Notes under the pieces: generated by a model
Told to the model about the DNA's origin: nothing
Seen by the model: only the letters and a program-made list of their open reading frames with translations
Database searches by the model: none
IMG/VR virus record: IMGVR_UViG_3300031957_002643
Span: 248,001-312,000 of that record
Direction: 5' to 3' (one strand)
Length of the DNA: 64,000 bases
Program-made: the position numbers and the translations under genes
In this document: positions 1 to 64,000 of the stretch, piece after piece
How positions within the stretch are numbered: the first letter of the stretch is position 1
How the letters are laid out: the number at the start of each line of letters is the position of its first letter

Positions 1-27
1 GTGTGTTTGAATTCGAGAGGATCACAC

Positions 28-1173
28 ATGTACGGACTTATTATTGCTGTCGGGCTTCTTATTCCGATTATTGCAAAAGTTGTTTTCCACCGTAATATTA
101 CCATTCTTGAAATGGTGATCCAGATCACGGTCGTTATGGGTCTGGTCATTGGTGGTTACAATATCGCGAAGTGGGGTTCTCTTCAGGATACCGAAGTTTG
201 GAATGGTGCGCTTGTCAGCCACAACCGTGTCAATGATTCTCATATGGAATCCTATTCGTGTAATTGTCGAACTGTGTGTTCTGGTTCCGGCAACACCAGA
301 TCGTGTTCGACACATTGTGATACCTGTTGGCGTCGGCGGTATACGGTTGACTGGTATTACAATACCACGATTGGGAATTTCAGCGTTGGTCATCGTAACT
401 CTTTGAGCAGTAGTGTTCATCGCGTTGCTGATCCTGCACACTTCGTAGATGCATGGGATGGAATGCCGGTCAGCCGTGAACATGGATACACAAATTATAT
501 CCTTGGTGCTCGTCGTTCTTTGTTCAATGTTGATGGTACGATCATGGATCGTTGGGAAGATATGATTCCCGAATATCCCCGCGTGTATGATTACACAGAA
601 ATCGACCGTGTTGTTCCGGGTGGATATGAGACATTCCCCAACATGTCATTCGTCCGCGAACTCGATGAAGAACTGGACAACTGTCTTCGGGAGCTTGGAC
701 CAGAACAACAAGTCAATATCGTTGTGGTTCTTGCGAACTCACAATCGTCCAATTATGCCGACGCACTCGAAATGGAATGGAGTGGTGGTAAGAAAAATGA
801 TGTCATCGTGGTTATCGGTGCTCCGAATTATCCCGAAATTGCATGGGTCGATACGCTCACCCTTGCTGGGAACTTCGGCAACACACTGCTCGTTGACGCC
901 ATGGCTACCAGTCTGAATCAGATCGGTACACTTGAAGACGCACAGCTTATCTCTGAAACCATTCAGAATAACGTGCGTGAACATTTCGAACGTGTTCCGA
1001 TGGAGAATTTTGAATATCTCCGTTCGGAAGTTCGTCCAAATCCATGGGTGGTATGGACTCTGATGGTCGTATCCATTCTGGTTAGCGGTGGACTTACCAT
1101 CCTGTTCCAACGCTATGACATCAGCATCGAAGCATTCCGTAATCGCGGATACCGTCGCTATCGTCGCTGGTAA
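28..1173 (+). CDS. Membrane protein with N- and C-terminal TM segments and a TPM-like periplasmic domain
   Basis: ATG at 28 after GAGG; hydrophobic termini; Cys-rich CNC..C..C..C segment; GGKKNDVIVVIG motif typical of TPM-like domains; adjacent to a LemA-like gene. Confidence 0.55.
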   Translation: MYGLIIAVGLLIPIIAKVVFHRNITILEMVIQITVVMGLVIGGYNIAKWGSLQDTEVWNGALVSHNRVNDSHMESYSCNCRTVCSGSGNTRSCSTHCDTCWRRRYTVDWYYNTTIGNFSVGHRNSLSSSVHRVADPAHFVDAWDGMPVSREHGYTNYILGARRSLFNVDGTIMDRWEDMIPEYPRVYDYTEIDRVVPGGYETFPNMSFVRELDEELDNCLRELGPEQQVNIVVVLANSQSSNYADALEMEWSGGKKNDVIVVIGAPNYPEIAWVDTLTLAGNFGNTLLVDAMATSLNQIGTLEDAQLISETIQNNVREHFERVPMENFEYLRSEVRPNPWVVWTLMVVSILVSGGLTILFQRYDISIEAFRNRGYRRYRRW

Positions 1174-1201
1174 GATTCAACGTGCTAGGAGGTAATACAC
1201 T

Positions 1202-1762
1202 ATGAATCGCACTCTGCTTGTAATCGGCGCTGTTGTTGGCGTCACTGCTATCACCATGGTTGGTGGATACATCGGCACCTACACTTATGCTGTCGAGACC
1301 GAAGAAGAAATTCGGGCTGTATACGAGAACAATGAAAACGTTCTGGGACAGTTCTATCAAGAAGTGAACGAAAGCTCACAAGTCGTGCAGCAATTCACTT
1401 CCGACTACCGCGATGTCATGACGGACATCGTTCAAGGTCGATATGGTGATGATGGCATTCGAGGGCTGGCAACGTGGATCAATGAATCCGGCGTCGAACT
1501 CGATCCCCAACTGTATACCGATCTTCAACAGGTCATCACACGTGGTCGAAATGATTTTCGTGACAATCAGACGCGCCTGATCGATCTTCGTCGTCAGTAT
1601 GCTACGCATCAGCGTGGCTTCTGGAACCGAATGTTCTATTCCATGATGGCCGAACCGACATTCGACCTCGATACGGAATATCTTCCGATCCGTGTTCGCG
1701 AAGCTTCCGAAGTCTTCGACTCCGGTATCGAAGAAGAACGCCAGATTTTCAATCGAAATTAA
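1202..1762 (+). CDS. LemA-like membrane-anchored helical protein
   Basis: N-terminal TM helix then helical domain (QLYTDLQQVITRGRNDFRDNQTRLIDLRRQY) resembling LemA; SD GGAGG. Confidence 0.55.
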   Translation: MNRTLLVIGAVVGVTAITMVGGYIGTYTYAVETEEEIRAVYENNENVLGQFYQEVNESSQVVQQFTSDYRDVMTDIVQGRYGDDGIRGLATWINESGVELDPQLYTDLQQVITRGRNDFRDNQTRLIDLRRQYATHQRGFWNRMFYSMMAEPTFDLDTEYLPIRVREASEVFDSGIEEERQIFNRN

Positions 1763-1788
1763 TTTTTCGATTTGAAAATTAAAAATTG

Positions 1789-1819
1789 AAATGCCCCGTG
1801 GTTCGCTGCGGGGCATTTT
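1789..1819 (+). terminator. Rho-independent terminator
   Basis: AAATGCCCCG...CGGGGCATTT hairpin followed by T run. Confidence 0.8.
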
Positions 1820-1914
1820 GTTTAAATTAAGGCAACAATTCTTAAAGAAGTCTAAATGGTATCATCATGAGAACAAACTCTTAGGTTATAATTATAACCA
1901 TAGGAGATGTACCA

Positions 1915-2340
1915 ATGAAAACTCTTTTGATCGCCACGATGGTTGCCTTGTCTGGAACTTCTACTCCGACGACTGCCGATTCGAGTGACTTCATGCGGTT
2001 TGAACAAGAAGTCAATTCGATCAACGCAGAAATGATGCGGGCCTATGGTTATGATCCTGTTCGTATCGTTTTCGTTGATGATCTGACTTCGGTTTCTGAC
2101 AGCACGCTTGCGGCAACTCGGTGTCAACATGGAGAATGTTACATTGAGTTCCGGTACTGTGTTGCTGGCATCCGTGACATGACTCGTCCGACAATCATTG
2201 CTCATGAAATTGCTCACGTGATCAATGCGTATGAAAATCGCATTTATGATCATGGCCGTGAGTGGGCTGAAATCGTTTCGGATGCGGGTTATACGGTCAT
2301 GCCCGATTACATGCATCGGATCACTCGCGCGTGTTCCTGA
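1915..2340 (+). CDS. SprT-like zinc metalloprotease with signal peptide
   Basis: HEIAH plus downstream HGREW motif; N-terminal signal-like segment. Confidence 0.7.
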   Translation: MKTLLIATMVALSGTSTPTTADSSDFMRFEQEVNSINAEMMRAYGYDPVRIVFVDDLTSVSDSTLAATRCQHGECYIEFRYCVAGIRDMTRPTIIAHEIAHVINAYENRIYDHGREWAEIVSDAGYTVMPDYMHRITRACS

Positions 2341-2368
2341 ATAAAATGCAGTAAAATGCATTTTATTG

Positions 2369-2397
2369 TTGACTCTTGGGATACACCCGTCTATAGT
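2369..2397 (+). promoter_or_regulatory. Sigma70-type early promoter
   Basis: TTGACT-N17-TATAGT. Confidence 0.75.
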
Positions 2398-2408
2398 ACA
2401 AAGCATAG

Positions 2409-2690
2409 GGAGTGACGGCGACGTTACTACTGAAAAACACAGAGGAGAAAACGTTCACTACTCCACAGTTGAGGGCAGTGCAGAAGTATTAGGTAAATGG
2501 TTCCGAAGTATTTCGCAATGTCTCAGTTCGCCGTAAGGTGTGAAAACAGGCAAGACCAGATGACAATGTGAGCCTGAATTGAGAAAACAACACTGACTAA
2601 GAAACTGCAATGAAACGAACGTGACTGGCAAGAGAGTTGCCAACCCGTAATACCGAAGGGGCGGATGCGATGTCAAGCAGACCGCCCCTT
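2409..2690 (+). ncRNA. Candidate structured ncRNA (~280 nt), family unknown
   Basis: No plus-strand ORF after the promoter; AGTGACG-GCGA-CGTTACT and CGCC-GTAA-GGTG GNRA hairpins; nested ACGTTC/GAACGT, CAGTGCAG/CTGCAATG and TCTCAGTTC/GAATTGAGA pairings; terminal AAGGGGCGG/CCGCCCCTT stem. Confidence 0.5.
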
Positions 2691-2712
2691 CACCTTTTGT
2701 AAATAGATATAT

Positions 2713-2797
2713 GGAAGATAGGTGCACGGGGTGCTAACGGGTTTCGAAAGCCCGCCCGACCTCACGGTCGATGGTTCGAGTCCATTATCTTCCGCCA
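2713..2797 (+). tRNA. Allo-tRNA-like tRNA-Ser(CGA), 8/4 fold
   Basis: GGAAGATA/TATCTTCC 8-bp acceptor, ATGG/CCAT T-stem with TTCGAGT loop, CGGGT-TTCGAAA-GCCCG anticodon arm, long variable arm, G73, CCA. Confidence 0.8.
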
Positions 2798-2851
2798 TTA
2801 TCTGTTGACATGCCCAAATATGTCCTATAAGTAGAATACACAAGCCTTATA

Positions 2852-2927
2852 GAGCCGGTGGCGGAGTGGCTAACGCGGCAGCCTGCAAAGCTGTTATTCG
2901 AGGGTTCGAATCCCTCCCGGCTCTCCA
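2852..2927 (+). tRNA. tRNA-Cys(GCA)
   Basis: Cloverleaf, loop CTGCAAA, U73, CCA. Confidence 0.92.
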
Positions 2928-2931
2928 ATTT

Positions 2932-3019
2932 GGAAGGGTGGCTGAGTGGCTTAAAGCGGCGGTCTTGAAAACCGTTGAACCGAAAGGTTCCGGGGGTTCG
3001 AATCCCTCCCCTTCCGCCA
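2932..3019 (+). tRNA. tRNA-Ser(TGA)
   Basis: Cloverleaf, loop CTTGAAA, long variable arm, G73, CCA. Confidence 0.95.
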
Positions 3020-3032
3020 AAATCTCATCGAT

Positions 3033-3509
3033 ATGCGAAATACATTAATCAAAGAATCAACCGAGTATGGATACTGTTGGATGATGAATGGTCGTAAGCA
3101 CCATCCATCTCAACCTGCATCTGTAGGATATGTTCCGTGCTCCAAACTTCTAATCGAGGAATGGTTCCTTAATGATTTGCGCCATCGATTGGATGGGCCA
3201 GCGGTTATTCATTCCGATGGACATAAAGAATGGTGGGTAAATGGTGAGAAGGTTCGAGTTGAGCTTTCTCCTGCGGAAATTGATCGTATTCGACACAACA
3301 AATTTCTAGAACGGCAAAAAAGATTACACAGAACATGCCCGGTCACATGGGAAACTTACGGTTCCAATCTGAACCAGAACTCATGGTTGATTCAATTTTT
3401 GAAATGGTTCAATGACAATGTGCATGACATCAAGTTCAATAATCGTGTAAACAACAAGTATATCAATAATCCAAACTATCAAAAATTCCATAGAAAAAAT
3501 AAACGTTGA
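3033..3509 (+). CDS. Hypothetical protein with HRLDGPA motif
   Basis: ORF track; [22 protein letters not shown] repeat-type motif common in large viruses. Confidence 0.6.
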
Positions 3510-3556
3510 CATAGTATTTGTAGTATAGTATCTTTCCGACAAAGGAGATAACTCAA

Positions 3557-3967
3557 ATGTCTACTCAGCTCGCAGAAAAAATTGCAGATGTACTCTGTCT
3601 TTCCATTATCAATGACGTACTGTCTGGCAAGGACTCGCTGAAACGCGCTATGACGTGTGCCGCGTATCCAATCATGTCAATGATCTATGACGCCAAGCGA
3701 GAAGAAGCCAAAGAAGACCAGAAGAACAACCCGACGCACAATTATCCGATCTATGGCATCGGCAAGACAGCACGCGATGCATGTGAGAATTGGGCATCAA
3801 TGCATCGTGACCGTGGTGTCATTGAAAATTTTGAATTCGAGACTCATCTTCTCAATGAGGCAAAAGGCGATTATGATTGGGAAGCGACCTTCACCGCGAA
3901 CGGCACCAGTATTAAAACTGCCGGGCGGTTTATCGAAGGCGCATTCATTATGACATGGTGGAAATAA
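3557..3967 (+). CDS. Hypothetical protein
   Basis: ORF with SD AAGGAG. Confidence 0.65.
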   Translation: MSTQLAEKIADVLCLSIINDVLSGKDSLKRAMTCAAYPIMSMIYDAKREEAKEDQKNNPTHNYPIYGIGKTARDACENWASMHRDRGVIENFEFETHLLNEAKGDYDWEATFTANGTSIKTAGRFIEGAFIMTWWK

Positions 3968-3968
3968 A

Positions 3969-4337
3969 ATGGCAACTATGAGTATCGACGGTAAAATCTA
4001 TACCGGAAACAACATCAACATTATCAATGGGGATGTTTACATCGATGGCGTGAAACAAGACCCGATGCCGGGAATTTCAAACCGTCCCAATATCGAAATT
4101 ACCGGAAATGTTGAATCTGTCGCAGTGGATGTCGGATCAGTAACGGTAAAAGGAAACGTGACCGGTAATGTCAAGGCTGGTGGTTCCGTCAATTGTGATG
4201 CTGTTGGTGGGGATGTCCACGCCAGCGGATCAGTTAATTGCGATGAGGTTGGCGGTTCGATCAATGCCGGTGGATCGGTTAACTGTGATGACGTTAATGG
4301 AAGCGTCTCTGCTGGTGGGAATGTGAGATACGGATGA
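3969..4337 (+). CDS. Beta-helix repeat protein (bactofilin/polymer-forming cytoskeletal-like)
   Basis: Tandem (A/S)GGSVNCDxVGGxV repeats. Confidence 0.55.
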   Translation: MATMSIDGKIYTGNNINIINGDVYIDGVKQDPMPGISNRPNIEITGNVESVAVDVGSVTVKGNVTGNVKAGGSVNCDAVGGDVHASGSVNCDEVGGSINAGGSVNCDDVNGSVSAGGNVRYG

Positions 4338-4521
4338 TTAATCGTTATCTTTTATTTGCATACGATTATGCATGTGGTGGGTGGGACGATTTCGTTGATT
4401 CGTTCAATACAATTTCTGATGCCAAACAGCATGCAAAAGATGATGGACTGATTGATGATGGGATTACGGTATATGTGATCGATATCTCAGATGGTTCGAG
4501 AATCGATCTGGATAATCCAGC

Positions 4522-5073
4522 ATGAAAATTATCTTTCTAGATATTGACGGACCAATGATTCCTGATCAAGTGTCATTGCTCCCGAAGAAAGAACGATTCC
4601 CGTTGAAGAAAACAACGGGGTTCCCGTATCATTCTAAGTTCTCTCCGTATTCGATTGGCTTCATTCGTCAGTTGGTCACGACATATGATGCGAAAATAGT
4701 GACATGTAGTACTCACAACCATTATGGAGACATGCATATCCTTGATCTGTTTGCGATTAATGGAATGCCTCGATCATGGTTGCATGAAGACATCATGACC
4801 GAATTTCACAAACCGGGAACTGGTTGCAAGGAACGCGATGTTGCGTGCGTGAGATGGCTTCTTGGTAATTTGGACATTTGTGATGGCTTCGTGATCATTG
4901 ATGATGCCTTGGAAAACGAATATGATGAAACTTTGTGGGAATGGGGCATTAAAGCATCATATCAGCATGGTCTCGTGCCAACACAACTAAGAGAGGCCAG
5001 ACAAATCATGTTCAACCGAAAAAAGACGGGTTTCACTATGGATGACATCGAACTTTTTCAAAATATCCTATAA
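4522..5073 (+). CDS. HAD-superfamily protein (RNA-repair-type HAD domain)
   Basis: IIFLDIDG motif I and FVIIDD motif. Confidence 0.7.
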   Translation: MKIIFLDIDGPMIPDQVSLLPKKERFPLKKTTGFPYHSKFSPYSIGFIRQLVTTYDAKIVTCSTHNHYGDMHILDLFAINGMPRSWLHEDIMTEFHKPGTGCKERDVACVRWLLGNLDICDGFVIIDDALENEYDETLWEWGIKASYQHGLVPTQLREARQIMFNRKKTGFTMDDIELFQNIL

Positions 5074-5080
5074 TGGGTGT

Positions 5081-5509
5081 ATGAATAATGCTCATGTACA
5101 AATCGAATGCAATGACACAAAATTATTTTTAAGTTCCGGCTATGCCTTTGGAGCTAAACACAATTTTGGAGAGAAATTGTTTAAATACCTTCTAGAGAAA
5201 GTTGCTGAAGGTGTAGGTGATGAGGTCAATGTTCAGTCTTTATATCATTCGGTGAACGATGTTGTTAGATGGTTGCAGGATAACGGTGGAATTTATTTTC
5301 AGTCGTATCCCGAAAACATGGGCCACTATTGGTATCATATCAAAATTCATCCAGATAATTGGGGAATTGAGGTTCGCTACGTTGAGCGTGATTTTCATTT
5401 TCAACGAAACGGTGATGATGATTGGTTGGAAGAACCAGATCATGCCCTAAATAAAAGACTCTTGACAAGCGATCCCGTGCTTGTTATTGGAAAACAAATG
5501 CCATCATAG
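5081..5509 (+). CDS. Hypothetical protein
   Basis: ORF track; start trimmed to ATG at 5081. Confidence 0.55.
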   Translation: MNNAHVQIECNDTKLFLSSGYAFGAKHNFGEKLFKYLLEKVAEGVGDEVNVQSLYHSVNDVVRWLQDNGGIYFQSYPENMGHYWYHIKIHPDNWGIEVRYVERDFHFQRNGDDDWLEEPDHALNKRLLTSDPVLVIGKQMPS

Positions 5510-5575
5510 CTCAGTTGGTAGAGCGCTTGATTTGTAATCAAGATGTCCGGGGTTCGACTCCTCGTGGTGGCACCA
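5500..5575 (+). tRNA. tRNA-Thr(TGT)
   Basis: Cloverleaf, CTTGA-TTTGTAA-TCAAG, CCA. Confidence 0.95.
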
Positions 5576-5595
5576 TTTCTTTATGGGAATATATC

Positions 5596-6018
5596 ATGAC
5601 ATACGAAGAAGCCATGCAGCTAAAAGATAAACTTTTAGTTTCTCTGGATGATTTGGAAATTGGTGACACAGTTTGGATCATGGATTCAAAATCCAATATC
5701 AATACGAGAACAAAGAAAACCATCAAAATTGATGGGGAAGAATGGTACCGTTGGGAATCTCCTATGTTTACGTATACAATTACTGAAATGAAATATGCGG
5801 GCCGTCTGAAAACACATTTTGAACAATCAAATCTTGATCCCAAAATTGTAAAATTTCTTTTAGAGGAATATGAGGACCCGCTTGAGGATGTTTACTTGAT
5901 GACTCCAGCAAATGGTTCTGTTATGAGCGATATGTGGGCATCACAGCTTTGGAATGCTTCCACCGATAAAAAAACTATTGTCGAAATAATGGATGCATTA
6001 AACAACAAATATGATTGA
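5596..6018 (+). CDS. Hypothetical protein
   Basis: ORF; start moved to 5596 outside the tRNA. Confidence 0.6.
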   Translation: MTYEEAMQLKDKLLVSLDDLEIGDTVWIMDSKSNINTRTKKTIKIDGEEWYRWESPMFTYTITEMKYAGRLKTHFEQSNLDPKIVKFLLEEYEDPLEDVYLMTPANGSVMSDMWASQLWNASTDKKTIVEIMDALNNKYD

Positions 6019-6346
6019 TGTAATTGATATGTTTGAACATGAACTCATCCCAGAATTTAGAAAATTCATCTCATCTCTTCCTTATACTGGTGAACATTAT
6101 GAGGATGAAAGCAATGATGAGCCATATGGATATCAGGACCATCCACCGTCATATGATTTCAATAAGGAAATCATGGAACCATGCGAAAAATGGAAAGATG
6201 GGCTTTTAGCAATCCGATGCGATGATAATTTTTGGATTTGTGCAATCATTCCATACAAATTTAAAGACGTTCCAACAATGCAGATAATCAATGAACTGTG
6301 GCCGTCTATTGAGTCGCCAGAAATCTTACCGGACGAAGTTGTATGA
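6011..6346 (+). CDS. Hypothetical protein
   Basis: ORF overlapping the previous stop. Confidence 0.55.
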   Translation: MIDVIDMFEHELIPEFRKFISSLPYTGEHYEDESNDEPYGYQDHPPSYDFNKEIMEPCEKWKDGLLAIRCDDNFWICAIIPYKFKDVPTMQIINELWPSIESPEILPDEVV

Positions 6347-6474
6347 TTAAATGGCTGTTTGATAAGAACCACAGAGTAAGATTGTTGTTGGTGGCTATGG
6401 GTTTGTCTCCTGCGGTCGGTGCAATATTTTTGATTTTGATTTCTAGACTTTGACTTTTTCAAATAAATAAGTTC

Positions 6475-6822
6475 ATGAAAGAACTTACTCTTGCTGTAAG
6501 GCACGAAAATCATTTAACTTTTGCCGAGTTCGATGCAATCGGAAACATTGCTCGCTGGAAGATCGGCATAGATGTGAAACATCTGAACGGGGCGTTTGAT
6601 GATGACCTTCCGTTCACTACAGTCCTTATTGTCGGCAAAGAGGAAGTTGACGGCATCGTCAAGTGTTCCATTTTTGACACATTCGATCTGAAAGAAGAAG
6701 TTGGATCGGAAGCGACAAACATTATAAACGCACCGGGATTTTCATATTATGCCGGTGAAATTCTGTCCATGTACATGCAAGAGAATGGATACATCAAAGA
6801 GGATACCGAAATCCTGCATTAA
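6475..6822 (+). CDS. Hypothetical protein
   Basis: ORF track; follows TAAATA. Confidence 0.55.
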   Translation: MKELTLAVRHENHLTFAEFDAIGNIARWKIGIDVKHLNGAFDDDLPFTTVLIVGKEEVDGIVKCSIFDTFDLKEEVGSEATNIINAPGFSYYAGEILSMYMQENGYIKEDTEILH

Positions 6823-6866
6823 GTAGTTGACGGATCAAAATATAACCCTTATAGTAAAATCAACAT

Positions 6867-6942
6867 GGCCCCGTAGCTCAGCGGTTAGAGCAGATGCCTC
6901 TAAAACATTTGGTCGTGGGTTCGAATCCCACCGGGGCCACCA
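6867..6942 (+). tRNA. tRNA with CTA anticodon (amber suppressor type)
   Basis: 76-nt cloverleaf; standard numbering gives GATGC-CTCTAAA-ACATT, so U33 precedes C34-U35-A36; C31.A39 mismatch; CCA; own promoter upstream. Confidence 0.8.
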
Positions 6943-6960
6943 AATTTGTAAGGCTTGAAG

Positions 6961-7233
6961 ATGTCTAATACGCTTACCATCGAAGAATATATGAAGGCAC
7001 AATCCCTTAAGTGGTGGGGTCTGTTCCCTTCTAGTAATTCAGGTCTTTCCGATCTCAAGCAAGAATTAATCACCTCCAAGAACAAGTACGGTCGCTTTAG
7101 CGCCACAAATGATGGAATTTTCATCTGCGATTCTGATTGCTTCTCACAGCTTTGTGAGTTTGCCAAAGAGCAAGGTATCGAATGCGAGATGAAAATTTAT
7201 GGTGAGATTCAAACAAGATTCCCCTTGACGTAA
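6961..7233 (+). CDS. Hypothetical protein
   Basis: ORF track. Confidence 0.55.
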   Translation: MSNTLTIEEYMKAQSLKWWGLFPSSNSGLSDLKQELITSKNKYGRFSATNDGIFICDSDCFSQLCEFAKEQGIECEMKIYGEIQTRFPLT

Positions 7234-7253
7234 GGGTATAACTACTGTATAGT
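7225..7253 (+). promoter_or_regulatory. Sigma70-type promoter upstream of the amber-containing PTH2 gene
   Basis: TTGACG-N17-TATAGT. Confidence 0.75.
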
Positions 7254-7282
7254 ATCAGTATTGGTCAGCAAAGGAGAAAGAA

Positions 7283-7708
7283 ATGACCTAGATCACTCGT
7301 GAAGAAATTCTGGAACGCAATGCGAATGACGTTTCGGATAACAATCTGTATATGTATGCTATCATTCGCAAAGACCTTGATATGCCTCCGGGAAAATTGG
7401 CTTCTCAAGCCGGTCATGCCTTCACTGATTCTCTCAGTGCCGCATTAGACCAAGACCCTGATCGCTACCACAACTACCGTCAAGGCGGTGGTGGTTCCAA
7501 AGTGGTCCTCAAGGCAAAAAGCGATCTCCAACTCATCAACACGTATAATCGCATTCTCGAACTCGGTATTCCGTGTGCGATGATTGTCGATCAGAAGCAC
7601 GTGATGCCTCCCCACTTTGACGGTTCTCCCGTCATCACGGCGCTGGGCATTGGTCCGTGTTATCGTGATGAGGTCCATCAAATCGTCAAAAAATATGGGT
7701 GCGTGTAA
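7283..7708 (+). CDS. Peptidyl-tRNA hydrolase PTH2 family, with in-frame TAG at codon 3
   Basis: AAGGAGA SD then ATG ACC TAG ATC..., in frame (69 nt) with the 7352 ORF; MYAIIRKDLDMPPGKLASQAGHA PTH2 motif; the 7352 ATG has no SD. Confidence 0.75.
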
Positions 7709-8298
7709 TGTGTAAGGATTATACGAAACTCAAGTCTCTTGACGAACTTGGCTGTGCGATGATGAAATGTCAGCAGACCAAGACACAGGATGTGTTGGAA
7801 CACGGTTATTCCATTCACAATTACTTCCGCGATCTTAAAGATCACATTCTTTATGGTTCGGAACTGCAATACGAATGGAAACTACCGGATTGGATTTATG
7901 AAGAAAATCTCTGGGACCAACTTTTGGATTACCAGACGATCCGATCCTATCACATCTATCATGATTGTGGTAAGCCGTTCTGTCGATACGTTGACGATGA
8001 GGGAAGACAGCACTTCCCAAACCATGAAACCATCTCTGGCCAAGTGTGGCGACACATTGGGGGTGATGAGCAAATCGCTCGGTTGATGGAAATGGATATG
8101 GATATTCATCGCCTTCGTACTGATGGTGTTGAAGAATTCGCGTCCAGACCGGAAGCGGCAACCCTTTTGATCACTGGTTTGTGTGAAATCAATTCGAACG
8201 CTCGAATGTTCGGCGGTATTCATTCTACCAGTTTCAAAATCAAATATAAAAATTTGGCCAAGTATGGTGGTCGAATTGCTGAACGTCTTTGTGCGTAA
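7708..8298 (+). CDS. HD-domain phosphohydrolase
   Basis: YHIYHDCGKP motif; TAATG coupling to the PTH2 gene. Confidence 0.65.
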   Translation: MCKDYTKLKSLDELGCAMMKCQQTKTQDVLEHGYSIHNYFRDLKDHILYGSELQYEWKLPDWIYEENLWDQLLDYQTIRSYHIYHDCGKPFCRYVDDEGRQHFPNHETISGQVWRHIGGDEQIARLMEMDMDIHRLRTDGVEEFASRPEAATLLITGLCEINSNARMFGGIHSTSFKIKYKNLAKYGGRIAERLCA

Positions 8299-8381
8299 CT
8301 GGAAAGCCCTCAGAAATGGGGGCTTTTCTTTTATTCCCAATTGATGTAAGTATTCATGGAGAGAATAAATGGAGGAACAAA

Positions 8382-8864
8382 ATGTCTTTTCGATTAAAGA
8401 AGAAGCCGGTATTCAAGCCGTTGGAAGAAATTGTATTAAGTGTTGAGCTTGATTATGGCGACACCGTGCTTTGGGCTATTGATGAATTAAAAGAACAGGC
8501 TAGACGCCGTTCTGAAGATCGCTTTTTTTGTTATCAGTTGATCATCCCAGATGATTTGGATTTGTCAAAACTGATATGCAGATCAGAAACAGATTATTAT
8601 GAAGGGTACAGTTCTCTTGTCCTTTCATATGGGTTTCAACCTACTGGAAAGATTTTGGAAGAGCACGAAGCTCGGTTTGAGAAGAAATTGGCCGAGTGGG
8701 AAAAGTGGAAAACTGAAAACCGCGATCTAATCAAGGCGGAAATGGAACGCCGCGAGCTTGCGAAGGAAAAAAGAAAGCAAACTCAGAAAGAAAAATCTGA
8801 AGCTTTGAAAAATGAAAAGATCAAAAAGTTGGAAGCTGAGATCAAACAACTCAAAGCCTCATAA
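8382..8864 (+). CDS. Hypothetical protein with C-terminal coiled coil
   Basis: SD GGAGG; K/E-rich C-terminus. Confidence 0.6.
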   Translation: MSFRLKKKPVFKPLEEIVLSVELDYGDTVLWAIDELKEQARRRSEDRFFCYQLIIPDDLDLSKLICRSETDYYEGYSSLVLSYGFQPTGKILEEHEARFEKKLAEWEKWKTENRDLIKAEMERRELAKEKRKQTQKEKSEALKNEKIKKLEAEIKQLKAS

Positions 8865-8905
8865 GTATTTGTGTTCTTTCTGAATATGTGCTATCATGGG
8901 CATAT

Positions 8906-8979
8906 GCCGGTTTCGTCTAATGGCAAGACACCTGTTTCGTAATCAGGGAATAGGGGTTCGATTCCTCTATCCGGCACCA
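8906..8979 (+). tRNA. tRNA-Thr(CGT)
   Basis: Cloverleaf, loop TTCGTAA, CCA. Confidence 0.9.
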
Positions 8980-8990
8980 TGAGGTTTGAA

Positions 8991-9395
8991 ATGAGCGACT
9001 TGAAATTAAAATTGTTCATCCTACAAGATGCAGAGTTTACAATCGAAACTCTGATCAAGGCACATCGGCATTGCGTCAAAAACAAATCATGGTTTGATGC
9101 AGAGGATGTCATGATTGTTGATGCATTGTATCGAGCAGGTCTTGTGCACCGTTCTGCCGATCCTAATTCAACCATGATCAGAACTCATTCTGATACTAAG
9201 GAATTTTTCGTCGATCTGGTAGAACGTGCGACACTGGATGAGTGCCATCCAATCAATCTTACAGATGATGAAATGAACGAATATCAAAATACCAAGAAGG
9301 CTCACGCAATGGGCATTGCCCTTGCTGAAGCTCATGAGATTCGTAAAGAGGCACGGGCTAATGCACAAAGACTAGCCGCAAAAGGAAATTCATAA
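8991..9395 (+). CDS. Hypothetical protein
   Basis: ATG at 8991 with GAGG SD. Confidence 0.6.
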   Translation: MSDLKLKLFILQDAEFTIETLIKAHRHCVKNKSWFDAEDVMIVDALYRAGLVHRSADPNSTMIRTHSDTKEFFVDLVERATLDECHPINLTDDEMNEYQNTKKAHAMGIALAEAHEIRKEARANAQRLAAKGNS

Positions 9396-9701
9396 GTGTT
9401 GCTCTTTTTGTTTTTCTTTTTGCGCGTCCTTGTGGTGATGATACTGGCATATCTAGCTGTTTCATTCTTGGTGCTAGCCATCCGTTTCCTTATTGATAAA
9501 GACCGAGTTCTTCATGAAATCGAATTGGCGAAACTAAAGAGAGACGGTAGAGTCATCAATGAGACGTATGTTGATTTGGATGGTTCCATTGTTTATCACA
9601 GAACGGTTGGTGCCAAACGAGAGTATAACAAAAAGAAAAAAGAATTGCGTAACAAAAGAAACTCTGCTATCAATAGAAGTCTTTGGGGAAGACGCCCATA
9701 A
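9396..9701 (+). CDS. Membrane-anchored basic protein
   Basis: N-terminal hydrophobic helix. Confidence 0.5.
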   Translation: MLLFLFFFLRVLVVMILAYLAVSFLVLAIRFLIDKDRVLHEIELAKLKRDGRVINETYVDLDGSIVYHRTVGAKREYNKKKKELRNKRNSAINRSLWGRRP

Positions 9702-9711
9702 ATAGAAATAT

Positions 9712-9787
9712 GCTCTCTTAGTTCAGTTGGCTAGAACGCGGCTTTGGTAAGGCTGAAACATTGGTTCGATCCCAATAGAGAGCACCA
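9712..9787 (+). tRNA. tRNA-Thr(GGT)
   Basis: Cloverleaf, loop TTGGTAA, CCA. Confidence 0.9.
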
Positions 9788-9851
9788 CTATTTTATGGGT
9801 TGACAAATGAATAATAACCGTGTAAAAGATAAGGTAACAGGGAGAACGACC

Positions 9852-9980
9852 ATGAACATTGTTGAACAAGTCATCGCTGCTACTGATATCGCTGAAGACG
9901 ACAACGCGATTGTCGAAACGCTCGATGCGGCTGATCTGATCGCTCGCAACGAACGCCTCATGGAGTCCATGGAAGACTAA
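9852..9980 (+). CDS. Small acidic peptide (42 aa), not in the ORF track
   Basis: GGGAGA SD, MNIVEQVIAATDIAEDDNAIVETLDAADLIARNERLMESMED; TTGACA promoter at ~9801. Confidence 0.65.
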   Translation: MNIVEQVIAATDIAEDDNAIVETLDAADLIARNERLMESMED

Positions 9981-9988
9981 ATACTTCC

Positions 9989-10381
9989 ATGAGAATTCAA
10001 GACCTTTACGAAACCAGTGGTTCAATTCAAAAGACCGAATTTACCAGCCGGTACAACAAAAATAAGAAATCACTTTCCAAGTCCGACAAGGTTCTATCCA
10101 AGAGTATTGTCGAACTAGAAACTCTTTTGGCCAAGGGCGAAAAAAGGCCATCCGAGGAAGATAATAAGCTTCAGTCGTATCGTCCCCATGCAATTCCTCA
10201 TATTCGATCCAAAAAAGGTAAAGCCCTCCTTGGTCCACACCAACAAGAGGGCTTTAAACTTTATCAGGCACATCTGAATTCACAGCAGAAAAAAGGCCGT
10301 TTTGTTATGGTCTATGGCGTGAAGGGAACAACATTACGTTTTGTCATTGTGGGAACACATGATGATACAACAGGCGGTTAA
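9989..10381 (+). CDS. YafQ/RelE-like protein with LxE leader
   Basis: FKLYQAHL...FVMVY...LRFVIVGTH resembles YafQ; starts MRIQDLYE; TAAATA upstream. Confidence 0.55.
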   Translation: MRIQDLYETSGSIQKTEFTSRYNKNKKSLSKSDKVLSKSIVELETLLAKGEKRPSEEDNKLQSYRPHAIPHIRSKKGKALLGPHQQEGFKLYQAHLNSQQKKGRFVMVYGVKGTTLRFVIVGTHDDTTGG

Positions 10382-10932
10382 TCATCAGGTTCATAGAAAT
10401 CAAGAACAAGCGATACAGGTTGACTTGATCCCGCAATATTCGTGATTTCGATATAATATAAAGTGTCATTTTTAAAGATAAATTCTTCAAACATACCAGA
10501 CGAATGACCAACCGATTGTGATCGTCCTATCCCGCCCGGTCCAAATTTATCATATAAAATAGTACCAACATCATCAACGGTTGGATTATACCTATATTCA
10601 CTGGTTGCAATATTTGATGAATACCTATTTCTATTAACAGGCACGACAGTGGTACCCACGTTCGTAAACGTAGTACCTTCAAATATGCGAAATCTAGCAT
10701 CACCACCGGTTTGCGCTTCCGCCCGGAGATGGATGCTCTGGCCGTTGGGATTAATGTACATACCAAGGGTGGAATTGTTATTTACAGAGATATCGACCCA
10801 GCTCACCGTATAGAAGATGCCATTATGAATAAGCGCATGAATTTCAGACATACAAATTAGATAATTAGATGTATCATCGACTCCCACGTTTATGCCGCCG
10901 TGTTGTCTGTTTGGAATATTAATGTTCGTCAT
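10378..10932 (-). CDS. Hypothetical beta-rich protein, possibly structural
   Basis: ORF track. Confidence 0.55.
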   Translation of the reverse strand: MTNINIPNRQHGGINVGVDDTSNYLICMSEIHALIHNGIFYTVSWVDISVNNNSTLGMYINPNGQSIHLRAEAQTGGDARFRIFEGTTFTNVGTTVVPVNRNRYSSNIATSEYRYNPTVDDVGTILYDKFGPGGIGRSQSVGHSSGMFEEFIFKNDTLYYIEITNIAGSSQPVSLVLDFYEPDD

Positions 10933-10939
10933 TTTGTGC

Positions 10940-11125
10940 CTAGTGTGCTTTTAATCTTTTGAATGTCATTGCCTTGATCGATGCTTTTTCGATTTTCCCT
11001 CGACCTCGCAAAAACACAAAACGTCCCTTATTGTCCTCAAATTGATCCACAAAGGAACACCCGTCTTTCAGTTTAACAAAGACGTGTGTTCCTTTTCTGA
11101 ATGACGTATGTGGACTACCAGCCAT
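10940..11125 (-). CDS. Small hypothetical protein (TAG stop)
   Basis: ORF track. Confidence 0.5.
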   Translation of the reverse strand: MAGSPHTSFRKGTHVFVKLKDGCSFVDQFEDNKGRFVFLRGRGKIEKASIKAMTFKRLKAH

Positions 11126-11364
11126 AACATTATTTAATGGTCATTGGGATTACTTCTGCGAATGTCTCGCCGTGGATGTTCTTCTGAGTATTATCCTTAG
11201 CATATCCATCCGCTACTTCAAAGTCCGTAAAGGCATGGCATTTTTGGGGAATAAGCGTTTTCCCTCTACCAGTACCGAAATCATAAACCAATACAGTGAA
11301 AATTCGTTGCATGATGTTCTCCTTCATCTTTTCTCTATAATAAGCGGTGTGTATAAATATGTGT

Positions 11365-11871
11365 ATGAAAATTGAAGCTCTTTTCGAAAACGAAGATCAC
11401 AAGCAATATCTCAGATCACTCGGATATCGTGTAGACAATCCGGGCGGTGAATGGTTAGAAAATGCTATTGATCGTTATGGTAGGCCTGCATATCCACGAG
11501 CTGCATCTGGAAAGAACACGGCAACCATTGGAATCTTCAAACCAGTAGAGGTCAACGTTTCTTACTTCATCAAATTTCGAGGCGAACTAGGCGAAGAAAA
11601 TTGGCGACACACCAGCACAAAACGCGAAGCTCTTGCGCGCTCAGTTGAAGAAAATGGCTGGAATGAGGAAGATGCCCATATCATGGTGTTCGTTGCATAT
11701 AATGGAACACCAACAATCGGAGAGGGCAATCACCGATTAGCGTATGCGTTTGATCATGGTATCGAATGGATTCGAGCAGATATTAGATATTTCAATGGTG
11801 GTGAAAGGCCTGATGGTCCATTGAACCCAAAAGACCTTTCACCAAAGATTATCCGGCCTCTTTCACAATAG
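11365..11871 (+). CDS. ParB/sulfiredoxin-like domain protein with LFE leader
   Basis: IGEGNHRL motif; starts MKIEALFENE after TATAAATA (11352-11359). Confidence 0.6.
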   Translation: MKIEALFENEDHKQYLRSLGYRVDNPGGEWLENAIDRYGRPAYPRAASGKNTATIGIFKPVEVNVSYFIKFRGELGEENWRHTSTKREALARSVEENGWNEEDAHIMVFVAYNGTPTIGEGNHRLAYAFDHGIEWIRADIRYFNGGERPDGPLNPKDLSPKIIRPLSQ

Positions 11872-12394
11872 CCCAATCGCGTGCCATGATTTCAAGCACA
11901 TCTCGGAACAATGATGGATGACCGTCCGTCAAGACACCAAGCATCTTGACTTTTTCTTTCATGTACAATGGCGCGAATGACGGATCGTTTTGAGCAATAT
12001 CTTTCAAATTGCTTTTCAGATCAGCAAGCTTGATCGTCTTGACCGGAATCGGTGCCTTCTTGATATGGGCGCGATCCATGGCTTTACGAACTCTACGTGG
12101 TTCGCTCGAACCAATACTGATGTTTGTCAGAAAATAAACATATTCAGCAATGGTCGGATTAAATTCACGTTTGATGTCGTCGTGTGTCCATTCCGTGTCT
12201 TCAACCACATCATGAAGATAAGCAGCAGCAACCATATCCTCAGAACCACCAAGGGCTTGAACATAACCTGCGACTTCTTCTACATGCGTGAAATAAGGTT
12301 CACCGGTATACTTTCGTTCGGTACCGGCGTGAGCGTCTTCTGCAACTAGACGGGCTTTTTCTACAATATTCATCATAAGAATATGATATGCCAT
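11849..12394 (-). CDS. HD-domain (p)ppGpp hydrolase-like protein (SpoT/Mesh1 type)
   Basis: AHAGTERKYTGEPYFTH...AAYLHDVVEDT and IKLADLKSNL motifs. Confidence 0.85.
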   Translation of the reverse strand: MAYHILMMNIVEKARLVAEDAHAGTERKYTGEPYFTHVEEVAGYVQALGGSEDMVAAAYLHDVVEDTEWTHDDIKREFNPTIAEYVYFLTNISIGSSEPRRVRKAMDRAHIKKAPIPVKTIKLADLKSNLKDIAQNDPSFAPLYMKEKVKMLGVLTDGHPSLFRDVLEIMARDWAIVKEAG

Positions 12395-12456
12395 AAAAAT
12401 CGAAAATACAATAGAAAATCACATTAAACATAAATACTTCGTGTCTGCGGAGTATA

Positions 12457-13020
12457 TTGAAGATGAAAAATATTTCAGCGTATATGAAACTGTCTTTAGA
12501 GGTTCGACAGCAACATTTGAATTTAAATGAGTCATGTATATATCGTGGCGGTTATTCATATCAATTTCGAGGATTATTGGCTCACTACTTGGATACCACC
12601 ATACCAAATGGTCATCAAGCTCATGCGGCTCACGCATGTCATGATAGTGAATGTTGCAATCCAAACCATTTATATTGGGCAACCGCAAGTGAAAATTGTA
12701 AAGATAAATTCTCATCTCCACAAGGAAAAGAACATAGAAAAATATTATCTGAAAAAATGTTAGGTGATAAAAATATAAATCATAACAAAAAGCCATGGCT
12801 GGTTACTAACGCCAAAATACATGGTTGGGCAAAAGCAGGAGACATATACAATCAGACTGTTATGAATGGTTGGGATTTTAATAAACACGGACAAGGCCCA
12901 TCATATTTGATAAATGAATTTGATTTGGCAATGGGAACCGCTAGAGCCATGGTTAGGATGTTCAAATCTGGGTGGAATCCGCACACTGATGGTGATTGGA
13001 AAAATAGGTTTACAGTTTGA
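12457..13020 (+). CDS. HNH (His-Cys box-type) homing endonuclease-like protein
   Basis: HACHDSECCNPNHLYWATASEN motif; AT-rich; directly upstream of tRNA-Leu. Confidence 0.75.
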   Translation: MKMKNISAYMKLSLEVRQQHLNLNESCIYRGGYSYQFRGLLAHYLDTTIPNGHQAHAAHACHDSECCNPNHLYWATASENCKDKFSSPQGKEHRKILSEKMLGDKNINHNKKPWLVTNAKIHGWAKAGDIYNQTVMNGWDFNKHGQGPSYLINEFDLAMGTARAMVRMFKSGWNPHTDGDWKNRFTV

Positions 13021-13048
13021 TCGATTTGTTCTATAAATAATAAATATC

Positions 13049-13133
13049 GCGGGTATGGCGGAACTGGTAGACGCGCGGGTTTTAGGTACCCGTTCCTTAA
13101 GGAGTGGGGGTTCGAGTCCCTCTACCCGCACCA
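13049..13133 (+). tRNA. tRNA-Leu(TAG)
   Basis: Cloverleaf, loop TTTAGGT, variable arm, A73, CCA. Confidence 0.93.
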
Positions 13134-13491
13134 AAACACAAACTAGGTCATTGCGCCATCATCCTCTTTGGAGGACATCCAAGGCCTTCGCGCCACTTTA
13201 TAAACACAAATCGGATGGGCCGATTGTGTTGATGTACGTGAGAGATATGAAAGAACAACAGAAAGAATTTTATGATCGATGTGCCGAATTGTTAGGTATT
13301 GATCATGAATACACTGAGCCGGTTCTCAAGAGAACCAGATGGAATTCCAGAAGAAATGGTAATGGTAGATATCCGGGTTTCGGATTGATCAGATGTTACG
13401 GTGACACCGTAGTCATTATCACTTCGAAATACGGAACAAAGACTTTTCCAAACTTTGATGAAGTTTATAAATTCTTAGAAGAAATAAACAA

Positions 13492-13761
13492 ATGAAAACG
13501 ACATTAACCTATCAGGAAAAACTGCATGCATCAGAAGTTGCTGATGATTTAATGTTTATGTTTACACCACTTGGAGTATACTTTACAGGTGGAGACCCAA
13601 CTAATGTTCGACCTGATCCATTTGAAGCCGCCAAAGAAGAATTAGCCGCTTTATATCATAGTGAACCTAATGCGAACGATGCGTTTTTTGCATATGCGTT
13701 ATTTTGTATAATTGATCGAGAGAAGAGATGCAAAAATGACGAAACACAAACCGATCAGTGA
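13492..13761 (+). CDS. Hypothetical protein
   Basis: ORF track. Confidence 0.5.
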   Translation: MKTTLTYQEKLHASEVADDLMFMFTPLGVYFTGGDPTNVRPDPFEAAKEELAALYHSEPNANDAFFAYALFCIIDREKRCKNDETQTDQ

Positions 13762-14128
13762 GGAGCTAGAATATACAGAGATGTATGATACTGTATCCGA
13801 ACTGGCTCGTTCATTTTTGACTAAAGATGTGTTAATGGATATTAATGGTGTCGATATTTTGACCATTGCGGTTTTGAAAGAAACCGATTACAGCGAAGGT
13901 GACATTCGTGATATTGTCGATAGCATTATTATGAGTGAGTTGGGTTATTGAACTGTGATACGGGATGCCCACTGTCTTGATACGTTTAGACGCTAGTCAC
14001 GTCGCGCAAAGATAAGCCACCGTAGGCCTACCTGAATTTGGGTGACTTCTTATTTGGGTCTCAGCAAAGGTCGTGAGTTATCTAATAGGTGCTCACACAT
14101 TTCTTGACATTCTATCATTTATAATGTA

Positions 14129-14500
14129 TTGTGTTCTAGAAAAATGGAGCACAATAAGATGGTTAATGAATACTCAAAAACACCAAATAAACGGCTGGAC
14201 AACAATCAGCGTCGAGCGGCGGCAGTCTTCCACTTCATCAAACGGTGCAAGCAGCGCGGCCTGAATATCATGGACCAGAAAATGGCCATGCGATTGAATG
14301 TTATGGCTTTGGGAAATAATGAAACGTATCTCACCAAAATCACTACACTCATAAATGGAACTGTTGTCTATGAAGTAAAATTCGAAGACAAGAAGTTTTA
14401 CCTGTATTACAAGCCAAGCATTTCTTCCTTCGTCACAGTACTGACAGAGGAAATGTTTTTGGAAAATATGAACAATGGAGAAGACGATGAAACTTTGTAA
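14129..14500 (+). CDS. Hypothetical protein with HFxxRxxQR motif
   Basis: ORF downstream of a TTGACA...TATAAT promoter. Confidence 0.55.
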   Translation: MCSRKMEHNKMVNEYSKTPNKRLDNNQRRAAAVFHFIKRCKQRGLNIMDQKMAMRLNVMALGNNETYLTKITTLINGTVVYEVKFEDKKFYLYYKPSISSFVTVLTEEMFLENMNNGEDDETL

Positions 14501-14665
14501 TAAATGTGAAGGCAGTGGAGGGTTGGTTTACCTTCGTTAAAGGGAAACCAAAATTTTCGAATTGCGATGAATGCAATGGTCATGGAACCGATGTTGCACC
14601 AACCAATTACGAAATACGATTGAATCGTAAACAATCGAAATTCATGAGCCGTCATAAATAACTGC

Positions 14666-15058
14666 ATGAAGATTGCAGATATTCAATACAAGTTCTTGAA
14701 GACAAAAGAGTTTGAGAAGCGGGGTCTACCACTGCCCCGCTTCTTCAATAATGTTCGAGACGCCTATAAAAGCGAAATCTACGGTGAGTTTGTAGCCTTA
14801 GCGCCAGATTATGATTGGGACAATCCTGTTCCAGAAAAAATCTACGGCTATATCGATTACACCATGGAAAAATCGGACAATATCACCCGCATCAATATGA
14901 TCGAAACCAATAAGCTCTATAAACGTATGGGTATTGGTGCCGAACTTATCCACCAGATGGCGCTAAACCATGAGACCAGTCTTGAACCAACACTGGCGAC
15001 CGAGGATGGTTCCAAATTGATTTCATTTTTACAGAAGCATGGATATTTTAAATCTTGA
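14666..15058 (+). CDS. GNAT-family acetyltransferase
   Basis: INMIETNKLYKRMGIGAELI acetyl-CoA-binding motif A. Confidence 0.7.
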   Translation: MKIADIQYKFLKTKEFEKRGLPLPRFFNNVRDAYKSEIYGEFVALAPDYDWDNPVPEKIYGYIDYTMEKSDNITRINMIETNKLYKRMGIGAELIHQMALNHETSLEPTLATEDGSKLISFLQKHGYFKS

Positions 15059-15096
15059 CATTATGGTCTATGTCATATCTATATAAATAGATGAAT

Positions 15097-15183
15097 GGAG
15101 GGTAGGTGAACGGGTGTTCTAACGTGTCTGGAAAGCACGCCCAACCTCATGGGTTGATGGTTCGAGTCCATTACCTTCCGCCA
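15097..15183 (+). tRNA. Allo-tRNA-like tRNA-Ser(GGA), 8/4 fold
   Basis: GGAGGGTA/TACCTTCC acceptor, ATGG/CCAT T-stem, CGTGT-CTGGAAA-GCACG, CAACC/GGTTG variable arm, G73, CCA; paralogue of 2713-2797. Confidence 0.8.
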
Positions 15184-15538
15184 AAATTAGGATTTGATAT
15201 GCCACGGCTTGTTGAAATTATGGAATATAATACGGATGCGCCAGACGTACTGCATCGTGTTATGGTTCCCACGATTTCAGAACAAGGTGGATATCGTTCT
15301 ATTTTAACCACAACAGCATTTGGTAATTTTTGGACGAATAAGAAATTTCCTTTTGATAAAAAGAAAAATCATTGCGTGCCCAAAATCATTTCCAAATGGT
15401 TTTCTGTCAGATTCATCCACCATGAATTTGAAAAGTTTGATCTATTATTGAAACCTACAATTCAAGAACATGTTTCCATTTGGGATTTCTATAAATCCAT
15501 CAATTGGGACTACAAGAAGAAAAAAATCATATGACCGT

Positions 15539-15613
15539 GGGCGTGTAGCTTAACGGTTAGAGCAACCACCTTATAAGTGGCAGATGAAGGTTCGATTCCT
15601 TCCACGCCAACCA
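15539..15613 (+). tRNA. tRNA-Ile(TAT)
   Basis: Cloverleaf, loop CTTATAA; G1.A72 and A27.C43 mismatches; CCA. Confidence 0.8.
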
Positions 15614-15669
15614 ACCTTGACAATTGAACTGATGCCCGTTATGGTGTTGACCAGTAACAGGAATTTCAT

Positions 15670-16203
15670 ATGTCTGCTCACAAGTTCGCAAACTTTACCG
15701 AAGATAGAGCACAAATTCAATATCTTCTCGAATTGATGCATTTTGTTCAAGGCGGCAGATGTATGATTTGTCGCGAACGATTAGACATTCCTAATCCCAA
15801 AACTGGTAAAAAGTTGGGTAACGGGAAAATTCGCTTAGAAGACCTCCCCGATCATCCAACCATCGATCATGTGATTCCCAAATGGGGAACTGAGGGCATC
15901 AATCATCTTGCAAATTACAGTTTGGTTCATAACAAATGTAACCATTCGAAAAGCAATCAGCGCCCTCCAAACGAGATGATTCATGAGGCCATTGAAAATT
16001 TCGGAACGCTGATTTCAATTTTACAAGTTCGTCAGAACATCTATGAAGCGGAATATTTGGAACTGAACGTTGCCGGACGAACAGTAATGACTAATCCATT
16101 TGACATCTACAATAAACGGATTCAAAAAAGAAGAATTCTTGTTACAGCAAAAGAACATTTCGATAAAATTGTAGCAGATCATCATGGTTTTGTAATAGGG
16201 TAA
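15670..16203 (+). CDS. HNH endonuclease
   Basis: CMIC...TIDHVIP...NYSLVHNKCNHSKSN. Confidence 0.8.
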   Translation: MSAHKFANFTEDRAQIQYLLELMHFVQGGRCMICRERLDIPNPKTGKKLGNGKIRLEDLPDHPTIDHVIPKWGTEGINHLANYSLVHNKCNHSKSNQRPPNEMIHEAIENFGTLISILQVRQNIYEAEYLELNVAGRTVMTNPFDIYNKRIQKRRILVTAKEHFDKIVADHHGFVIG

Positions 16204-16207
16204 CCCT

Positions 16208-17059
16208 GTGTCTTTTTCAGATGATATGAACATCGAAGTAATGTCGCTCATCATTGGTGATGATGCGAAATTTCAAGACATTTGTGATGATGTCACAGAA
16301 GCGGTGTTCGCTTACAGTCAATGGTCTCGGTCATATCCGCGAGAACAATCGTTTGAAGAGTATTACCCATCAGAACACGTCAAAGAATTCTATGGCGAAT
16401 CGGGTGGCGGCAAGCATTTGACCTATGATGCCGGGTTTGAACTCCATGTTAACAAATACATTTATGACATGGAAATATTTTTTGATGAACTCGAAGGGAT
16501 AACTGTAAATCGAATTGTTCCTCATTATTGCTCCTGTCCAAAGGACAAAAGAATTATTCCCTTGGATGTTGATGCGCTTTTGAATAAGCCAATCGAAACG
16601 ATGATCCGAGAAATGAGCACCGTTCATTATCTGGATGGTCATCCGGCAGCACGACACGCTGCGTATCGAAATTCTGAGAATGCTAATCTGCGTAATGAGA
16701 TTCGATTGGTTGGATTCCGTGAATATAGTGATTATTGGAAAACAGTATCCGATGATTTGTGTCAACGAAAACTTGGTGTCGCTCATCCTCATTTGAATTG
16801 GGAAAAAGTGTCTTTGGATGATATCGGCATGATGATTTTGAATATGGATACAACCATGTACACGGAAAATGGTTATTTTGCCAATCACTGGCAAAAGCTG
16901 AATACACTTCTTCGTGGCGTTTATGCAAATAATATCAACCAACTTCGCTCAACCATTCATTCTATCAACGGTCGATACAAAATCGTTCCGATTGAAGAAT
17001 CAGACAGACAAAGAATGATGCTACTAAATGCAGTTATTCCTTTAGAATTAGAGGGTTGA
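16208..17059 (+). CDS. Hypothetical protein
   Basis: 283-aa ORF. Confidence 0.6.
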   Translation: MSFSDDMNIEVMSLIIGDDAKFQDICDDVTEAVFAYSQWSRSYPREQSFEEYYPSEHVKEFYGESGGGKHLTYDAGFELHVNKYIYDMEIFFDELEGITVNRIVPHYCSCPKDKRIIPLDVDALLNKPIETMIREMSTVHYLDGHPAARHAAYRNSENANLRNEIRLVGFREYSDYWKTVSDDLCQRKLGVAHPHLNWEKVSLDDIGMMILNMDTTMYTENGYFANHWQKLNTLLRGVYANNINQLRSTIHSINGRYKIVPIEESDRQRMMLLNAVIPLELEG

Positions 17060-17109
17060 CTTGTTCGATTGATCCTGTTATTATGATTCTACCAATTGAG
17101 GATTAACAA

Positions 17110-17502
17110 ATGGCAGAGATGTGGGAAATCTTGGTTCCGACCGTCTTTAATGATGGCAGGCCTATCCGTACTCGGTACCACAGGAAGTGGGACGAAAAGG
17201 TTCGTGCCTTGACTGGTGGTATGACCATTCTCCCCGCAGCCAAAGGACAATGGGTGTCCAGTGATGGCAATCTCTTCAAAGAACGCATGATCCCCGTTCG
17301 CATCATGACCGAACGCAAGACCATGCAGGAAATCGCACAGATGACCATGGACCACTACGAGCAGTTGGCAGTCATGGTCTATCGTGTTTCTGATGATGCA
17401 TTCATTGTGAATGCCGATCCTGATATGACTGCTGCGTGGAAGAGCAAGAACAAAATCGGGATGAAAGATTATTCGTGGTTGGAGAATACAGATGAAGCGT
17501 GA
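17110..17502 (+). CDS. Hypothetical phage protein
   Basis: ORF with SD GAGG. Confidence 0.65.
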   Translation: MAEMWEILVPTVFNDGRPIRTRYHRKWDEKVRALTGGMTILPAAKGQWVSSDGNLFKERMIPVRIMTERKTMQEIAQMTMDHYEQLAVMVYRVSDDAFIVNADPDMTAAWKSKNKIGMKDYSWLENTDEA

Positions 17503-17833
17503 AGTTGAAAAACGGAGGGCTTATCTCAAAAGCCGTTCCAGACTGATCAAAGACAAAATCTACAAGAAAAATATCGAACTTCTGGAACGGCTGATCATCA
17601 ATAATGAACCTATTCCAGATTCGTTCCGGTCTCATCTGATCAAGCATCCGGCAAATCCGAAGGGGCGTGCAACCACATCATCATTTGGTCCGAACTGGCG
17701 CTTCTATCAGTGTCATGTTCCATCACAGTCAAATGGTGGCAAGACACAAATTATTTTGTGCTATGCAATCAATACTAAAGAAAACATGGTGTGCTTTGTT
17801 GCAACCGGCAATCACAAAGAAGTCAGCGGCTAA
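17492..17833 (+). CDS. YafQ/RelE-family toxin-like protein
   Basis: NNEPIPDSFRSH..FYQCHV..ILCYAI..FVATGNH matches the YafQ pattern (LP..YKDHPL..YRDAHV..ILIYKL..FERTGTH). Confidence 0.65.
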   Translation: MKREVEKRRAYLKSRSRLIKDKIYKKNIELLERLIINNEPIPDSFRSHLIKHPANPKGRATTSSFGPNWRFYQCHVPSQSNGGKTQIILCYAINTKENMVCFVATGNHKEVSG

Positions 17834-18237
17834 AGCTGATCAGCCAAATCGTTGAGTTCGGACTGTAGTCGATCACGAAGAGTGACGAGAGATTGATAAT
17901 CCTCGTCTTCCGTGTTCCCTTGGTTCACAGCCTTGTCAATAAGACCATTCAACCCATCAATATCATCTTGAAGCTGTGCCCTACGCTGCGCAATGTTGAT
18001 CAAGGTGATCGTCCATTCTTGAAGTTCGGTTTCTAACACGACCAACGATGCTTGGTCCTGAATTTCATTATCGTTTCTTACATATTCTTCAACATATTCT
18101 TCAACATAGCCTCTTGTCGCCGGAAAAAAATCCATCTGACGAATTGTCATATATCCACCGACGATGACCGTTAGTGAGCCAACTACACCTGCGATCAATC
18201 CAAGCTTTTTTTGCAGCGTTTGAAGAAACTTGTCCAT
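17830..18237 (-). CDS. Single-TM coiled-coil protein
   Basis: LGLIAGVVGSLTVIVGGY helix then heptad-rich region; TAAATA upstream. Confidence 0.6.
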   Translation of the reverse strand: MDKFLQTLQKKLGLIAGVVGSLTVIVGGYMTIRQMDFFPATRGYVEEYVEEYVRNDNEIQDQASLVVLETELQEWTITLINIAQRRAQLQDDIDGLNGLIDKAVNQGNTEDEDYQSLVTLRDRLQSELNDLADQL

Positions 18238-18279
18238 AATGAAACTTTCCGTTGAAAATATTTATCGGTTTGTTGTATT

Positions 18280-18669
18280 ATGAATGTCATGCGTGTTCTA
18301 GTGTGTGGTGGACGCGACTTTCATGATATTGAACTCGTGAATGTTGTGCTTGCCGAACTTGATAAATCGATTGGCATTACAACGATCATCCATGGCAAGG
18401 CCAAGGGTGCAGATACACTTGGTGGTGTTTGGGGCGAAGCAAATCAAAAAGAAATTTTAGTTTTTCCTGCTGATTGGAAAAAGCACGGTAAACGGGCCGG
18501 TCCAATTCGAAATCAACAGATGTTGGATGAGGGACATCCTGATCTGGTTGTGGCGTTTCCGGGTGGGAATGGAACAGAACATATGAAAAAAATATCTAGA
18601 CGAAGTAATGTTGATGTGATAGGTGTATCTGGAACAGCGCGAAAACCAATTCTAAAGGATTTCTTTTGA
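18280..18669 (+). CDS. SLOG-family (YspA/DUF2493-like) protein
   Basis: RVLVCGGRDF...IIHGKAKGAD...AGPIRNQQM...VVAFPGGNGT. Confidence 0.85.
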   Translation: MNVMRVLVCGGRDFHDIELVNVVLAELDKSIGITTIIHGKAKGADTLGGVWGEANQKEILVFPADWKKHGKRAGPIRNQQMLDEGHPDLVVAFPGGNGTEHMKKISRRSNVDVIGVSGTARKPILKDFF

Positions 18670-19085
18670 TGCCCGATTATCCCGTTCAGTACATTCTGAT
18701 GAGAAGCGATCTGGATTCAATGAATCCGGGCAAGGCAATGGCACAAGCTGCACATGCGTCAACCGTGATGACCCGTGCGTTTGAAAATACGCCATCTATG
18801 CCGCAGTATGATGATTATGTCGAATGGGTTAAAGCCACCAAGCAGGGCTTTGGGACGTGCATCGTTCTCGATGGCAAAAATGATGCTGTGTTGGATTACG
18901 TCACACGGGAAGCAATTCGCACCGGCATCTACGCTCAAATCATTCACGATCCGACTTATCCCGTTTCAGACGGTGGTGTTTGTCATCTGATCCCGGTTAA
19001 TACTTGTGTTGTTCTGTTTGGTATGAAATCACAGATGGACGCATTTTTTGGATCACTCATGATTAAATTGGAGCTTCACTCATGA
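18666..19085 (+). CDS. Peptidyl-tRNA hydrolase PTH2 family
   Basis: YILMRSDL..MNPGKAMAQAAHA; IIHDPT. Confidence 0.8.
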   Translation: MMPDYPVQYILMRSDLDSMNPGKAMAQAAHASTVMTRAFENTPSMPQYDDYVEWVKATKQGFGTCIVLDGKNDAVLDYVTREAIRTGIYAQIIHDPTYPVSDGGVCHLIPVNTCVVLFGMKSQMDAFFGSLMIKLELHS

Positions 19086-19375
19086 TTGATATCCCAACTG
19101 GATTGTGCCCGGCTGTCTTTATCTTTGGCCCATTGATCGTATGGTTTCTACATGTGATCTTTTGGCAACTGATCTGGATCGCCATGGAACAAGTTCTCCA
19201 TGGCATGGAAATGGACAGTGATGACTTCATTCGAAAGTATGGATCAAAGTCCTTGATGCCTGCATTCTGGAAGATCACATACATTCCGGGCTTTTTCTTG
19301 TACTTCATTGTCAAAGAAACTGTGAAGTTCATTCTTCGTCAAATCGGTAGTTATATTCGATTGATGACGAACTAA
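19082..19375 (+). CDS. Membrane protein
   Basis: Two hydrophobic segments. Confidence 0.55.
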   Translation: MIDIPTGLCPAVFIFGPLIVWFLHVIFWQLIWIAMEQVLHGMEMDSDDFIRKYGSKSLMPAFWKITYIPGFFLYFIVKETVKFILRQIGSYIRLMTN

Positions 19376-19382
19376 TTGATTA

Positions 19383-19458
19383 GGGGGTATAGCTCAGCGG
19401 TAAGAGCCGTCGCCTCATAAGCGATTGGTCGTGTGTTCGAATCACACTGCCCCCACCA
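19383..19458 (+). tRNA. tRNA with CAT anticodon, probably Ile2
   Basis: GTCGC-CTCATAA-GCGAT with TGGTC variable loop; body resembles bacterial Ile2; separate fMet- and Met-like genes also present. Confidence 0.75.
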
Positions 19459-19477
19459 CTCTTTAAGGAGGAACAGA

Positions 19478-19978
19478 ATGCTTAGAACTATCTTTGAGGC
19501 TGTGATTGGCCCACTTGGTGCAATGTGGGAATTTATTCTTGGTTCCAAATGGTATAGCCATTGGTTCTTTTTTGGAGATTGGTCCGAAGCAACATATTGG
19601 ACCAATGATTGGTACTTTTATGTTGTCGCTGTCACTACTCTAATTGCGTTCATTCTCATTTACTACCTCGCGCAAATTGTAGAACCCAGAAGCAATCTGG
19701 AAGAATATAATCGTCGCAATTATTCATATAATGCAGGGTGCACTGTTCAACATCAGAATCTTGTATGGCACATCGCCGCATTTCCAGTCTCATTGTTGAT
19801 CGGGGTTGGTGTTTCTGTCGTGCTATTCGTGGTACTCTTCGGACTACCAGTGATCCTCATGGGCGTGTTTAGTATCTGTTGGTTCATGGTTCCAGTATTC
19901 CTCTTTTCTTGGATTGTTGGCCAAGGCTTCAGTATTCTTGAAAAAAGAAAGCCTACTGTATCTGCAAATACTGATTGA
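19478..19978 (+). CDS. Multi-pass membrane protein
   Basis: SD AGGAGG; several TM segments. Confidence 0.65.
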   Translation: MLRTIFEAVIGPLGAMWEFILGSKWYSHWFFFGDWSEATYWTNDWYFYVVAVTTLIAFILIYYLAQIVEPRSNLEEYNRRNYSYNAGCTVQHQNLVWHIAAFPVSLLIGVGVSVVLFVVLFGLPVILMGVFSICWFMVPVFLFSWIVGQGFSILEKRKPTVSANTD

Positions 19979-20027
19979 CAAACAGTTCTCTCCCGTGTAT
20001 AAAGAATATAACACGGGAGAACAACAC

Positions 20028-21179
20028 ATGGAAATCTATTTGGTCGGTGGTGCTGTCAGGGACATGCTCATGGAACGCGAAGTTCGTGACCGTGATTATG
20101 TCGTTGTGGGTTCCACCCCGGAAGAAATGCTGGCCAACGGCTTTAAGCAAGTTGGTGCTGATTTCCCTGTCTTCCTCCATCCTGAAACTGGTGAAGAATA
20201 CGCATTGGCTCGCCGTGAACGCAAGTCGGGCCGGGGCTACCACGGTTTTGAAGTTGAATTCGATCCGACCGTAACCCTTCATGAAGATTTGGCTCGTCGT
20301 GACCTGACCATCAATGCTATGGCGTTTCATGAAGCATCAGAGGAATTGATCGATCCGTTCGATGGTGCCGATGACATTGATGATTGTGTTCTTCGGCCAG
20401 TATCCGAAAAGGCATTCATGGAAGACCCGGTACGTGTTCTGCGTGCTATTCGGTTCCTTGCCCGGTTTGGCGATGAGTGGGACCTTTCATACGAAATTCA
20501 TGAATGTATTCGGAAGATGCTTGCCAACGGTGAATTCAAGCATCTCACCAAGGAACGTGTCCTTCTGGAATTGCAAAAAGCAATGAAGGAACCAAGTTGG
20601 GATGCATTCTTCTATACTTGTATGGCGGTGAATGATCGGTACAACCACACAAGTATATTCCGTACTATCCTGTGTGAAATGGACGGGACGCGCCGATTCG
20701 CAAAGATCGTGGACTATGACGAAGAATGGGAATTGTGTGAAGATATTGCCGAATGGTCAGATGCGAAGCGTATCTATTACATCGCAACTCAAATTCCTGA
20801 CCTCAGCGATATATTTGAATTCCTCAAGGCTCCGAGCGATGATATTCTTCGCGCCAAGATCGCCGGGAAATTTGAAGCCAAAGGCCTCATCTATCTCCTT
20901 ACCACCGCAGACCTGTTCAGTAAGGAGGCAGTCGTTGATGTTGCAGAATTGTTCAACCTCTTTAGCCCGGAAAGCAAACCGTTCCGGTTCATGGTTGATC
21001 TCAAGGATATGGGCAACGAAAACATTTTCGAAGACCTGTACTACGCATCTCGTGAAGCCCGCAAACTGAAGTTTTTTGATTTCGAATCATATAGCGGTGA
21101 TCCGAAAGTTGTTGCTAAAATCCTCAAGAATGCCAGACTTCATGCCGTGTCTGAGTTCTTGAAAAAGAAGGTCATATGA
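20028..21179 (+). CDS. cca: tRNA nucleotidyltransferase (CCA-adding enzyme, class II)
   Basis: MEIYLVGGAVRDML..DRDYVVVG..EDLARRDLTINAMA..EDPVRVLRAIRF. Confidence 0.92.
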   Translation: MEIYLVGGAVRDMLMEREVRDRDYVVVGSTPEEMLANGFKQVGADFPVFLHPETGEEYALARRERKSGRGYHGFEVEFDPTVTLHEDLARRDLTINAMAFHEASEELIDPFDGADDIDDCVLRPVSEKAFMEDPVRVLRAIRFLARFGDEWDLSYEIHECIRKMLANGEFKHLTKERVLLELQKAMKEPSWDAFFYTCMAVNDRYNHTSIFRTILCEMDGTRRFAKIVDYDEEWELCEDIAEWSDAKRIYYIATQIPDLSDIFEFLKAPSDDILRAKIAGKFEAKGLIYLLTTADLFSKEAVVDVAELFNLFSPESKPFRFMVDLKDMGNENIFEDLYYASREARKLKFFDFESYSGDPKVVAKILKNARLHAVSEFLKKKVI

Positions 21180-21180
21180 G

Positions 21181-21205
21181 AAAGGGGGCCGTGAAGCCCC
21201 CTTTC
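21181..21205. terminator. Bidirectional terminator
   Basis: AAAGGGGGC-CGTGAA-GCCCCCTTT between convergent genes. Confidence 0.8.
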
Positions 21206-21673
21206 CTATGATCCGTATGGACCACCAATATTCCCCATACCTATAACCCTATATTTGGAAACCTTTCTTCCGTTGATTAAAACGGGATACTCGTAATTTC
21301 CTCTTTGGGTTCTTTTTGCGACACCCAAGCTCACATCAGCAACACGCAGCTTTAATTGAATGCGTTGAATGATTTCATCTCTTGTTGAAGTCGCATCAAT
21401 TTTGACCCACTTCTTAGGAGACGATTGCAAAATATAAAATATCCAAGGTAATGCTGTGGCTTCAGAAAGAATATTCTCTATCGTTTCTTTGAGTTTTGGC
21501 TTTTGTGGATTATTTTTTGGTGGCATCTGACGAAGCTGATCTTTCACCGTGCCAGCCTCCTCTTCATCATCGGAACCCCAATGGGCAACCTTGATACGAC
21601 CATGACGATCTAACGTTGGCTTTTCGTCTTCGTTCAAGATTGAATTTAATTGTTCTGATGTGACCGGTTTCAT
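21206..21673 (-). CDS. Hypothetical protein with ILxE motifs (TAG stop)
   Basis: LNSILNED and IENILSEA. Confidence 0.6.
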   Translation of the reverse strand: MKPVTSEQLNSILNEDEKPTLDRHGRIKVAHWGSDDEEEAGTVKDQLRQMPPKNNPQKPKLKETIENILSEATALPWIFYILQSSPKKWVKIDATSTRDEIIQRIQLKLRVADVSLGVAKRTQRGNYEYPVLINGRKVSKYRVIGMGNIGGPYGS

Positions 21674-22023
21674 TTTTCTTTTGGACTCAATAGCGCTCTA
21701 AAACCCGAACGAGTCATGTACATATCAATGATGCGACCAACCGCGTCCTCAGCACGATCATAACCCATCATATCAAAATAGTGTTCAGCAACACTCATTG
21801 CAGCAGTTTCAATATTTTCAGGATTAACACCACCAAGCCTGTCCATTTCCTTTTCCATCATGTTGATGGCAGCAGACCAATCAGAAGAACCCCAATCTTC
21901 TTCAATGATCTGGTCCAACTTGGCTGATGTGACTCTTCCGGTACCAGAGTTCTTTTCTGGGCGACCTTCTGATTCTGTGAAGAGAATTTTATCTAAATCT
22001 TTGGATGTTGGTTTATAGTTCAT
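21670..22023 (-). CDS. Hypothetical protein with repeated TSxxLDxIxxE motif
   Basis: TSKDLDKILFTES and TSAKLDQIIEED. Confidence 0.6.
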   Translation of the reverse strand: MNYKPTSKDLDKILFTESEGRPEKNSGTGRVTSAKLDQIIEEDWGSSDWSAAINMMEKEMDRLGGVNPENIETAAMSVAEHYFDMMGYDRAEDAVGRIIDMYMTRSGFRALLSPKEK

Positions 22024-22426
22024 TTTCTAGTGCCTGTCTCATTGCTTGCATCATTGCGCCTGCATCGAACATTCTATCTGGTCCCAATAGTTCATGCATC
22101 ATCTTGGTAGCACGGGCGACTTTATCCTGTGCAACCGCGAGGCCACCACTGATCAAAACGTTCTCAGTTCCAACCATATTGTCACCGCTCAAAACCGGCA
22201 TGACGATGTACCATTCACCGGCTTCACAATACAGAAGACCTGCATTCTTTGTTACCGTTGGGTCTTGACGCATCTGATGTTGCATCGCGGAATGAACGGT
22301 TTCAAATGGTCCTTCCATATTGCCTTCAATAGTATGGAAGATGAAATAGCCATCCTCATGGGTGCCATCAGATTCGACATATTCTCTGAGAATAGCATTC
22401 AACTTGTTGCGTGTTTTATCAGCCAT
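22013..22426 (-). CDS. Hypothetical protein with LxE leader
   Basis: KLNAILREYVES; TAAATA upstream on the minus strand. Confidence 0.6.
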   Translation of the reverse strand: MADKTRNKLNAILREYVESDGTHEDGYFIFHTIEGNMEGPFETVHSAMQHQMRQDPTVTKNAGLLYCEAGEWYIVMPVLSGDNMVGTENVLISGGLAVAQDKVARATKMMHELLGPDRMFDAGAMMQAMRQALENEL

Positions 22427-22473
22427 TTGGGTAAATCCTTCGAAGTTTATACTATTTAGTCATTTCCTATCAT

Positions 22474-22962
22474 ATGATTGACAATAGGATCATGAAACAC
22501 AAAGACGTTATCATCTCTCATCTGAAGAAGCAAAAATTAAAGCCAACTAATCAAATAACAGTTGGGTGTAACGGATTCCTCCTTCAATCATCCGAAGCCG
22601 AAAAAAGAGTTGCAATTCATAAACTCGCGAAATCTCTTGCGCCTCGGATTTGGAAAAAATTAGACAAAAGACGATACCCGATTGATGACGAATTCAAATA
22701 CATCATCATTCCAGAACGATTTGGAAAATCATCAATCAATATCGGTTGGCATCTTCATATCATTCTTTTTCTAACCCCCGAAGAAAAAATAATTTACAAG
22801 CTCCACCGGGAAGCCATAAATCATATTATCAATAACCAGTGCTCGAAATTTTTTCGGTCCATCGATTTGAAAAGCTCATTTGTGAAGAATTACGGTTTTG
22901 TAGACTACGCTTTGAAACATTGTGAAGACTCCTTTGATATCCTTGTATCCAATGCTTTGTGA
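22474..22962 (+). CDS. Putative HUH endonuclease (Rep-like)
   Basis: GWHLHIILF (HUH) and FVDYALKH (YxxK) motifs. Confidence 0.45.
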   Translation: MIDNRIMKHKDVIISHLKKQKLKPTNQITVGCNGFLLQSSEAEKRVAIHKLAKSLAPRIWKKLDKRRYPIDDEFKYIIIPERFGKSSINIGWHLHIILFLTPEEKIIYKLHREAINHIINNQCSKFFRSIDLKSSFVKNYGFVDYALKHCEDSFDILVSNAL

Positions 22963-23161
22963 AATCCTCGATAACCAATCGGTTATGACATGCGATGCGC
23001 TGTTAACCCATTGAATTATCTAGACAATTTGTCTTCTCATTTCGTTGTTGGTTTGCCCATAACGTAGTGTCTAGTATTACCTAATGGTTAGAGATGAGAA
23101 TTCATCACTCATGTAAATCCCATAAGGATAAATACCAGTAAGCCATTATTGGGATTATGAG

Positions 23162-24379
23162 ATGACGACAACTATTACCGGATCAGTGTTATTAAAAGAT
23201 GGTTCTGTTACAGCGGCCAAACTAGCGGATGATTCTATTACCTCAGATAAGATTGCTGACAACGCTATTATTGAAAACGCTTATTCAGACAACAGTATTC
23301 CTTCAGCCGCATACAAAGCACAATCAATTGCGACCAGCGCATTAGCAGACGATGCAGTAACGGGTGCTAAGATTGCTGATAATACGATTTCCAGCAATCA
23401 TTACGCCAACACGTCTATTCCTACTGCCGCCTATCAACTTCTATCTGTCACAACTGCCATTCTTGCAAATGATGCTGTGACCAGTGCCAAACTGGCAGAC
23501 GATAGTGTTGGTTCCGAACATCTCATTGATGATAGTGTGATCCGTGCAGCAATCGGTTCTGCTGCTGTTGGCACCGATGAGATTGAAGATTATAAGGTTA
23601 CGCCTGCTAAGTTAGAAAAAGGCACGCAAGGTGATATTCTGGTCGCTACTGGTGGTGATGGAACATTTACTAGATTGAATGCGGGTGATGATGGTGCCGT
23701 TCTTTCTATGCAATCTGGTGTTCCGGCTTGGACAGGTAATGTTCTTCCTTCTGGTGTGATTATGGACTGGTGTGGACAATCCGCTCCTGATGGATGGGTA
23801 ATGGCGAATGGTAGGGCTATTGGTAATGCATCGTCTGGTGCCTCTGGTAGAGCAAATGATGATACTGAAGCCTTGTTCTTATTCTTGTGGGCAAACTTTG
23901 CCGATGCTCAACTTGCCGTTTCTGGTGGACGTGGTGCATCGGCTCAAGCAGACTTTGATGCGAATAAAACTATTGCATTGCCTGATCTGAGAGGCCGTAT
24001 GACGGTTGGTAGAGACAGCATGGGTTCGAGTAGTGCTGGACGAATTACAACGGCTACAGCGACCGCTGGTGGCAATATAATGGGTGCTACAGGTGGTGTG
24101 GAGCGTGTGACCTTGACGGAAGCACAGATGCCGACGCACAAACACTTTAGTGCAGCGGATAATGGTTTGGAGACGGAATTGGGTGGTTCATACTCGTATG
24201 TTTCTGATACGGTACCTATCCACATTCGTGGTAGGGACGTGAGTGGATTGGATTACTACTTTTGGGGATATAACGCTATATTGGCTCCCACGGTCGGGCC
24301 AACCAGTGAAACCGGTGGTTCGCAACCGCATAGTAATATGGCACCATTCTTTGTATTGAGTAAGATTATCAAGCTATGA
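23162..24379 (+). CDS. Tail fibre/tail collar domain protein
   Basis: Repeated VTxAKLADDS units; LPSGVIMDWCG..APDGWVMANG..LPDLRGR tail-collar domain. Confidence 0.85.
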   Translation: MTTTITGSVLLKDGSVTAAKLADDSITSDKIADNAIIENAYSDNSIPSAAYKAQSIATSALADDAVTGAKIADNTISSNHYANTSIPTAAYQLLSVTTAILANDAVTSAKLADDSVGSEHLIDDSVIRAAIGSAAVGTDEIEDYKVTPAKLEKGTQGDILVATGGDGTFTRLNAGDDGAVLSMQSGVPAWTGNVLPSGVIMDWCGQSAPDGWVMANGRAIGNASSGASGRANDDTEALFLFLWANFADAQLAVSGGRGASAQADFDANKTIALPDLRGRMTVGRDSMGSSSAGRITTATATAGGNIMGATGGVERVTLTEAQMPTHKHFSAADNGLETELGGSYSYVSDTVPIHIRGRDVSGLDYYFWGYNAILAPTVGPTSETGGSQPHSNMAPFFVLSKIIKL

Positions 24380-25224
24380 CATTTCTGATTGGATTATTTG
24401 AAAATGATTTCGATGTTAGTAAATCGTATACTCCGTCACGATCCAAGTTCTGGTATAATCCGAAACTGAACGATGTAATTTTTTTCTCTAATCAAAAACA
24501 TCATACAGAAGTTGCCATTGACCAATTTGATTTGGAGATGGAATTGAATGCTATTGAAGGTGATGCTGATGATGATATCATCAATGAGATGATCGATAAT
24601 GGTTGGGTCAGAGGACATTTCATAGAGAATGATCATATTGAAACCCATTTGAACCTGAACGGTAAACTTCGTGATGTTAGAAGAACACTAAAATGGGCGC
24701 TTTCTACTTTTGGTGAATTTGAATATCTGGTTATGGATGTCACAGACGATCCCTCTGTACCGACATATATCACCAGTGACCAATTTGATTTGTTTGTTCG
24801 GAAAGGTATCAGAAAGCGTTTAGGTGAAAGTCAAGATTATGGTGAAATTTACAAGTCGTGGTACAATACCGCAACTGGTGAGTATTTCGTTATTGATAAC
24901 GCTTTTGACTATCATCATTCTCAATGGATGATCGATCATGGATATTACGAGGGTAATATTGATGTACCATTGGATAGTGATGTGGTCGATAGAGCAGTTC
25001 TTGAAGGATGGGTTCGGATCAGACTAGACCATAGTCATATGCTCGATGCCTACAAATTGAACATTCATGCTTTCAATTACGAGAATGCCAAATTAGGATA
25101 CAGGGCGTTGAAGAAACATGCTCGTGGTGTCAAAATCAGTGGCGTGAATATAGAAACTGCACAGCACTATGAGTCATTCAATTACGAAGCTGACTTCATC
25201 AGATTTATTAATCGCGTGACGTGA
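24376..25224 (+). CDS. Hypothetical protein with LFE leader and an internally duplicated WYN...H...GWVR domain
   Basis: MTFLIGLFEND; WYNPK..HH..GWVR and WYNTA..HH..GWVR. Confidence 0.65.
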   Translation: MTFLIGLFENDFDVSKSYTPSRSKFWYNPKLNDVIFFSNQKHHTEVAIDQFDLEMELNAIEGDADDDIINEMIDNGWVRGHFIENDHIETHLNLNGKLRDVRRTLKWALSTFGEFEYLVMDVTDDPSVPTYITSDQFDLFVRKGIRKRLGESQDYGEIYKSWYNTATGEYFVIDNAFDYHHSQWMIDHGYYEGNIDVPLDSDVVDRAVLEGWVRIRLDHSHMLDAYKLNIHAFNYENAKLGYRALKKHARGVKISGVNIETAQHYESFNYEADFIRFINRVT

Positions 25225-25732
25225 CCATGTGAGTATCATTTAGTCTTCCATATTTGGCGAAGGCTTCTAATGATCTATCATGATCGTGCAATAGATACAC
25301 ATCAGCATTATTATCATCGCCACTATATCTGACTGCAATGAAGAGAGATTGGATATTAGGCTTTTTGTTGAGAAGCCATTTTACGCATCGTTTGATCTTT
25401 TTGATATCAGTGCCTTCAATATTGGAATTGGTTTCCTGTGCTCTGATATCAATCAGTAGACGAACCCATCCTTCTTTCATTGCGGCATACAGGGCTGGAC
25501 CAAAATAACTCAATCCTTCATCTTCAACTGGTTCGTCGATCCCAAAGAAATTTGGATTATCGATGACCAATCTAGAATGGCTTCCATTGGAAAATGATTT
25601 CACCATGGCACAGGTGTTTGATTCCAGATTGATCCAGATTTGGGAATTAGCTCGTGACGTTCCCGGCATGATGTCATCACAGGATGTTGTTACTAGGTTG
25701 GAATTATCGTCTTCAAAAAGGGCCATGAGCAT
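25208..25732 (-). CDS. Paralogue of the 24376 protein (single W.N...H...GWVR domain)
   Basis: MLMALFEDD start just after TAAATA; IWINLE..HSR..GWVR. Confidence 0.6.
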   Translation of the reverse strand: MLMALFEDDNSNLVTTSCDDIMPGTSRANSQIWINLESNTCAMVKSFSNGSHSRLVIDNPNFFGIDEPVEDEGLSYFGPALYAAMKEGWVRLLIDIRAQETNSNIEGTDIKKIKRCVKWLLNKKPNIQSLFIAVRYSGDDNNADVYLLHDHDRSLEAFAKYGRLNDTHMVTSRD

Positions 25733-26104
25733 CCTGATATTTATCATTCCATGGTACTTAGAGATCGTGAAAAATGTCATATAGATAGAACTGAAGCCTT
25801 TAAGTGATGAAGAGTACTGGCTTCCCGCATATGGGTAAGGATGAGGTGGCGACATCCGGTGTGACATATGTTAACCTTGTGAGCGTTTGTAGAACACACA
25901 CTGCACCAAGTTGGACAGCCATCCAGCGGCATCAATGGTAGAGAGGAATGTATCATTGGTGTAATGCAATGTTTATTATAGTATGGTGACTTAATACCAC
26001 GGTGTGCGCATCTAGAGTTTTGTCGGCTCTACATTCCTCCACCGTGGTATTTTTATTTGACACATGGTTGATATATGTGATAAATAGATTACTCTAATGG
26101 TTAT

Positions 26105-26189
26105 GGGGATGTGGCGGAACTGGTAGACGCGACGGATTCAAAATCCGTTTCCTTATGGAGTGGGGGTTCGAGTCCCTCCATCCCTACCA
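26105..26189 (+). tRNA. tRNA-Leu(CAA)
   Basis: Cloverleaf, loop TTCAAAA, variable arm, CCA. Confidence 0.93.
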
Positions 26190-26410
26190 AAACCATAGAG
26201 GTTCAATATGAATAATCTTGTACATTGTTATCGGTGTTCGGGAACGTATAATTCGAATTTACAATACACTCGTGGATTTGTGACAAAGAGTCATGATACT
26301 ACCGGTGATGACAATTTTGTTCATACATCAAGTGTGTCAAGCGGCGATTGTCCCTTTTGTAATAAACCGCCATTATTGGTACCCAAGCAACAATCGTCTG
26401 CGATGTAGTC

Positions 26411-27016
26411 ATGCCTAATAAGAACCCACCGTTTGATAAATCCGTTCTCACCGACTGTGAATGTCCGGCATCCCTAACACATGACATCCGTAGATATTCA
26501 TACATAGAACGTGAAGCCCGTCGCAGAAAGCAAGTTGCTGAAGAAGCAAAACGGGATATGCGCCAAATCAAAACGGATCGTATCCGTAATGGTGACGATA
26601 TCATGGTGTCTGAACATGCTGTGCTTAGATATCTTGAAAGAGCCAAGGGCATAGATGTTGATGCAATCAGAAAGCATATAATCGGTCTATACCTTGAAGC
26701 TGAAGAAGAATATCCGAATGAGTTCGTTACGGATGATTGTGTTCTTCTGCGATCCCAAGACAATGAGAACGTGATAACCACGGTTATCACTAAAGAGATG
26801 TTCGATGCGGCTGAGCGTCAAATTTCCAGAGATGGTTGGAAACGTGCTAAAGTAACAAAGCTCAAAGGTCACATGTTTAAAATGTGTGAAACCGACGAAA
26901 CTATGCTGGAATGCAATCATTGTCATATGATGATGCCGTACACATTTGCGCGTAAAGAGGTGTTGGATTATCTCAATGAACACGCTCCGGGTAGATGCGT
27001 TGATGAACCGATGTAG
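26411..27016 (+). CDS. Hypothetical protein with EHAVLRYLER motif and C-terminal CxxC
   Basis: ORF track. Confidence 0.6.
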   Translation: MPNKNPPFDKSVLTDCECPASLTHDIRRYSYIEREARRRKQVAEEAKRDMRQIKTDRIRNGDDIMVSEHAVLRYLERAKGIDVDAIRKHIIGLYLEAEEEYPNEFVTDDCVLLRSQDNENVITTVITKEMFDAAERQISRDGWKRAKVTKLKGHMFKMCETDETMLECNHCHMMMPYTFARKEVLDYLNEHAPGRCVDEPM

Positions 27017-27027
27017 GAGAACGTCTT

Positions 27028-27357
27028 ATGTATCAACCAGATGGATGGAAATTCGTAAAAATAATTTGGCCAACAGGACTTGAAGATATCAGACTTGCTG
27101 GTGGATGGTCTGGTGGTTATACCACGGGAGATTCATGGAAGCTCAATTCTGGTGTGAACCGAATTGAGAAAGGCGATGGATATTATGATGTTGTTGGTGA
27201 TTCCGGTTCGGTTTATCGGATTAATGAGCACGGTGAAGATCGATCCTTGGCGCTGACCATGGCTTTTTCTTATCTGGACCAACAATTAGAGAATGGAACT
27301 ATTGTTTCTTGGGAGAGACTTGATAGTTCTGAGATATTGAATAAAGAATTTGACTAA
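27028..27357 (+). CDS. Hypothetical phage protein
   Basis: SD AGGAG; GGWSGGY..GDSWKLNSG motif. Confidence 0.65.
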   Translation: MYQPDGWKFVKIIWPTGLEDIRLAGGWSGGYTTGDSWKLNSGVNRIEKGDGYYDVVGDSGSVYRINEHGEDRSLALTMAFSYLDQQLENGTIVSWERLDSSEILNKEFD

Positions 27358-27391
27358 GGTTTGATTTTGTAATATAAGTATTAGTGAACTT

Positions 27392-27482
27392 GGATAGGTG
27401 GCTGAGTGGCTTAAGGCGCTCCCCTGCTAAGGGAGTGGGCACATTGTGTGTCCCGTGGGTTCAAATCCCACCCTATCCGCCA
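27392..27482 (+). tRNA. tRNA-Ser(GCT)
   Basis: Cloverleaf, loop CTGCTAA, long variable arm, G73, CCA. Confidence 0.95.
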
Positions 27483-27510
27483 ATATCACTCGTGACCAGA
27501 AGGAAAGAAA

Positions 27511-27675
27511 ATGGTTACTGTTAATTCAATCTCGTGGACAGGTGATGCTGATGTTCATGTCCCCGTGTCGAATCAAATCCATGCCGGTCTAGAAATTGCA
27601 ACGATTGCGGTTCTGTCGGTTGCAGTCGCCGCAGTGGTCTTGAACCTCGACAAGATCGTTTCCTATTTCGTATAA
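27511..27675 (+). CDS. Small membrane peptide (54 aa), not in the ORF track
   Basis: AAGGA SD; C-terminal IATIAVLSVAVAAVVL helix. Confidence 0.55.
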   Translation: MVTVNSISWTGDADVHVPVSNQIHAGLEIATIAVLSVAVAAVVLNLDKIVSYFV

Positions 27676-28156
27676 TTTGATTGGACCGCCAAATGGTCAA
27701 GAAACAGGTTGATGATTCTGATCGGTATATCGAAATTTCGTGTCCTTGTTGTACGAAGTGTCGATATGATCGAATGAGAAATTGCTGTTTGTTTGGCGGT
27801 CCATTCAAAGGATATGCCAATGTCAAGGATTCGAAGACTGGACAAGATAAAGAGAATTGATCTCTTTATCAATAATTTCGGACTAAAACCAGAACAAAAG
27901 TTACCCTTCATCCGTCCATGGTTGGGAAGAGGGTATCGGTTATATGTATTTGTTGATTATAGATATATTCAGAAGTGTCCAGAACGCATTAATGTAATGG
28001 CGGACTATGCTGCCATTTATAAAGGCCTCCATGAAAAGGCCTTTAAAGATAGATCAGGCAAGAAGATACCATGTTTGGTTAGTGATCCATATGAGAGATC
28101 AATGGTCAGAGGGTGCATGATCGCACTACCTGATCAGTTTGAATTCAAGCGTTAAC

Positions 28157-28528
28157 TTAGATAAGCATTTTCAGGTTGCTTAGTGTTTCTTCACGGTCTG
28201 CCGGATCAATCGGACCAATTCCCAGACAGGTCACAGTCGGTTCATTGAATACAGTACGACCAGCATCTTTTACCAAAGATACACCACATTTCTTTTTGTA
28301 AAGATCAAATAACTCGAACAATTCTTTTGTGGTTTCAACTGCGAGTGTGATTTTCACTGCGGACTGGCTGTCCTTATATTGGGTTGCAAGTTCCGGTGTT
28401 CGTTCCAAAGCATCCCAATAAGCATGTAGGTAGGCATGCCCGGCTTGTGCGGCCAGTTTACCTCTGTTGCCGTTCATGGCCTTCAGTGCTTCTTTACTGA
28501 CGACACAATAGATTTTCAATTCACTCAT
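28157..28528 (-). CDS. Peptidyl-tRNA hydrolase PTH2 family
   Basis: GNRGKLAAQAGHA..VKITL..VKDAGRT..TCLGIGP. Confidence 0.9.
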   Translation of the reverse strand: MSELKIYCVVSKEALKAMNGNRGKLAAQAGHAYLHAYWDALERTPELATQYKDSQSAVKITLAVETTKELFELFDLYKKKCGVSLVKDAGRTVFNEPTVTCLGIGPIDPADREETLSNLKMLI

Positions 28529-28578
28529 TTTGGTCTCCTCATATGAGAATGGGGACCGAAGTCCCCATTCCAATCAGC

Positions 28579-30195
28579 TTAGCGAACAAAGTCCGCCATA
28601 ACGTTTGGTGCATTGGAATCAAATCCAACAACGTCGAGCATGCCCGGATCATCAGGATTTGCAATCGTGAAGCCCGTTGAGGTCATGCCAACAACGATGA
28701 GCTTCGCATCGATGCCCATCTTGCGACGGTAATCACGAAGCGCTTCGTGTGGATGGATATTACCTGCCCAAGTTTCATTATCCGTGTAGATAACGAAAGC
28801 ATCAGCTTCGATCTTGTTTTCCATTGCGTAAAGCATTGGAGCAGCACAATCAGTTCCACCGAATGGAAGATTGCTGATCTTACGGATAACACCATCAAGT
28901 GTTGATGCACGACCAAAGTCAAGCGGAGTTACCGCATTAGAGCCACGGTAAGACGAATAACGCGAACCACTGGTAAAACCGACAGTGTGTGTAACTGGTT
29001 CGGTCTTCATAGTGATAAGTGCCATTGCCGCAGATGCGTCACGTGGCGTGATGTTTGAATTCATGATGTTCGAAAACGTCATAGAACCTGAAACATCAAG
29101 CGCAAGAAGATGACGCTTTCCAGTCGGAACAACATTCTTGAAAGAAAGCTTGAATGCATCTTCAAGTGCAGACACAATGTTTCCATTGACCTTCCACGTG
29201 TTGCTTCCACGGAAACCACGACCAGACTTATACGTTGTGAGTGCAAGAAGCACCGCAAACGGATGAATCATCGAATCGTGAAGCGTCTTCTGATCCGTGA
29301 GCCGACGAACTGCCTCCTGTTCAAACTTGGACATCGGCTTGAAAAGATTAATCTTTTCAGAAGACATGTTGCCAAGATTTTTGATCATAGCAGTCATCGG
29401 CATCTTTTCGAAAAGTGCTTCCCATACCTTTGGATCATTAAGAGCCTCGGTCGGAAGTGCTTCACGTGGAAGATTTGCTTCACGGATAAGGCCCGGAAGT
29501 TCCTTCACAGATGCAGTCTTTGCTTCTTCGTATGCCTTGATGATTGGCGGAAGCGTTTCGGTATCAACCGGGCGACCACAAATCCAATCAAAGATCACGC
29601 GACGTTCTGCTTCTGGCGTCTTTGGATGAGAAAGACGAAGAAGGTCACGGTGCGTCCAACCATCACGTTGACGATACTTGACCGCTTGGTAAGCGACCTT
29701 GTTTGCATCAACTTCGGTATACCAGTTCGCAACTGCACGCTTAAGCGCACGTCCCCAACCACGGAACTGTTCGACAAATTCCGCGTAATGGAAAAGATGC
29801 GTACCAATGCGTGCAACCTTTGGAAGTGCCGCGAGCGCATATGCACGAGTCTTGTCATCTTGTGCAGCCGAAGCCATAGCAAGAGCGAAAAGAGCAGCAT
29901 CATTACGGTATGCACGACCGTTCGTGGACACGTCAACAATCATATCGACAGCACGAATACCGTCAGAATCAATTGCCTTCTGTACTGCCGAAGCGTTAGC
30001 TACGGTAAGTTCACGAGACGATGCGTAGTAGGTTGGTGCATCAGAACCGAGCACAAGGAAGCGCTCAAGGCGACCGAACTCATCAAGTGTGAATGAGAAA
30101 CCGCCAGCATTGTTCTTGGATTGCTTTGGGGAAGCCGCTTCATTTTGCGGCGTAACGCGATTGCGCGTTCCAACATTACGGTAAGCTTTAGACAT
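28579..30195 (-). CDS. rsr: Ro60/Rsr TROVE-domain RNA-binding protein
   Basis: NNAGGFSF..LERFLVLGS..KYRQRDGWTHRDLLRLSHP TROVE motifs plus vWA DVSGSM..FGGTDC..TDNETW. Confidence 0.95.
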   Translation of the reverse strand: MSKAYRNVGTRNRVTPQNEAASPKQSKNNAGGFSFTLDEFGRLERFLVLGSDAPTYYASSRELTVANASAVQKAIDSDGIRAVDMIVDVSTNGRAYRNDAALFALAMASAAQDDKTRAYALAALPKVARIGTHLFHYAEFVEQFRGWGRALKRAVANWYTEVDANKVAYQAVKYRQRDGWTHRDLLRLSHPKTPEAERRVIFDWICGRPVDTETLPPIIKAYEEAKTASVKELPGLIREANLPREALPTEALNDPKVWEALFEKMPMTAMIKNLGNMSSEKINLFKPMSKFEQEAVRRLTDQKTLHDSMIHPFAVLLALTTYKSGRGFRGSNTWKVNGNIVSALEDAFKLSFKNVVPTGKRHLLALDVSGSMTFSNIMNSNITPRDASAAMALITMKTEPVTHTVGFTSGSRYSSYRGSNAVTPLDFGRASTLDGVIRKISNLPFGGTDCAAPMLYAMENKIEADAFVIYTDNETWAGNIHPHEALRDYRRKMGIDAKLIVVGMTSTGFTIANPDDPGMLDVVGFDSNAPNVMADFVR

Positions 30196-30249
30196 TTTCC
30201 TTCTCCTTTACGTCTTTTGTGAACTAAGGATTAGGACGAGTCAAGAGGG

Positions 30250-30319
30250 TTGAATGAACATGTTAGTTGCGGTGGGTGTTTCATCGAAAAAGATAACCCA
30301 TTGCATCCGGCTCATTCAA
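30250..30319 (-). ncRNA. Short Y-like RNA, copy 1
   Basis: TTGAATGA terminal stem, GAGCCGGA and GGTTATC motifs; near-duplicate of 30657-30724. Confidence 0.7.
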
Positions 30320-30329
30320 ATTTCATACA

Positions 30330-30495
30330 GTTGTACCTTAGAAGGATGGACGTGTTTTTGAAAAACGACGTTTAGACGCTCTAACCGTTGAGCTACCGGC
30401 CCATAAATGGTGGGCCAGACAGGATTCGAACCTGTAACCTTCCCTTTGTAAGAGGATAACCGTCTCTCAGCCGGTCCATCCTTCTAAGATACAAC
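30330..30495 (-). ncRNA. yrlA: YrlA-type Y RNA with tRNA-like module
   Basis: ~22-bp terminal stem, GGTTATC, T-arm CAGG-TTCGAAT-CCTG followed by a closed acceptor stem and D-arm TAGCTCAACGGTTAGAGC (permuted tRNA order). Confidence 0.85.
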
Positions 30496-30496
30496 T

Positions 30497-30631
30497 GGAC
30501 GAATGTGTTTGCGACTAGGGGGTGTTGAGACCAATGCTTCTACCAATTCAGCCACACCCAACAATGTGTTGAGTGACAGGATTCGAACCTGCACTTCTCG
30601 GTTTTGATAACCCTATGTCTCCGACTCGTCC
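30497..30631 (-). ncRNA. yrlA: YrlA-type Y RNA with tRNA-like module
   Basis: GGACGA/TCGTCC stem, GGTTATC, CAGG-TTCGAAT-CCTG, then D-arm GCTGAATTGGTAGAAGC. Confidence 0.85.
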
Positions 30632-30656
30632 GAAATCTTTTGTTCCTCCCATTGAT

Positions 30657-30724
30657 TGAATGAACATGTTAGTTGTGATGGATGTTCATCATTACCAAGA
30701 TAACCCACCGCATCCGGCTCATTC
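30657..30724 (-). ncRNA. Short Y-like RNA, copy 2
   Basis: GAATGAGCCGGATGC..GGTTATC..ACTAACATGTTCATTC. Confidence 0.7.
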
Positions 30725-30740
30725 GTTGTTCCGTGATATA

Positions 30741-30830
30741 CTTATAGAGGATAATAGGGGTGTCAACCGGTTTTTTGTAAAAAATCGAAAATTTTTTGTA
30801 ATTGACAGGAATTCCTCTGTGTCATATAAG
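30741..30830. promoter_or_regulatory. Divergent promoters (Y RNA-Ro operon on minus; tRNA-fMet on plus)
   Basis: Minus: TTGACA (30766-30761)...TATAAG (30746-30741); plus: TTGACA-N17-TATAAG (30802-30830). Confidence 0.7.
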
Positions 30831-30848
30831 TATTAGCACACATCTTGA

Positions 30849-30925
30849 AGCGGGGTGGAGCAGTCCGGTAGCTCGTCAGACTCATAATCTGAAGGTCGTA
30901 GGTTCAAATCCTGCCCCCGCACCCA
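30849..30925 (+). tRNA. Initiator-like tRNA-fMet(CAT)
   Basis: GCGGGGTGGAGCAG..GGTAGCTCGTCAG..CTCATAA..GGTTCAAATCC initiator body; 1:72 mismatch. Confidence 0.85.
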
Positions 30926-31266
30926 TTATAGGAATGATCATGTCCAAGCATTCGAATGAACCCGAAGAAATTACGAATGATCGGAAATCAATCCATATCA
31001 CGATTCCATCAAAGGGATGGAAGACAATTAGTGCTTGTGCAATGATTGTCGCAGCCATTTCATTCGCAGTTGCGGGCGGTGATCAAAGTTATCTGGCTGG
31101 ATGGTGTATTCTTGGAGCATTCGTGGCATTGTGGGATTAATCGAGTTTCTAATTATTGGTGCTGTTCTGAGTGCGTTGATTGTACCGGCAGTTCCAATTC
31201 TTTTTAGAAAATTCATCGACGAACCGCTTATGAAAATGCTTCGGAATATATTTTAACGGGGTTGTA

Positions 31267-32010
31267 ATGAGAATTCTTTCATCCTTCAGTGATTATTATG
31301 ATGCAGGTATTGCTTACGGTGTTGATCGCGAATTGACGTTTGTTCGTGAAACGTCAACTCATATGGTTGATATTCCCCGAGAAGCAAAAAATATTGGATG
31401 GCGCGTCATGATCGATCATGAGCGTGGTCGCAGACGCTTTAAGGATCAAGATAGATGGAATTATAGAAGTCAACATTATTTGCACTTTTGTGGTAAGATT
31501 TATCCCTTCTATTATTTTGATATGATCAAATATAGAGACCCGAAGAATGGTAGAGTATTTGAGGTCAATGGTGCACTAAACGCTCATCGTAATATGGTCT
31601 CTTATGATGAAGTTTCTAGAAATAGAATTTTCATCTGGAACGAAGAAACTGCTCTGACTTATTTTGAACCGGGGAAACAAGACTGGTACAATAAGTTCGA
31701 TTATTCCCAAGAATGGAATGTAATTTCAGATGATCGGTTGAATCGAAAATACAACTCACCAGTTGTATTGGAGTACATTGGACGTAATGCTGGGCGTAGA
31801 ATCGATTTGGTTGTCAATCCGTGTTTGAAGGATATGAACTTCAAAGATGTGATTGATCCATATACTGCTTTTCAAGAAGTAAGCATGTATTTGGCCATGT
31901 TGCAAAATCCTGAAGACAAGGATTTGGACCCGGCAGCAACCGATGTCGAAAAAATCCGCCAACATGGAATGGATGAGAAATATGGTTTCCGCAAACCACC
32001 ATCAAAATGA
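31267..32010 (+). CDS. Hypothetical phage protein
   Basis: MRILSSFSDYYD N-terminus; 247-aa ORF. Confidence 0.65.
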   Translation: MRILSSFSDYYDAGIAYGVDRELTFVRETSTHMVDIPREAKNIGWRVMIDHERGRRRFKDQDRWNYRSQHYLHFCGKIYPFYYFDMIKYRDPKNGRVFEVNGALNAHRNMVSYDEVSRNRIFIWNEETALTYFEPGKQDWYNKFDYSQEWNVISDDRLNRKYNSPVVLEYIGRNAGRRIDLVVNPCLKDMNFKDVIDPYTAFQEVSMYLAMLQNPEDKDLDPAATDVEKIRQHGMDEKYGFRKPPSK

Positions 32011-32539
32011 TCAGCAATCACAAATCGCTGTATTGAAGGAAAAGAACAAAAAACTTCAAGAAGCGTTGGACTCTGAACGAAGTAAACGTAAGAAGTCGGC
32101 CCGTGTCACACGAGCGATGTGGAAGAAATATCACAAACTCTTTTCAGCAACGGGAAGAGGATATGAGCAACTTCTTCAAGATGCAGTGGTTGCACGGATG
32201 CGAATGGCGTTACCGGATCATACAATCATTGATTTTGATGGAATCATGATGCATCAATTTTCCTTCAGAGAAGTAGTGATCCGTGTGCCTGTTTCTGAAA
32301 TGGATGAACCGAAATACCAATATCCATCAAATGGAGTTGAAAATGAAGAAGACTGACGATACTACTAAATGGTTTATAATCGGAATGGTTGGGTTGATGT
32401 GTGCCTTTACTGTTGGATCGACAGTGCAGTCGTATATAAACCTCAGACGTAGTGAAGCTATTCTTCGCTTCCATGAGGCATGTGTTTCCCATCACTCTCT
32501 CGAAGAATGTGGAGAAATCACTTTTCGATAAATAGATGA

Positions 32540-32917
32540 ATGAAAATTGATCGTCTATTTGAAGAAACCGTGAAACTCTCCGACATGTATGATGTCGATG
32601 ATCTGCATGATGATGCAGAAATCCTGTATCATTACATCGATCCAGACCAGTTGGATGATGAATTCGAAGTTAAAGAATTATCTTTTGATGAAGCCAAGAA
32701 ATTAAAAACGCCTCGTGGTGATATGACTGTTTGGCAAGCGTATAAAGATCATGCGATGCCTGAACAGGAAGACATCATCAAAAAGAAATTGAAAAATTAT
32801 GATTCGGATCGAGTGATTGTTGTTTATGATGATCAGGTTTTAGACGGGAACCATCATTTGATTGCATCATTGAAACAAAAACTTGGCGTTCGCCTGATTG
32901 ATATTAAGACGATCTAA
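32540..32917 (+). CDS. ParB-like domain protein with LFE leader
   Basis: MKIDRLFEE; VLDGNHH motif; TAAATA at 32529. Confidence 0.6.
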   Translation: MKIDRLFEETVKLSDMYDVDDLHDDAEILYHYIDPDQLDDEFEVKELSFDEAKKLKTPRGDMTVWQAYKDHAMPEQEDIIKKKLKNYDSDRVIVVYDDQVLDGNHHLIASLKQKLGVRLIDIKTI

Positions 32918-33401
32918 TTTTCATCCACAATTCACCGAGCACATTGTACCCAACCCAATTATCACCTTCTCTGGCAGCGCCCCAAAACTTCCCGCTACCA
33001 TGAGGACGACTGGTGACATCTTCAATTAATCGTCTTTCTCCGGTTTCGGCCAACATATTCATGAGTTCTTCATGCTGTTGGACCTTCAACATCAAACACA
33101 GTTCCATGTTGTCGAGGTCTTCGGTGCCAGTTTGAAGAACAGTCATATGTTCGGCATTCCCTTTGGCGTAGAATTTTGCCGACATTGGAGACTTGATAGT
33201 CTTGAGATGCAGAAAGTGTTCACTTTCAAAAGGAAAGCGCATAGCCTGAAACAAATGTTCAGTCGTTGGAAATAGGTGATCTTTGTAAGTGACTGAAAAT
33301 GCAGCCATATTTTGCATCCAACCAAAAGGAAGTTTCACTTTAGTGAAAGCGATGTCATCTTCTTGGCATGGATTAATCGGGTAGTCTGTAAGTTTGCTCA
33401 T
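32904..33401 (-). CDS. NADAR (YbiA-like) family protein
   Basis: FPTTEHLFQAMRF..LKVQQH..FWGA..NVLGELWMKIR. Confidence 0.85.
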   Translation of the reverse strand: MSKLTDYPINPCQEDDIAFTKVKLPFGWMQNMAAFSVTYKDHLFPTTEHLFQAMRFPFESEHFLHLKTIKSPMSAKFYAKGNAEHMTVLQTGTEDLDNMELCLMLKVQQHEELMNMLAETGERRLIEDVTSRPHGSGKFWGAAREGDNWVGYNVLGELWMKIRSS

Positions 33402-33921
33402 CGTTTTCTTCCATGAAATTAAAAATTCGGTCGGACCAGTAGTCATCGAATGATGCAAGAGTCCGTGTAAGCTTATATACAGCAGTTGTCAATGCGTCAT
33501 AATCTTTTGCCTTCCAACTTGTATATGTGCGAGCACAAAGACCAAGTATAGACATAGTATAAGCTAATGGGTTATCTTTATTATTTCGATCTTCAATTTC
33601 TTTTTTGACCAATTCAAAACGGTCTTCTGTTGTGAAATGGCTTTCATTGTTTGCCGCAATGCGGAGTGCACAATGAAGCGTCAGGTCAACCAAAATCTGT
33701 CTGCGAAAATTAGAACATCCATAGATGATTTTTCTTATTTCTTCCTTTGGATCAAATAATTGTTTGATTTCATTATCCAAATCGTCGAGGTCAATATCTA
33801 TGTCGATTTCATTTTCCATGGCAATATGTATATATCGAATTTTTCTTGTTGACAAAAGAAATCGAAACACCTATAAGTATGCATAACGAAGCACCGCCGA
33901 AGGTGCATTGACGATAGTAGC

Positions 33922-35067
33922 GTGGAGTATGCTATGCCTGTGAATGGAAAACCATCCATCCGTGATGGGTTCGTGAAAACGAATACACTCGGATATGAAG
34001 AAGAATACGATTACCTCGTATTCATTGGAAGATTTCAACCTCTCCATTACGGGCATATGCGTGTCATTGACATTGCGCTACAACTCTCCAAAAAAGTAGT
34101 TCTGCTCGTTGGTTCGTCCAATGTTGGTCGCACCCTGCGTAACCCGTTCACTTTTCAAGAACGTTACGCCATGATCGCAACACAATACGATCATGCCATC
34201 AAGGATGGTCGTCTCATCATCGACTCAATCGATGATATGATGTATGAAGATGACCGCTGGATCGAGCAGGTTCAGACCAAAGTCAACAGCAAAGTTGGCG
34301 ATACCAAAAATGTCGGTCTGATTGGATGTGAGAAAGATCACACCAGTTATTATCTCAGCCTCTTCCCGAACTGGCATAATGTCGGTGTGGAATTCAAGGT
34401 TCCACTCAACAGTACCGATATCCGCAAGGCTGTGTTCCTTCAGGACAAGCTCTGGGATGATCGTGGTTTTGGTGAAACGCAACATGCCAAGAATGAATTC
34501 TACAAATTCTTGGACAAGGCGTGCCCGCCAGAAATCGCTCAAATCCTTCACGCATTTATGTACAATCCAACAGCAGAAGAAATTCGTGAAGAATGGAAGT
34601 GGATCAATGAATATCGTGCAAAGCGCCAGACCAGCAATTATCCGGTGATTGATATCACTGTTGATGCCTGCGTGGTTCAATCTGGTCATGTTCTGGTTGT
34701 TCGCCGCAAGAATTATCCGGGCAAAGGTCTTCTTGCCCTTCCGGGTGGTTTCTTGAATGAAAACGAAATTCGCGAGAAGGGCATGCTTCGTGAATTGCGA
34801 GAAGAAACTTGCATCGATCTCTCGGATACTGTCCTTCGCGCAAATATCGTGAAAGAAAAAGTTTTCGAAGACCCACACCGTTCAGATCGTGGTCGTCTGA
34901 TTACGACTGCATATCTGATCAAACTTCAGGATCGCCCGGAACTTCCCAAGGTGAAGGGTGCTGATGATGCAGAGAAAGCATTCTGGTTGCCATTGTCCGA
35001 AGTAAAACCTTCGATCTTCTTTGAAGACCATGGATTCATTATCCGAAATCTCACGAGCGGAATCTAA
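33922..35067 (+). CDS. Bifunctional NMN adenylyltransferase / Nudix ADP-ribose pyrophosphatase (NadM-Nudix)
   Basis: FIGRFQPLHYGH, RNPFT and Nudix box ALPGGF..E..GMLRELREET. Confidence 0.93.
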   Translation: MEYAMPVNGKPSIRDGFVKTNTLGYEEEYDYLVFIGRFQPLHYGHMRVIDIALQLSKKVVLLVGSSNVGRTLRNPFTFQERYAMIATQYDHAIKDGRLIIDSIDDMMYEDDRWIEQVQTKVNSKVGDTKNVGLIGCEKDHTSYYLSLFPNWHNVGVEFKVPLNSTDIRKAVFLQDKLWDDRGFGETQHAKNEFYKFLDKACPPEIAQILHAFMYNPTAEEIREEWKWINEYRAKRQTSNYPVIDITVDACVVQSGHVLVVRRKNYPGKGLLALPGGFLNENEIREKGMLRELREETCIDLSDTVLRANIVKEKVFEDPHRSDRGRLITTAYLIKLQDRPELPKVKGADDAEKAFWLPLSEVKPSIFFEDHGFIIRNLTSGI

Positions 35068-35260
35068 GGAGAATCGTCATGGCAGTTAAAGTAAGTGAAA
35101 TGTGTAAGCTGACGAGAACTTGTCGCAAGTGTGAAACCGTTCTCGAATTCGAATACACGGATATTACAACCCATAAGGTCAATTTTGATTATCTGGGAGA
35201 TTACGATACCCGAAGAGGTGTAAAGTGTCCCGTATGTGAAAACGTAGTGGAGGTTACGAA

Positions 35261-35635
35261 ATGACTATCAATTTTGAAGATAAAGAGCGTGCTATCGAAC
35301 GCGAGCGTCGTGCTATCGAAGATGAACGTGTTCGACTGGCAGAACGCCAAAAGGCTCTAGAACAGGAAGAAACCGACAACAGAGAACTTGCGGCGAAAAT
35401 GAAATACGAGAATGATCCTCGTATCCCTATCGCCATCCAGCTTCACACGCTCATGTGTAATCACAATCATATTGATGGTTGTAGCTGGTCGTATGAGAGC
35501 AAGTGGCACGACTGGAATATTGGTTGGGCACGCAAGGAATATCTCAAAAAGGCGACCCGTGTCGTGGACATGGCAAATAAATTGGGCATCAAACCTGAAG
35601 ATGCTCTGGAAATCATCAAAGCAGTGAAAGGGTAA
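35261..35635 (+). CDS. Hypothetical protein with N-terminal coiled coil
   Basis: ORF track. Confidence 0.6.
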   Translation: MTINFEDKERAIERERRAIEDERVRLAERQKALEQEETDNRELAAKMKYENDPRIPIAIQLHTLMCNHNHIDGCSWSYESKWHDWNIGWARKEYLKKATRVVDMANKLGIKPEDALEIIKAVKG

Positions 35636-35639
35636 TCCA

Positions 35640-37094
35640 ATGCTTAATAATCCTATTATCGAACTCATTCTCGCAAACAAAGTCATTTCAACGGACAGCT
35701 ACAAGTTCTCTCACTGGACTCAGTATCCGCCGAATACGACACATGTTTCGAGCTACATCGAATCCCGTGGTCTTTCCAGTGAAGTGAAAGATGATTGGGA
35801 AGATGAAGTCGTTTTCTTCGGCCTGCAAGGCTTCATCAAACGTTACCTCATGACGCCGATCACCATGAAGATGGTCGATGAAGCCGAAGAATACTGCAAG
35901 GCGCATGGTGAACCATTCAACCGTGCTGGTTTCGAAATCATCGTGAATGAATATGATGGCTTCTATCCTGTTGAAATTGAAGCGGTTCCAGAAGGAACTG
36001 TTATGCGTTCTCACAACGCACAGGTTCAAGTCGTCAATACGGATGAACGTCTGTTTTGGGTGACTTCATTCCTCGAAACGTCTCTTCTCCGTGCAGTGTG
36101 GTATCCTTCTACGGTTGCTACTCAAAGCCGCGAAATCAAAAAAGTCATTGCATCCTACATGGATGAAACGGCTGGACATCGTGAAGGTCTCGATTTTAAA
36201 CTCCATGACTTTGGTGCTCGCGGTGTAAGCAGTGCAGAATCCGCTATGATCGGTGGTTCCTCCCATCTGGTCAATTTCATGGGGACTGATACTGGTGAAG
36301 CAAATCTCTGGCTTCGTGCTCTCTATGGTGAAGACATGGCAGCATTCTCTGTGCCTGCCAGTGAACACAGCACCATGACGAGTTGGGGTGGTCCTGCTGG
36401 CGAGGTGGATGCATGTCGCAACATGTTGGAAACCTTTGCTGGTCGCTTCCCGATCATCTCTGTGGTTTCTGACAGCTATGACATTTATCGTTGCATCACT
36501 GACATTTGGGGTGGTGAACTGTACGAAGATGTCAAGGCGCTTGAAAAGGTCGGAAGCAAACTTGTTGTTCGTCCTGACTCGGGTGACCCGACGACTGTTC
36601 CTGTTGAATGCATCAAGCTTCTGATGGAAAAGTTCGGGTACACCACGAATGAACGTGGTTACAAGGTTCTTCCTCCGTTCGTCGGTGTTCTTCAAGGTGA
36701 TGGTATCAACATCCGTTCGATCCGCCAAATCCTTGAAAACATGAAGAAAGAAGGCCTGTCCGCCGAAAACATCGTGTTCGGTATGGGTGGTGCCCTTCTT
36801 CAAAAGGTTGACCGTGATACCTTGAAGTATGCGATGAAGGCATCTGCTCGAAAGACTGATGGTGAATGGCATGATGTCTTCAAGCAGCCGGTCACGGATA
36901 AGGGCAAGATGTCCAAGAAAGGCCGTCTGGTTGTTGTTGAAACTTTGGGTGTTGGTGCTCGTGGTCATCTGACTGTTCGTGCCGATGCCATGCTTTCGAC
37001 CGACAAGAACTTGCTTCGCCCGGTCTATCGTAATGGGGAACTTCTCATGGATGATAGCTTGACGGATATCCGCAAACGCGCTAGTATCCGTTAG
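35640..37094 (+). CDS. nadV: Nicotinamide phosphoribosyltransferase
   Basis: TDSYKFSHW, LHDFGARG, SVPASEHS, SVVSDSYD, VRPDSGDP, QGDGI, FGMGGALLQ. Confidence 0.95.
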   Translation: MLNNPIIELILANKVISTDSYKFSHWTQYPPNTTHVSSYIESRGLSSEVKDDWEDEVVFFGLQGFIKRYLMTPITMKMVDEAEEYCKAHGEPFNRAGFEIIVNEYDGFYPVEIEAVPEGTVMRSHNAQVQVVNTDERLFWVTSFLETSLLRAVWYPSTVATQSREIKKVIASYMDETAGHREGLDFKLHDFGARGVSSAESAMIGGSSHLVNFMGTDTGEANLWLRALYGEDMAAFSVPASEHSTMTSWGGPAGEVDACRNMLETFAGRFPIISVVSDSYDIYRCITDIWGGELYEDVKALEKVGSKLVVRPDSGDPTTVPVECIKLLMEKFGYTTNERGYKVLPPFVGVLQGDGINIRSIRQILENMKKEGLSAENIVFGMGGALLQKVDRDTLKYAMKASARKTDGEWHDVFKQPVTDKGKMSKKGRLVVVETLGVGARGHLTVRADAMLSTDKNLLRPVYRNGELLMDDSLTDIRKRASIR

Positions 37095-37133
37095 TCACAG
37101 GTTGCAGGGATCGTGCCTGTGATTGCCGAAGAT

Positions 37134-37170
37134 AAAGGGGGTGGATTTGATTATCCACCCCCTTTATTTT
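37134..37170. terminator. Bidirectional terminator
   Basis: AAAGGGGGTGGAT...ATCCACCCCCTTT. Confidence 0.85.
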
Positions 37171-37828
37171 AATCATCAAATACCGGCTTGCGCTTTGTCT
37201 TCAATTTTTTGAAATAGACATTTAGGTCTAGTTCTTTTGGATAATGGCCTGTGATATCGACGAACTCTTTGATTAGTTTATTGAATTCTGATCTTGCCAT
37301 ATCGATCATGGCATCTTTTTCATTGCCATAATAATTTCTTCGATTCAAATCAGTTACAACTAATTCCAATGCATCCTTCAGGATGTTCAATTGTGTCGCA
37401 TATGCTTGATTGCCGGACTGCTTAGAATTTCTATGAAGAGCATCAACCATGTTCTTTTTGATCTCTTCCATTTTCAATTCAATTTCCGCGCGGCGTTGTT
37501 CAATCTGGCCTTGTTTACTTTCTGCATCAGTTTTAGCAATCGAACCCTTTTGTTCGATTGCTTTTTTGATCTTGGCAGGAGTAACAGCAATCGACTGTAC
37601 GGAATTGTCAAGATTGGTAACATCCTTACCCAAGGTATAAACCTTACCGTTACTAGCAATCACTTTTAGATAAAATTTTCCTTTTGAGGTCTGATAAAGA
37701 TAATAGTTCTTGATTTTCAATGAACTGATTTGCTCCTTCAGGACATCAGAATCGATAAGGGCTTCTTCGTTTGGTACACCGTATTGTGCCAATAGTTGTT
37801 TTCTGGATGAGAATGGTCTGACGTTCAT
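37169..37828 (-). CDS. Hypothetical basic/coiled-coil protein
   Basis: 219-aa ORF. Confidence 0.6.
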   Translation of the reverse strand: MNVRPFSSRKQLLAQYGVPNEEALIDSDVLKEQISSLKIKNYYLYQTSKGKFYLKVIASNGKVYTLGKDVTNLDNSVQSIAVTPAKIKKAIEQKGSIAKTDAESKQGQIEQRRAEIELKMEEIKKNMVDALHRNSKQSGNQAYATQLNILKDALELVVTDLNRRNYYGNEKDAMIDMARSEFNKLIKEFVDITGHYPKELDLNVYFKKLKTKRKPVFDD

Positions 37829-37829
37829 T

Positions 37830-38288
37830 TTAAATTCTCGGTCTCGTATCTATTCCACCGGTAGGCATTGTGTTGGTGGCAGGCTTTGTTCCACCAGCAG
37901 CCGGTGTTTTGTTTTTTGGTTTTGGTGCTGGTGGTTTTGTGAATGGGAACACTTCAGTGCGAACGCTTCCAGAAAAATCAGAACCAATGTTGATGATCAT
38001 CTTATCGGCAGAAAAATAAGCACCAAGGTAAACACCAGCTTCATCGTAATCTATGAAAATCTTTTGTGGATATGCGTTCTGGAAGATTTCTAGAAATTTG
38101 TTGGAAGCGATGATTTGTGGAAAGTTGTGAGCTTCGAAAGCCGCCAACAATTCATTTTCATCTTTGAATGGTTTGATCTTTTCTTTACTGGAAAAGATAT
38201 TCTTCAAAATATCGAGAAGTCCCTCATCAAGTTGTTCGATTTGGGACTCAGATAGGATTTGAGAAATTTTGGATTTTACATCAATCAT
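37830..38288 (-). CDS. Hypothetical protein with ILSE/QLDE leader
   Basis: KISQILSESQIEQLDEG; late-promoter hairpin upstream. Confidence 0.6.
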   Translation of the reverse strand: MIDVKSKISQILSESQIEQLDEGLLDILKNIFSSKEKIKPFKDENELLAAFEAHNFPQIIASNKFLEIFQNAYPQKIFIDYDEAGVYLGAYFSADKMIINIGSDFSGSVRTEVFPFTKPPAPKPKNKTPAAGGTKPATNTMPTGGIDTRPRI

Positions 38289-38334
38289 GAAGATACCCGC
38301 TGTTCATAGTATTTATTGAACAGCGGGTATCTTC
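38289..38334 (-). promoter_or_regulatory. 18-bp hairpin with late promoter TAAATA in the loop, abutting the start codon
   Basis: GAAGATACCCGCTGTTCA / TGAACAGCGGGTATCTTC perfect inverted repeat. Confidence 0.75.
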
Positions 38335-38339
38335 TGTAT

Positions 38340-39047
38340 CTAGTATCCGAGTTCTTCGGATTCGATTGGATCACTGTCGGGTCCACTCAGTTGGTAAGTT
38401 CTGCCCGCCTTGTTTCCGAGATACAGCGGACCTTCCCAATAAATGAAGTCTTCCCAACCAGAACCTTCAGGAATGATAAGCTTGCGCTTCTTCATCTTCC
38501 CTGCAAGATCGAAATAGCTTGGCTTGTATGGCTTCTTAAGAGGCCCCTTCTTACCAATCGGGCTGACCCAATGTTCATTGTTGCCTTTCTTGCGGTTACA
38601 AGAATCACAAGCAGAAACAATGTTATACCAGTCGGTTCCGCCGCCCTTAGAACGAGGAATAACGTGGTCAAAGGTCAGTTCAGACCCAGCGAATTCGTGT
38701 CCGCAATACTGACAGGTGTACTCATCCCGCAAGAAGATGTTGTTCTTGCTGAACGGAATCGTCTGGTCAGGGTTACGGTACTCCCTTGCAGCGACAATGG
38801 ATGGAAGAGGGATGGTCACGGAAGGTGACCGAATTGCTATGCCTTCGTATTCCTTAACAATATCGTACTTGTCAAGAATCACTCCAACGATTGCATCTCT
38901 CCAATTAATCGCAGACAGCGGGATCACAGAGAAAGGCGAGTAATCCGCGTTAAGAACAAGAGTTCTGAAGCCGTCAAGATGATTAATAGAACCAGCGCCA
39001 GATGCAAGGAAATCTTGATAAACCCGCTTGTCTAAAGTCGTGCTCAT
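38340..39047 (-). CDS. HNH endonuclease (McrA-like)
   Basis: IFLRDEYTCQYCG..LTFDHVIPRSKGG..NIVSACDSCNRKKGN. Confidence 0.88.
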   Translation of the reverse strand: MSTTLDKRVYQDFLASGAGSINHLDGFRTLVLNADYSPFSVIPLSAINWRDAIVGVILDKYDIVKEYEGIAIRSPSVTIPLPSIVAAREYRNPDQTIPFSKNNIFLRDEYTCQYCGHEFAGSELTFDHVIPRSKGGGTDWYNIVSACDSCNRKKGNNEHWVSPIGKKGPLKKPYKPSYFDLAGKMKKRKLIIPEGSGWEDFIYWEGPLYLGNKAGRTYQLSGPDSDPIESEELGY

Positions 39048-39125
39048 TTCAATCTCCTATAGCATACACAAGTATTTACCCGATTTTGGTATTGCTGTCA
39101 ATGATGTTTATAGGATTATATGATA

Positions 39126-41492
39126 CTATCCGAGATTGAGGTCTGGAAACTGGTCGTATAAATGAGTTTCAAAACTTTCCTTAGCAGAATCAATATCATA
39201 ACCAGAGAAACCATAATATGGTTCTTCCATAGATAAGAATTCTTGATCGCTATTGTAATTTGGAAGATCATCAAAATAGTAAGACGACCAATGCTCGTGA
39301 AAATATGGATCATTAAATGCTTCTAGGATTCGATCTTTTGCAACGACCACCCAAACCTTGGCGTCATACTCATACTCTTTACTTGTATTTTCGTATGTTG
39401 GCTCATATTTCACAGGATTATGATTGCCATCATACTTTGGTGACTGGTACCTAATTTCGGCATTTAGACTATCAGAAATTTTGAATACAGCTTCATTGAT
39501 TGCTGATTTGAAATATTCATATGCTTCATTTTCGGCACCGGTTCTTGCACCATCCTGATACGCATATTTTGCCGCCGTCTCAAACTCATCGATTTCGCTC
39601 ATCGCAAAGTCAACAATTTCTCCCAGATCATCTAGATCAATGTCTTCATAATCGTCATCTTCATAATTTTCGATAATGAACTTTTTCAATGCTGCATGAA
39701 TTTCATCCGTCATCAGATCAACGACATCCGAATTATCCGGCGTATCATAACTTGTGTCATAAAATTCATGGCCGTCACCAACAAGACTACCATAATAGTT
39801 TTTCATGAGATCGTTTCCGAACTCGTCAATAAAATCACCGATAGACATACCAGACGGAGATTCTAGATAGTAATGATTTTTATCGAATGTGCTTAATCCA
39901 TCATCAATGTTTTCGGAAAGCGCCATGTATCGCTGCATTGCAATTTTGGAATCGGTCCCAAACATGTCGATATACGTTTGAAGACTTAATGCGTTTGGCT
40001 TGTTCTTTATGAGAATAGACTTTGCTTCTTTTGATAGCCGATCAGCGCCTTCGAGTGTGATGCGATCTGAATCATCCTCATCCAAATCAACTTCTTCCAG
40101 TCCATTAACGTAGTCTATGAATTCTTTTGATTTCACGCCGAACAATCTATCAAGGTCATAGGCTTCCAAAAAGTCAGGACGAGCGGATTTCAATTTATCC
40201 TTTACGCTTTCCTCTTTAATTCTTTCCATAAGACGAGTGAAAGCGTAGCGACTATCGATCAATTTCACGTGTTTGATCATTTGTTCCGAGTCGGCACCAT
40301 AGACTCTCAAAATATCATTTGTTTCTGCAAATTCTGGATGTTTATCAAATATATGACGAAGATAGTTGTCAGAAAGATGTTTTTTCAAATCCATAAATTT
40401 TTGACGAGAAGAGATGTTATCAATGTATGTTTCAAGTTCTTGGGAACCTTCTGGGAAATATCGAACAACTTCTTCCGGTGATGCTAATCCCGGCTTTGCC
40501 TTGATGAGTGATCGCGCTTGTGCCTCTGGTAGATCATTAAGGACAAAATTGTTTTCAGGTTTGTATCCGCCACCATTCATATCATCGATGTAATCGCTTT
40601 TCAGAAGTGCAATCAGATATGGATGATATCTCTCATTTGGCTTTTGATTGTTGTAGCCTTTGATCTCGTAAAGCTCTCTGTCCTTGATCATGGCTGTCAC
40701 ACGAGGAATGACACCCTCTTTTCCAACATCCTGTCTCAAAGAATAAACAGTACCGCCATGTTGTGTTCTTGGATCGGTACAGCAGTGCACCATTGCTGTT
40801 GCTTCTTGCCGACTTACAGATGTATTCAAATCATACCATGCAAATCCATCATTAAAATCAATGATCTTTGTGGCATCATCGGTAACATTCTTGATTGCGC
40901 GTTTTGCTCTTGATGCGATTTCTTGGTAATCCTTCTCCAATTTTTCAAAATGTGACAAAATTTCTTTAGTTGACTGATTTCCAAAAATATAAGCTTGGAT
41001 TGGATTGTATTGAATTCCTAGAAAATGTGATAGATTTTGCAATCTCTTGAAGGTATGACCAGATGGTTGATAGTCACTTTCAAGATTGCGAATATCTTCA
41101 CCAACTTTGACTAGACCCCACATCCCTTGTAGTGATCCTTTTGGTTCTCCTGCGGCAATAGCACGAGCATAATATGTATTCAAAACTTCGGTTGTTGCCT
41201 TGCCGGGTCTGTACTTGTTAGAAACCACGAAATCTAAACAAAGGGCAGCGCGTGATCTATTGAGAAACCACGTGACCCGATCATTTCTGTTTAACAGAGC
41301 AGTTCTAATTCTCTTTACACTATTATTGATCATCTTCTGCGCCGCCAGAGATATGATAGTCGCCTCATCTTCGGATTCGCCACTTGCAACGGCATCTTGA
41401 TAGCAGGCATTGATGAAGGCTTCGAACATTGGTGCATACTGCTTGCGTTCGATTAGTAACTCACCTTCGAATAGATCAATGAGAAATGACAT
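39126..41492 (-). CDS. Large protein with PcfJ-like domain and LFE leader, acidic C-terminus; possible virion internal protein
   Basis: MSFLIDLFEGE; EATAMVHCC..VYSLR..YEIKGYNN. Confidence 0.55.
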   Translation of the reverse strand: MSFLIDLFEGELLIERKQYAPMFEAFINACYQDAVASGESEDEATIISLAAQKMINNSVKRIRTALLNRNDRVTWFLNRSRAALCLDFVVSNKYRPGKATTEVLNTYYARAIAAGEPKGSLQGMWGLVKVGEDIRNLESDYQPSGHTFKRLQNLSHFLGIQYNPIQAYIFGNQSTKEILSHFEKLEKDYQEIASRAKRAIKNVTDDATKIIDFNDGFAWYDLNTSVSRQEATAMVHCCTDPRTQHGGTVYSLRQDVGKEGVIPRVTAMIKDRELYEIKGYNNQKPNERYHPYLIALLKSDYIDDMNGGGYKPENNFVLNDLPEAQARSLIKAKPGLASPEEVVRYFPEGSQELETYIDNISSRQKFMDLKKHLSDNYLRHIFDKHPEFAETNDILRVYGADSEQMIKHVKLIDSRYAFTRLMERIKEESVKDKLKSARPDFLEAYDLDRLFGVKSKEFIDYVNGLEEVDLDEDDSDRITLEGADRLSKEAKSILIKNKPNALSLQTYIDMFGTDSKIAMQRYMALSENIDDGLSTFDKNHYYLESPSGMSIGDFIDEFGNDLMKNYYGSLVGDGHEFYDTSYDTPDNSDVVDLMTDEIHAALKKFIIENYEDDDYEDIDLDDLGEIVDFAMSEIDEFETAAKYAYQDGARTGAENEAYEYFKSAINEAVFKISDSLNAEIRYQSPKYDGNHNPVKYEPTYENTSKEYEYDAKVWVVVAKDRILEAFNDPYFHEHWSSYYFDDLPNYNSDQEFLSMEEPYYGFSGYDIDSAKESFETHLYDQFPDLNLG

Positions 41493-41498
41493 TTGGAA

Positions 41499-41834
41499 CT
41501 ATACCGTCCAAACAACCTCAGAATCATTGGATGATCCGGCTGTTCGTTGAATGATCCAGATTGGAAGCGGCTGTTCTTCGACGATTGCGCTGGTGGTATA
41601 CGAAGCAACTTCAATCCAATCGTCTGCTGCCCTGAATTTACCAAACAGCTTCAATGTGTCGCCCGAACCAATCTTCACGTACAATTTTAATTTTGCGCCA
41701 TCGTATCTGTCTTTCCAAATACGAAATCCATCATTGAAACCATCGTCAGTTGTGGTTTCAAAATCGACCTCAGAACCATAACCACTTCCGTCTTCGTCCG
41801 CTGTGGTATAGACTACATAAGATTCAGTCGCCAT
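41499..41834 (-). CDS. Hypothetical protein
   Basis: SD AAGGA; TAAATA upstream. Confidence 0.55.
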   Translation of the reverse strand: MATESYVVYTTADEDGSGYGSEVDFETTTDDGFNDGFRIWKDRYDGAKLKLYVKIGSGDTLKLFGKFRAADDWIEVASYTTSAIVEEQPLPIWIIQRTAGSSNDSEVVWTV

Positions 41835-42163
41835 TAGAATATTCCTTTATGATTGCAATCATTCTATATTTAGCGAATCTTACTCATTTCATTTGACCCC
41901 TCTGTAAAAATGTGTTAACTTGTGTAATCAATTGGTAATAGAGGGTTGACACCATGCAACCATTTCGTGCAAAGTCATTCATCGTTCTTGCCCCTAGTGG
42001 TAAGAGTATGGTTGATGCAATCGGACAAACGATGACATCTGCTTGGGATAATGCAGTAAGCGTTCTCGGAAACAAAATAACAGTTGACAAACTGAAAATA
42101 CTCGGTTATAAATGTATCCAAGTTGATCTTACGGAAGTAAAACCGTAAACAAGGAGAACACTT

Positions 42164-44386
42164 ATGCGAGTCGATGGTGATAACCGGGCAGTTGCGGTCA
42201 CGGGTGCTGCTGAGCAAAACAACTTCAGCATCGCAATGGACCAAAAAATCTTCGATATGCTTTCGAAGAAGATTTACGAGAACCCGGAAGAAGCGGTTCT
42301 TCGTGAAATCTGCGCCAACGCCTATGACTCCAATCGTGAAGCCGGTAAGGGCGATACGCCCATCAAGGTTGTTCTTCCGACTCGTATTGATCCGGTCCTT
42401 CGTGTCCGTGATGATGGTCTGGGCATGTCTCATGAATTCCTCATGAAGACGTACACTACCTATGGTTCGTCCACCAAAGACGAATCCAATGAATCCATCG
42501 GTGGTTTCGGTCTGGGCAGCAAGTCTCCGTTCGCCATCACTGATACCTTCACCGTTATTTCCCGTTATAACGGGAAGAAGACTACCTATGCCGCAATCAT
42601 CGGTGAAAAGGGTATCCCCCAAATCAATTGCCTTGGTTCCGTCGATACGGATGAATGCAATGGTGTTGAAGTTATTGTTCCGTGCTCTGAAAGCATGGTC
42701 TCTGCCTTCCACCGGGTTGCACCGAAGGTGTTCGAATTTTACGATCCGCTTCCGAATTTTTCGGGTGCCGATATCCATGATATCAAGGCCAATCGGAATC
42801 GTTACTCCCGTGAAACCGAAACCTTTATGACGATTGACATTTCGGATTATAGCTATCGGCGTCAACATGATGTCCGTGTGCTCATGGGTGTAGTTGCGTA
42901 TCCGATTTCTCTCGATCAGCTCGAAATGGATCGAAATGTTCGTCATTTTGCCGAACATATCGGTTTGGTTGTCAAACTGCCGATTGGTTCTGTGCCTCTT
43001 GCCCCGTCGCGTGAACGTCTCAACTATGACGAAAATTGCATCAAGGTTCTGTCTGATGCAGTTAGTGATGCAATTGGTACGCTGATTGATGAAACGCTTG
43101 GTCGTCTGCGGACTATCAATGATGTTTTTGATGCAAACGTCGAATTTACCAAAATTCGCCAAGAATTTTCCTTCATTCCTGAAGAATACGAATTCGAAGG
43201 CCGGAAGTATGTGACTGAGAAGTATTTGAAGCTTCCGTATGGTCATCGTGGTATCTCGGTTGACAAGAAGCATCGCCATGAGTTCATGGGTGAGCGGATG
43301 CCGAAAGGTGGCGGTGATTACCTTCGTCTGCACTACAACACTAATTTTGTGTTCGTCATTGATGACGTGTTCCGTTGCTTCCGTCGCCATGAACGCATCG
43401 AAAGAGCCACTTATGGTTTCGACACGGTGGTGTATGTTTCAGATATCAATATCTCGAAGCACAATGAATCTCGTGCGCGCCGTCGCATGGAAGAAGCGGT
43501 TCTTTCGCTGTTCTCTGAATTCGGTATCCCGAATGAAAATCAAGTCATCTTCTTGTCTGAAACGGAAGAAGTGAAGCGCGAGGCGTATCACGGTTGGGCG
43601 AAAGCAAATGCTGCTGGTATTCGCAAAATTCATGATTGGTATTTCGGCAACTCGACCGATTTGATCAATAATAATGAAGTTTCTAGCGCTTCCGAAGAAA
43701 TTGATGATGTGGACGTACTGCCGGATGAAGCTCTGTATGTCATGATGTCTCGTGGCATTCCTGAAGTTACCGGTTCTCATTTGTATCACATGGCTTCGTT
43801 GCGCGGACTTCCGATCTTTCTGATTCCCAAATCTCTGGCCAAAAAGGTTCCGTCTTCTTGGACTCCGATGTTGGATGGTCTGGAAGAAGAGATCAAAAAA
43901 GTTCGCGTTGGTCGCTACATGAAAATTGCCGCCTATGCCAATACTAGCTCTTTGACCGGATATAATGATCTGTCCCGTGTGCTGTCTGATATGCATGAAC
44001 ACATCACCGGTATTGAAGCTAAGGATGTTCGTAAGCGCCGTAGCCGTGATCGCAATTCTGAAAAATATGAATCCATCTACAAGATGATTCAGGCATTGCC
44101 GGAACATCCGCTTTCCAAGCTGTACGAATTGTATTTGCTTTCGCTGAAGCACAAGCATGATCGCAAGCTGGATGCCATTATCAAGTTTGCGCATGCCGAC
44201 CGCGAACGTAAAACTGCTTATCGTGTCAAGAAGAAAGTGGATTCTCTGGTCGAGCAATTCAAAAAAGAAAATTTCGTCTTGAACGATTTTATCGAGCGCC
44301 GTTTTCACAATGCTTCTTACGGTGACGATGATGCGAAAAAAGTCCTTGACGAAATCCTTCGTCAGTACTATAATGTGAACGTCTAA
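42164..44386 (+). CDS. rIIA: rIIA-like protein (N-terminal HSP90/GHKL ATPase domain)
   Basis: IYENPEEAVLREICANAYD..VRDDGLGM..GSSTK..GGFGLGSKSPFA; followed by rIIB. Confidence 0.88.
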   Translation: MRVDGDNRAVAVTGAAEQNNFSIAMDQKIFDMLSKKIYENPEEAVLREICANAYDSNREAGKGDTPIKVVLPTRIDPVLRVRDDGLGMSHEFLMKTYTTYGSSTKDESNESIGGFGLGSKSPFAITDTFTVISRYNGKKTTYAAIIGEKGIPQINCLGSVDTDECNGVEVIVPCSESMVSAFHRVAPKVFEFYDPLPNFSGADIHDIKANRNRYSRETETFMTIDISDYSYRRQHDVRVLMGVVAYPISLDQLEMDRNVRHFAEHIGLVVKLPIGSVPLAPSRERLNYDENCIKVLSDAVSDAIGTLIDETLGRLRTINDVFDANVEFTKIRQEFSFIPEEYEFEGRKYVTEKYLKLPYGHRGISVDKKHRHEFMGERMPKGGGDYLRLHYNTNFVFVIDDVFRCFRRHERIERATYGFDTVVYVSDINISKHNESRARRRMEEAVLSLFSEFGIPNENQVIFLSETEEVKREAYHGWAKANAAGIRKIHDWYFGNSTDLINNNEVSSASEEIDDVDVLPDEALYVMMSRGIPEVTGSHLYHMASLRGLPIFLIPKSLAKKVPSSWTPMLDGLEEEIKKVRVGRYMKIAAYANTSSLTGYNDLSRVLSDMHEHITGIEAKDVRKRRSRDRNSEKYESIYKMIQALPEHPLSKLYELYLLSLKHKHDRKLDAIIKFAHADRERKTAYRVKKKVDSLVEQFKKENFVLNDFIERRFHNASYGDDDAKKVLDEILRQYYNVNV

Positions 44387-44401
44387 TGGGAGACTAAAAC
44401 A

Positions 44402-45718
44402 ATGTCACTGCCGCACATTATTTCTGAACAAAGCGTCACGGTCTATTTCGAGGACGGAATTCCCGAAACGATTCACCGTGACCACAAGAACTTCGACCGT
44501 GTTCTTGGCGCTATCAAGAACGGTCACTGGTCAATCGTTCGCCCCCTCATGAACATTCCGAAGGGGATTGAACAGTTCTCCCTTGGCAATGTCTACATCA
44601 TTGACAATGAATTCTACTTCAAAGGTATGCCGATCACCGGTTATATCGCTGAACGTATTGTCGAAATGTTCGAAGAAGGTTTCGACATCAAACCTATGGT
44701 TCGATACTTCGAAAACCTGATGATGAACCCGAATCCGCGTGCCCGCGCTGACCAATACAAATGGCTGGAAGCAGGCAATATGCCTATCACCGAAGATGGC
44801 TATATCATCGCCTACAAGTATGTGGACAAGAATTTCAAATCTTGCCATGCCGGTGTCTGGGAACAGGACAAGAATGGTGAATGGGTGCACAACAAAAGTG
44901 CATCTTACGATCACACGCCCGGTTCTATCGTGGAGATGCCTCGTGAGAAGTGTGATGACGATCCGAACCGCACTTGTTCATCTGGCCTACACTTCTGTGC
45001 ATATGGGTATCTCGGTCATTACAGTTCTTCTACGAAGATCGTGATGGTCAAGGTTCACCCGCGTGATGTGGTTGCAATTCCGACTGACTACAGCTTCTTC
45101 AAGGCTCGCTGCTGCCGTTATGAAGTCCTTCAGGAAATCAATACCAACGAAACTGGTGATTTCCTTGCGGGCACCAAGGTTGTTCGAGCCGGTCAGGGCG
45201 TGGGTCTGGATGACATGATATTCGATCCGACAACGGATACATCCACGATGGAAGATGGTGGTGTTGATGGTTGGGATTATTTCGATCAAGATGATCATGA
45301 TGATGCTGACGACGAGTACGACGACGATGAGTATGATGAAGATGATGAGTATGATGAAGACGAAGGCGACGAGCCTGAAGCTTTGATCTTCACCCATGAA
45401 CGCACCAACAAGACGTTCACGGAAGAAGAACTCATCGCGATCTATTCGGAAGTCGGTTCGACTTACCAGATGGAGAAGCGCATTGGCGTCCCCCGCTCCA
45501 CGTTGGATGGTTGGATCAAGCGCATCGAAGAAGCACAAGAAGCACGTGATGAAGTGTCCACTGTCGAACTGTCGTTCACCCATGAGCGCACCGGTAAGAC
45601 ATTCACCTCTTCACAACTTCTCGGTCTTCTGAAGCAATTCGGAACTCCGTATCGAATTGAAAAAGAAACTGGTGTGCCTCGTTCTACTATCTCTGGATGG
45701 CTCGACCGTATCGAGTAA
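44402..45718 (+). CDS. rIIB: rIIB-like protein with acidic linker and duplicated C-terminal HTH-like domain
   Basis: PITEDGYIIAYK..CSSGLHFC..VKVHPRDVVAIP..KARCCRYEV. Confidence 0.88.
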   Translation: MSLPHIISEQSVTVYFEDGIPETIHRDHKNFDRVLGAIKNGHWSIVRPLMNIPKGIEQFSLGNVYIIDNEFYFKGMPITGYIAERIVEMFEEGFDIKPMVRYFENLMMNPNPRARADQYKWLEAGNMPITEDGYIIAYKYVDKNFKSCHAGVWEQDKNGEWVHNKSASYDHTPGSIVEMPREKCDDDPNRTCSSGLHFCAYGYLGHYSSSTKIVMVKVHPRDVVAIPTDYSFFKARCCRYEVLQEINTNETGDFLAGTKVVRAGQGVGLDDMIFDPTTDTSTMEDGGVDGWDYFDQDDHDDADDEYDDDEYDEDDEYDEDEGDEPEALIFTHERTNKTFTEEELIAIYSEVGSTYQMEKRIGVPRSTLDGWIKRIEEAQEARDEVSTVELSFTHERTGKTFTSSQLLGLLKQFGTPYRIEKETGVPRSTISGWLDRIE

Positions 45719-45857
45719 TCCGCAACTTCCGCCTCTGCATCGTCCATGACTCGCGTGACGATGCCACCTTGCCGCTCTGTGTTTTCCGCGCCTTTGGACA
45801 CAGAGCGGCATTTTCTATTTGACAGATAGTAAATTTGTACTATAAGTAAATCTGTAT

Positions 45858-45931
45858 GCGGGTGTAGCTCAATGGTAGAGCCACTGCCTTCCAAGCAGAA
45901 GACGAGAGTTCGATTCTCTCCATCCGCTCCA
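45858..45931 (+). tRNA. tRNA-Gly(TCC)
   Basis: Cloverleaf, loop CTTCCAA, U73, CCA. Confidence 0.93.
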
Positions 45932-45940
45932 AACATTCAT

Positions 45941-46016
45941 GGCGCTGTAGCTCAGTTGGCAGAGCAGGAGACTCATATTCTCTGTGTCGGCGGTTCGATC
46001 CCGTCCAGCGCTACCA
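45941..46016 (+). tRNA. tRNA-Met(CAT), elongator-like
   Basis: Cloverleaf, GGAGA-CTCATAT-TCTCT, CCA. Confidence 0.85.
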
Positions 46017-46073
46017 AATCTCTTTACAATTGAAATTTCATGTGATATGGTTTTTGAAACATCAGGATAAGCC

Positions 46074-47381
46074 ATGCTCAAGACTTCACTCTATAAAGCG
46101 CCATCCGGTCAATTCATTGATTTGGATCGGATTCTGATTATCGATGTAGTAAAACATGATAGTGATTTTAATTATGTACATTTTGATGTAATTTTTCAAC
46201 TTATGGATAAGCCTGTTCATTATGGCTTCGAACCTACTGCGGAGATAGTCAATAGAGGTCGGGAACAAACCGAAGTGGAGGTAAAGGAGTTTGTTCGTAA
46301 CGAGCTGATTGAACTTGCTGAAAAAGAGCGAGATGATCTCATTGCTGCTTGGAAAAGCTATAAAGATGATACGTTGACTGGAAATGAAAATTTGATTATG
46401 CATGCGATTGAAGTTGTTGCTAAAGGAATGATCGATGAGTGATAGTCAAATTTTTGAACTGGTGGGCGACGCTGATTCGACGTGGTTCATCGATGTTGCC
46501 GATTTGGTTTATGTTTCGGAACTCAGCATCAAATCAGTAGAAGTAAGATTTTATTTGAGAACTAAATCATTGCCAGAAATAAGATTTGTATCCAGTGTAA
46601 CTATTCCGTATAGAATGAGTTTGACAGATGCGAGAACTCCCGACGAGATTGAAAAAATCAAATCAAATATCGAAAATAGAGATCGTTTGATAGAACGATC
46701 AAAACAAAATCGACTTGATCTGATTAAGGCGTGGCGCGATCACAGAAGTGGTGTAATGCTGGCGAATTTTTTAGAAAAAGAAATGGATAACAATAATGTC
46801 AACTAGCCCGATTTTTATTCTGTATGATGGTGAAGCCATCGATCTGGAAGAGATTTGTTATGTTTCCCTGCCATACATCAATGGGGATAGATTGAAATAT
46901 TATTGCCTGTCTAAAAGAACGAACAATAAAATGTTTGAAGATGTTCAACTTCCGAGTCAAAATAATGAAAAACGGTCACAACGAGTCAAGGAAGTCAAAG
47001 AGCACCGGAAAAAGTTGATCCAAGCATGGAGTGACTATAAGTCCGGTGTGATGTTGGCAAACCTCATAGAACAAGAGATTGCTAAAAATGAATAGTCCAT
47101 TTTTTGAATTCTGTGATGGTTCTGTTGTTGAATTGGAACAGGTCTATCGTGTGTCACAGCCATATGAAAGTAGTAGTTATGCTACTTTTTACTACGGTTT
47201 TACCTATAGAACAAAGGTGAATGATACTGAAATAGAAGTATCTATGAGAGTATTAGACACAGAAAAAGAAAATACCATTGAGATTGTGAATAAAAACAGA
47301 GAGGACTTTATTAAAGCACTGAATGATCATCGAAGTGGCGTCTTGGTTGCCACCCTTTTGGAAAAGGCCATTTCTGAATAA
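46074..47381 (+). repeat. Tandem array of four paralogous small ORFs (46074-46442, 46435-46806, 46796-47095, 47079-47381)
   Basis: Shared C-terminal LIxAWxD(H/Y)(R/K)SGV motif (shortened to LIAAWKSYK in the first) and similar N-termini. Confidence 0.75.
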
Positions 47382-48181
47382 TGTTCTGGATTGTTCAAGA
47401 AGATTTGTACAATGAGTACAAGTATGACGAATTCCTCAATGCTCTTGATCGTATGAATATCGATCACGTATTGGTGAAGCCGATTCCATTTACAAACACG
47501 CTCGTGAACGAAGATGAAATCCATATCGATGATTCTCAGCCGATTATTGTTTCGGGTTCTGTCTCATTAGTTCGTGTCGCCAGACGCCGTGGTTGGTTGC
47601 CGGGAAGTTTCCATGACCACGATTTCTTTTTTCAAGAGTGGCGAGATGGATTTGGAAAAGACAATTGTCTAAACGGGCATGCCAAAATCGTAAAGCTCAA
47701 AGATGCGACATTCAATGGTCATGATATCTTTGTTCGACCGATTTTGGATAACAAGTCCTTTTCTGGTGTAGTCATGAATCGAGAAGAATTTATGTCGTGG
47801 CAATCGCATTATGCGTATGTCGAAAGAACGGATGAATTTCAAACACTACATCAAGATACCGAAATCATGATGTGTCGGCCTAAGAACATCATGGCTGAAT
47901 ATCGATTTTTTGTCGCAGATGGAAAAGTTGTCACTGGCAGTCTTTATGTTCGTGGTCGTCGCGTTGTCTATGAAGAATGCCATGAAGAAGATGTTATCGA
48001 GTTCACGCAATCAATGGTAGATAAATTTCAACCAGCTAAAGCGTTTGTGTTGGACGTTGCAAGAATCGATGGTGGATTCAAAATTATCGAAGTGAACAAT
48101 TTCAATTCTGCGGGCTTTTATGCATGTGATGTCGTCAAGATAATTAATGCAGTAGAAGAAATGACTGAATTTTATTCTTGA
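47381..48181 (+). CDS. ATP-grasp domain protein (R2K/DUF4343-like)
   Basis: IFVRP..KSFSGVV..EYRFFVADGKVVTGS..FVLDVAR..KIIEVNNFNSAGFY. Confidence 0.8.
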   Translation: MFWIVQEDLYNEYKYDEFLNALDRMNIDHVLVKPIPFTNTLVNEDEIHIDDSQPIIVSGSVSLVRVARRRGWLPGSFHDHDFFFQEWRDGFGKDNCLNGHAKIVKLKDATFNGHDIFVRPILDNKSFSGVVMNREEFMSWQSHYAYVERTDEFQTLHQDTEIMMCRPKNIMAEYRFFVADGKVVTGSLYVRGRRVVYEECHEEDVIEFTQSMVDKFQPAKAFVLDVARIDGGFKIIEVNNFNSAGFYACDVVKIINAVEEMTEFYS

Positions 48182-48206
48182 CGAGAATATAACTACCGTA
48201 TATAAG
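48178..48206 (+). promoter_or_regulatory. Sigma70-type promoter
   Basis: TTGACG-N17-TATAAG. Confidence 0.75.
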
Positions 48207-48247
48207 AGTTTTCATCGGGATTGGCCCGCACGATTTGGAGAAATTAA

Positions 48248-48391
48248 ATGGCAAAGAAGACGAATGCATCGAATGCAAGCAATCGGCGTGATCCGGTGAA
48301 GAAGCGTACTTCCATCGGCAATTCTACTCGTTCGCGTCCGACGAACAAGCATTCGACGTTCAAGCGTACTCGCGGGCAGGGTCGTCCGTAA
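48248..48391 (+). CDS. Small Lys/Arg-rich protein (47 aa), not in the ORF track
   Basis: GGAGA SD; MAKKTNASNASNRRDPVKKRTSIGNSTRSRPTNKHSTFKRTRGQGRP. Confidence 0.75.
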   Translation: MAKKTNASNASNRRDPVKKRTSIGNSTRSRPTNKHSTFKRTRGQGRP

Positions 48392-48426
48392 GAGTTAAGG
48401 GAAACTAGGCGTCTGGCCAAGAGGAC

Positions 48427-48769
48427 GTAGGGTCAATCCGCCCAAGCGAAGCGCGAGATACCCGATAAGCTCAGTGTAGACATGATTAGATCGCTGCAAT
48501 GTTCGTGTCGTCGGTCTAGTGGAACTTTGCTGGTGGTAGGCGATAAAAAATCCTACCTGACAAGGATACAAGCAAAACGAACGTATATCGGTTTTGTCGT
48601 CGGTCAGGTACCATCAGTTAATACAGTTTGGTAGCAGAGCGCGGAATGGAATGCCTTTCGCGGGGTAAGGGCAGCGGAGTAATTGACCGCCAGCTAAATC
48701 CCCTCAAGCACCGGGCGCGAAGGACGAGAACAGAGACTCGTTAAGTGACAGTTTAGCACCTGATCCTAC
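48427..48769 (+). ncRNA. Candidate ~340-nt structured ncRNA, family unknown
   Basis: No ORF; terminal GTAGGGTCA/TGATCCTAC helix; internal GGTAGG/CCTACC and CGAG/CTCG hairpins. Confidence 0.55.
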
Positions 48770-48785
48770 CAATCCAATTTTCTTC

Positions 48786-48902
48786 TTGACTTATATCACT
48801 GGTACGTATATAAGTAAGAACACAGTCGGCAACAAAGATCGACAAGAAAACTGACAAATACTGAAAAAACTTCTTGACTTTTGTTTGTGTGTCCTATATA
48901 AA
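48786..48902 (+). promoter_or_regulatory. Tandem P1/P2-like sigma70 promoters
   Basis: TTGACT-N17-TATAAG (48786-48814) and TTGACT-N17-TATAAA (48874-48902). Confidence 0.8.
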
Positions 48903-48906
48903 GGTT

Positions 48907-48929
48907 ACAACGAAAGTTGCTCTTTGACA
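48907..48929 (+). promoter_or_regulatory. rrn-type antitermination signal: GAAA hairpin (boxB-like) plus boxA
   Basis: CAAC-GAAA-GTTG followed by TGCTCTTTGACA (48918-48929), one base from the canonical TGCTCTTTAACA. Confidence 0.7.
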
Positions 48930-51900
48930 TTGTTGGGAAATAAGTGAGACGAACCGATCTTCACGGGTCCATCGGACCTTTGATTAGCATGTATCTCTAT
49001 TGTTCTGCCTTAACAGACCTGTTCTTTACCGGGCAGAATGGTGCGAAGACGAGAGTAGAGACTCGATCCTTAGACTTGATGTGGAGTTTGCAAGCTGCCA
49101 CGAGATAAGGACAAACTCTGATGGCCCCTTGAAGGTCGGTTCGTTGGCAAAGCGTTGATCCGGGCGTGTAGATGGTGTGGACACCATACCGGATAACCCT
49201 TTAATAATCGCCTGACTTAAATATCGGGCTAACCCAGAAAGAAAACACTCCTAAAGAAATAAGGCGTAGTGTTCCTTCCGAGGCGATTAACAAGTTTTGC
49301 GGGATGATGGTGTAATGGAAACACGGTCTACAGTAGTAGGACATCTAGTAAGGTTCAATTCCTTACCCCTCGCATTTGAGAATTTGCATCTGACCCTGTT
49401 TTGGCTTGGTGACCGATAGCGCTAAGACCACCGCGTGTGGAGAAAAGGCGTGTGTAGGAGCTTCGTCTGAAACTGTGGCGACACGGCACTTTAAAGCCGG
49501 TGATGTAATGTGGATGGGCGTTTTTGGAAGCCACGATCCACCGCGTTGCAACTGAGAGCACATAAAGCCGACAGTACATCGGTAAAAGTGCAGCCCCAAA
49601 GGCCACGGGGAACCGAAAACATCTTCCGCAACGGTTTCTATAAGATGTGATCGGGCAGCGCGTTAAATCTTTATCTAGTTGATAGACTAATTGAAAGAGT
49701 GAAAGTACTTTCGAGAAAGTGGAACCTCTGCATCGATGAACTCATCTGAAATACCAATTGTAACAATCGCAAATGCTATAAAAACCGTGAGCAAGGAGAA
49801 TGGCCTTGACAGGCAATTGGTAGGAAGGATGTTTAGTAGTCGATATATGCGAAGCGAAGTGTAGAAGGTATGGAAACTTTAGTAAGGGGAAGTCGCCCGG
49901 ACAGCAGTTGCGATTTAAACCGGGAAATATTGGTTCGATTCCAATGAAACTAGGCCTCATTTGTGCGAATGCACACAACATAATCCGTGAGCAAGTGCTG
50001 GTTCGGGACGTGATACTAGTTAGTCACTGAACCTGTAAAATAAAGGCACCGATCCTTTCGAGGTGGACGCCACGACCTGACCGGCTGGTGTATGATAGGA
50101 AACACGCCCCTATTAACGGGGAATACGGTAGATGCAAGTTCTGCCCGGTCCAATAAATTCCTCTATCATGAGGATATGTAATTGCAGTAACGCCGATTAT
50201 GGTGATCGAACCTTACTGTAATAAATCCCGTTCATACCGGGTAAAAGGCCTAACCAGCCAGTATGACCGCATCGTGACTAGTGTAAAGCCCACATCTGAT
50301 TCGAACGGGTGTGTGGATAAAAGAAGCACGTCCCTCTTCGATAGGGCAAGTGTCGGTTGCAAGTCCGCCGCACGATGCAACAGGTTTTGGTGAGCAGTTG
50401 GTTTTGAAACCTTCGGAATGCCGACAGTCGTAGTAGCGCACGGCCACCACATTTGTTCTACTTAGGACCGACAAAACGATTGATCCCCATAATCTTTCGT
50501 ACAAAACGGTCGCCTACTGATGGAGTAGGAGAATTCGGATCATGAAGCCCACGAAAAGGGTGGATTGTTTCGGAGTATAGCAATCCGGGGCTTGATCTCT
50601 CCGGGGAACAATAGACTGGTGTGGAAATGCAGATATCTCAGCAGGGGACATCAATGCGCCATGTAAAAGGATGCGCGCTCCTGACCAGTTGAGTTCCGAA
50701 TTAAAACCATCGTTCGCCAGATGCATATGGCCAATCTTGGGAGAACACGTGCTGTGTCGCGGTGATTGCAGTAAATAATACGTGAGGTAAAAGTCCTAAC
50801 AACGCCGCGTCGTTTCAAAGAATGCGGTTCCTAGCACATTTGTGGAGTGGATAGGAGCAAAAGCCTGATGCCCATGACAAAGTTCTCTTTGCCCATCAGG
50901 AAATAGCATTTGGGGACTACCGGGAGAGTTCGGTGCTACATACGAGTCCAGACCGTGATGGTATGTTTTCCGAGATAAGCAAAGAAAACATGAAGGCCTC
51001 CATCATGGAACAGCGTACAGATGTCCTTTTTGTCTAAATGGCAGGGTTGATGCTTATCGTCTAATGTCGTGGCCGATTAGGACCTGAAATCGTATGTATT
51101 CTCGTGACGATGATGTAACCGTTAAGACACATCTTCGTTTATTGCATGCACAATGGTGGGAAGATCGGTTCTGTCAGACCGTGATTTGCCAGAGATGCTT
51201 GCTGCGAGAATGAAACTTGAAGTTCCTACATGCCCTGATGGCGAAGCCGGTAGGATTAAATTAGTTGGATGCGCTCAGCTTCAAGTTTCAAAGTTCCGCT
51301 AGTGCACATGCGGAAGCAAGTGTGTGAAGGTATCCGTCAAACGTAAAAGTTTTGGTCCCCTTCTGACCTGTATAAACTAAGACGCCAGAACACAACGTAA
51401 CAGGAGTTGTTTTGGCCATGGGTTAGCTACCATGACTTTGAGCGTCACCACACTTGCACAAGTTTTAGCTGCCACCATCGTATGGTTCGGACAGCCTATT
51501 GAATGAAATAGGAATAAGCAGTGATTGATCTGAAAGCCGTGATGATCAAATTAATAGAATCTGTGAACGAGTAAATGAAGCAAAAGTCATCAGGAGTGAT
51601 CATTACTGGTGGTGAGTAGTGAAACTGAAAGGGAACAAGGAGATCAAGCAGGGAGCAGGTCCACAACCTTTAGGGCGTCCGTGGAATTAGAGGTTCGAGT
51701 CCTCTTTTGGTCTATATTCCGGTTGCCGGGAATGAAATACTCGCCCCTGTTGTAAAGGGAAATGAGATAGCTGATCGCTTGATGCCTTGGCGGGTGGATG
51801 GTGTGATGTACGTGGCATTAAAGTTTCAGGACGTTCTTTTGTCGTTCTCTCCCCGATTAAAACGAGAGAACGTCCTGCATCCATATCAGGGAAAGGAGAT

Positions 51901-52010
51901 CATAACCGGGTCGGTACAAAGGAATGATCTCTGGTAGTGAGGATGGTAGTCCGATTAACCCCATGGACATTGCCCCCTGATCGTTATAACTCACTTATTT
52001 TCCAACAATG
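48928..52010 (+). ncRNA. Giant (~3.04 kb) structured non-coding transcript closed by a 21-bp terminal helix
   Basis: CATTGTTGGGAAATAAGTGAG (48928-48948) pairs with CTCACTTATTTTCCAACAATG (51990-52010); no credible ORF inside; many long stems, GNRA/UUCG loops and T-loop modules. Confidence 0.75.
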
Positions 52011-52031
52011 CATTCCTAGAGGAATAAACCA

Positions 52032-52436
52032 ATGGACATCTGGATCAAACACGACCTTTCACATGCACGTATCAAAAAGACCGAATCTTGGAATTATGAA
52101 CAGGATTGCGTTAATGGTATGTTGACGCCCGGTGATACTTTGTACGGTGTTCAACTTATTACATACGCATATGATTCATTTGGAAAATCAAAAGAGCCAT
52201 CAAAAACATGGCTTTATTTGACTGGTGATCCTACCGATCTTCTTGACTTAATCGATGAGATCGATGAATATCTGTCTTCTTATTCCGAAGATGAGTTGAA
52301 CCAATCCCAATTCGAGTATATCAATCTTGAAACTAAAAAGTTCAAGTTTCGCGATTCGGATAGATATATTGGAGATTTCAAGGGATGGGGCACATCGTAT
52401 GATTCTGTGAATATAAAGATTATCCCCGTTCTATAA
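52032..52436 (+). CDS. Hypothetical protein
   Basis: SD GAGGA directly after the terminal helix. Confidence 0.6.
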   Translation: MDIWIKHDLSHARIKKTESWNYEQDCVNGMLTPGDTLYGVQLITYAYDSFGKSKEPSKTWLYLTGDPTDLLDLIDEIDEYLSSYSEDELNQSQFEYINLETKKFKFRDSDRYIGDFKGWGTSYDSVNIKIIPVL

Positions 52437-52563
52437 GAGACCCCTGATCACACATCCTTGGCTCTGGTGATTTGGGTGTAACACCAAGGACAGCCCCCTT
52501 CGAGGGCTGTATGCAATCATATAATATTGACCGTATCAAGATTGGCCAACCAGTTAGATGCAG

Positions 52564-52591
52564 AAAAGGGCCGGGTTATCCCAGCCCTTTT
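52564..52591. terminator. Bidirectional terminator
   Basis: AAAAGGGCCGGG-TTAT-CCCAGCCCTTTT. Confidence 0.75.
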
Positions 52592-52593
52592 CA

Positions 52594-53073
52594 TTATTGT
52601 ACAAATTCGGAATTATAAGATGTGACAGTTTGCTTACCGTACTGATTGATTGATCTGTCATCATAGCAATCGATGACCTGCTTAACTCGGTTTCTGGCAT
52701 CGCCGTTATGTGTATCATCATACAATTTGAATTTAATACCCATGGCGGATTTCAATTCCAATGCACCGGTTGTTAACTCGTCGATACTTTTAGTGACTTC
52801 CACTCTTCCAGAGTCAATATATTTCGATGCAGACATTGATGCGTTCAAATCATGAAGCGTCTTGAGGGCATCATCAGAAGTTTCTAGAATTGCAGTGATC
52901 GTGTTATCAAATTGTTCATTGTGAGCACGAAGATGGTCTTCCCATTCATTATTTCTTTGTTTGAGATTTTCGATGGATTCGTTGATTTTGATTTCTTCAG
53001 CAGACAATTCTGGTTCTGGTTTGGAGAACCATCCGGTGACTGCATTCCATAAATGAGACAATGGATTTTTCAT
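52594..53073 (-). CDS. Hypothetical coiled-coil protein
   Basis: ORF track; start at MKNPL. Confidence 0.55.
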   Translation of the reverse strand: MKNPLSHLWNAVTGWFSKPEPELSAEEIKINESIENLKQRNNEWEDHLRAHNEQFDNTITAILETSDDALKTLHDLNASMSASKYIDSGRVEVTKSIDELTTGALELKSAMGIKFKLYDDTHNGDARNRVKQVIDCYDDRSINQYGKQTVTSYNSEFVQ

Positions 53074-53137
53074 TTTGGTTTCCTTTTGAATTTGCACTTT
53101 ACATCATATGATATTTGGTATAAGTAATAAGCACAAC

Positions 53138-53213
53138 GCGGGTGTAGCTTAGTGGCTAAAGCGTCTGGTTGCCATCCAGAAGATCGCGGGTTCGAATCCC
53201 GCCATCCGCTCCA
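53138..53213 (+). tRNA. tRNA-Gly(GCC)
   Basis: Cloverleaf, TCTGG-TTGCCAT-CCAGA, U73, CCA. Confidence 0.93.
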
Positions 53214-53222
53214 TTTTCAAAA

Positions 53223-53774
53223 TTATCGTAGTACAGATCGAGTAAGCATGATGTTGCTTACTTTCTTTTTGATTTCTTCAACGCCATCTTCATTCCCCTC
53301 AATTTCTTCATAGGTGATTTCGTAATCATCGAGCATGGTCTTGATGGTGGTATCGATTTCAACAGATTCTTTGAGCGAATGAACTCGACCTTTTGGATTG
53401 AATTTTTTCTGTCTGTTCAAAAAGAAATTCACATTATCATGCTGATCAAATTGCCAACGAACCAGTTCATCGAATGATTCTGGATAATGCTCGCCTCTGT
53501 AAATTGAACAGAGTAACAGTGGACTATCAGTGATCACTGCGTCCACTTTGTCTTTCAATATTTCAATTCTATTGGTTTGCTTCCCTAGCAAATAAATTTG
53601 ATTCCCAAGAGTCTGATTGCGTTCTTCCCAAACCAATTCTTTGGCGTATTCAGTAACCAATTCAACATTATACCCTTTTTGTTTGAGGGAACCAAATAGA
53701 AGGGCGGCAGTTGTTGATTTTCCACATCCGGGTCCACCGAAAAAATTAATGACGAGAGGTTTCTTGAAGATCAT
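53223..53774 (-). CDS. P-loop kinase/ATPase (NadR-like AAA domain)
   Basis: GGPGCGKST Walker A; VTEYAKELVWE; ITDSPLL. Confidence 0.8.
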   Translation of the reverse strand: MIFKKPLVINFFGGPGCGKSTTAALLFGSLKQKGYNVELVTEYAKELVWEERNQTLGNQIYLLGKQTNRIEILKDKVDAVITDSPLLLCSIYRGEHYPESFDELVRWQFDQHDNVNFFLNRQKKFNPKGRVHSLKESVEIDTTIKTMLDDYEITYEEIEGNEDGVEEIKKKVSNIMLTRSVLR

Positions 53775-53893
53775 TGGGATAGTTGCTCCTATTTTCTTTA
53801 GAATATGACATGAAAAAACTTTTGCATGCGCTCTAAGTAATATTTGTGAAGGGCATAAATATACCTGTCACAAATAAATGGAGCGACGATAAT

Positions 53894-54142
53894 ATGAGTG
53901 CTGATACTAAAGAAGCAACCCAAACAGAAACACCAGAAGTCTCTGCACCGCAAGTGCAAGAAGAGACGGCAAATAAACCGCTTGAAGATTTGGTGGTTAG
54001 AGATGGAATCATCATGTTGCAGCTTGTTGATAGGCTGTTCCAACGTGGTGCGGTCCAAGGCCGCGAAGCTCTTCCAGTCGGTATTCTCCGTCAGAAGATT
54101 GCTGAATCGCTTGCTAAGCAAGGCGTTTCGGAACAACAATAA
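53894..54142 (+). CDS. Hypothetical protein
   Basis: GGAG SD; TAAATA upstream. Confidence 0.55.
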   Translation: MSADTKEATQTETPEVSAPQVQEETANKPLEDLVVRDGIIMLQLVDRLFQRGAVQGREALPVGILRQKIAESLAKQGVSEQQ

Positions 54143-54152
54143 GGATATTGAT

Positions 54153-55031
54153 ATGAGACATTTTGGAGATCATGATGGCGATCCGTGCCTTCTACTCGGA
54201 TATAGAGCAGACAGCGGTAACCTTTTGCTCATACATTTAGATGATATTGCTGATGGTGCCGAAACCGATGCGTTGGTGAATTTCCTTCAACGATATCGTA
54301 ATAGTAATGATAGTTTGGCGGGAATTATTTCTTCCCATCAAGAATTGTTTATGGGTTATCCATCGTTGACGCTTTATTATGCTAGTAAGCGAGGCCATGA
54401 TGGACAAGCATCTGCATTGCGACAAATCCCAGAATTCTATGTGAAAATGTATGATCGTCAGCAGGCGGAAAGCTGGACTGGATCAGCAGCACGTTATTCA
54501 AATGCTGTGAAGTCACATAGATTCATTGATCGTCTTAATGGATCAATGGGAATCCCGCCAGCCCAACCACAACAGGATTTTCCTGAGACGGTTCAAACGG
54601 GTCAACCTTCAACAGTTGCAGAAGGGGATGCCGCATTGGAATATTTGCGTGCACAGGGGCTTCCTATTCCTGATGCATTTCGTGAACAGACAGTTGACAC
54701 TGCGGTAGTCGAAGATACTCATGAAACACCTGATCTTCCAGAAGCCGCAACTACTGGTCAAATGTCTTTGGCTACTGAATACGTATCAGAGCCAGTAAAT
54801 ACCAATATGGATAACGAATTAAGCCTAAAGATGCTATCCGCATTGGAACGTATCTCTGATCAGATCGCAGAACAAAATGGTAATTTCAAACGTGTGTTCA
54901 AACGCATGGATGATGTTGATACCTCTTTGCGTAGTGCTGCACGCAGCCTAGACAAAGCTGGATTTGATAAACCAGACACGCCTCCTACTCCTGCACAGAG
55001 AAAGAAGGCAAAGAGTGAAGCAAACAACTAA
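54153..55031 (+). CDS. Hypothetical protein
   Basis: AAGGA SD, start MRHFGD. Confidence 0.6.
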   Translation: MRHFGDHDGDPCLLLGYRADSGNLLLIHLDDIADGAETDALVNFLQRYRNSNDSLAGIISSHQELFMGYPSLTLYYASKRGHDGQASALRQIPEFYVKMYDRQQAESWTGSAARYSNAVKSHRFIDRLNGSMGIPPAQPQQDFPETVQTGQPSTVAEGDAALEYLRAQGLPIPDAFREQTVDTAVVEDTHETPDLPEAATTGQMSLATEYVSEPVNTNMDNELSLKMLSALERISDQIAEQNGNFKRVFKRMDDVDTSLRSAARSLDKAGFDKPDTPPTPAQRKKAKSEANN

Positions 55032-55782
55032 CAGTCGTGCCGCTCCGCTCGACATGGAGCTTCCTATCCAAGCTGAATATGGCGAGGACGGGAAGCTCCA
55101 TCTTCATATAAACGCGGATGTAGTCATTCATTATCATGGTGATAAAGCAGAGACTGTTGATGGGTCTGTAGCTGAATTCGTACAAGGTGATAGTTTTGTC
55201 GTCACCAAAGGATCACACCATACTAATCCATGGGGTGCAGAATTTTACGATCAGGTCATCGAGAAAATTCTATCAGATGAAAATCTCAGAGAAGTCATGG
55301 AAGCAAAGCTTCTGATGGAACGAGATCACAAACGTCAAATAAATAGACATATAAGAAAGCAAGAATTGAAACAAAAGCTTGCTAAGAGAAATATTAATCA
55401 CAGAAGAAGGAAGTGTTGTTGTGGCTAGTGATAGTGAAAAGTTGGATAAAATTATTGATCTTCTGACGCAGTTGGTTAATGCGACAACCAATCCGTCAAA
55501 TATTGTTGTACAAGAGCGCCCTTGGTCATTCCGTCTTTTACAGGAACTTGCTACTGGTGAGGATCAAGATGATAATGGAATGGTCTATGGTCATGATTTT
55601 GTTTTCAATCATGTGACCGAATGGCATCCGCCAGCACTTCAAGCATCTGCTTCCAATCTGAAAAAGTCCTTTAAAGGAAAGTCTATTAGCTTTTTGGATT
55701 ACGCCAAGTCTCTAAAGCCGACTGATGAAAAGAAGGGTGCGATCTTGGATTACATTGAGAAGAAACAACAGTTGAATGGTTG

Positions 55783-56196
55783 ATGTCCAACGTAGCCTTT
55801 GTCACTTCCCAAAACACAATATTCTTTGGATGCACACCAGACCAAGCGATTGAAGGATCACCAGACACCTTTGTGAATGGCCTTCAAGTGCACCGCAAAC
55901 AGGACCTTTGGTCGGTGCACGTGTGTAATCATGGAAACAGTTATGATGCATATCTTCAAGAAGGTGCACCGACTCATTTCACAAATTCATTGAATACGGG
56001 AAGAGTCGGTGATCCGGTTCTTAGATACAGGCAAGTTGCCGGAACACAACCATATCGAACCGGCACTGCATTTGTATCAACAGGATCGCCAGATACGTTC
56101 ATCGGTGGCAATGCCGGTGGTGGTGTGGGTGATCCGTTTTTCCGTGCCGGTTCTGCTAGAGCAGGCCAGAAGCTTTATACTATTTTTGGTTCTTAA
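55783..56196 (+). CDS. PAAR-domain spike tip protein (T4 gp5.4-like)
   Basis: GSPDTFVNG..HRKQD.W..H.C..GRVGDP..STGSPDTFIG. Confidence 0.8.
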   Translation: MSNVAFVTSQNTIFFGCTPDQAIEGSPDTFVNGLQVHRKQDLWSVHVCNHGNSYDAYLQEGAPTHFTNSLNTGRVGDPVLRYRQVAGTQPYRTGTAFVSTGSPDTFIGGNAGGGVGDPFFRAGSARAGQKLYTIFGS

Positions 56197-56702
56197 TAGA
56201 GAGCGAATGCAAACTGGCGAGAGCCATTCATTGCACTCTTGATGACTGAGAACGGCCCAATCACCAATGATACCACAAACAGCTTGGCGCGAATGGTCAC
56301 CGGTTTATCTCTGAGTTCTTCTTGGAACTCTTTGCTGACATGTTGATCGGGATAAAGGCGATACATTCCGAGATACCAGAAGTATTCGATAATACCAAAC
56401 ATGATCCAGAGAAGACCTAATGCATAACTTGGGTTGTCAATCATATCCAAAACCTTAGTTTACCAGAGCAACAGATTTGAACTAATGCCCTTAAAGGTAC
56501 TATAACACAATAACATAAGACATGCAAGCGTATTTTTATTGGTGCGTAATAAGCGAACAGCCTATCATGCGGCGACACCATATGTGAAGATGGAAATTTA
56601 AACTGCCCCATGTATAACGAATACGTTATAACTGTTAACGAAATCCACAGACCAATCAACCACCAGCCCATTTGCCACCCATGTTCAACCAAAAGTATTT
56701 AG

Positions 56703-57259
56703 TTAAACAGTGGCATTCGGCATCATGTTTTCCAATTGTGTTAGTAACTCAATAGCGCGTTCCTTGTTTGCCTCATCGGCTTTAGCATTATTGCGAATCA
56801 AGTTCCTAGTTTCGATCAGATTTTTATGGGTGAAACCTGTATCGAGTGATGCAGCGAAGCCAACGACAGGATCGCCAATTTTGATCCCGCCGTTGGACTT
56901 CGAAATTTTCCGAACCATTTTGAAGAATTCATCCTGTGGAAACTCATCTTTCGGAGTCAGGATGTAAAGAATTTCTTTTTTCATTCTTCAGTGTTCGAAC
57001 CCGTGCTGTCGATATTGATTTGTTGGAATTCTCGTCCGACCATGCCAAACATGATTGCAAAACAGAGCGCAACGAGTGACAGGAATGATAGGGTAGCGAA
57101 GAGAGGCCCAACAATCCACAAACCTGCGAACAGCGCAGAGAGCAGGGTGAAACCAATAAACAAGATAGCAGTATTGATGATGGGGCGACGTACAATAAGA
57201 TTGTAAATTCTCGCACCAGCATCAAAGATAGTTTCAAGCCATTTTTCAACTTCATTCAT
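56703..57259 (-). CDS. Two small ORFs (56703-56984; membrane protein 56981-57259)
   Basis: ORF track; overlapping stop/start. Confidence 0.5.
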
Positions 57260-57381
57260 AATGACGATCTCCGTGATTTGCGTCGTTGAATAGTTATTAC
57301 AAAAAAATCCTTAAGTCAAGCATAAAAGCCTGTCAATTGTAGCGATAAATATTTCTAAAGAAATAGGAAACAAATCACCTC

Positions 57382-60300
57382 ATGCATCGTATTGATAGTG
57401 AAGGAAACGTCAATAATAGGTTCAGTGAAGGCAATCCGTCTCTTGGTATTGAAGGTACTAAGGTAACTGCTGATTGGCTCAATGATGTTCAAGAAAATAT
57501 TGCGTATACCATTGAAGCTGCTGGTTTAACTCTGGAAAAGGGCAACAGTGCCCTTTTGGCTAATGCTATTCTTACACTGGTCGGTGAAGGTGGTTCGTTC
57601 TCCAATCTGACTACCAGAATTAGAGAACTGAATGATTTCTATCTTTATGGTGCCCGTAATGTGTTCCGTCAGGATGATGAACCTGATGAAGCAACTCAAG
57701 GTCCATTCTTCGATAATGACATTTGGATTGAAACCGATCAAAATCCAGAAAAGGTATGGCTCTGGAATTCACTAACTGAGACATGGGTTGATACGACAGA
57801 AGAAGCAGCAGCCCGTGGCATTCTTGCAAAACAAAAACAACAAGCAATTGCTGATGGTCTAGTACAAATTTTCATTCAAACCGATACGCCTTCAGGCGCA
57901 TCCGAAGGTGACATCTGGTACAATAAACGAGATGATCTTCTCTTCGTTTATGAGAATAATATTTGGAACCGCGTATACGACGAGGTTGCCAAACGAAACA
58001 TTGTTGAATCTGTCATCAACTTTGCTGTCGATAGTGCACAAGGAACAGCAGATTCGAAAATTCTAACCTACTATCAAGATGATGCACCAACTGGCTTGAC
58101 GGCATTGAATGATGGTGACATTTGGTTTGATACGGATAATAACAACAAGCCGCATCGATATACTCATCCTAATTGGGTTGAAGTTCGTGATGGGCGCATT
58201 GAAGACGCAATCGATTACGTCATTCTACAGGGTGCCATCGCAGATGGCACTATTTTCGTTTACTTCTCTGAAGATGAACCTGATGCAATCAATCAGGCAG
58301 CATTAACACCACCAAATCCTGCACCATCTGAAGGTGATGTCTGGATCGATATCACAGATGAAGGTGGCTCTCCTCGCAATGATCCCTATCTCTTTAGTAG
58401 TGGGTCTTGGGTATTACAGAATGATCCAGAGTTCCGATCATTATTGCTCAGTTTTGCAACAGCCAGATCAATTCAGGATGGTGCGGTAACAATTTATTTC
58501 AGTCCGACCGAACCAGATGATACCTATATTCCGCCACCGCGTTATGGTGATATTTGGTTTGATACTGATGATGTGACCATTGATGATCCTGATGCTGCAA
58601 ATCCTTCTACTGATCCTCAGATCACAGTTCCAAAATGGGAGCAGTATCGTTATGACGGTACAAATTGGGTTCTCATTGAAGATTTCAAACTGAAAATTGT
58701 CGAAGCCAATTTGAAAATTGAAGAATTGGCAAGAGCTAGTGCTGATACTGCATTGTCCGGCCAGATCACAACGGCAACCACTCGTATTGGTGAAAATGAA
58801 GCGACCATTCAGCAATCTCTATTATCGATTAATGGTATTGCCGGTGCATATGGGGTTCGAACCAATGTCAATAATGAAATTGTTGGTTTCGGTTTCCTCA
58901 CTGATTATGAAAGAGAAATTGAATTCACCAAAACTGGATCGTTAGATTTCAATCCGGGTGATGAAGTTTTTATTGGTGCTGATTGGGCAACAAAAACGTA
59001 TTCCGCAGTCATCGTCACGGTAGACAATGTGAATGGCACCATGCGTGTCATCTCGGAAAGTGGAACGTTTGCTACTGGTGTAACAATCACGTCTCGATTG
59101 CGCTTGGACGCTAATGCTACTATCGACGCAGGAACCGTAAATCCGACACCGGGCACGTCAGAATTTGAAATCATCGTTGACAAATTCAAAGTCACCGATG
59201 GAACCACTTCTTCGACTCCATTCACTATTAGTGGGGGCGTTGTTTATGTCGGTGCTCTCGATACAAGCACCCCACAGGTTCAATTCATTGGTGATTTTGC
59301 TAATGAGCCAGATACCACATATGCAATCAATAGCATTTATAAGAACACGACAAACGGTAACACCTATATTCTTGAATATATTTCTGGTTCAAGTGGTCCA
59401 AAACAATGGGTGATCTTCCTAGAGAGAGGTGCTAACGCTAGAACGCTTGTTCTTTCATCCGACTCTCCGGGCTATCTATTTGACTCTAATGCTGTAAGCA
59501 CGCCATCAAACGCAAGCATCACATTCCGGGTTCAATATCAGGGCCAGTCGAGTGCAATTGGTTCTGGTGACATTACTGTTTATGATAAAGATGATGTCGC
59601 TTTAAGTCCTACGCTCTCAAATACAAATTCAGTAGATAGTACAGTCAATGACTCTGGCGGAACAACGCATTCCGGTTATTATGAATTTGATCTTGCATAC
59701 TCTGAATTCAGTAGTTCCGATTTTCCTCTTACCGTTGAAGTGGACGATGGAACTCTTACTGACACATTAGGTATTGTTCGTATCGTTGGTTCAACAGCAA
59801 AAACACTATCTATTAATCCAGACTCATTTGTGTTCTTGTTCGAAGATGACGTTGCAACCGATCCACAAAACTCATCGATCCATTTCCGCATTCAACACCA
59901 GAGCTTATCAACAGCACCAACAACTTCTGAGTTGACCATTGAAGATGCTGATAGCACCACGTATTCATCAACAAACTTCACATCTGCTGGATCAGGATCA
60001 GGCGTAACTAGCTTTGAGCTTCTATGGTCCACAGTATCAGCAGCAACGTTCCCAATCACGGTTACTGTTACGGATGAGGGAATCACTGATGTTGTTGTTA
60101 TCCGTCAGCTTATTGGTGGACTAGATGCTATTTCGGGCTTCCTGACAAATGAATCACATTTGGTTCCAGCGGACGAATTAGGCAATATCGAATCTGGTGG
60201 ATTGGATGGTGCAATTGGTACATTCGATGTGTATCAGGGCATCAGTAAAAAGAATACCGATGTCACTTATAGCGTAGCGTCATCAACCGGCTGTACCGCA

Positions 60301-63300
60301 ACAATTTCAGATGCAGCAGATGGAACTGCTGGTGATTATTCAATCACTGCGATGAGTGCCAATAAGGCAACCGCTGTTTTCCAAGCAGTCATCGATTCAG
60401 TTACCATCACAAAAACGATGAGTTTGACCAAATCTTTAGCAGGGGTTTCTGCTAAAGGTATTGCTCTATTTGCCACTGCACAAACGTTTGAGTTTGATGG
60501 CGATGATCAACCAAAAGATGCCGGTGCCAGTATCACATTGACCACAGTGCGAACAGGGCTTTCGGGCATCACGTGGTCTGCTGTTGATGAAAATGATGAT
60601 CCGGTTTCTCTTTCGGGAACCGGTGATGACACTCGAACGTTATCTATTGGTAACTTCGGATCATCTCAATACGTCACTGTGACCGTTACTAAAGTTGATG
60701 GTGGTGACACTTATACGGATAAAATTCGTGTCGTGCGATTGGTCGAAGGTAGTAGCTCTGTCCAAGTAGTTCTGTCCAACGAAGCACATACTTTCTTCGC
60801 AGACGAAAATGGTGACATCTCTTCTGGTGATTTTGATTCTGGCAATTGCACAATTTCAGTATATCGCGGAACTGCACAAATTTCATACAATGCATCTCCA
60901 ACAAACAACACGTTTAGATTCGGAACAATCACTGCTTCGGCAGGTGTCACACAAGATGGAACTGAAGTTGCACCAGAAGTAGGCATTTCTGCAATGACCA
61001 ACTTGTTTGGTTATCTGGATGTTCCGGTCATTTATCGCGACAATGCTGGAACAGATACGACTTATACCCGTAGAATTTCATATGTGAAATCGAGAGAAGG
61101 CGAAAAAAGTAGATCACTTCAACTTTACGGCAGTGATCAAGTATTCAGATTTGATGGCGATGATGATCCAATCGATGCGGGCCAAACTATCACGGTTACC
61201 GCGTTCAAGCAAAATCTTGGAACTCTAACGTTTGCTGCTGAAGATGATAGTGCAGTAGATGTTACCGCAGATTTGACCGGATCGGGCGACAGTAGAACCC
61301 TATCAATTACTGACTTTGGTGATGCTGAATTCGTTCGGGTGACTGCTTCTGCGGATTACACCGTCAACGGAAGCACCGAAACCGTAACAGATACTTTCAC
61401 GATTTATAGAATTCGTGGTGCAAAAGCAGCGGTGTCTGTAATTCTTACCAACGAATCTCATACCTTCTTTGCAGGACCAGATGGAAATATTGACAATGCA
61501 TTGTTTGATGCAGGCAATTGTACTATTCGTGTTTTCCGTGGAGCAGAAGAAATTTCTTACAATGGAACTCCAACCAATAATACATTCCGTTTCGGAACAA
61601 TTGTCGCTTCTTCTGGTTTAACTCTTGACGGAACGGAAATAGCCCCAACTGTTGGTCTCACTGCTATGGAAGAAGATAGTGGAACTTTGACGGTTCCGGT
61701 TATCTATCGCGATCCAAACGGAAATGATGAGACCTATAATCGTGTGATTTCATATTCGAAGGCAAAGGTTGGTGCACAGGCCCGTGGTCTGAGTATGAAT
61801 GCCACTTCTCAAGTATTCAGATTTGATGGCGAAGGCGTAGCCATCAATGGTGCTGACACGATCACCTTTACAACACTCAGAACACTCTTGGGAACAGCAC
61901 CTACGTGGGCGGCTATTGATGATCAAGGCGGCAATATCGCCCTTACCACGGTTGACGATGACACACGTAGATTGACGATTACCAACTTCGGAACGTCCCA
62001 ATGGGTCCGCGTATCAGCCGAAGTCACGACGAGCATTGATGGTAACCCTGTCACCTATAGAGATTACATTACCGTTGTTAGATTGCAGCGTGGACAGGAT
62101 GCAATTACTGCTATTATCGAAAATGAAACACACGTCTTCCCTGCTGATGAGGATGGTGTTGTTTCTGATTATTCTACAGGCGATACGCTTGTTCGGGTAT
62201 TTCTTGGCGATACCGAAGTTTCATATGGTGTCAACAATGAACAATTCCGTTTTGGTACGATTACGCCAACAAATGTTCAGGATGCAGAGCTAACCCCGCC
62301 TGAAGTTGGTATTTCGAATATGACGGCTGATACTGGTCGTTTGAGATTACCAATCATCTATAAAGATGCATCTGGTAATGATACGACTGTATACAAAGAA
62401 ATCACTTATACTAAATCTCGTGCGGGGGTTGCAGCTAGAAATCTAAGATTGTTCCCATCTGCATTCGTTTTCGAATTTGATTCTGATGACAATGCCATCA
62501 ACAATTCTGACGAAATCACCTTCACTGCCATTGCCACGAATGTTACTGGACTTTCATTTAGTGCAGTTGATCAAACCGACACACCAGTTAATCTCTCTGT
62601 GGTTTCAAATGTTGCGACATTGGCGATTACGGATTTCGATGATGCGGAAAATGTAACAGTAACAGTAACCGGTACTTCAACAGTCAACGGAAGCACTGTT
62701 AATTTTAGTGATAGTGCTACGATTGTGAGATTGCGAGAAGGCGGTGGTGGTGCCAGTGTCGTTCTCACGAATGAGTCTCACACTTTCTATGCTGATGAGG
62801 AAAATGAAGTTCTACCTTCTGAGTATGCTGGTGGTAATTCGGTTATCAAGGTCTACGTTGGAACTTCAGAAATCAGTTATAATGCAACTCCAACGAACGG
62901 AACATGGCGTTTGGGGAGTATAACGGAAACCAATGTCACTAGGAACGGTGGATTGAGTCTTCCGACTATTGGTATTTCCGATTTCGAAAAGGCATCGAAC
63001 ACAGGATCACTTGCGATCAATGTCATTTATCGTGACAATAATGGCAATGACAGAACGATCCCACGCCTGTTGACATATTCCAAATCAAAAGCTGGTACCG
63101 ATGCTAGATCACTTAGGTTGATCGCAACTTCCCAGCTATTCAACTTCGACACAGCCGGACAGCCAATCGACAGTGGTGATGAAATCACATTCAATGCCGT
63201 TCGTCAGTTCATTGATGGATCAGCGGTTTGGTCTGCTGTTGATGATCAGGGTGGAAACCCTTCTCTTACTCCGGGTGCGAACGGTGATGAGAAAGTATTA

Positions 63301-64000
63301 ACTATTGGTGATTTTGGTACGGCTGAAAGTGTCGTTGTTTCCGTATCAGCAACGGATAGTTACACAGGTGAAACTCTCTCGGATCAAATCACGATCTATA
63401 GACTCAACCAAGGTGCTGAAGGTCGAGATGGTATAACTGTAATTGTATCGAATGAGACACACACCTTTATTGCAGACGAAGCAGGATTGGTAGACGATTA
63501 TAGTACCGGAAATACCACTATCAGTGTTTATAATGCATCAACACAGGTGAACTATTCAGCAACGAAAGTTGATAACTCCTTCCGTTTTGGAACTATTGTC
63601 GCAAACAATGTAACCAGAAACAATCTATTGAGTGAGCCAATTCTTGGTATCTCTACGATGTCTGATGAATTTGGAAGCTTGACGGTTCCAGTAATTTACA
63701 CCAATGCTCAAGGCGAAGACACCACTTTCACAAAGGTGATTTCTTACACCAGAGCAAGAGCAGGTGTAAACGTTAGAAACATCAGATTACGAGCAGATTC
63801 ATTAACATTTGAATTCGATCAGTTTGGTGATCCTATCGACAGTAATCAGGTCATCACATTTACATCATTGGGAACAAATCTGCCTGATCCTACATGGACA
63901 ATCACTAGTGATGGAAGTGCGGTCTTTACGTCCTCGCCGGATGCTGACACCAGAACAATTGATATCGATGATTTTGGAACATCTACAGAAGCAACCGTTA
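57382..64000 (+). CDS. Very large tail fibre/host-specificity protein (>2200 aa, runs off the window end)
   Basis: MHRIDSEG..FSEGNP..ADWLNDVQE tail-fibre N-terminus; reading frame spot-checked as open to 64000; GDIWFDTD repeats; six ~215-225-aa (T/S/E)NE(S/A/T)H repeats. Confidence 0.85.
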   Translation, partial: MHRIDSEGNVNNRFSEGNPSLGIEGTKVTADWLNDVQENIAYTIEAAGLTLEKGNSALLANAILTLVGEGGSFSNLTTRIRELNDFYLYGARNVFRQDDEPDEATQGPFFDNDIWIETDQNPEKVWLWNSLTETWVDTTEEAAARGILAKQKQQAIADGLVQIFIQTDTPSGASEGDIWYNKRDDLLFVYENNIWNRVYDEVAKRNIVESVINFAVDSAQGTADSKILTYYQDDAPTGLTALNDGDIWFDTDNNNKPHRYTHPNWVEVRDGRIEDAIDYVILQGAIADGTIFVYFSEDEPDAINQAALTPPNPAPSEGDVWIDITDEGGSPRNDPYLFSSGSWVLQNDPEFRSLLLSFATARSIQDGAVTIYFSPTEPDDTYIPPPRYGDIWFDTDDVTIDDPDAANPSTDPQITVPKWEQYRYDGTNWVLIEDFKLKIVEANLKIEELARASADTALSGQITTATTRIGENEATIQQSLLSINGIAGAYGVRTNVNNEIVGFGFLTDYEREIEFTKTGSLDFNPGDEVFIGADWATKTYSAVIVTVDNVNGTMRVISESGTFATGVTITSRLRLDANATIDAGTVNPTPGTSEFEIIVDKFKVTDGTTSSTPFTISGGVVYVGALDTSTPQVQFIGDFANEPDTTYAINSIYKNTTNGNTYILEYISGSSGPKQWVIFLERGANARTLVLSSDSPGYLFDSNAVSTPSNASITFRVQYQGQSSAIGSGDITVYDKDDVALSPTLSNTNSVDSTVNDSGGTTHSGYYEFDLAYSEFSSSDFPLTVEVDDGTLTDTLGIVRIVGSTAKTLSINPDSFVFLFEDDVATDPQNSSIHFRIQHQSLSTAPTTSELTIEDADSTTYSSTNFTSAGSGSGVTSFELLWSTVSAATFPITVTVTDEGITDVVVIRQLIGGLDAISGFLTNESHLVPADELGNIESGGLDGAIGTFDVYQGISKKNTDVTYSVASSTGCTATISDAADGTAGDYSITAMSANKATAVFQAVIDSVTITKTMSLTKSLAGVSAKGIALFATAQTFEFDGDDQPKDAGASITLTTVRTGLSGITWSAVDENDDPVSLSGTGDDTRTLSIGNFGSSQYVTVTVTKVDGGDTYTDKIRVVRLVEGSSSVQVVLSNEAHTFFADENGDISSGDFDSGNCTISVYRGTAQISYNASPTNNTFRFGTITASAGVTQDGTEVAPEVGISAMTNLFGYLDVPVIYRDNAGTDTTYTRRISYVKSREGEKSRSLQLYGSDQVFRFDGDDDPIDAGQTITVTAFKQNLGTLTFAAEDDSAVDVTADLTGSGDSRTLSITDFGDAEFVRVTASADYTVNGSTETVTDTFTIYRIRGAKAAVSVILTNESHTFFAGPDGNIDNALFDAGNCTIRVFRGAEEISYNGTPTNNTFRFGTIVASSGLTLDGTEIAPTVGLTAMEEDSGTLTVPVIYRDPNGNDETYNRVISYSKAKVGAQARGLSMNATSQVFRFDGEGVAINGADTITFTTLRTLLGTAPTWAAIDDQGGNIALTTVDDDTRRLTITNFGTSQWVRVSAEVTTSIDGNPVTYRDYITVVRLQRGQDAITAIIENETHVFPADEDGVVSDYSTGDTLVRVFLGDTEVSYGVNNEQFRFGTITPTNVQDAELTPPEVGISNMTADTGRLRLPIIYKDASGNDTTVYKEITYTKSRAGVAARNLRLFPSAFVFEFDSDDNAINNSDEITFTAIATNVTGLSFSAVDQTDTPVNLSVVSNVATLAITDFDDAENVTVTVTGTSTVNGSTVNFSDSATIVRLREGGGGASVVLTNESHTFYADEENEVLPSEYAGGNSVIKVYVGTSEISYNATPTNGTWRLGSITETNVTRNGGLSLPTIGISDFEKASNTGSLAINVIYRDNNGNDRTIPRLLTYSKSKAGTDARSLRLIATSQLFNFDTAGQPIDSGDEITFNAVRQFIDGSAVWSAVDDQGGNPSLTPGANGDEKVLTIGDFGTAESVVVSVSATDSYTGETLSDQITIYRLNQGAEGRDGITVIVSNETHTFIADEAGLVDDYSTGNTTISVYNASTQVNYSATKVDNSFRFGTIVANNVTRNNLLSEPILGISTMSDEFGSLTVPVIYTNAQGEDTTFTKVISYTRARAGVNVRNIRLRADSLTFEFDQFGDPIDSNQVITFTSLGTNLPDPTWTITSDGSAVFTSSPDADTRTIDIDDFGTSTEATV

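Follow-up and report, generated by a model that had tools for sequence, protein, structure and literature searches.

A gene for a predicted PTH2-family peptidyl-tRNA hydrolase, carried by a giant phage, probably acts as a translational lock to which the amber suppressor tRNA of the same phage would be the key. The gene has an in-frame TAG as its third codon. Judging from sequence comparison, roughly nine in every ten related genes of phages share this lock-and-key layout, which appears to represent a conserved, undescribed translational switch. The window, i.e. the whole stretch of 64 kb that was analysed, is part of a 335-kb phage contig. No near-identical DNA was found among GenBank phages, and the rIIA-like protein of the window shows at most 31% identity to known phages.

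The first-pass annotation had proposed that the hydrolase, and possibly the HD gene coupled to it, is made only when the suppressor tRNA is active, and all of its coordinates were recovered in the sequence. The tRNA(CUA) gene, which it placed at 6867-6942, was predicted by ARAGORN as a 76-nt tRNA with anticodon CTA on the plus strand. It scored 70.7 bits with the Rfam tRNA model, ranking second among the 15 tRNA matches reported for the window. The molecule has a cloverleaf, U33, the 7-nt anticodon loop CUCUAAA, the discriminator A73 and an encoded CCA end. A consensus scan located a promoter-like site (TTGACG, 17 nt, TATAGT; 10 of 12 matches) at 6827-6855 on the plus strand, 12 nt upstream of the tRNA gene; its hexamers are identical to those in front of the hydrolase gene. 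Among the orthologues in four related contigs, the anticodon loop is invariant, and the acceptor-stem pairs have changed on both sides in a compensatory manner; by this pattern the gene is evidently kept by selection as a tRNA. The nearest E. coli tRNA is ileX (tRNA-Ile2), with 78-82% identity. The discriminator base and the acceptor stem vary among 30 tRNA(CUA) genes adjacent to PTH2, so that no single amino-acid identity can be read from them.

The promoter reported at 7225-7253 corresponds to a promoter-like TTGACG, 17 nt, TATAGT site found there by the consensus scan on the plus strand, ahead of PTH2 and the HD-like gene that follows it. The TTGAC of this site is invariant in the alignment of five phages. 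The strong Shine-Dalgarno sequence AAGGAGA lies at 7271-7277, 5 nt before the start codon, and is kept in the relatives. The leader at 7283-7291 consists of ATG (7283-7285), ACC for threonine (7286-7288) and the amber codon TAG (7289-7291) with A at position +4; this arrangement is conserved. Twenty sense codons separate TAG from an internal ATG at 7352, which has no SD-like sequence ahead of it, and the frame stays open on to TAA at 7706-7708. The gene (7283-7708, plus strand) thus comprises 141 codons including TAG at codon 3, with 138 in-frame sense codons after it. No convincing conserved RNA structure was found around the TAG in the clade of the window (covariation term +1.72).

The product of this gene is a predicted PTH2 peptidyl-tRNA hydrolase, as judged from profile and motif matches. 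The stretch after TAG matches the Pfam PTH2 model (PF01981) with E = 5e-21 and 75.5 bits (cut-off 23), covering profile positions 2-112 of 115, and the product also matches phrog_1866. The closest solved structure is 2zv3 ('Peptidyl-tRNA hydrolase'; E = 6e-22 by profile), followed by 1q7s (bit1; E = 2e-16), and the alignment with both runs end to end. The motifs GK...Q..HA and D-G...T..G.GP are kept, and K35, H42, D110 and T116 are invariant across 20 phage PTH2 sequences. The phage subfamily carries a PPHFDG insertion at a point where the canonical enzymes are shorter. The codons directly after TAG are homologous to an N-terminal extension (TxEEIL...) that is present in distant homologues starting conventionally with Met.

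The ATG of the HD-like gene (7708-8298, plus strand; 196 aa) overlaps the PTH2 stop codon as TAATG. The earlier designation of this gene as an HD gene holds for the HD motif, which is present, and does not extend to the Pfam HD model, which gave no match. The protein matches phrog_14850 (E = 4e-56) and conserves the motifs H..HDCGKP..H..D; H32, H85-D86, H102/H106 and D130 are invariant or nearly so in 21 sequences. Its profile aligned over 68 residues with PDB 3wfp ('Poly A polymerase'; E = 4.5e-4), and Atlas structure matches to bacterial CCA enzymes gave TM values of 0.74-0.76 by query. The protein is probably related to the HD domain found in CCA-adding and A-adding enzymes and is a putative tRNA 3'-end phosphohydrolase. 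The HD-like gene adjoins PTH2 in about 40 loci. In the window, the two-gene unit ends in a terminator-like hairpin with a T-run at 8301-8338 on the plus strand (12-pair stem, 6 G-C pairs).

The presence of TAG in related phages, a check suggested in the first-pass annotation, was established at two levels of divergence. The sequence ATG-ACN-TAG-ATH is invariant in the window and in four other phage contigs, the PTH2 proteins of which are 76-81% identical, and all four contigs carry tRNA(CUA) upstream of PTH2. Codon 2 shows synonymous changes in these five phages (ACC, ACA, ACG), as does the Ile codon after the stop. Since TAG is invariant while codon 2 changes synonymously, this comparative evidence disposes of both a sequencing error and a private mutation as the origin of the stop. 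Gene callers fell back on TTG or GTG starts without a Shine-Dalgarno sequence. The coincidence of threonine at codon 2 with flanking tRNA-Thr genes was considered as potentially meaningful and set aside: codon 2 varies by clade (Leu, Ser, Arg, Gln and others), and the coincidence is therefore probably incidental.

The wider survey covered 91 distinct loci of the PTH2 subfamily, with fetched flanks of at most 4 kb and many short contigs. An early in-frame TAG, two to seven codons past the SD-preceded ATG (codons 3-8), occurs in 50 of them. In 40 of the 45 TAG loci having an in-frame ATG within nine codons, the stop lies two to four codons past it. A further 27 loci require a +1 frame change at the early stop, and only 8 of the 91 have an ordinary start. 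No such leader was found in any of 66 archaeal and other canonical PTH2 loci. TAG accounts for 50 of the 56 in-frame early stops and is directly followed by a purine in 48 of the 50 loci (p = 2e-12); the base after ordinary TAG stops in the window is mostly T or C. The codon after TAG is ATT or GTT in 28 of the 50 loci and ATG in two (L076 and L083), which would be equally compatible with ribosomes restarting on a weak start codon.

The stop is linked to the tRNA that could read it. tRNA(CUA) was present in the fetched flank of 29 of the 50 TAG loci versus none of the 41 other loci (Fisher p = 2e-10). No other tRNA is as frequent in the TAG-locus flanks (29 cases; the next has 7), and the distance from its end to TAG is 10-35 nt in 11 loci. 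For the other 21 TAG loci, tRNA(CUA) was not found within flanks of up to 4 kb, many of them on short contigs. Loci with TAA as the early stop (L040-42 and L048) had no cognate ochre suppressor tRNA(UUA) within 10 kb. In the +1 loci, the anticodon loop of the neighbouring tRNA matches the shift site, nucleotides 34-37 of the tRNA being complementary to CAUU, UAGC or UAAC there. No Rfam family was found for the conserved leader element of these +1 relatives. The type of recoding has changed at least 16 times on the PTH2 tree, with the gate retained.

In cultured phages, the stop covaries with the anticodon. The PTH2 gene of Agrobacterium phage Atu_ph07 begins MIGEHF-TGA, and tRNA(UCA) is the sole suppressor of this phage (PMC6102473). 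Its relative Phosso has MKY-TAG in PTH2 and tRNA(CUA) 4.6 kb upstream. Atu_ph07 is nested in a TAG clade of the PTH2 tree (support 100/98). This covariation, read from the sequences, is the strongest support for the proposed suppressor gating. In the Atu_ph07 record, the early-TGA gene is listed as encoding a hypothetical protein, with its start placed on an internal codon; many possible UGA targets were proposed by the authors (PMC6102473). Suppressor tRNA and peptidyl-tRNA hydrolase genes are both listed in the XacN1 and Atu_ph07 papers (PMC5852040, PMC6102473) and are left unlinked there, unlike in the present analysis. For XacN1, the authors extended the 18 amber stops of annotated genes and found no target among them (PMC5852040). 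XacN1 and Salmonella phage Munch were considered as further examples of the arrangement and discarded, their PTH2 proteins being of other types with ordinary starts; the XacN1 protein is of the canonical type.

Taken with the linkage to tRNA(CUA) and the covariation of stop and anticodon, these comparisons leave the gating itself well supported at the sequence level, and the sequence-testable objections to it fail. Ribosomes would initiate at AUG 7283 owing to the strong Shine-Dalgarno sequence, decode a single threonine and reach UAG. When charged tRNA(CUA) is absent, RF1 would terminate translation after the dipeptide, or the dipeptidyl-tRNA would drop off; no PTH2 and little product of the overlapping HD-like gene would then be formed. 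When charged tRNA(CUA) is present, UAG would be decoded as sense, with the purine at +4 providing a context that favours suppression. This would yield the full 141-residue PTH2, and ribosomes arriving at TAA would initiate anew on the ATG that overlaps it, the start of the HD-like gene. As the tRNA gene and the operon share promoter hexamers, output of both proteins would be expected only once the phage tRNAs have been made, matured and charged.

The purpose of such a gate we infer; the best guess is an interlock or proportional control of a tRNA-recycling and repair module. Since the host cannot read the codon, the module would be switched on only when, and as far as, phage decoding works. 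It might, for example, clear peptidyl-tRNA and stalled complexes produced by suppression. In its widest form the proposal is more tentative: phage-type PTH2 could be a common target of orthogonal tRNA-mRNA switches operated by amber, opal and perhaps ochre suppressors or by +1 (quadruplet-reading) tRNAs encoded beside the gene. Such a tRNA would be indispensable for translating it, and the signal, unreadable to the host, would keep a module for cleaning up tRNA 3' ends (PTH2 plus an HD phosphohydrolase) safely interlocked.

Two other readings keep standard decoding of the amber codon. ATG-ACC-TAG might be a two-codon upstream ORF, with ribosomes resuming translation on the neighbouring AUC (AUU, AUA or GUN in relatives); synthesis of PTH2 would in that case require no suppressor, and the tiny ORF would merely tune the yield. 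Stop-start junctions are a common coupling device, and ATT, ATC, ATA, GTT, GTA, GTG or ATG follows the stop in 37 of the 50 TAG loci. However, GTT, GAA, GAC, GGC, AAG, ACT and CTG, which are not start codons, occur in the same place. Reinitiation also leaves unexplained why TAG is preferred over the commoner TAA and TGA, why tRNA(CUA) is adjacent, why TGA appears in the phage with a UCA suppressor, and why 27 relatives require a +1 frame change to which the anticodon loop of a nearby tRNA corresponds; this reading is considered unlikely. Slightly less likely still is a decoy minigene resembling lambda bar, in which PTH2 starts at ATG 7352 and dipeptidyl-tRNA drop-off from the leader titrates or senses the hydrolase. 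In E. coli, there is a functional connection between Pth and minigenes of two codons. ATG 7352 coincides with the canonical beginning of the PTH2 fold, and gene callers picked this start (P0001, P0005); the match to the Pfam domain sets in at about residue 20 after TAG, so that the fold would fit into a product of 118 residues. Early peptidyl-tRNA drop-off is moreover described as frequent in the abstract of one study (PMC10192219). A start at 7352, which the first-pass annotation had named as an outcome speaking against its proposal, is nevertheless contradicted by comparison: besides lacking a Shine-Dalgarno sequence, this ATG is replaced by CTT (Leu) in three of the five close relatives, and in most TAG loci the stretch from stop to domain contains no ATG in frame. 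This stretch is open in every locus and homologous to extensions that are translated elsewhere, including the 20 codons preceding ATG 7352, and the decoy accounts for neither the tRNA linkage nor the covariation.

A general code change, with TAG as sense (code 15) in part of the genome and the PTH2 codon as one of many, is very unlikely. In its favour, the HD-like gene of one relative (L021/L075) has a mid-gene TAG, and the stretch examined represents 64 of the 335 kb. The window itself was correctly described as not globally recoded: minus-strand ORFs end in TAG at 10940, 21206 and 38340, TAG terminates 10-11 predicted genes, and translating TAG as sense joins no genes. The many internal TAGs and rare TAG terminators that characterize code 15 were not observed in the 64 kb. 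No other gene of the window has an in-frame TAG flanked by coding sequence, and the proposed scan for further early in-frame stops (both strands; SD-preceded start, at most 15 codons, stop, at least 70 open codons) returned the PTH2 gene as the single TAG case. A code change would also scatter TAGs, but the PTH2 codon is confined to codons 3-8 in 50 loci. Three further candidates in the window were rejected. A readthrough at 41499-41501 (minus strand), where a 111-aa ORF is in frame with a 788-aa ORF, was dismissed because in a related locus (L121) the two genes lie in different frames with TAA TAA between them; the TAG-as-sense ORF at 12397-13020 is an ordinary gene starting after TAG, and that at 50232-51002 does not look coding. 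It counts against gating that readthrough by an active suppressor would extend to those genes of the window that end in TAG (ten or more); the resulting extensions would be short, with a median of 7 codons. A pseudogene or an assembly error, the usual interpretation of a stop at codon 3, carries almost no weight: many samples and sources, assembled independently, show this codon, purifying selection acts on the intact frame downstream, and conservation has already refuted this reading.

Several known systems share single features with the one proposed here. In Streptomyces, the bldA tRNA-Leu(UAA) gates a few genes with UUA codons, e.g., the regulator adpA. There, too, a dedicated tRNA gates the translation of genes carrying its codon; bldA differs in acting through a rare sense codon in a cellular, developmental setting, whereas here a viral tRNA would act on a stop codon at the very start of the gene. 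In prfB (release factor 2), a programmed +1 frameshift at an early in-frame UGA sets the level of the factor. The 27 +1 PTH2 relatives are similar in having an early stop in frame 0 and the product in frame +1, some with UGA followed by C. However, the PTH2 gene of the window is in frame with its ATG and needs no frame change, and CAU before the stop in the +1 relatives cannot re-pair as the CUU of prfB does; the agent of the shift is likely the neighbouring tRNA with the matching anticodon loop. Since stop codons are not recognised by PTH2, the layout does not imply simple autoregulation. The lambda bar minigenes are two-codon ORFs that give rise to dipeptidyl-tRNA, a substrate of Pth; they are free-standing and toxic to pth-defective hosts. 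They share the succession of start, one sense codon and stop with the PTH2 leader, but here the mini-ORF is in frame and continuous with the hydrolase gene and is paired with a suppressor tRNA.

The recoded phages (crAss-like, Lak and others) described by Borges et al. (10.1101/2021.08.26.457843) are a close viral parallel. In that preprint, TAG is often recoded in the late genes of phages that encode tRNA(CUA), the role proposed for recoding being post-transcriptional timing. As here, a phage tRNA(CUA) or tRNA(UCA) would make genes with in-frame stops translatable only once it is present. The phages described there differ in that numerous stops interrupt each of many structural and lysis genes and the code in use alters the coding density, whereas the window has the standard code and one gene with one stop, always within the first eight codons in the family. 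The target here is a tRNA-recycling enzyme, and the word 'hydrolase' has no occurrences in that paper; the tRNA here is also often located directly in front of its target. In the portions of the literature available, no link was found between PTH2 and suppressor or frameshifting tRNAs, and the arrangement is not described.

Many large standard-code phages carry suppressor tRNAs without a known target, and PTH2 would be a concrete one. Annotation pipelines miss it because the gene start is placed after the stop; phage PTH2 genes of this subfamily are in consequence systematically too short or labelled hypothetical. If the proposal in its widest form is true, natural dedicated quadruplet decoders and single-gene suppressor tRNAs exist, which could explain the 'orphan' suppressors of standard-code phages. 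Cultured systems are available in Atu_ph07 on Agrobacterium and Phosso on Sinorhizobium, and the tRNA-leader pairs are possible natural orthogonal parts for the control of gene expression. Nonsense suppression would in these phages act as a specific, evolutionarily stable switch of a single gene, the type of which changes (TAG, TGA, TAA or +1 shift) while the gate is kept. Being tied to genes of tRNA recycling and repair, such a switch would be relevant to the ways in which an infecting phage manages or defends the pool of tRNAs.

In the window, the tRNA(CUA) gene (6867-6942, plus strand; 70.7 bits against the Rfam tRNA model) is preceded by a promoter-like site (6827-6855, plus strand) with the same hexamers as the promoter-like TTGACG-17-TATAGT of the PTH2 unit (7225-7253, plus strand). 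The latter is followed on the same strand by the SD AAGGAGA (7271-7277), the ATG at 7283, ACC and TAG (7289-7291). The frame after TAG holds 20 sense codons up to the ATG at 7352 and stays open until TAA (7706-7708, plus strand). Pfam identifies this stretch as a PTH2 domain (E = 5e-21), the nearest solved structure being 2zv3, annotated 'Peptidyl-tRNA hydrolase'. The ATG of the partner gene (7708-8298, plus strand) overlaps the PTH2 TAA, and a terminator-like hairpin lies 3' of its end on this strand. The suppressor tRNA gene, promoter, SD, ATG-ACC-TAG, PTH2 frame and TAA/ATG overlap were all present as described in the first-pass annotation.

The record IMGVR_UViG_3300031957_002643, of which the window is a part, spans 335,552 bp in IMG/VR. 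The window contains 17 tRNA genes and encodes rIIA-like, Ro60/TROVE, NAMPT, NMNAT-NUDIX and CCA-adding-enzyme-like proteins; its traits are those of a jumbo phage to which cultured phages are only distant kin. Genes for an RNA and NAD toolkit lie around the tRNA array (19914-21179, 28579-30195 on the minus strand, and 33922-37094), comprising the CCA-adding-enzyme-like protein with its PolyA_pol head, Ro60/TROVE with a vWA domain, NMNAT-NUDIX and NAMPT. In the long stretches 48391-52032 and 57500-64000, convincing ORFs are few or absent however stop codons are read, and Rfam gave no match in either. Three tRNA-Thr genes lie around the module (5500-5575, UGU; 8906-8979, CGU; 9712-9787, GGU), their order being kept in all close relatives. 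Codon 2 of PTH2 is Thr in the window's clade, which is probably incidental because this codon differs in other clades.

A protein search with the post-TAG piece of the window PTH2 returned about 200 relatives, the closest of which are annotated at 118-133 residues, with starts placed at various internal ATG, TTG or GTG codons. The DNA of four relatives with PTH2 genes 76-81% identical was compared with the window. All four share the opening of TTGAC promoter box, SD, ATG, ACN, TAG and ATH; across the five phages, codon 2 is ACC, ACA or ACG and the post-stop codon ATC, ATA or ATT, so that the changes flanking the invariant TAG are synonymous. This conservation contradicts the explanation of TAG as a sequencing error. 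Internal initiation at 7352 behind a decoy minigene is likewise contradicted, as this ATG is lost in close relatives, its position being CTT in three of the five phages. Moreover, the 20 codons from TAG to residue 24 can be aligned to the N-terminal extension found in more distant homologues with an ordinary Met; they match translated extensions elsewhere and are therefore coding sequence, not leader. Each of the four relatives' contigs carries tRNA(CUA) 350-950 nt upstream of PTH2, with the anticodon loop kept and the acceptor stem changed on both strands.

General recoding is also contradicted, as the claim of a code that is not globally altered holds within the 64-kb window. At least ten predicted genes end in TAG, among them the ORFs at 10940, 21206 and 38340 (minus strand) already noted on first pass, and reading TAG as sense merges no genes. 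A scan for an SD-preceded start, a close stop and a long open frame found PTH2 as the sole TAG case in the window. Another scan, for stops between coding-like flanks, returned one TAG, at 41501 (minus strand), which was rejected as a second readthrough site: a relative has both genes in different frames with TAA TAA between them. With this site ruled out and a single case in the scan, PTH2 is thus the suppressor's only candidate target within 64 kb.

Profile searches across IMG/VR, the JGI metagenomes and GTDB genomes gave about 180 loci, from which 91 distinct phage-type sequences were classified. By custom scripts with a simple SD rule, and with many contigs being fragments, 50 of the 91 were assigned an in-frame TAG shortly past an SD-preceded ATG, five an in-frame TAA, one an in-frame TGA, 27 an ATG that is in the -1 frame with respect to PTH2 and reaches a stop 2-8 codons later (requiring a +1 shift), and eight an ordinary start. 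The stop follows immediately after ATG and one codon in 27 of the 45 TAG loci having an in-frame ATG within nine codons; five others (L053, L096, L108, L111, L114) lack a clear in-frame ATG ahead of TAG. Among 66 canonical PTH2 loci, archaeal and other, none has an in-frame SD-ATG short ORF ahead of the gene. The base after TAG at the 50 loci is A in 25, G in 23, C in two and T in none (binomial p = 2e-12), whereas ordinary TAG stops in the window are mostly followed by T or C. In E. coli, amber suppressors are reportedly most efficient with a purine after the codon, a result attributed to Bossi in 1983. The base context at the TAG loci is suppression-friendly. The relatives L040-L042 and L048 (and L122-L125) carry TAA where the others have the early TAG, L048 differing at this codon from its TAG sisters L018 and L045; the 10 kb around L040-L042 and L048 showed no tRNA(UUA).

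Of the 50 TAG loci, 29 have a tRNA(CUA) gene in the flank, against none of the other 41 loci (Fisher p = 2e-10; the flanks are short). It is the commonest tRNA at TAG loci and ends 10-35 nt ahead of TAG in 11 of them. The cleanest test of the match between stop and anticodon is provided by two cultured phages. For Agrobacterium phage Atu_ph07, the published description reports one suppressor tRNA only, whose anticodon is UCA (PMC6102473). This tRNA was confirmed at 430,713-430,787, and the phage-type PTH2, annotated as hypothetical from an internal start codon (MF403008.1, 198552-198884), is preceded by an SD, ATG, five codons and TGA. In the related phage Phosso, the SD, ATG and two codons are followed by TAG, and tRNA(CUA), annotated tRNA-Undet, lies 4.6 kb upstream (PV764938.1, 171983-172058). 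On the PTH2 tree, Atu_ph07 is nested in a TAG clade with support of 100/98. The recoding class changed at least 16 times, and the gate was lost only in three small lineages, as would be expected of a gate that is itself selected for. Odd ARAGORN tRNAs with four-base (gtaa, gcaa) or two-base anticodons are found just downstream of four TAG-class genes (L027:3394-3471, L096:4355-4433, L099:760-838, L106:557-632). At another TAG-gated locus, a phage tmRNA gene (L026:2452-2801) stands directly upstream of PTH2, and a tRNA-like stretch with a UUCUAAAA loop, not called by ARAGORN, lies between them at about 2900-2985.

Ribosomes initiating at 7283 would stop after two codons in the absence of a charged tRNA(CUA) reading UAG, and readthrough would yield a 141-residue PTH2 and, via coupling, the HD protein. 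The most serious rival is restart at a weak start codon directly after the stop, requiring no suppressor, because ATT and GTT predominate as the codon after the stop at TAG loci. Restart accounts neither for the choice of TAG and the tRNA linkage nor for the TGA/UCA pair and the +1 relatives. Where the residue inserted on readthrough is concerned, the closest E. coli tRNA to the window tRNA(CUA) is tRNA-Ile2; the PTH2-adjoining tRNA(CUA) genes of other phages vary in discriminator and acceptor stem, and the residue at the TAG position varies among homologues. The very early stop avoids a truncated protein. The purpose is the weakest part of the explanation: a codon unreadable by the host would make expression depend strictly on phage tRNA genes being transcribed, processed and charged, which would provide an interlock as well as a delay. 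Another possibility is that PTH2 output follows the level of suppression, which is itself expected to generate readthrough products, stalled ribosomes and peptidyl-tRNA.

The partner protein (196 residues) belongs to phrog_14850, a family without assigned function, and carries H, HD, H and D motifs that are invariant or nearly so. It has a weak profile match to the HD region of PDB 3wfp ('Poly A polymerase'; E = 4.5e-4) and, at the structure level, matches bacterial CCA-adding enzymes with TM 0.74-0.76. About 40 loci, from both recoding classes, have its gene beside PTH2, and in the window's clade the start of this gene overlaps the PTH2 stop. The ATG is preceded by a weak SD-like GGGTG, which makes translational coupling likely, not certain. 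In the E. coli CCA enzyme, the HD domain acts as a 2',3'-cyclic phosphodiesterase and as a phosphatase. If the HD protein is similar, the pair would clean tRNA 3' ends, PTH2 taking off peptidyl groups and the HD protein phosphate. One phage lineage (L021 and L075), whose contigs measure 359 and 571 kb, also has a mid-gene in-frame TAG in its HD-like gene (CCT TAG ATT; L021:4547-4549, with L075 alike at this site). The codon falls where relatives vary and often have Gln, and it would be a second suppressor target in the same module.

The +1 architecture is found in relatives, not in the window, at L046, L050-L052, L054-L060, L062-L065, L067-L074, L078, L081, L082, L093, L112 and L126-L132; in 27 of 27 distinct loci the SD-ATG occupies the -1 frame with respect to PTH2, and its frame closes after 2-8 codons. 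Upstream, at a distance of 36-200 nt, is a short tRNA whose nucleotides 34-37 are complementary to four shift-site bases: 'Ile(aat/gat)' with G37 fits CAUU in ..UCG CAU UGA C.., 'Ser(gct)' without a long variable arm fits UAGC in ..UAG C.., and 'Asn(att)' fits UAAC in ..UAA C... The arrangement resembles dedicated +1 (quadruplet) decoding. The motif ACGG-N3-GACCGCA, located downstream of the shift site, is kept even at synonymous positions (for example L052:3927-3971, L057:3968-4012, L054:3912-3956), followed by a hairpin with a covarying stem (CUGC/GCAG, CUAC/GUAG, UCGCC/GGCGA, CCGCCC/GGGCGG, CUGAG/CUCAG). Rfam gave no match for this combination, which may be a stimulatory or operator element. 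In L019:2922-2960 and L056:241-280, an in-frame TAG is followed three codons on by a putative +1 shift at UAG-C; these leaders, sister on the PTH2 tree to the ordinary class I TAG gene L061, seem to need both readthrough and shift, a double lock.

The closest described system is stop-codon recoding in alternatively coded phages, presented as a late-gene timer (10.1101/2021.08.26.457843). The closest parallel in logic is bldA/UUA of Streptomyces, and the closest formal one is prfB, a gene for a translation factor in which a stop comes early. A single dedicated target, a stop inside the first eight codons and PTH2 as the gene controlled are not known from any of the three. A literature search found no link between PTH2 and suppressor or frameshifting tRNAs. 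The +1 class is a plausible extension and, if true, would be newer still than the stop-codon gate.

What the first reader, a model, noticed from the sequence alone, without database searches (positions are those of the whole stretch)
9989..41492. Dispersed family of unrelated proteins sharing an N-terminal ...L(F/Y)E or ILxE leader
Seen: MRIQDLYE (9989), MKIEALFE (11365), MTFLIGLFE (24376), MLMALFE (25732), MKIDRLFEE (32540), MSFLIDLFE (41492), KISQILSE (38288), KLNAILRE (22426), LDKILFTE (22023), LNSILNE (21673). Several follow TAAATA. Established: the T4 prohead protease cleaves after (L/I)xE and T4 internal proteins carry short capsid-targeting leaders. Inference: these proteins are head-packaged cargo injected at infection. 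The cargo would include a YafQ-like RNase and two ParB/Srx-like domains.
Basis: partly seen in the sequence, partly recalled or inferred. Interest (0 to 1): 0.6.

Follow-up and report, generated by a model that had tools for sequence, protein, structure and literature searches.

The report
Capsid-targeting leaders on jumbo-phage proteins
A 335-kb marine jumbo phage puts two kinds of short N-terminal tag, each ending in a T4-style (Leu/Ile)-x-Glu cleavage motif, on about 30 otherwise unrelated late proteins. These are most likely enzymes loaded into the capsid and injected with the DNA, as T4 does with its internal proteins and Alt, but no experiment has shown it.

Summary
**Observation: confirmed, and larger than reported.** All ten N-termini are in the sequence as described.

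- **Class A leader.** M[KR][IL]xx[LI][FYI]E occurs exactly 10 times in the six-frame translation of the 335-kb genome, always at an ORF start. Eight of the ten sit exactly 5 nt after a T4-type late-promoter box, TAAATA.
- **Class B leader.** Mx(4-8)[KQ][LI][NSD]xILxE has the same hydrophobic/Glu spacing as the T4 capsid-targeting sequence MKTYQEFIAE.
- **Enrichment.** A joint motif marks 17 of 76 late-promoter genes against 16 of 318 other genes, and 0-1 internal control windows.
- **Peptide-level signal.** Codons vary synonymously and the carriers have different folds, so this is not a paralogue family or a DNA element. I verified YafQ/RelE, ParB/Srx and 2H phosphoesterase. In a related phage, two carriers are ART-PolyVal ADP-ribosyltransferases.
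- **Modularity.** Homologues in other phages carry different leaders that also end in (L/I)xE, or none. The window holds a YafQ-fold pair, one with the leader and one without.
- **Protease.** The genome encodes a T4 gp21-family prohead protease. A matching LME site lies before the predicted mature end of the capsid protein.

**Interpretation.** T4-like capsid targeting and cleavage is the best explanation, at about 0.6. Packaging and cleavage are untested. Only one ParB/Srx-fold protein was found, not two. I rate it a new variant of a known kind.

The parts
9989..10381 (+). Class A leader protein (MRIQDLYE|TS..., 130 aa) with a YafQ/RelE-fold RNase-like domain. TAAATA lies at 9978-9983, exactly 5 nt before the ATG.
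   Evidence: Pfam YafQ_toxin is sub-threshold at E 0.0026. The AF2 model has pLDDT 85. Foldseek top hits are YafQ, HP0894, YoeB and RelE, with prob 1.00 and TMt 0.6-0.79. K24, D33, H67, Q93, H95 and H124 are invariant in the family.
11365..11871 (+). Class A leader protein (MKIEALFE|NE..., 168 aa) with a ParB/Srx-fold domain (invariant DNPGGEW and EGNHRLxYA). TAAATA lies at 11354-11359, 5 nt before the ATG.
   Evidence: The AF2 model has pLDDT 84. Foldseek top hits are sulfiredoxin, ParB-N, Osa, Noc and KorB, best E 0.026, prob 0.98.
32540..32917 (+). Class A leader protein (MKIDRLFE|ET..., 125 aa, acidic, function unknown). TAAATA lies at 32529-32534, 5 nt before the ATG.
   Evidence: The only Pfam hit is a weak N-terminal match to DUF6810 (E 0.005).
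25208..25732 (-). Class A variant leader protein (MLMALFE|DD..., 174 aa). TAAATA lies at 25738-25743 on the minus strand, 5 nt before the ATG. It shares a weak domain with 24376 and genome 143787.
24376..25224 (+). Class A variant leader protein (MTFLIGLFE|ND..., 282 aa) with two copies of an unknown domain. Its ATG overlaps the stop of the late tail-collar-domain gene 23162-24379.
   Evidence: The protein atlas gave no usable lead.
39126..41492 (-). Class A variant leader protein (MSFLIDLFE|GE..., 788 aa, net charge -56). It lies downstream of the late gene 41499-41834.
   Evidence: There is only a weak lead to PcfJ-like viral clusters. A relative carries MSFLNQLFEK on a 669-aa homologue.
37830..38288 (-). 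Class B leader protein (MIDVKSKISQILSE|SQ..., 152 aa). TAAATA lies at 38310-38315, 21 nt upstream of the ATG.
22013..22426 (-). Class B leader protein (MADKTRNKLNAILRE|Y..., 137 aa). It is the first gene of a three-gene late operon. TAAATA lies at 22453-22458, 26 nt upstream.
21670..22023 (-). Class B-like leader protein (MNYKPTSKDLDKILFTE|S..., 117 aa). This is the weakest member, because the motif is one residue longer.
21206..21673 (-). Class B leader protein (MKPVTSEQLNSILNE|D..., 155 aa), third gene of the operon.
14666..15058 (+). Doubtful relative: MKIADIQYKF..., 130 aa, weakly GNAT-like. It has the TAAATA-N5-ATG arrangement (TAAATA 14655-14660) and the 'MKIxDI' start, but no Glu at position 8.
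17492..17833 (+). Leaderless paralogue of the 9989 YafQ-fold protein (113 aa, starting at the domain itself). It serves as a natural comparison without the leader.
   Evidence: The A3 profile hits it at E 3.7e-23. BLASTP against 9989 gives 31% identity, E 7e-13. It is syntenic with the leaderless homologue in L141.

Best explanation
**What I think it is.** The short N-terminal leaders are capsid-targeting propeptides of the T4 kind.

**Shown:**
- The phage is a marine relative of the Rak2-like jumbo myoviruses with a T4-type head module.
- About 30 late genes encode otherwise unrelated proteins that begin with one of two leaders.
- Class A is M-(K/R)-(I/L)-x-x-(L/I)-(F/Y/I)-E, eight residues, usually on an mRNA whose ATG lies 5 nt after the late-promoter box.
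- Class B is M-x(4-8)-(K/Q)-(L/I)-(N/S/D)-x-I-L-x-E.

**Inferred mechanism:**
1. The amphipathic hydrophobic pattern binds the scaffold core of the assembling prohead, so the protein is enclosed.
2. The gp21-family protease then cuts after the Glu of the (L/I)-x-E motif. It does the same in the capsid protein (LME at residues 51-53), in its own N-terminus (LIE at 6-8 and 19-21) and in the scaffold.
3. The mature protein stays among the packaged DNA and enters the host with it.

**Cargo.** It consists of single-domain effector-type enzymes:
- a YafQ/RelE-fold RNase;
- a ParB/Srx-fold protein;
- a 2H phosphoesterase;
- weak GNAT-like proteins;
- a small basic DNA-associated peptide;
- many acidic proteins of unknown function.

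A related phage carries ART-PolyVal ADP-ribosyltransferases with the same leader.
For: **1. The motif is real, N-terminus-specific and late-gene-specific.**
- Class A: 10 of 10 six-frame matches are at ORF starts.
- Joint motif: 17/76 late genes against 16/318 others, p 1.3e-5, with internal windows 0-1.

**2. Selection acts on the peptide.**
- The Leu-6 codon has an invariant second base, while its first and third bases vary (TTG, CTG, TTA, CTA, CTT, ATT).
- Position 2 uses AAA, AAG, CGT, CGA and AGA.
- In the relative G006, many class A leaders lack the TAAATA-N5 context.

**3. The carriers are not paralogues.** See the BLASTP all-vs-all and the different folds.

**4. A T4-type protease and head module are present.**
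- Protease. Capsid protein: Pfam Gp23 E 1.8e-88. Portal: phrog_213.
- The capsid protein has LME|NASGG just before the region aligned to the mature T4 gp23* N-terminus.
- The protease starts MTKTALIE, like the LIE-9 site of T4 gp21 (PMC9026906).

**5. The T4 precedent.**
- The CTS is MKTYQEFIAE (PMC8442874).
- Residues 4 and 7 target and residues 8 and 10 are needed for processing; gp21 cuts after L/I-x-E (PMC9026906).
- T-even internal proteins are diverse, with only the CTS conserved (PMC3012670).
- Class B reproduces the hydrophobic-x-x-hydrophobic-hydrophobic-x-Glu spacing.

**6. The leader is modular.**
- YafQ-fold homologues elsewhere start MKVSDLFE, MRLSDILSE, MMTFIRFISE, MMKTFRSYLTE or MRFKQFLRLFE, or have no leader.
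- ParB/Srx homologues switch from class A leaders to other extensions. Three of those end in (I/L)-x-E and one in V-x-E.
- The window holds a pair with and without the leader.

**7. The cargo type fits.**
- Two class A proteins of the relative G006 are ART-PolyVal (E 7e-23 and 7e-15).
- ART, ParB, 2H and RelE-like RNase domains are the repertoire predicted to be virion-packaged in polyvalent proteins, and T4 Alt is a packaged ART (PMC5512222).

**8. A candidate internal protein exists.** A 53-aa very basic late protein with an LAE site (genome 85639-85800) looks like a classical internal protein.
Against: - There is no direct evidence of cleavage or packaging. The phage is uncultured and comes from a seawater metagenome.
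- The protease-plus-leader docking run gave no answer.
- Most carriers are acidic, unlike the highly basic T4 internal proteins.
- About 30 different cargo proteins is many more than T4 has.
- Cultured Rak2-like relatives with the same head module lack the class A leader. Serratia phage BF, Phosso and XaC1 have none, and Vibrio phage 2.275.O has one match. So the head module alone does not predict the leaders.
- Class A is one residue shorter than the T4 pattern.
- (L/I)xE is a short motif. Its specificity for this protease is assumed from homology, which is only E 1.7e-16 to T4 gp21.
- Late promoter identity is inferred from the TAAATA motif. I did not test for a gp55-type sigma factor.
- Gene calls come from my own crude caller, so counts are approximate.
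Confidence: 0.6

Rival explanations
1. The leader is a peptide signal for some other fate than the capsid. Examples are recognition by a chaperone, a host protease degron that times the activity of toxic enzymes, an autoinhibitory propeptide, or targeting to another virion part or cell site.
For: - The conservation is at peptide level and N-terminal, which any peptide signal would produce.
- Several carriers are potentially toxic enzymes, including the YafQ fold and ART-PolyVal. These would need restraint in the producing cell.
- Most carriers are acidic, unlike T4 internal proteins.
- Cultured relatives with the same head genes lack the leader.
Against: - The leaders end specifically in (L/I)xE, the motif of the protease family that the phage encodes.
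- Class B copies the spacing of the proven T4 CTS.
- The genes are late, as head components are.
- There is no hydrophobic stretch for export.
- An autoinhibitory role is compatible with capsid targeting rather than opposed to it.
Confidence: 0.2
2. The shared start reflects nucleic-acid-level constraints. That is, it is a promoter-proximal or translation-initiation element of leaderless late mRNAs, or a recombination cassette that shuffles genes behind a common promoter, not a protein signal.
For: - TAAATA-N5-ATG is a rigid arrangement: 22 of 33 spacings equal 5.
- AUG-AAA-AUU is a favourable start for translation (my own knowledge, not checked here).
- GAA is used for Glu-8 in 10 of 10 cases.
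Against: - About half of the 22 TAAATA-N5-ATG genes lack a class A-type leader.
- Synonymous and Lys/Arg codon variation occurs at conserved residues.
- Class B leaders sit 5-9 residues into the protein, on mRNAs with 21-35-nt leaders and Shine-Dalgarno-like sites.
- In the relative, class A leaders occur inside operons without the promoter.
- The N5 spacer and the upstream DNA are not conserved.
Confidence: 0.07
3. It is a paralogous family, or a chance match in which short motifs recur.
For: - Three members share a weak domain, E 1e-4 to 8e-6.
- (L/I)xE alone is common: about 16% of proteins have one in any 12-residue window.
Against: - The carriers have different verified folds.
- There is no pairwise similarity beyond the leader for the rest.
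- The full motifs are essentially confined to N-termini.
- The promoter-plus-leader pattern has 28 exact hits in IMG/VR, with diverse proteins behind it. My rough estimate of the chance expectation is under 1 to a few.
Confidence: 0.03

Closest known systems
T4 capsid-targeting sequence (CTS) of the internal proteins IPI, IPII, IPIII and the N-terminal propeptide of Alt, removed by prohead protease gp21
   Same: - A short N-terminal tag sits on otherwise unrelated late proteins.
- It ends in (L/I)-x-E.
- Class B has the same hydrophobic(i), (i+3), (i+4), Glu(i+6) spacing as MKTYQEFIAE.
- A gp21-family protease and a gp23-type capsid protein are present.
- A packaged-ART analogue (ART-PolyVal) carries the leader in a relative.
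   Different: - The leader sequences differ and there are two classes. Class A is 8 residues, with Glu at i+5.
- About 30 carriers, against a handful in T4.
- The genes are dispersed over the genome rather than in one hypervariable locus.
- Most cargo is acidic and enzyme-like rather than small and basic.
- Many are on apparently leaderless late mRNAs.
- The host virus is a 335-kb Rak2-related jumbo phage.
- Nothing is shown experimentally.
Propeptide-bearing head and ejection proteins of phiKZ-like giant phages (phiKZ, 201phi2-1, SPN3US)
   Same: Many different head-internal proteins are processed by a diverged gp21 homologue, C-terminal to Glu.
   Different: - Those phages cut at S/A/G-x-E, usually after long propeptides, with no common short leader reported (PMC9026906).
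- Here the motif is (L/I)-x-E after an 8-16-residue shared leader.
- The phage lineage is different.
Polyvalent proteins of phages and conjugative elements (Iyer et al. 2017, PMC5512222)
   Same: The effector domain repertoire overlaps: ART-PolyVal, ParB/Srx, 2H phosphoesterase and RelE-like RNase. All are predicted to be delivered with the DNA.
   Different: Polyvalent proteins fuse 2-15 domains in one polypeptide. Here each domain is a separate small protein with its own leader.
Rak2-like jumbo myoviruses (RaK2, BF, fHe-Yen9-04, XaC1, Phosso, Vibrio phage 2.275.O)
   Same: - Capsid protein is 55-56% identical.
- Head-module order is the same: hub, structural protein, portal, acidic protein, protease, scaffold, capsid protein.
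   Different: - The cultured members tested lack the class A leader family.
- BF, the one member tested for it, shows no TAAATA-N5-ATG enrichment.

Membership tests
T4-type CTS / internal-protein system | A short N-terminal leader shared by proteins that are otherwise unrelated | tested here: met
   - All 10 six-frame matches of class A are at ORF starts.
- All-vs-all BLASTP shows no similarity beyond the leader, except in one trio.
- The carriers have distinct folds.
T4-type CTS / internal-protein system | The leader ends in the gp21 cleavage motif (L/I)-x-E | tested here: met
   - Class A has L/I at position 6 and E at position 8. Class B has IL-x-E.
- 22023 (ILFTE) and 14666 (no Glu) do not fit.
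T4-type CTS / internal-protein system | The phage encodes a gp21-family (Peptidase_S77) prohead protease within a T4-type head module | tested here: met
   - PF03420 E 3.6e-24, phrog_207 1.5e-48 and PDB 5JBL 1.7e-16.
- His (DHPD) and Ser (GVSSRG) lie at the aligned positions I take, from memory, to be catalytic in T4 gp21.
- Gp23 capsid protein and portal are present.
T4-type CTS / internal-protein system | Spacing of targeting and processing residues as in MKTYQEFIAE (positions 4, 7 and 8, 10) | tested here: inconclusive
   - Class B matches the hydrophobic-x-x-hydrophobic-hydrophobic-x-E pattern.
- Class A is one residue shorter.
- Homology of 8-16-residue peptides cannot be tested statistically (PMC9026906, PMC8442874).
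T4-type CTS / internal-protein system | Late expression together with head genes | tested here: met
- Enrichment p 1.3e-5.
- No transcript data exist.
T4-type CTS / internal-protein system | Proteins are found cleaved inside virions and are injected | not testable with these tools
   The phage is uncultured. The docking job gave no answer.
T4-type CTS / internal-protein system | Cargo is small and highly basic (classical IPs) | tested here: not met
   - Most carriers have net negative charge.
- Only the 53-aa protein at genome 85639-85800 and the 9989 protein are basic.
- Alt shows that non-basic enzymes can also be cargo in T4.
Polyvalent proteins | Two or more effector domains fused in one polypeptide | tested here: not met
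   The carriers I could annotate (9989, 11365, genome 128034-128630) are single-domain proteins of 130-198 aa, out of a set spanning about 60-790 aa. 24376 has two copies of one unknown domain.
YafQ/RelE toxin fold (protein 9989) | RelE/YafQ fold with conserved His residues | tested here: met
   - Foldseek top hits are YafQ, YoeB and RelE, prob 1.00.
- H67, H95 and H124 are invariant.
- The Pfam score of 18.4 is below the cut-off of 30, so it is a distant member.
- I did not look for an antitoxin.
ParB/Srx superfamily (protein 11365) | ParB/Srx fold with a conserved Arg-containing G-x-x-R motif | tested here: met
   - The EGNHRLxYA motif is invariant.
- Foldseek hits are almost all Srx, ParB, Osa, Noc and KorB, but weak (best E 0.026, prob 0.98).
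- No Pfam hit.
2H phosphoesterase (genome 128034-128630) | Two H-x-T/S motifs | tested here: met
   - HHIT and HIT are invariant in six homologues.
- There are three sub-threshold hits to what I take to be related 2H-type Pfam families.

The most novel reading that the evidence does not exclude
A lineage of marine jumbo phages devotes roughly 8% of its genes to an 'unbundled' arsenal of capsid-delivered effectors. Each effector is tagged by one of two short, interchangeable, protease-removable leaders. If so, the leader together with the late promoter is a sequence tag that can be searched for. It would identify injected proteins, such as anti-defence or host-takeover factors, directly from metagenomes. 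It would also show effectors moving in and out of the injected set by gaining or losing 8-16 codons.
Probability: 0.45. Interest if true: 0.75.

Novelty: new variant of a known kind. Interest (0 to 1): 0.62.

Why it matters
Injected virion proteins act before any phage gene is expressed, so they are prime candidates for first-strike counter-defence and host takeover. They are very hard to recognise from sequence.

If these leaders are capsid-targeting tags, they label about 30 such proteins in one genome, most of them of unknown function. They also give a simple rule that already finds carriers in other uncultured phages: a late promoter, a leader with the hydrophobic pattern, and a closing (L/I)xE.

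It would extend the T4 CTS principle from a few T-even internal proteins to jumbo phages. It would also show that a capsid-delivered effector repertoire can be built from many single-domain proteins instead of giant polyvalent fusions.

The pairs with and without the leader (YafQ-fold paralogues, homologues in other phages) would document how a cytoplasmic phage protein becomes an injected one.

The rigid TAAATA-N5-ATG geometry also suggests that many late mRNAs in this and other jumbo phages are leaderless. That is a separate, testable point.

Tried and rejected
- **Docking.** Complex prediction with the protease (residues 22-185) and the first 40 residues of the 32540 protein scored 0.02, below the mark. 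This is no answer either way.
- **Pfam and PHROGs on 28 leader proteins.** Nothing scored above the Pfam cut-offs and PHROGs gave only one weak hit. PHROGs has essentially no family for them.
- **Word search for 9989.** It found only the protein itself. The exhaustive search was needed.
- **P0020.** This 1841-aa hit is a repeat artefact, not a polyvalent protein.
- **Profile searches of PDB sequences.** The ParB-like and YafQ-like alignments found nothing. Only fold comparison worked.
- **Protein atlas.** The 788-aa protein gave only a weak PcfJ lead, and 24376 gave nothing usable.
- **tblastn of a small basic MKISELFE protein against cultured phages.** No match.
- **Faster evolution of leader proteins.** Rejected. 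Identity to the relative is 30-58%, against a genome median of 56%.
- **L141:12127 as a leaderless orthologue of 9989.** Corrected. It is syntenic with the leaderless paralogue at 17492.
- **Second ParB/Srx domain among the leader proteins.** Not found with the A1 profile.
- **MENIKDLYEG at genome 78179.** This is an internal Met of a longer TerD-like ORF, so I dropped it.
- **Reads.** No RNA runs hold the sequence, so I did not use read laying.

Full report
**Where the window lies.** The window is bases 248,001-312,000 of a 335,552-bp IMG/VR virus record with direct terminal repeats, 42% G+C. Public runs that hold it are seawater metagenomes. The genome has a T4-type head module:
- portal (phrog_213, E 1e-78);
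- a very acidic 229-aa protein;
- prohead protease (Pfam Peptidase_S77 E 3.6e-24; phrog_207 E 1.5e-48; T4 gp21 structure 5JBL E 1.7e-16);
- a 360-aa scaffold-like protein;
- a Gp23-family capsid protein (E 1.8e-88).

The nearest cultured relatives by capsid protein (55-56% identity) are the Rak2-like jumbo myoviruses: EJP2, BF, fHe-Yen9-04, XaC1, Phosso and Vibrio phage 2.275.O. Serratia phage BF has the same head-gene order.

**Checking the observation.** Genome-wide they fall into two leader classes.

*Class A* is M[KR][IL]xx[LI][FYI]E at residues 1-8.
- It has exactly ten matches in the six-frame translation of the whole genome.
- Every match lies 0-29 codons after a stop and opens an ORF of 104-294 aa.
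- Three are in the window: 9989, 11365 and 32540.
- Looser variants with the same (hydrophobic)xxLFE core include MLMALFE (25732-), MTFLIGLFE (24376+), MSFLIDLFE (41492-), MLMHLFE, MSLLQSLFE and MKSLNTYLFE.

*Class B* is Mx(4-8)[KQ][LI][NSD]xILxE.
- At least ten more lie elsewhere in the genome.
- In my gene set it occurs 8 times near the N-terminus and once internally in 88,675 residues.

A joint motif, [LIV]xx[LI][LFYI]x?E within the first 20 residues, marks 17 of 76 genes with a TAAATA box within 45 nt upstream. It marks 16 of 318 other genes (Fisher p 1.3e-5). Internal 20-residue windows of the same late proteins give only 0-1 of 64-76. That makes about 33 genes, roughly 8% of my crude gene set. 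The counts depend on a home-made gene caller and are approximate.

**The TAAATA link.** TAAATA is rare, at 140 copies on both strands.
- Among ATG-ORFs within 15 nt downstream, the spacing is exactly 5 nt in 22 of 33 cases.
- Over 60 nt the spacing is bimodal, at 5 nt and about 16-32 nt.
- Eight of the ten strict class A genes have the 5-nt spacing.

T4 late promoters are an 8-bp TATA box about one helical turn upstream of the start site (PMC2988020). The 5-nt spacing would therefore put the transcript start at or next to the A of the ATG. This is inference, not measured.

**Is it a peptide signal?** Yes, on four grounds.
1. Conserved residues use different codons. Leu-6 is TTG, CTG, TTA, CTA, CTT or ATT, and Lys/Arg-2 is AAA, AAG, CGT, CGA or AGA. 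The 5-nt spacer and the upstream DNA are not conserved.
2. About half of the TAAATA-N5-ATG genes lack a class A-type leader, so translation does not require it.
3. Class B leaders lie several residues into the protein, on mRNAs with ordinary leaders.
4. Fragments of a related phage (IMG/VR 3300010368_000011/12 and two others) carry about 17 class A and 3 class B leaders. Its capsid protein is 91-93% identical to ours, but the median protein identity is only 56%. Many of its leaders sit inside operons without the promoter.

**Are the carriers related?** Mostly not. All-vs-all BLASTP links only 24376, 25732 and genome 143787, through one weak domain. Pfam and PHROGs give nothing above threshold. 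Where I could build alignments, the folds differ.
- *9989* has a YafQ/RelE fold. The AF2 model has pLDDT 85. Foldseek top hits are YafQ, HP0894, YoeB and RelE at prob 1.00. Three His residues are invariant.
- *11365* has a ParB/Srx fold. DNPGGEW and EGNHRLxYA are invariant, and the model has pLDDT 84. The hits are almost all Srx, ParB, Osa, Noc or KorB, although weak, with best E 0.026.
- *Genome 128034-128630* (class B) is a 2H phosphoesterase with two invariant HxT motifs.
- Three proteins give weak but concordant GNAT hits.
- In the related phage, two class A proteins are ART-PolyVal ADP-ribosyltransferases, E 7e-23 and 7e-15, above the Pfam cut-off. Our genome has no match to that family.

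**The leader is modular.** Homologues of the YafQ-fold protein in other metagenomic phages start in several ways, or have no extension at all:
- MKVSDLFE;
- MRLSDILSE;
- MMTFIRFISE;
- MMKTFRSYLTE, very close to the T4 CTS MKTYQEFIAE;
- MRFKQFLRLFE.

Close homologues of the ParB/Srx protein keep class A leaders. Distant ones have other extensions that end in ILSE, ITE, ISE or VLE right before the conserved domain.

The window itself holds a natural pair. 9989 has the leader and a late N5 promoter. 17492-17833 is a 31%-identical paralogue that begins at the domain, with neither.

The combined promoter-plus-class-A DNA pattern has 28 exact hits in IMG/VR, on many different contigs. My rough chance estimate is below one to a few. 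The hits front proteins of 13-607 aa, including:
- small, very basic proteins;
- proteins with a WFG...HGT motif like that at the start of the ART-PolyVal match in G006. This is my reading; they were not scanned.

Other jumbo contigs show the TAAATA-N5-ATG arrangement but few leaders. Cultured BF, Phosso and XaC1 have none, and Vibrio phage 2.275.O has one. The large family is therefore specific to this lineage.

**Most likely mechanism.** In T4:
- the first ten residues of IPIII (MKTYQEFIAE) suffice to load any protein into the prohead core;
- residues 4 and 7 matter for targeting, and residues 8 and 10 for processing;
- gp21 cuts after L/I-x-E;
- T-even internal proteins are highly diverse apart from this tag.

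These facts come from PMC9026906, PMC8442874 and PMC3012670. Class B has the same hydrophobic(i), (i+3), (i+4), Glu(i+6) pattern. Class A has Glu at i+5, with L-(F/Y)-E as the cleavage motif.

This phage's own head proteins carry matching sites where T4's do:
- LME|NASGG just before the part of the capsid protein that aligns with the mature gp23* N-terminus;
- LIE at residues 6-8 of the protease, like LIE-9 of gp21;
- 24 [LIVM]xE sites in the 360-aa scaffold-like protein.

I therefore think the leaders load these late proteins into the prohead core. The protease would then remove the leader, and the mature proteins would be ejected with the DNA.

The cargo domains (ART, ParB/Srx, 2H, RelE-like RNase) are those predicted to be virion-delivered in polyvalent proteins, and T4 Alt is a packaged ART (PMC5512222). 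Here they appear as separate small proteins, each with its own tag. A 53-aa, very basic late protein with an LAE site (genome 85639-85800) looks like a classical internal protein.

*Shown:* the motifs, their position and their enrichment; the promoter link; peptide-level conservation; the protease and head module; three folds; and modularity.

*Inferred:* binding to the core, cleavage, packaging and injection.

**Caveats.**
- There are no experimental data.
- The docking attempt gave no answer.
- Most carriers are acidic, unlike T4 internal proteins.
- The number of carriers is large.
- Relatives with the same head module lack the leaders.
- The protease's specificity is assumed from family membership.
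- Late-promoter identity rests on the motif alone, and I did not look for a gp55-type sigma factor.
- I found one ParB/Srx-fold protein, not two.

**Verdict.** It is a new variant of a known kind: the T4 CTS principle with different leaders, a far larger and dispersed cargo set, and a jumbo-phage setting.

Noticed in passing
genome-wide; in the window e.g. 9978-9991, 11354-11367, 14655-14668, 32529-32542, 25730-25743(-): TAAATA-N5-ATG is a rigid arrangement. It applies to 22 genes here, half of them without the leader. By T4 late-promoter geometry this implies leaderless late mRNAs. It is also enriched in other IMG/VR jumbo contigs (25 against 7 control, and 20 against 3) but not in Serratia phage BF (5 against 13).
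   Followed up: partly
window 6867-6942 (+): A tRNA with anticodon CUA, labelled 'Pyl' by ARAGORN, so amber-suppressor-like. It sits among 17 tRNA genes in the window. 47 of 387 home-called genes end in TAG. I did not check whether TAG is read through in any gene.
   Followed up: no
window 17492-17833 (+) and 9989-10381 (+): Two YafQ/RelE-fold paralogues, 31% identical. One has the leader and a late promoter, and the other has neither. I looked for no antitoxin next to either.
   Followed up: partly
genome 85639-85800 (-), outside the window; also L018:4151-4405, L029:3554-3811, L038:6392-6577: Small, very basic late proteins. After the leader they carry SGATSAGNIA, which resembles the mature N-terminal arm of the capsid protein (GGATAAGNIAAL). 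They could be internal-protein-like DNA binders or mimics of the capsid N-arm.
   Followed up: partly
window 28579-30195 (-): A phage-encoded Ro60 orthologue (TROVE E 3e-41 plus Ro60 vWA E 1e-66) inside the tRNA-rich region. I did not search for a Y-RNA-like partner.
   Followed up: no
window 33934-35067 (+) and 35640-37094 (+): An NAD salvage pair: a cytidylyltransferase-like/NUDIX fusion and nicotinamide phosphoribosyltransferase (NAMPT). This is the kind of module linked to countering NAD-depleting defences.
   Followed up: no
window 13038-13133 (+): A TAAATA box lies 8 nt upstream of tRNA-Leu (13049-13133). This suggests that some tRNAs are transcribed from late-type promoters.
   Followed up: no
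window 38340-39047 (-): An HNH endonuclease gene (E 1e-16) with its own TAAATA box sits between two leader-bearing genes (37830-38288 and 39126-41492).
   Followed up: no
window 57382 to beyond 64000 (+): A late-promoter-driven giant ORF of 4,535 aa starts here and runs off the window. The genome also has late ORFs of 2,957 and 1,920 aa.
   Followed up: no
genome 128034-128630 (-), outside the window: A class B leader on a 2H phosphoesterase. As far as I recall (not checked here), this is the fold of phage cyclic-nucleotide-degrading anti-CBASS enzymes such as T4 Acb1. If it is packaged, it could act on defence signalling at the moment of injection.
   Followed up: partly

What the first reader, a model, noticed from the sequence alone, without database searches (positions are those of the whole stretch)
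48248..48769. Small basic-protein gene plus a ~340-nt structured RNA directly upstream of the giant RNA
Seen: a promoter (48178) drives a 47-aa K/R-rich ORF ending in RGQGRP, missed by the ORF track, and then an ORF-free segment closed by GTAGGGTCA/TGATCCTAC. Its 5' strand can alternatively pair as GGTCAATCCGC (48431-48441) with GCGG..ATTGACC (48674-48688), which is partly mutually exclusive and suggests a switch or folding intermediate. Inference: this may be a small RNA partner and an RNA-binding peptide of the 3-kb RNA, forming one ribonucleoprotein system.
Basis: partly seen in the sequence, partly recalled or inferred. Interest (0 to 1): 0.65.

Follow-up and report, generated by a model that had tools for sequence, protein, structure and literature searches.

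The report
Basic phage peptide heading RNA operon
A real gene for a tiny, very basic phage protein sits at the head of a ribosomal-RNA-like noncoding operon in a marine jumbo phage, but the 340-base "structured RNA" behind it is missing from both known relatives and has no support as an RNA gene.

Summary
The window lies in a complete 335.5-kb marine jumbo phage. The 47-aa ORF (48248-48391) is a genuine gene. It has a GGAG ribosome-binding site and a promoter of the phage's own sigma70-like class. Against its orthologue, dN/dS is about 0.16. It belongs to a large, uncharacterised family of about 45-aa phage proteins (200 clusters at 50% identity).

In about 85 other phage loci this gene is tightly packed among protein genes such as small terminase, nucleases and baseplate, with no RNA nearby. 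In the two relatives found (L002, L278), the peptide gene heads the same large ORF-poor RNA region. There its stop codon lies 19 and 5 nt from the next promoter. The window has 394 nt at that position, so the "340-nt RNA" is specific to this lineage.

The segment's 9-bp closing helix is matched in 37% of shuffles, and the proposed alternative pairing has about zero ensemble probability. There is no Rfam or RNase P match and no homologue anywhere searched.

New context: the large RNA starts with a 17-mer identical to the rrn boxA of Alphaproteobacteria, and parts of it covary with L278.

Verdict: the peptide is real and the shared operon is plausible. The separate small RNA and the ribonucleoprotein idea are unsupported.

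The parts
48178..48206 (+). Promoter P1: TTGACG, 17-nt spacer, TATAAG. Its -35 hexamer overlaps the TGA stop of the upstream R2K ATP-grasp gene.
   Evidence: It belongs to a genome-wide class of about 22 TTGAC...(C)GTATATAA sites.
48237..48240 (+). GGAG ribosome-binding site, 7 nt before the ATG
48248..48391 (+). Gene for a 47-aa basic protein (P0001). It has 14 K+R and 1 acidic residue, pI 12.0 and charge about +12.6. It is a single copy in the genome.
   Evidence: It is called as a gene on the identical contig L015.
48392..48785 (+). ORF-free, GC-rich (0.51) untranslated segment between the peptide stop and promoter P2. It is specific to this lineage and absent from L002 and L278.
48427..48435 (+). 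5' arm of the 9-bp 'closing' helix
   Evidence: Pair probability 0.84-0.999 when the segment is folded alone, but an equal or longer terminal helix appears in 37% of shuffles.
48761..48769 (+). 3' arm of the 9-bp 'closing' helix
48714..48740 (+). 27-nt hairpin motif, repeated at 49040-49065 inside the large RNA (85% identical). These are the only two copies in the window, and L002 has none.
48786..48814 (+). Promoter P2 (TTGACT-17-TATAAG). Its -35 region resembles the promoter that lies upstream of the peptide gene in L002 and L278.
48874..48902 (+). Promoter P3 (TTGACT-17-TATAAA), 88 nt after P2. Together they form a tandem pair like rrn P1/P2.
48918..48935 (+). boxA-type antitermination element. 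It is 100% identical over 18 nt to L002:8462-8479, and its 17-mer is identical to the rrn leader of many Alphaproteobacteria. It is the only strict copy in the 335-kb genome.
   Evidence: Literature: PMC10250234.
48928..48959 (+). 5' arm of a 32-nt leader-trailer-type helix that brackets 3019 nt. The 3' arm is at 51979-52010.
   Evidence: 81% complementary.
49672..49956 (+). Module of the large RNA conserved in L278 (72.5% identity, E 1.6e-40). It ends in a T-arm. All 57 predicted pairs are kept, 9 of them through changes on both sides.
52032..52436 (+). 134-aa ORF that follows the large RNA with no terminator in between. Its homologue in L002 directly follows the R2K gene.
52560..52596 (+). 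Strong hairpin plus U-run: the likely end of the P1/P2/P3 transcription unit

Best explanation
48248-48391 is a genuine, expressed-looking gene for a 47-aa, highly basic protein with no predicted secondary structure. It belongs to a large, uncharacterised family of stand-alone phage proteins of about 45 aa. The family consensus is MAK, a variable stretch, KKRTSIGxSxxSRPKNK, a short basic stretch, then YRGQGK, and some members match PHROG 516.

In this jumbo-phage lineage the gene has come to sit at the very head of an rrn-like noncoding operon. That operon has tandem sigma70-type promoters, a host-identical boxA, a leader-trailer helix and about 3 kb of modular RNA carrying tRNA-like T-arms. 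It is followed by a 134-aa ORF and a terminator.

P1 transcribes the peptide mRNA. No terminator follows it, so I infer that polymerase runs on through the 394-nt ORF-free stretch into P2/P3, boxA and the large RNA. The '340-nt RNA' is most likely a lineage-specific, dispensable untranslated spacer, or possibly a variable add-on. The 608-nt unit of P1 + peptide + spacer is bracketed by TTCTTGAC direct repeats, which are the -35 regions of P1 and P2. It is not an independent, conserved structured RNA gene, and the proposed switch helix does not form.

From charge, the lack of predicted secondary structure and the family's neighbours, I infer that the peptide acts as a general binder of nucleic acids or other polyanions. 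I do not infer a dedicated subunit of this RNA.

Shown: the gene is real, the family exists, the promoter belongs to a class, no terminator intervenes, the segment is absent from two relatives, and the boxA 17-mer matches host rrn leaders. Inferred: read-through, the spacer status and the binding mode.
For: Gene reality. It has GGAG and ATG. The orthologues are L002:8213-8356 (48 aa) and L278:1127-1264 (46 aa), both with the same ...RGQGRP-type C-terminus. Against L002, pN is 0.32 and pS 0.73, giving dN/dS of about 0.16.

Family. There are 200 representative clusters, nearly all stand-alone and 37-54 aa long. P0007, 54% identical to the window's peptide, matches phrog_516 at 1.8e-5.

Promoter class.

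No intrinsic terminator lies between 48392 and 48785 on the + strand. The first good one is at 52573.

The segment is not conserved. From the peptide stop to the next -35 hexamer is 394 nt in the window, 19 nt in L002 and 5 nt in L278. No part of 48392-48785 matches L002's 101-kb record, L278, the rest of the genome, the phage collection or 401 alphaproteobacterial genomes.

By contrast, the flanking features are conserved. These are the peptide gene (72% DNA identity to L278), the boxA 18-mer (100% to L002), and blocks of the large RNA (64-76% to L278, with covariation).

Structure. The helix is no better than 37% of shuffles, and the alternative helix has a probability of about 0. There is no Rfam hit even at E<=10.

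Family context elsewhere points to DNA and virion functions: small terminase, nucleases, 2OG-Fe(II) oxygenases, baseplate, tail fibre.

AlphaFold2 with 62 sequences gives no secondary structure and a pLDDT of 66.
Against: The segment's GC (0.51) is well above the genome's (0.423) and close to that of the large RNA (0.467) and the tRNAs (0.55-0.59). This is what a functional RNA in an AT-rich phage looks like.

The segment shares a 27-nt hairpin motif with the 5' domain of the large RNA.

Most of the large RNA itself is also not alignable between the three phages. Absence from relatives is therefore weaker evidence in this fast-evolving, modular system.

The thermodynamic test has no power here. 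A proven covarying module scores only z = -1.0.

The peptide gene has stayed glued to the RNA unit's promoters in three phages whose synonymous sites are saturated.

No expression data exist.
Confidence: 0.55

Rival explanations
1. The 340-nt segment is a functional, lineage-specific structured RNA module. It would be one more variable module of the modular large-RNA system, made from P1 transcripts and possibly processed out at its closing helix.
For: GC is 0.51 against 0.423 for the genome. The + strand is rich in purines and in G, like the large RNA. The segment shares a 27-nt hairpin motif with the large RNA's 5' domain. The closing helix dominates the predicted ensemble. The large RNA is itself modular and mostly variable between relatives, yet contains genuinely covarying modules that are also closed by a terminal helix. 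The z-score test cannot exclude this reading.
Against: It is absent from both relatives at the orthologous place. No homologue was found anywhere searched. There is no T-arm, unlike the conserved modules. A 9-bp helix is expected by chance in 37% of shuffles. It lies upstream of boxA, outside the leader-trailer helix. No Rfam family matches.
Confidence: 0.2
2. One reading: the basic peptide is the dedicated protein partner (chaperone, scaffold or packaging factor) of the 3-kb RNA, forming a phage ribonucleoprotein.
For: The peptide gene lies immediately 5' of the RNA unit's promoter and leader in all three lineage members. It is a single copy in the genome. It has extreme positive charge and is predicted to lack secondary structure, like ribosomal-protein tails. 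The operon imitates an rrn operon.
Against: The same family occurs in hundreds of phages with no adjacent RNA, tRNA array or boxA, next to at least 22 different neighbour families that are mostly DNA- or virion-related. Four other phage fragments that carry the same 17-mer (three of them heading tRNA arrays) lack the peptide, though they are only 10-59% complete (control). Shared gene order among three related phages may simply be inherited. Only one rearrangement, with breakpoints outside the cassette, separates them. There is no match to any solved ribosomal or RNP protein.
Confidence: 0.15
3. The pair is an RNase P-like, or other known, small RNP: a catalytic RNA of about 340-380 nt plus a small basic protein, which would suit a phage with 44 tRNAs.
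For: The sizes fit. The phage carries 44 tRNAs and a tmRNA, so it invests heavily in translation RNAs.
Against: The bacterial RNase P type A and B covariance models give nothing at this locus, while ringing in 11 of 14 control genomes. A cmscan of all 4227 Rfam families at E<=10 found nothing in the segment. The peptide matches no Pfam or NCBIfam family, including RnpA and the ribosomal proteins. The RNA is absent from relatives that keep the peptide.
Confidence: 0.02
4. The peptide is a lambda-N-like antitermination factor: a small basic protein without predicted secondary structure, encoded next to a nut-like site, that acts on the hairpin-plus-boxA leader of the RNA unit.
For: It sits next to a promoter-proximal hairpin plus boxA in the window and in L002. 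It is small, basic and lacks predicted secondary structure. Lambda N works with boxA/boxB and the Nus factors (PMC10250234).
Against: The hairpins before boxA are unrelated in the window (4-bp GAAA hairpin) and in L002 (about a 15-bp stem). L278 has only a degenerate boxA. rrn-type boxA antitermination needs no phage factor. The conserved core TSIGxS..S.P.NK is not an arginine-rich helix, and no helix is predicted. Most family members have no boxA nearby.
Confidence: 0.05
5. The segment is decayed or unrecognised coding DNA. It could be a remnant of a gene that arrived with the peptide gene, or an antisense ORF.
For: The unit of P1 + peptide + segment is bracketed by TTCTTGAC repeats, like an inserted moron. 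In other phages the 245-370-nt gaps after the peptide gene hold small ORFs of 50-66 aa. Minus-strand frame 1 has only two TGA stops and one TAA.
Against: There is no protein similarity to any ORF flanking the peptide gene in about 100 loci. The 50-aa + strand ORF has no homologue. Every + frame has 6-8 stops of mixed kinds. TGA ends 68 of 178 long ORFs in this genome, so nothing in the genome indicates TGA recoding, and I therefore did not read it through.
Confidence: 0.05

Closest known systems
PHROG 516-type small basic phage proteins (function unknown)
   Same: They are 40-50 aa long, start with MAK, share the core K-x-TSIG-x-S-x-x-S-R/K-P-x-N-K and a C-terminal (Y/T)RGQG(K/R), and are stand-alone ORFs in marine phages.
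   Different: The window's own peptide does not reach the phrog_516 HMM. The link runs through P0007. Here, and in two relatives, the gene has its own promoter and heads a noncoding RNA operon, instead of being translationally coupled inside a protein operon.
Bacterial rrn operon leader (tandem P1/P2 promoters, boxB-boxA-boxC, leader-trailer helix)
   Same: P2 and P3 form a tandem pair 88 nt apart. A 17-mer is identical to alphaproteobacterial rrn boxA, which lies 190-290 nt upstream of 16S in 6 of 6 loci checked. A 32-nt helix starts just after boxA and brackets 3019 nt, roughly the length of a 23S rRNA (PMC10250234).
   Different: The enclosed RNA is not rRNA: there is no LSU or SSU match at E<=10. 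A protein gene and a 394-nt spacer sit upstream of the promoters. Beyond boxA there is no similarity to host leaders.
Phage tRNA arrays with large ornate RNAs (GOLLD, ROOL)
   Same: Other viral contigs carry the same promoter-plus-boxA leader in front of tRNA arrays, and in L111 in front of a GOLLD RNA. The large RNA here contains tRNA-like T-arms. GOLLD and ROOL are phage-associated and tRNA-linked (bioRxiv 10.1101/2024.12.08.627333; PMC5737381).
   Different: No GOLLD or ROOL match occurs here. GOLLD and ROOL are reported as RNA-only complexes, with no dedicated peptide. The 340-nt segment has no T-arm.
RNase P holoenzyme (about 350-400-nt RNA plus a small basic protein)
   Different: The covariance models do not match, the protein is unrelated, and the RNA part is not conserved.
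Lambda N / nut antitermination
   Same: A small, basic protein without predicted secondary structure is encoded beside a boxA-plus-hairpin site.
   Different: There is no arginine-rich helix. The hairpin is not conserved. The boxA is of the host rrn type, which works without a phage factor.

Membership tests
PHROG 516-type small basic phage protein family | Stand-alone ORF of about 40-50 aa | tested here: met
   It is 47 aa. Of the 150 best representative clusters listed, almost all are 37-54 aa.
PHROG 516-type small basic phage protein family | Conserved core (K-x-TSIG-x-S-x-x-S-R/K-P-x-N-K) and C-terminal RGQG(K/R) | tested here: met
   Alignments A3 and A4. T21, S22, I23, G24, S26, K34, G43, Q44 and G45 are invariant or conserved in 90% or more of 62 sequences.
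PHROG 516-type small basic phage protein family | Significant match to the phrog_516 HMM | tested here: not met
   P0001 gives no PHROG hit at E<=1, and a six-frame search of the genome gives none. The homologue P0007 (54% identical) matches at 1.8e-5, so membership is transitive only.
Structured RNA gene (any Rfam family, including tmRNA, 6S, GOLLD, ROOL, riboswitches) | Covariance-model match | tested here: not met
   Nothing matches in 48392-48785 at the gathering score or at E<=10.
Structured RNA gene (novel) | Conservation with compensatory changes in relatives | tested here: not met
   The segment is absent from L002 and L278 at the orthologous place, and no homologue was found. The same test is met by the neighbouring module 49672-49956.
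Structured RNA gene (novel) | Folding energy or helices beyond chance | tested here: inconclusive
   z = -0.67, and a 9-bp terminal helix appears in 37% of shuffles. The positive-control module also scores only z = -1.0, so the test lacks power.
RNA switch | Two mutually exclusive helices of comparable stability | tested here: not met
   The closing helix has probability 0.84-0.999. Every pair of the alternative helix has probability 0.0 in the ensemble.
RNase P RNP | RNA matching the RNase P covariance models (P4 core) | tested here: not met
   RF00010 and RF00011 give no hit at this locus, while the controls ring in 11 of 14 genomes.
rrn-type antitermination leader (context of the finding) | boxA sequence as in host rrn leaders, promoter-proximal, on the transcribed strand | tested here: met
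   The 17-mer at 48919-48935 is identical to that of more than 120 genomes, mostly alphaproteobacterial. It lies upstream of 16S in 6 of 6 loci checked. It sits 17 nt after the -10 hexamer of P3.
rrn-type antitermination leader (context of the finding) | Binding of NusB/NusE and resistance to Rho | not testable with these tools
   This needs biochemistry or reporter assays.
Dedicated peptide-RNA ribonucleoprotein | Peptide and RNA co-occur across relatives | tested here: inconclusive
   They co-occur in 3 of 3 phages of this lineage. Across the wider family there is no RNA next to the peptide gene in about 85 loci, and 4 other phage fragments carrying the boxA 17-mer have no peptide.
Dedicated peptide-RNA ribonucleoprotein | Physical binding | not testable with these tools
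   No RNA runs exist for this DNA. The complex-prediction tool handles protein-protein pairs only.

The most novel reading that the evidence does not exclude
The cassette is a phage-built imitation of a host rRNA operon whose products assemble into a particle. The conserved 47-aa basic peptide would be the protein subunit or chaperone of a modular 3-kb RNA that carries tRNA-like modules. The 340-nt segment would be an extra, lineage-specific RNA module made from the peptide's own transcript.
Probability: 0.12. Interest if true: 0.8.

Novelty: new member of a known kind. Interest (0 to 1): 0.4.

Why it matters
The specific claim, a new 340-nt structured RNA paired with an RNA-binding peptide, does not hold up. 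It should not be carried forward as an RNA gene.

Two results do carry forward. First, the peptide belongs to one of the more widespread families of tiny phage proteins still without a function: hundreds of marine viral contigs and 200 clusters at 50% identity. This lineage offers an unusual, testable context for it. Second, the context itself is informative. The large neighbouring RNA is transcribed behind a copy of the host's own rrn boxA. This points to an alphaproteobacterial host. It also suggests that phages borrow rRNA-type antitermination to make long untranslated RNAs, including tRNA arrays and GOLLD in other contigs. That strengthens the separate 'giant RNA' finding and tells whoever follows it up which promoters, leader and boundaries to use.

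Tried and rejected
- **Alternative genetic codes for the ORF-free region.** No + strand frame opens under TAG or TGA read-through. TGA ends 68 of 178 long ORFs, so no recoding is indicated.
- **Known RNA families.** Rfam at the gathering score and at E<=10 gave nothing. RNase P types A and B gave nothing. ARAGORN tRNA/tmRNA at normal thresholds gave nothing.
- **DNA similarity of the cassette or segment.** There was no match to 50,697 phage records, the rest of the genome or L002's 101-kb record. In 401 alphaproteobacterial genomes only short hits at chance level appeared, none on an RNA feature. A viral-contig scan for the repeated hairpin motif found 0.
- **Decayed-gene hypothesis.** tblastn of 4771 ORFs from about 100 peptide-bearing loci against the segment gave only noise. 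The 50-aa ORF has no homologue.
- **Peptide function by homology.** Pfam, NCBIfam, PDB profile searches, ESM Atlas, cluster names and tblastn against cultured phages gave nothing, or only 'hypothetical protein'. AlphaFold2 gave no fold, so I ran no fold search. A literature search for the motif returned only irrelevant text matches.
- **Expression.** No RNA run holds this DNA.
- **More relatives.** Pattern scans with the R2K alignment found only L002. A scan for the TRGQGRP-stop ending gave only chance hits. A protein search with R2K then found L278. Relatives with 44-45% R2K identity have no cassette.
- **Thermodynamic z-scores.** These were rejected as a criterion after the positive control failed.
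Full report
**Setting.** The window is bases 248001-312000 of a complete 335,552-bp virus record with direct terminal repeats, from seawater metagenomes. The genome encodes 44 tRNAs, among them CUA and UCA suppressors, and a tmRNA. Between the R2K ATP-grasp gene (47381-48181; Pfam R2K_3/R2K_2) and a 134-aa ORF (52032-52436) lie 3.85 kb with no ORF longer than about 85 aa on the + strand. GC there is raised to 0.47-0.51, against 0.423 for the genome. The finding covers the first 600 nt of this cassette.

**Checking the observation.**
- P1 reads TTGACG-17-TATAAG from 48178.
- GGAG lies at 48237-48240.
- The ATG ORF at 48248-48391 encodes 47 aa with 14 K+R and 1 D (pI 12.0).
- An ORF-free stretch runs to 48785. 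All six frames carry 3-8 stops, and its longest + strand ORF (50 aa) has no homologue.
- The 9-bp pairing 48427-48435/48761-48769 (one G-U) and the alternative 4+7-bp pairing with 48674-48688 both exist.

The promoter is credible. The motif TTGAC-N15-19-TATATAA occurs three times in 64 kb, against 0.06 expected, and all three copies lie in this cassette. A slightly relaxed form defines about 22 sites across the genome with a shared (C)CGTATATAA -10 region.

The helix is not credible as evidence. Folded alone, the segment does adopt it (pair probabilities 0.84-0.999). However, an equal or longer terminal helix occurs in 37% of dinucleotide shuffles, and every pair of the proposed alternative helix has probability 0.0. 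There is no sign of a switch.

The overall fold z-score is -0.67, and no 160-nt window in the segment is below -1. I do not count this against the RNA. A module of the neighbouring RNA that is clearly conserved and covarying (see below) scores only -1.0.

**The peptide is a real gene in a big family.** A word-indexed search found six homologous clusters of 43-48 aa at 50-71% identity. A profile search of 1.84 billion representatives found 200 clusters at E<=0.001. Almost all are stand-alone proteins of 37-54 aa. The 62-sequence alignment has a strongly conserved core (TSIG.S..S.P.NK) and a C-terminal YRGQGK. One member matches phrog_516 (function unknown) at 1.8e-5, but the window's peptide itself does not.

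Nothing further identifies the family. Pfam, NCBIfam, PDB, ESM Atlas and source names give nothing or only 'hypothetical protein'. AlphaFold2 predicts no secondary structure (pLDDT 66).

Against its orthologue in L002, synonymous sites are saturated (pS 0.73) while pN is 0.32, so dN/dS is about 0.16. It is therefore a protein-coding gene under purifying selection, present once in the genome.

**Where the family lives.** In about 85 loci the gene is packed against neighbouring protein genes. Gaps are typically -38 to +14 nt. Where a gap of 245-370 nt follows, it holds a low-GC ORF of 50-66 aa, not an RNA.
- The neighbours fall into at least 23 upstream and 22 downstream families.
- The commonest upstream neighbour is a small terminase subunit.
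- Others are 2OG-Fe(II) oxygenases, PD-(D/E)XK, SNase and HNH nucleases, baseplate wedge, tail fibre and virion proteins.
- Only 7 loci other than the window's own copy have any tRNA within the fetched flanks, none adjacent to the peptide gene. The only boxA motif among them lies on the opposite strand.

**The lineage comparison.** Two relatives were found through the R2K protein.
- *L002* (IMG/VR contig of 101 kb; R2K 69% identical). The R2K gene is followed directly by the homologue of the 134-aa ORF, so the whole cassette is missing from that slot. It sits instead upstream of R2K, in this order: promoter, a 48-aa peptide gene (8213-8356) ending TRGQGRP, a second promoter whose -35 hexamer starts 19 nt after the stop, a long hairpin, an 18-mer identical to window 48918-48935, then about 1.5 kb of ORF-poor DNA with several T-arm motifs and one borderline tRNA-like element.
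- *L278* (Logan contig of 7.7 kb; R2K 65% identical). The order is the same: promoter, a 46-aa peptide gene (TTG start at 1127; 72% DNA identity to the window's), a second promoter 5 nt after the stop, then about 3.8 kb of ORF-poor DNA before R2K.

In the window the same interval, from the peptide stop to the next -35 hexamer, is 394 nt. The '340-nt RNA' fills it, and no part of it matches L002, L278 or L002's 101-kb record.

The window's P2 resembles the promoter that precedes the peptide gene in both relatives (TTGACTTATA...). The 608-nt unit of P1 + peptide + segment is bracketed by TTCTTGAC, the -35 regions of P1 and P2. I read this as a local rearrangement or insertion between promoter repeats. 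Its direction, gain here or loss in the relatives, cannot be decided with three roughly equidistant genomes.

More distant R2K-bearing phages (44-45% identity) have neither the peptide nor the cassette near R2K.

**What the cassette is.** The conserved 18-mer is an rrn-type boxA. These were overwhelmingly Alphaproteobacteria (Sphingomonadales, Maricaulales, Rhizobiales, Rhodobacterales and others), and many hits lay at contig ends. In 6 of 6 loci checked it lies 190-290 nt upstream of the 16S gene on the same strand. It is the only strict copy in the phage genome.

Three further features fit the rrn pattern:
- The tandem promoters P2 and P3.
- A small hairpin before boxA.
- A 32-nt, 81%-complementary helix that starts right after boxA and closes 3019 nt later.

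Together these reproduce the published architecture of rrn operons: boxB-boxA-boxC, leader-trailer helix, and antitermination against Rho on untranslated RNA (PMC10250234).

The enclosed RNA is not rRNA, and beyond boxA nothing resembles host leaders. It is, however, a real RNA. Three blocks align with L278 at 64-76%. For 49672-49956 this is better than the R2K coding DNA aligns (72.5% against 67%). In that block all 57 predicted pairs are kept, 9 of them through changes on both sides, and the block ends in a T-arm.

The same 17-mer also occurs in four unrelated viral contigs. In three of them (L111, L116, L117) a promoter-plus-boxA leader precedes tRNA arrays, with a GOLLD RNA in L111 and a group I intron in L117. 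All four fragments lack the peptide (the search recovers the peptide in the window's genome and in L002's record).

No intrinsic terminator lies between P1 and the hairpin-plus-U-run at about 52573. The simplest reading is one unit: P1, peptide, spacer, P2/P3, boxA, large RNA, 134-aa ORF, terminator.

**Interpretation.**
- *Settled:* the peptide gene is real.
- *Plausible:* it is co-transcribed with the large RNA, and that arrangement is conserved in this lineage.
- *Untested:* it acts specifically on that RNA. The family's distribution, which suggests a general, mobile, DNA- or virion-associated small basic protein, argues against this.

The 340-nt segment has only two points in its favour: composition, and one 27-nt motif shared with the large RNA. 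Against it stand its absence from both relatives, the lack of any homologue or family match, and helices no better than chance. I therefore treat it as a dispensable untranslated spacer or variable add-on (confidence 0.55). I give 0.2 to its being a functional lineage-specific module, because most of the large RNA is itself variable between these phages.

Other readings fared worse. RNase P-like, lambda-N-like and decayed-gene readings were considered. The first and third were tested and found wanting. The second has no positive evidence.

**Limits.**
- There are only two relatives, and only one of them carries alignable large-RNA blocks.
- No expression data exist.
- L002's record is 30% complete, so the segment could lie elsewhere in that genome.
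- tblastn against cultured phages was probably blunted by the low-complexity filter.

Noticed in passing
window 48918-48935; loci L140-L219: The leader of the large RNA carries a 17-mer identical to the rrn boxA of many Alphaproteobacteria, where it lies 190-290 nt upstream of 16S in 6 of 6 loci checked. This points to an alphaproteobacterial host and to hijacking of the host's rRNA antitermination machinery.
   Followed up: yes
L111:1177-3022(-), L116:3635-4089(+), L117:9494-10058(-): Unrelated viral contigs use the same promoter-plus-boxA leader in front of tRNA arrays. L111's array contains a GOLLD RNA (187 bits), and L117's starts with a group I intron. This may be a general phage strategy for long untranslated transcripts.
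   Followed up: partly
window 49672-49956 vs L278:3304-3586: A 285-nt module of the large RNA is 72.5% identical between the two phages. All 57 predicted pairs are kept, 9 of them through changes on both sides. It is closed by a terminal helix and ends in a GGTTCGAnTCC T-arm. Blocks 49279-49369 and 49384-49615 are also conserved, the latter in L002 too (via L278).
   Followed up: partly
window 49299-49374, 49929-49945, 51642-51712; L002 9154, 9410, 9599-9675, 9828: tRNA-like elements with canonical T-arms but aberrant anticodon or acceptor parts, + strand only. ARAGORN calls them only at lowered thresholds. One in L002 scores 29.7 bits against the tRNA model and has a 12-nt anticodon loop.
   Followed up: partly
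window 51214-51279 vs L002:8064-8135: A 70-nt element is 74% identical in the two phages but sits in different places: inside the large RNA here, and between tRNA-Met and the peptide promoter in L002. Its 5-bp stem CCUAC/GUAGG becomes GCUAC/GUAGC, which is a compensatory change.
   Followed up: no
window 48516-48529 and 51289-51302: There is a 14-nt complementarity (13 of 14) between the 340-nt segment and the large RNA. By my own estimate about 0.2 such pairs are expected by chance, so it is not significant on its own.
   Followed up: no
window 6867-6942; genome G000:C1:145422-145493 and 126887-127266: The phage carries suppressor-type tRNAs with CUA and UCA anticodons, and a tmRNA. TGA and TAG are nevertheless used as ordinary stops of long ORFs (68 and 23 of 178).
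   Followed up: no
window 46074-47381: Four tandem paralogous ORFs of 99-123 aa share a C-terminal motif (LI.AW.D.(R/K)SGV.LA). They occupy the slot where L002 has the RNA cassette. The DNA at 46920-47320 folds unusually well (z -3 to -5).
   Followed up: no
window 52440-52680: The convergent-gene gap has very stable hairpins (z down to -4.9) and terminator-like sites on both strands. It is the probable end of the cassette's transcription unit. The weak PrrB/RsmZ-like hits there fall far below threshold.
   Followed up: no
L278:2256-2795(-): The orthologous RNA region of L278 contains a called 179-aa minus-strand ORF with no Pfam hit. This could be a real inserted gene or a chance ORF on the stop-poor antisense strand.
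   Followed up: no
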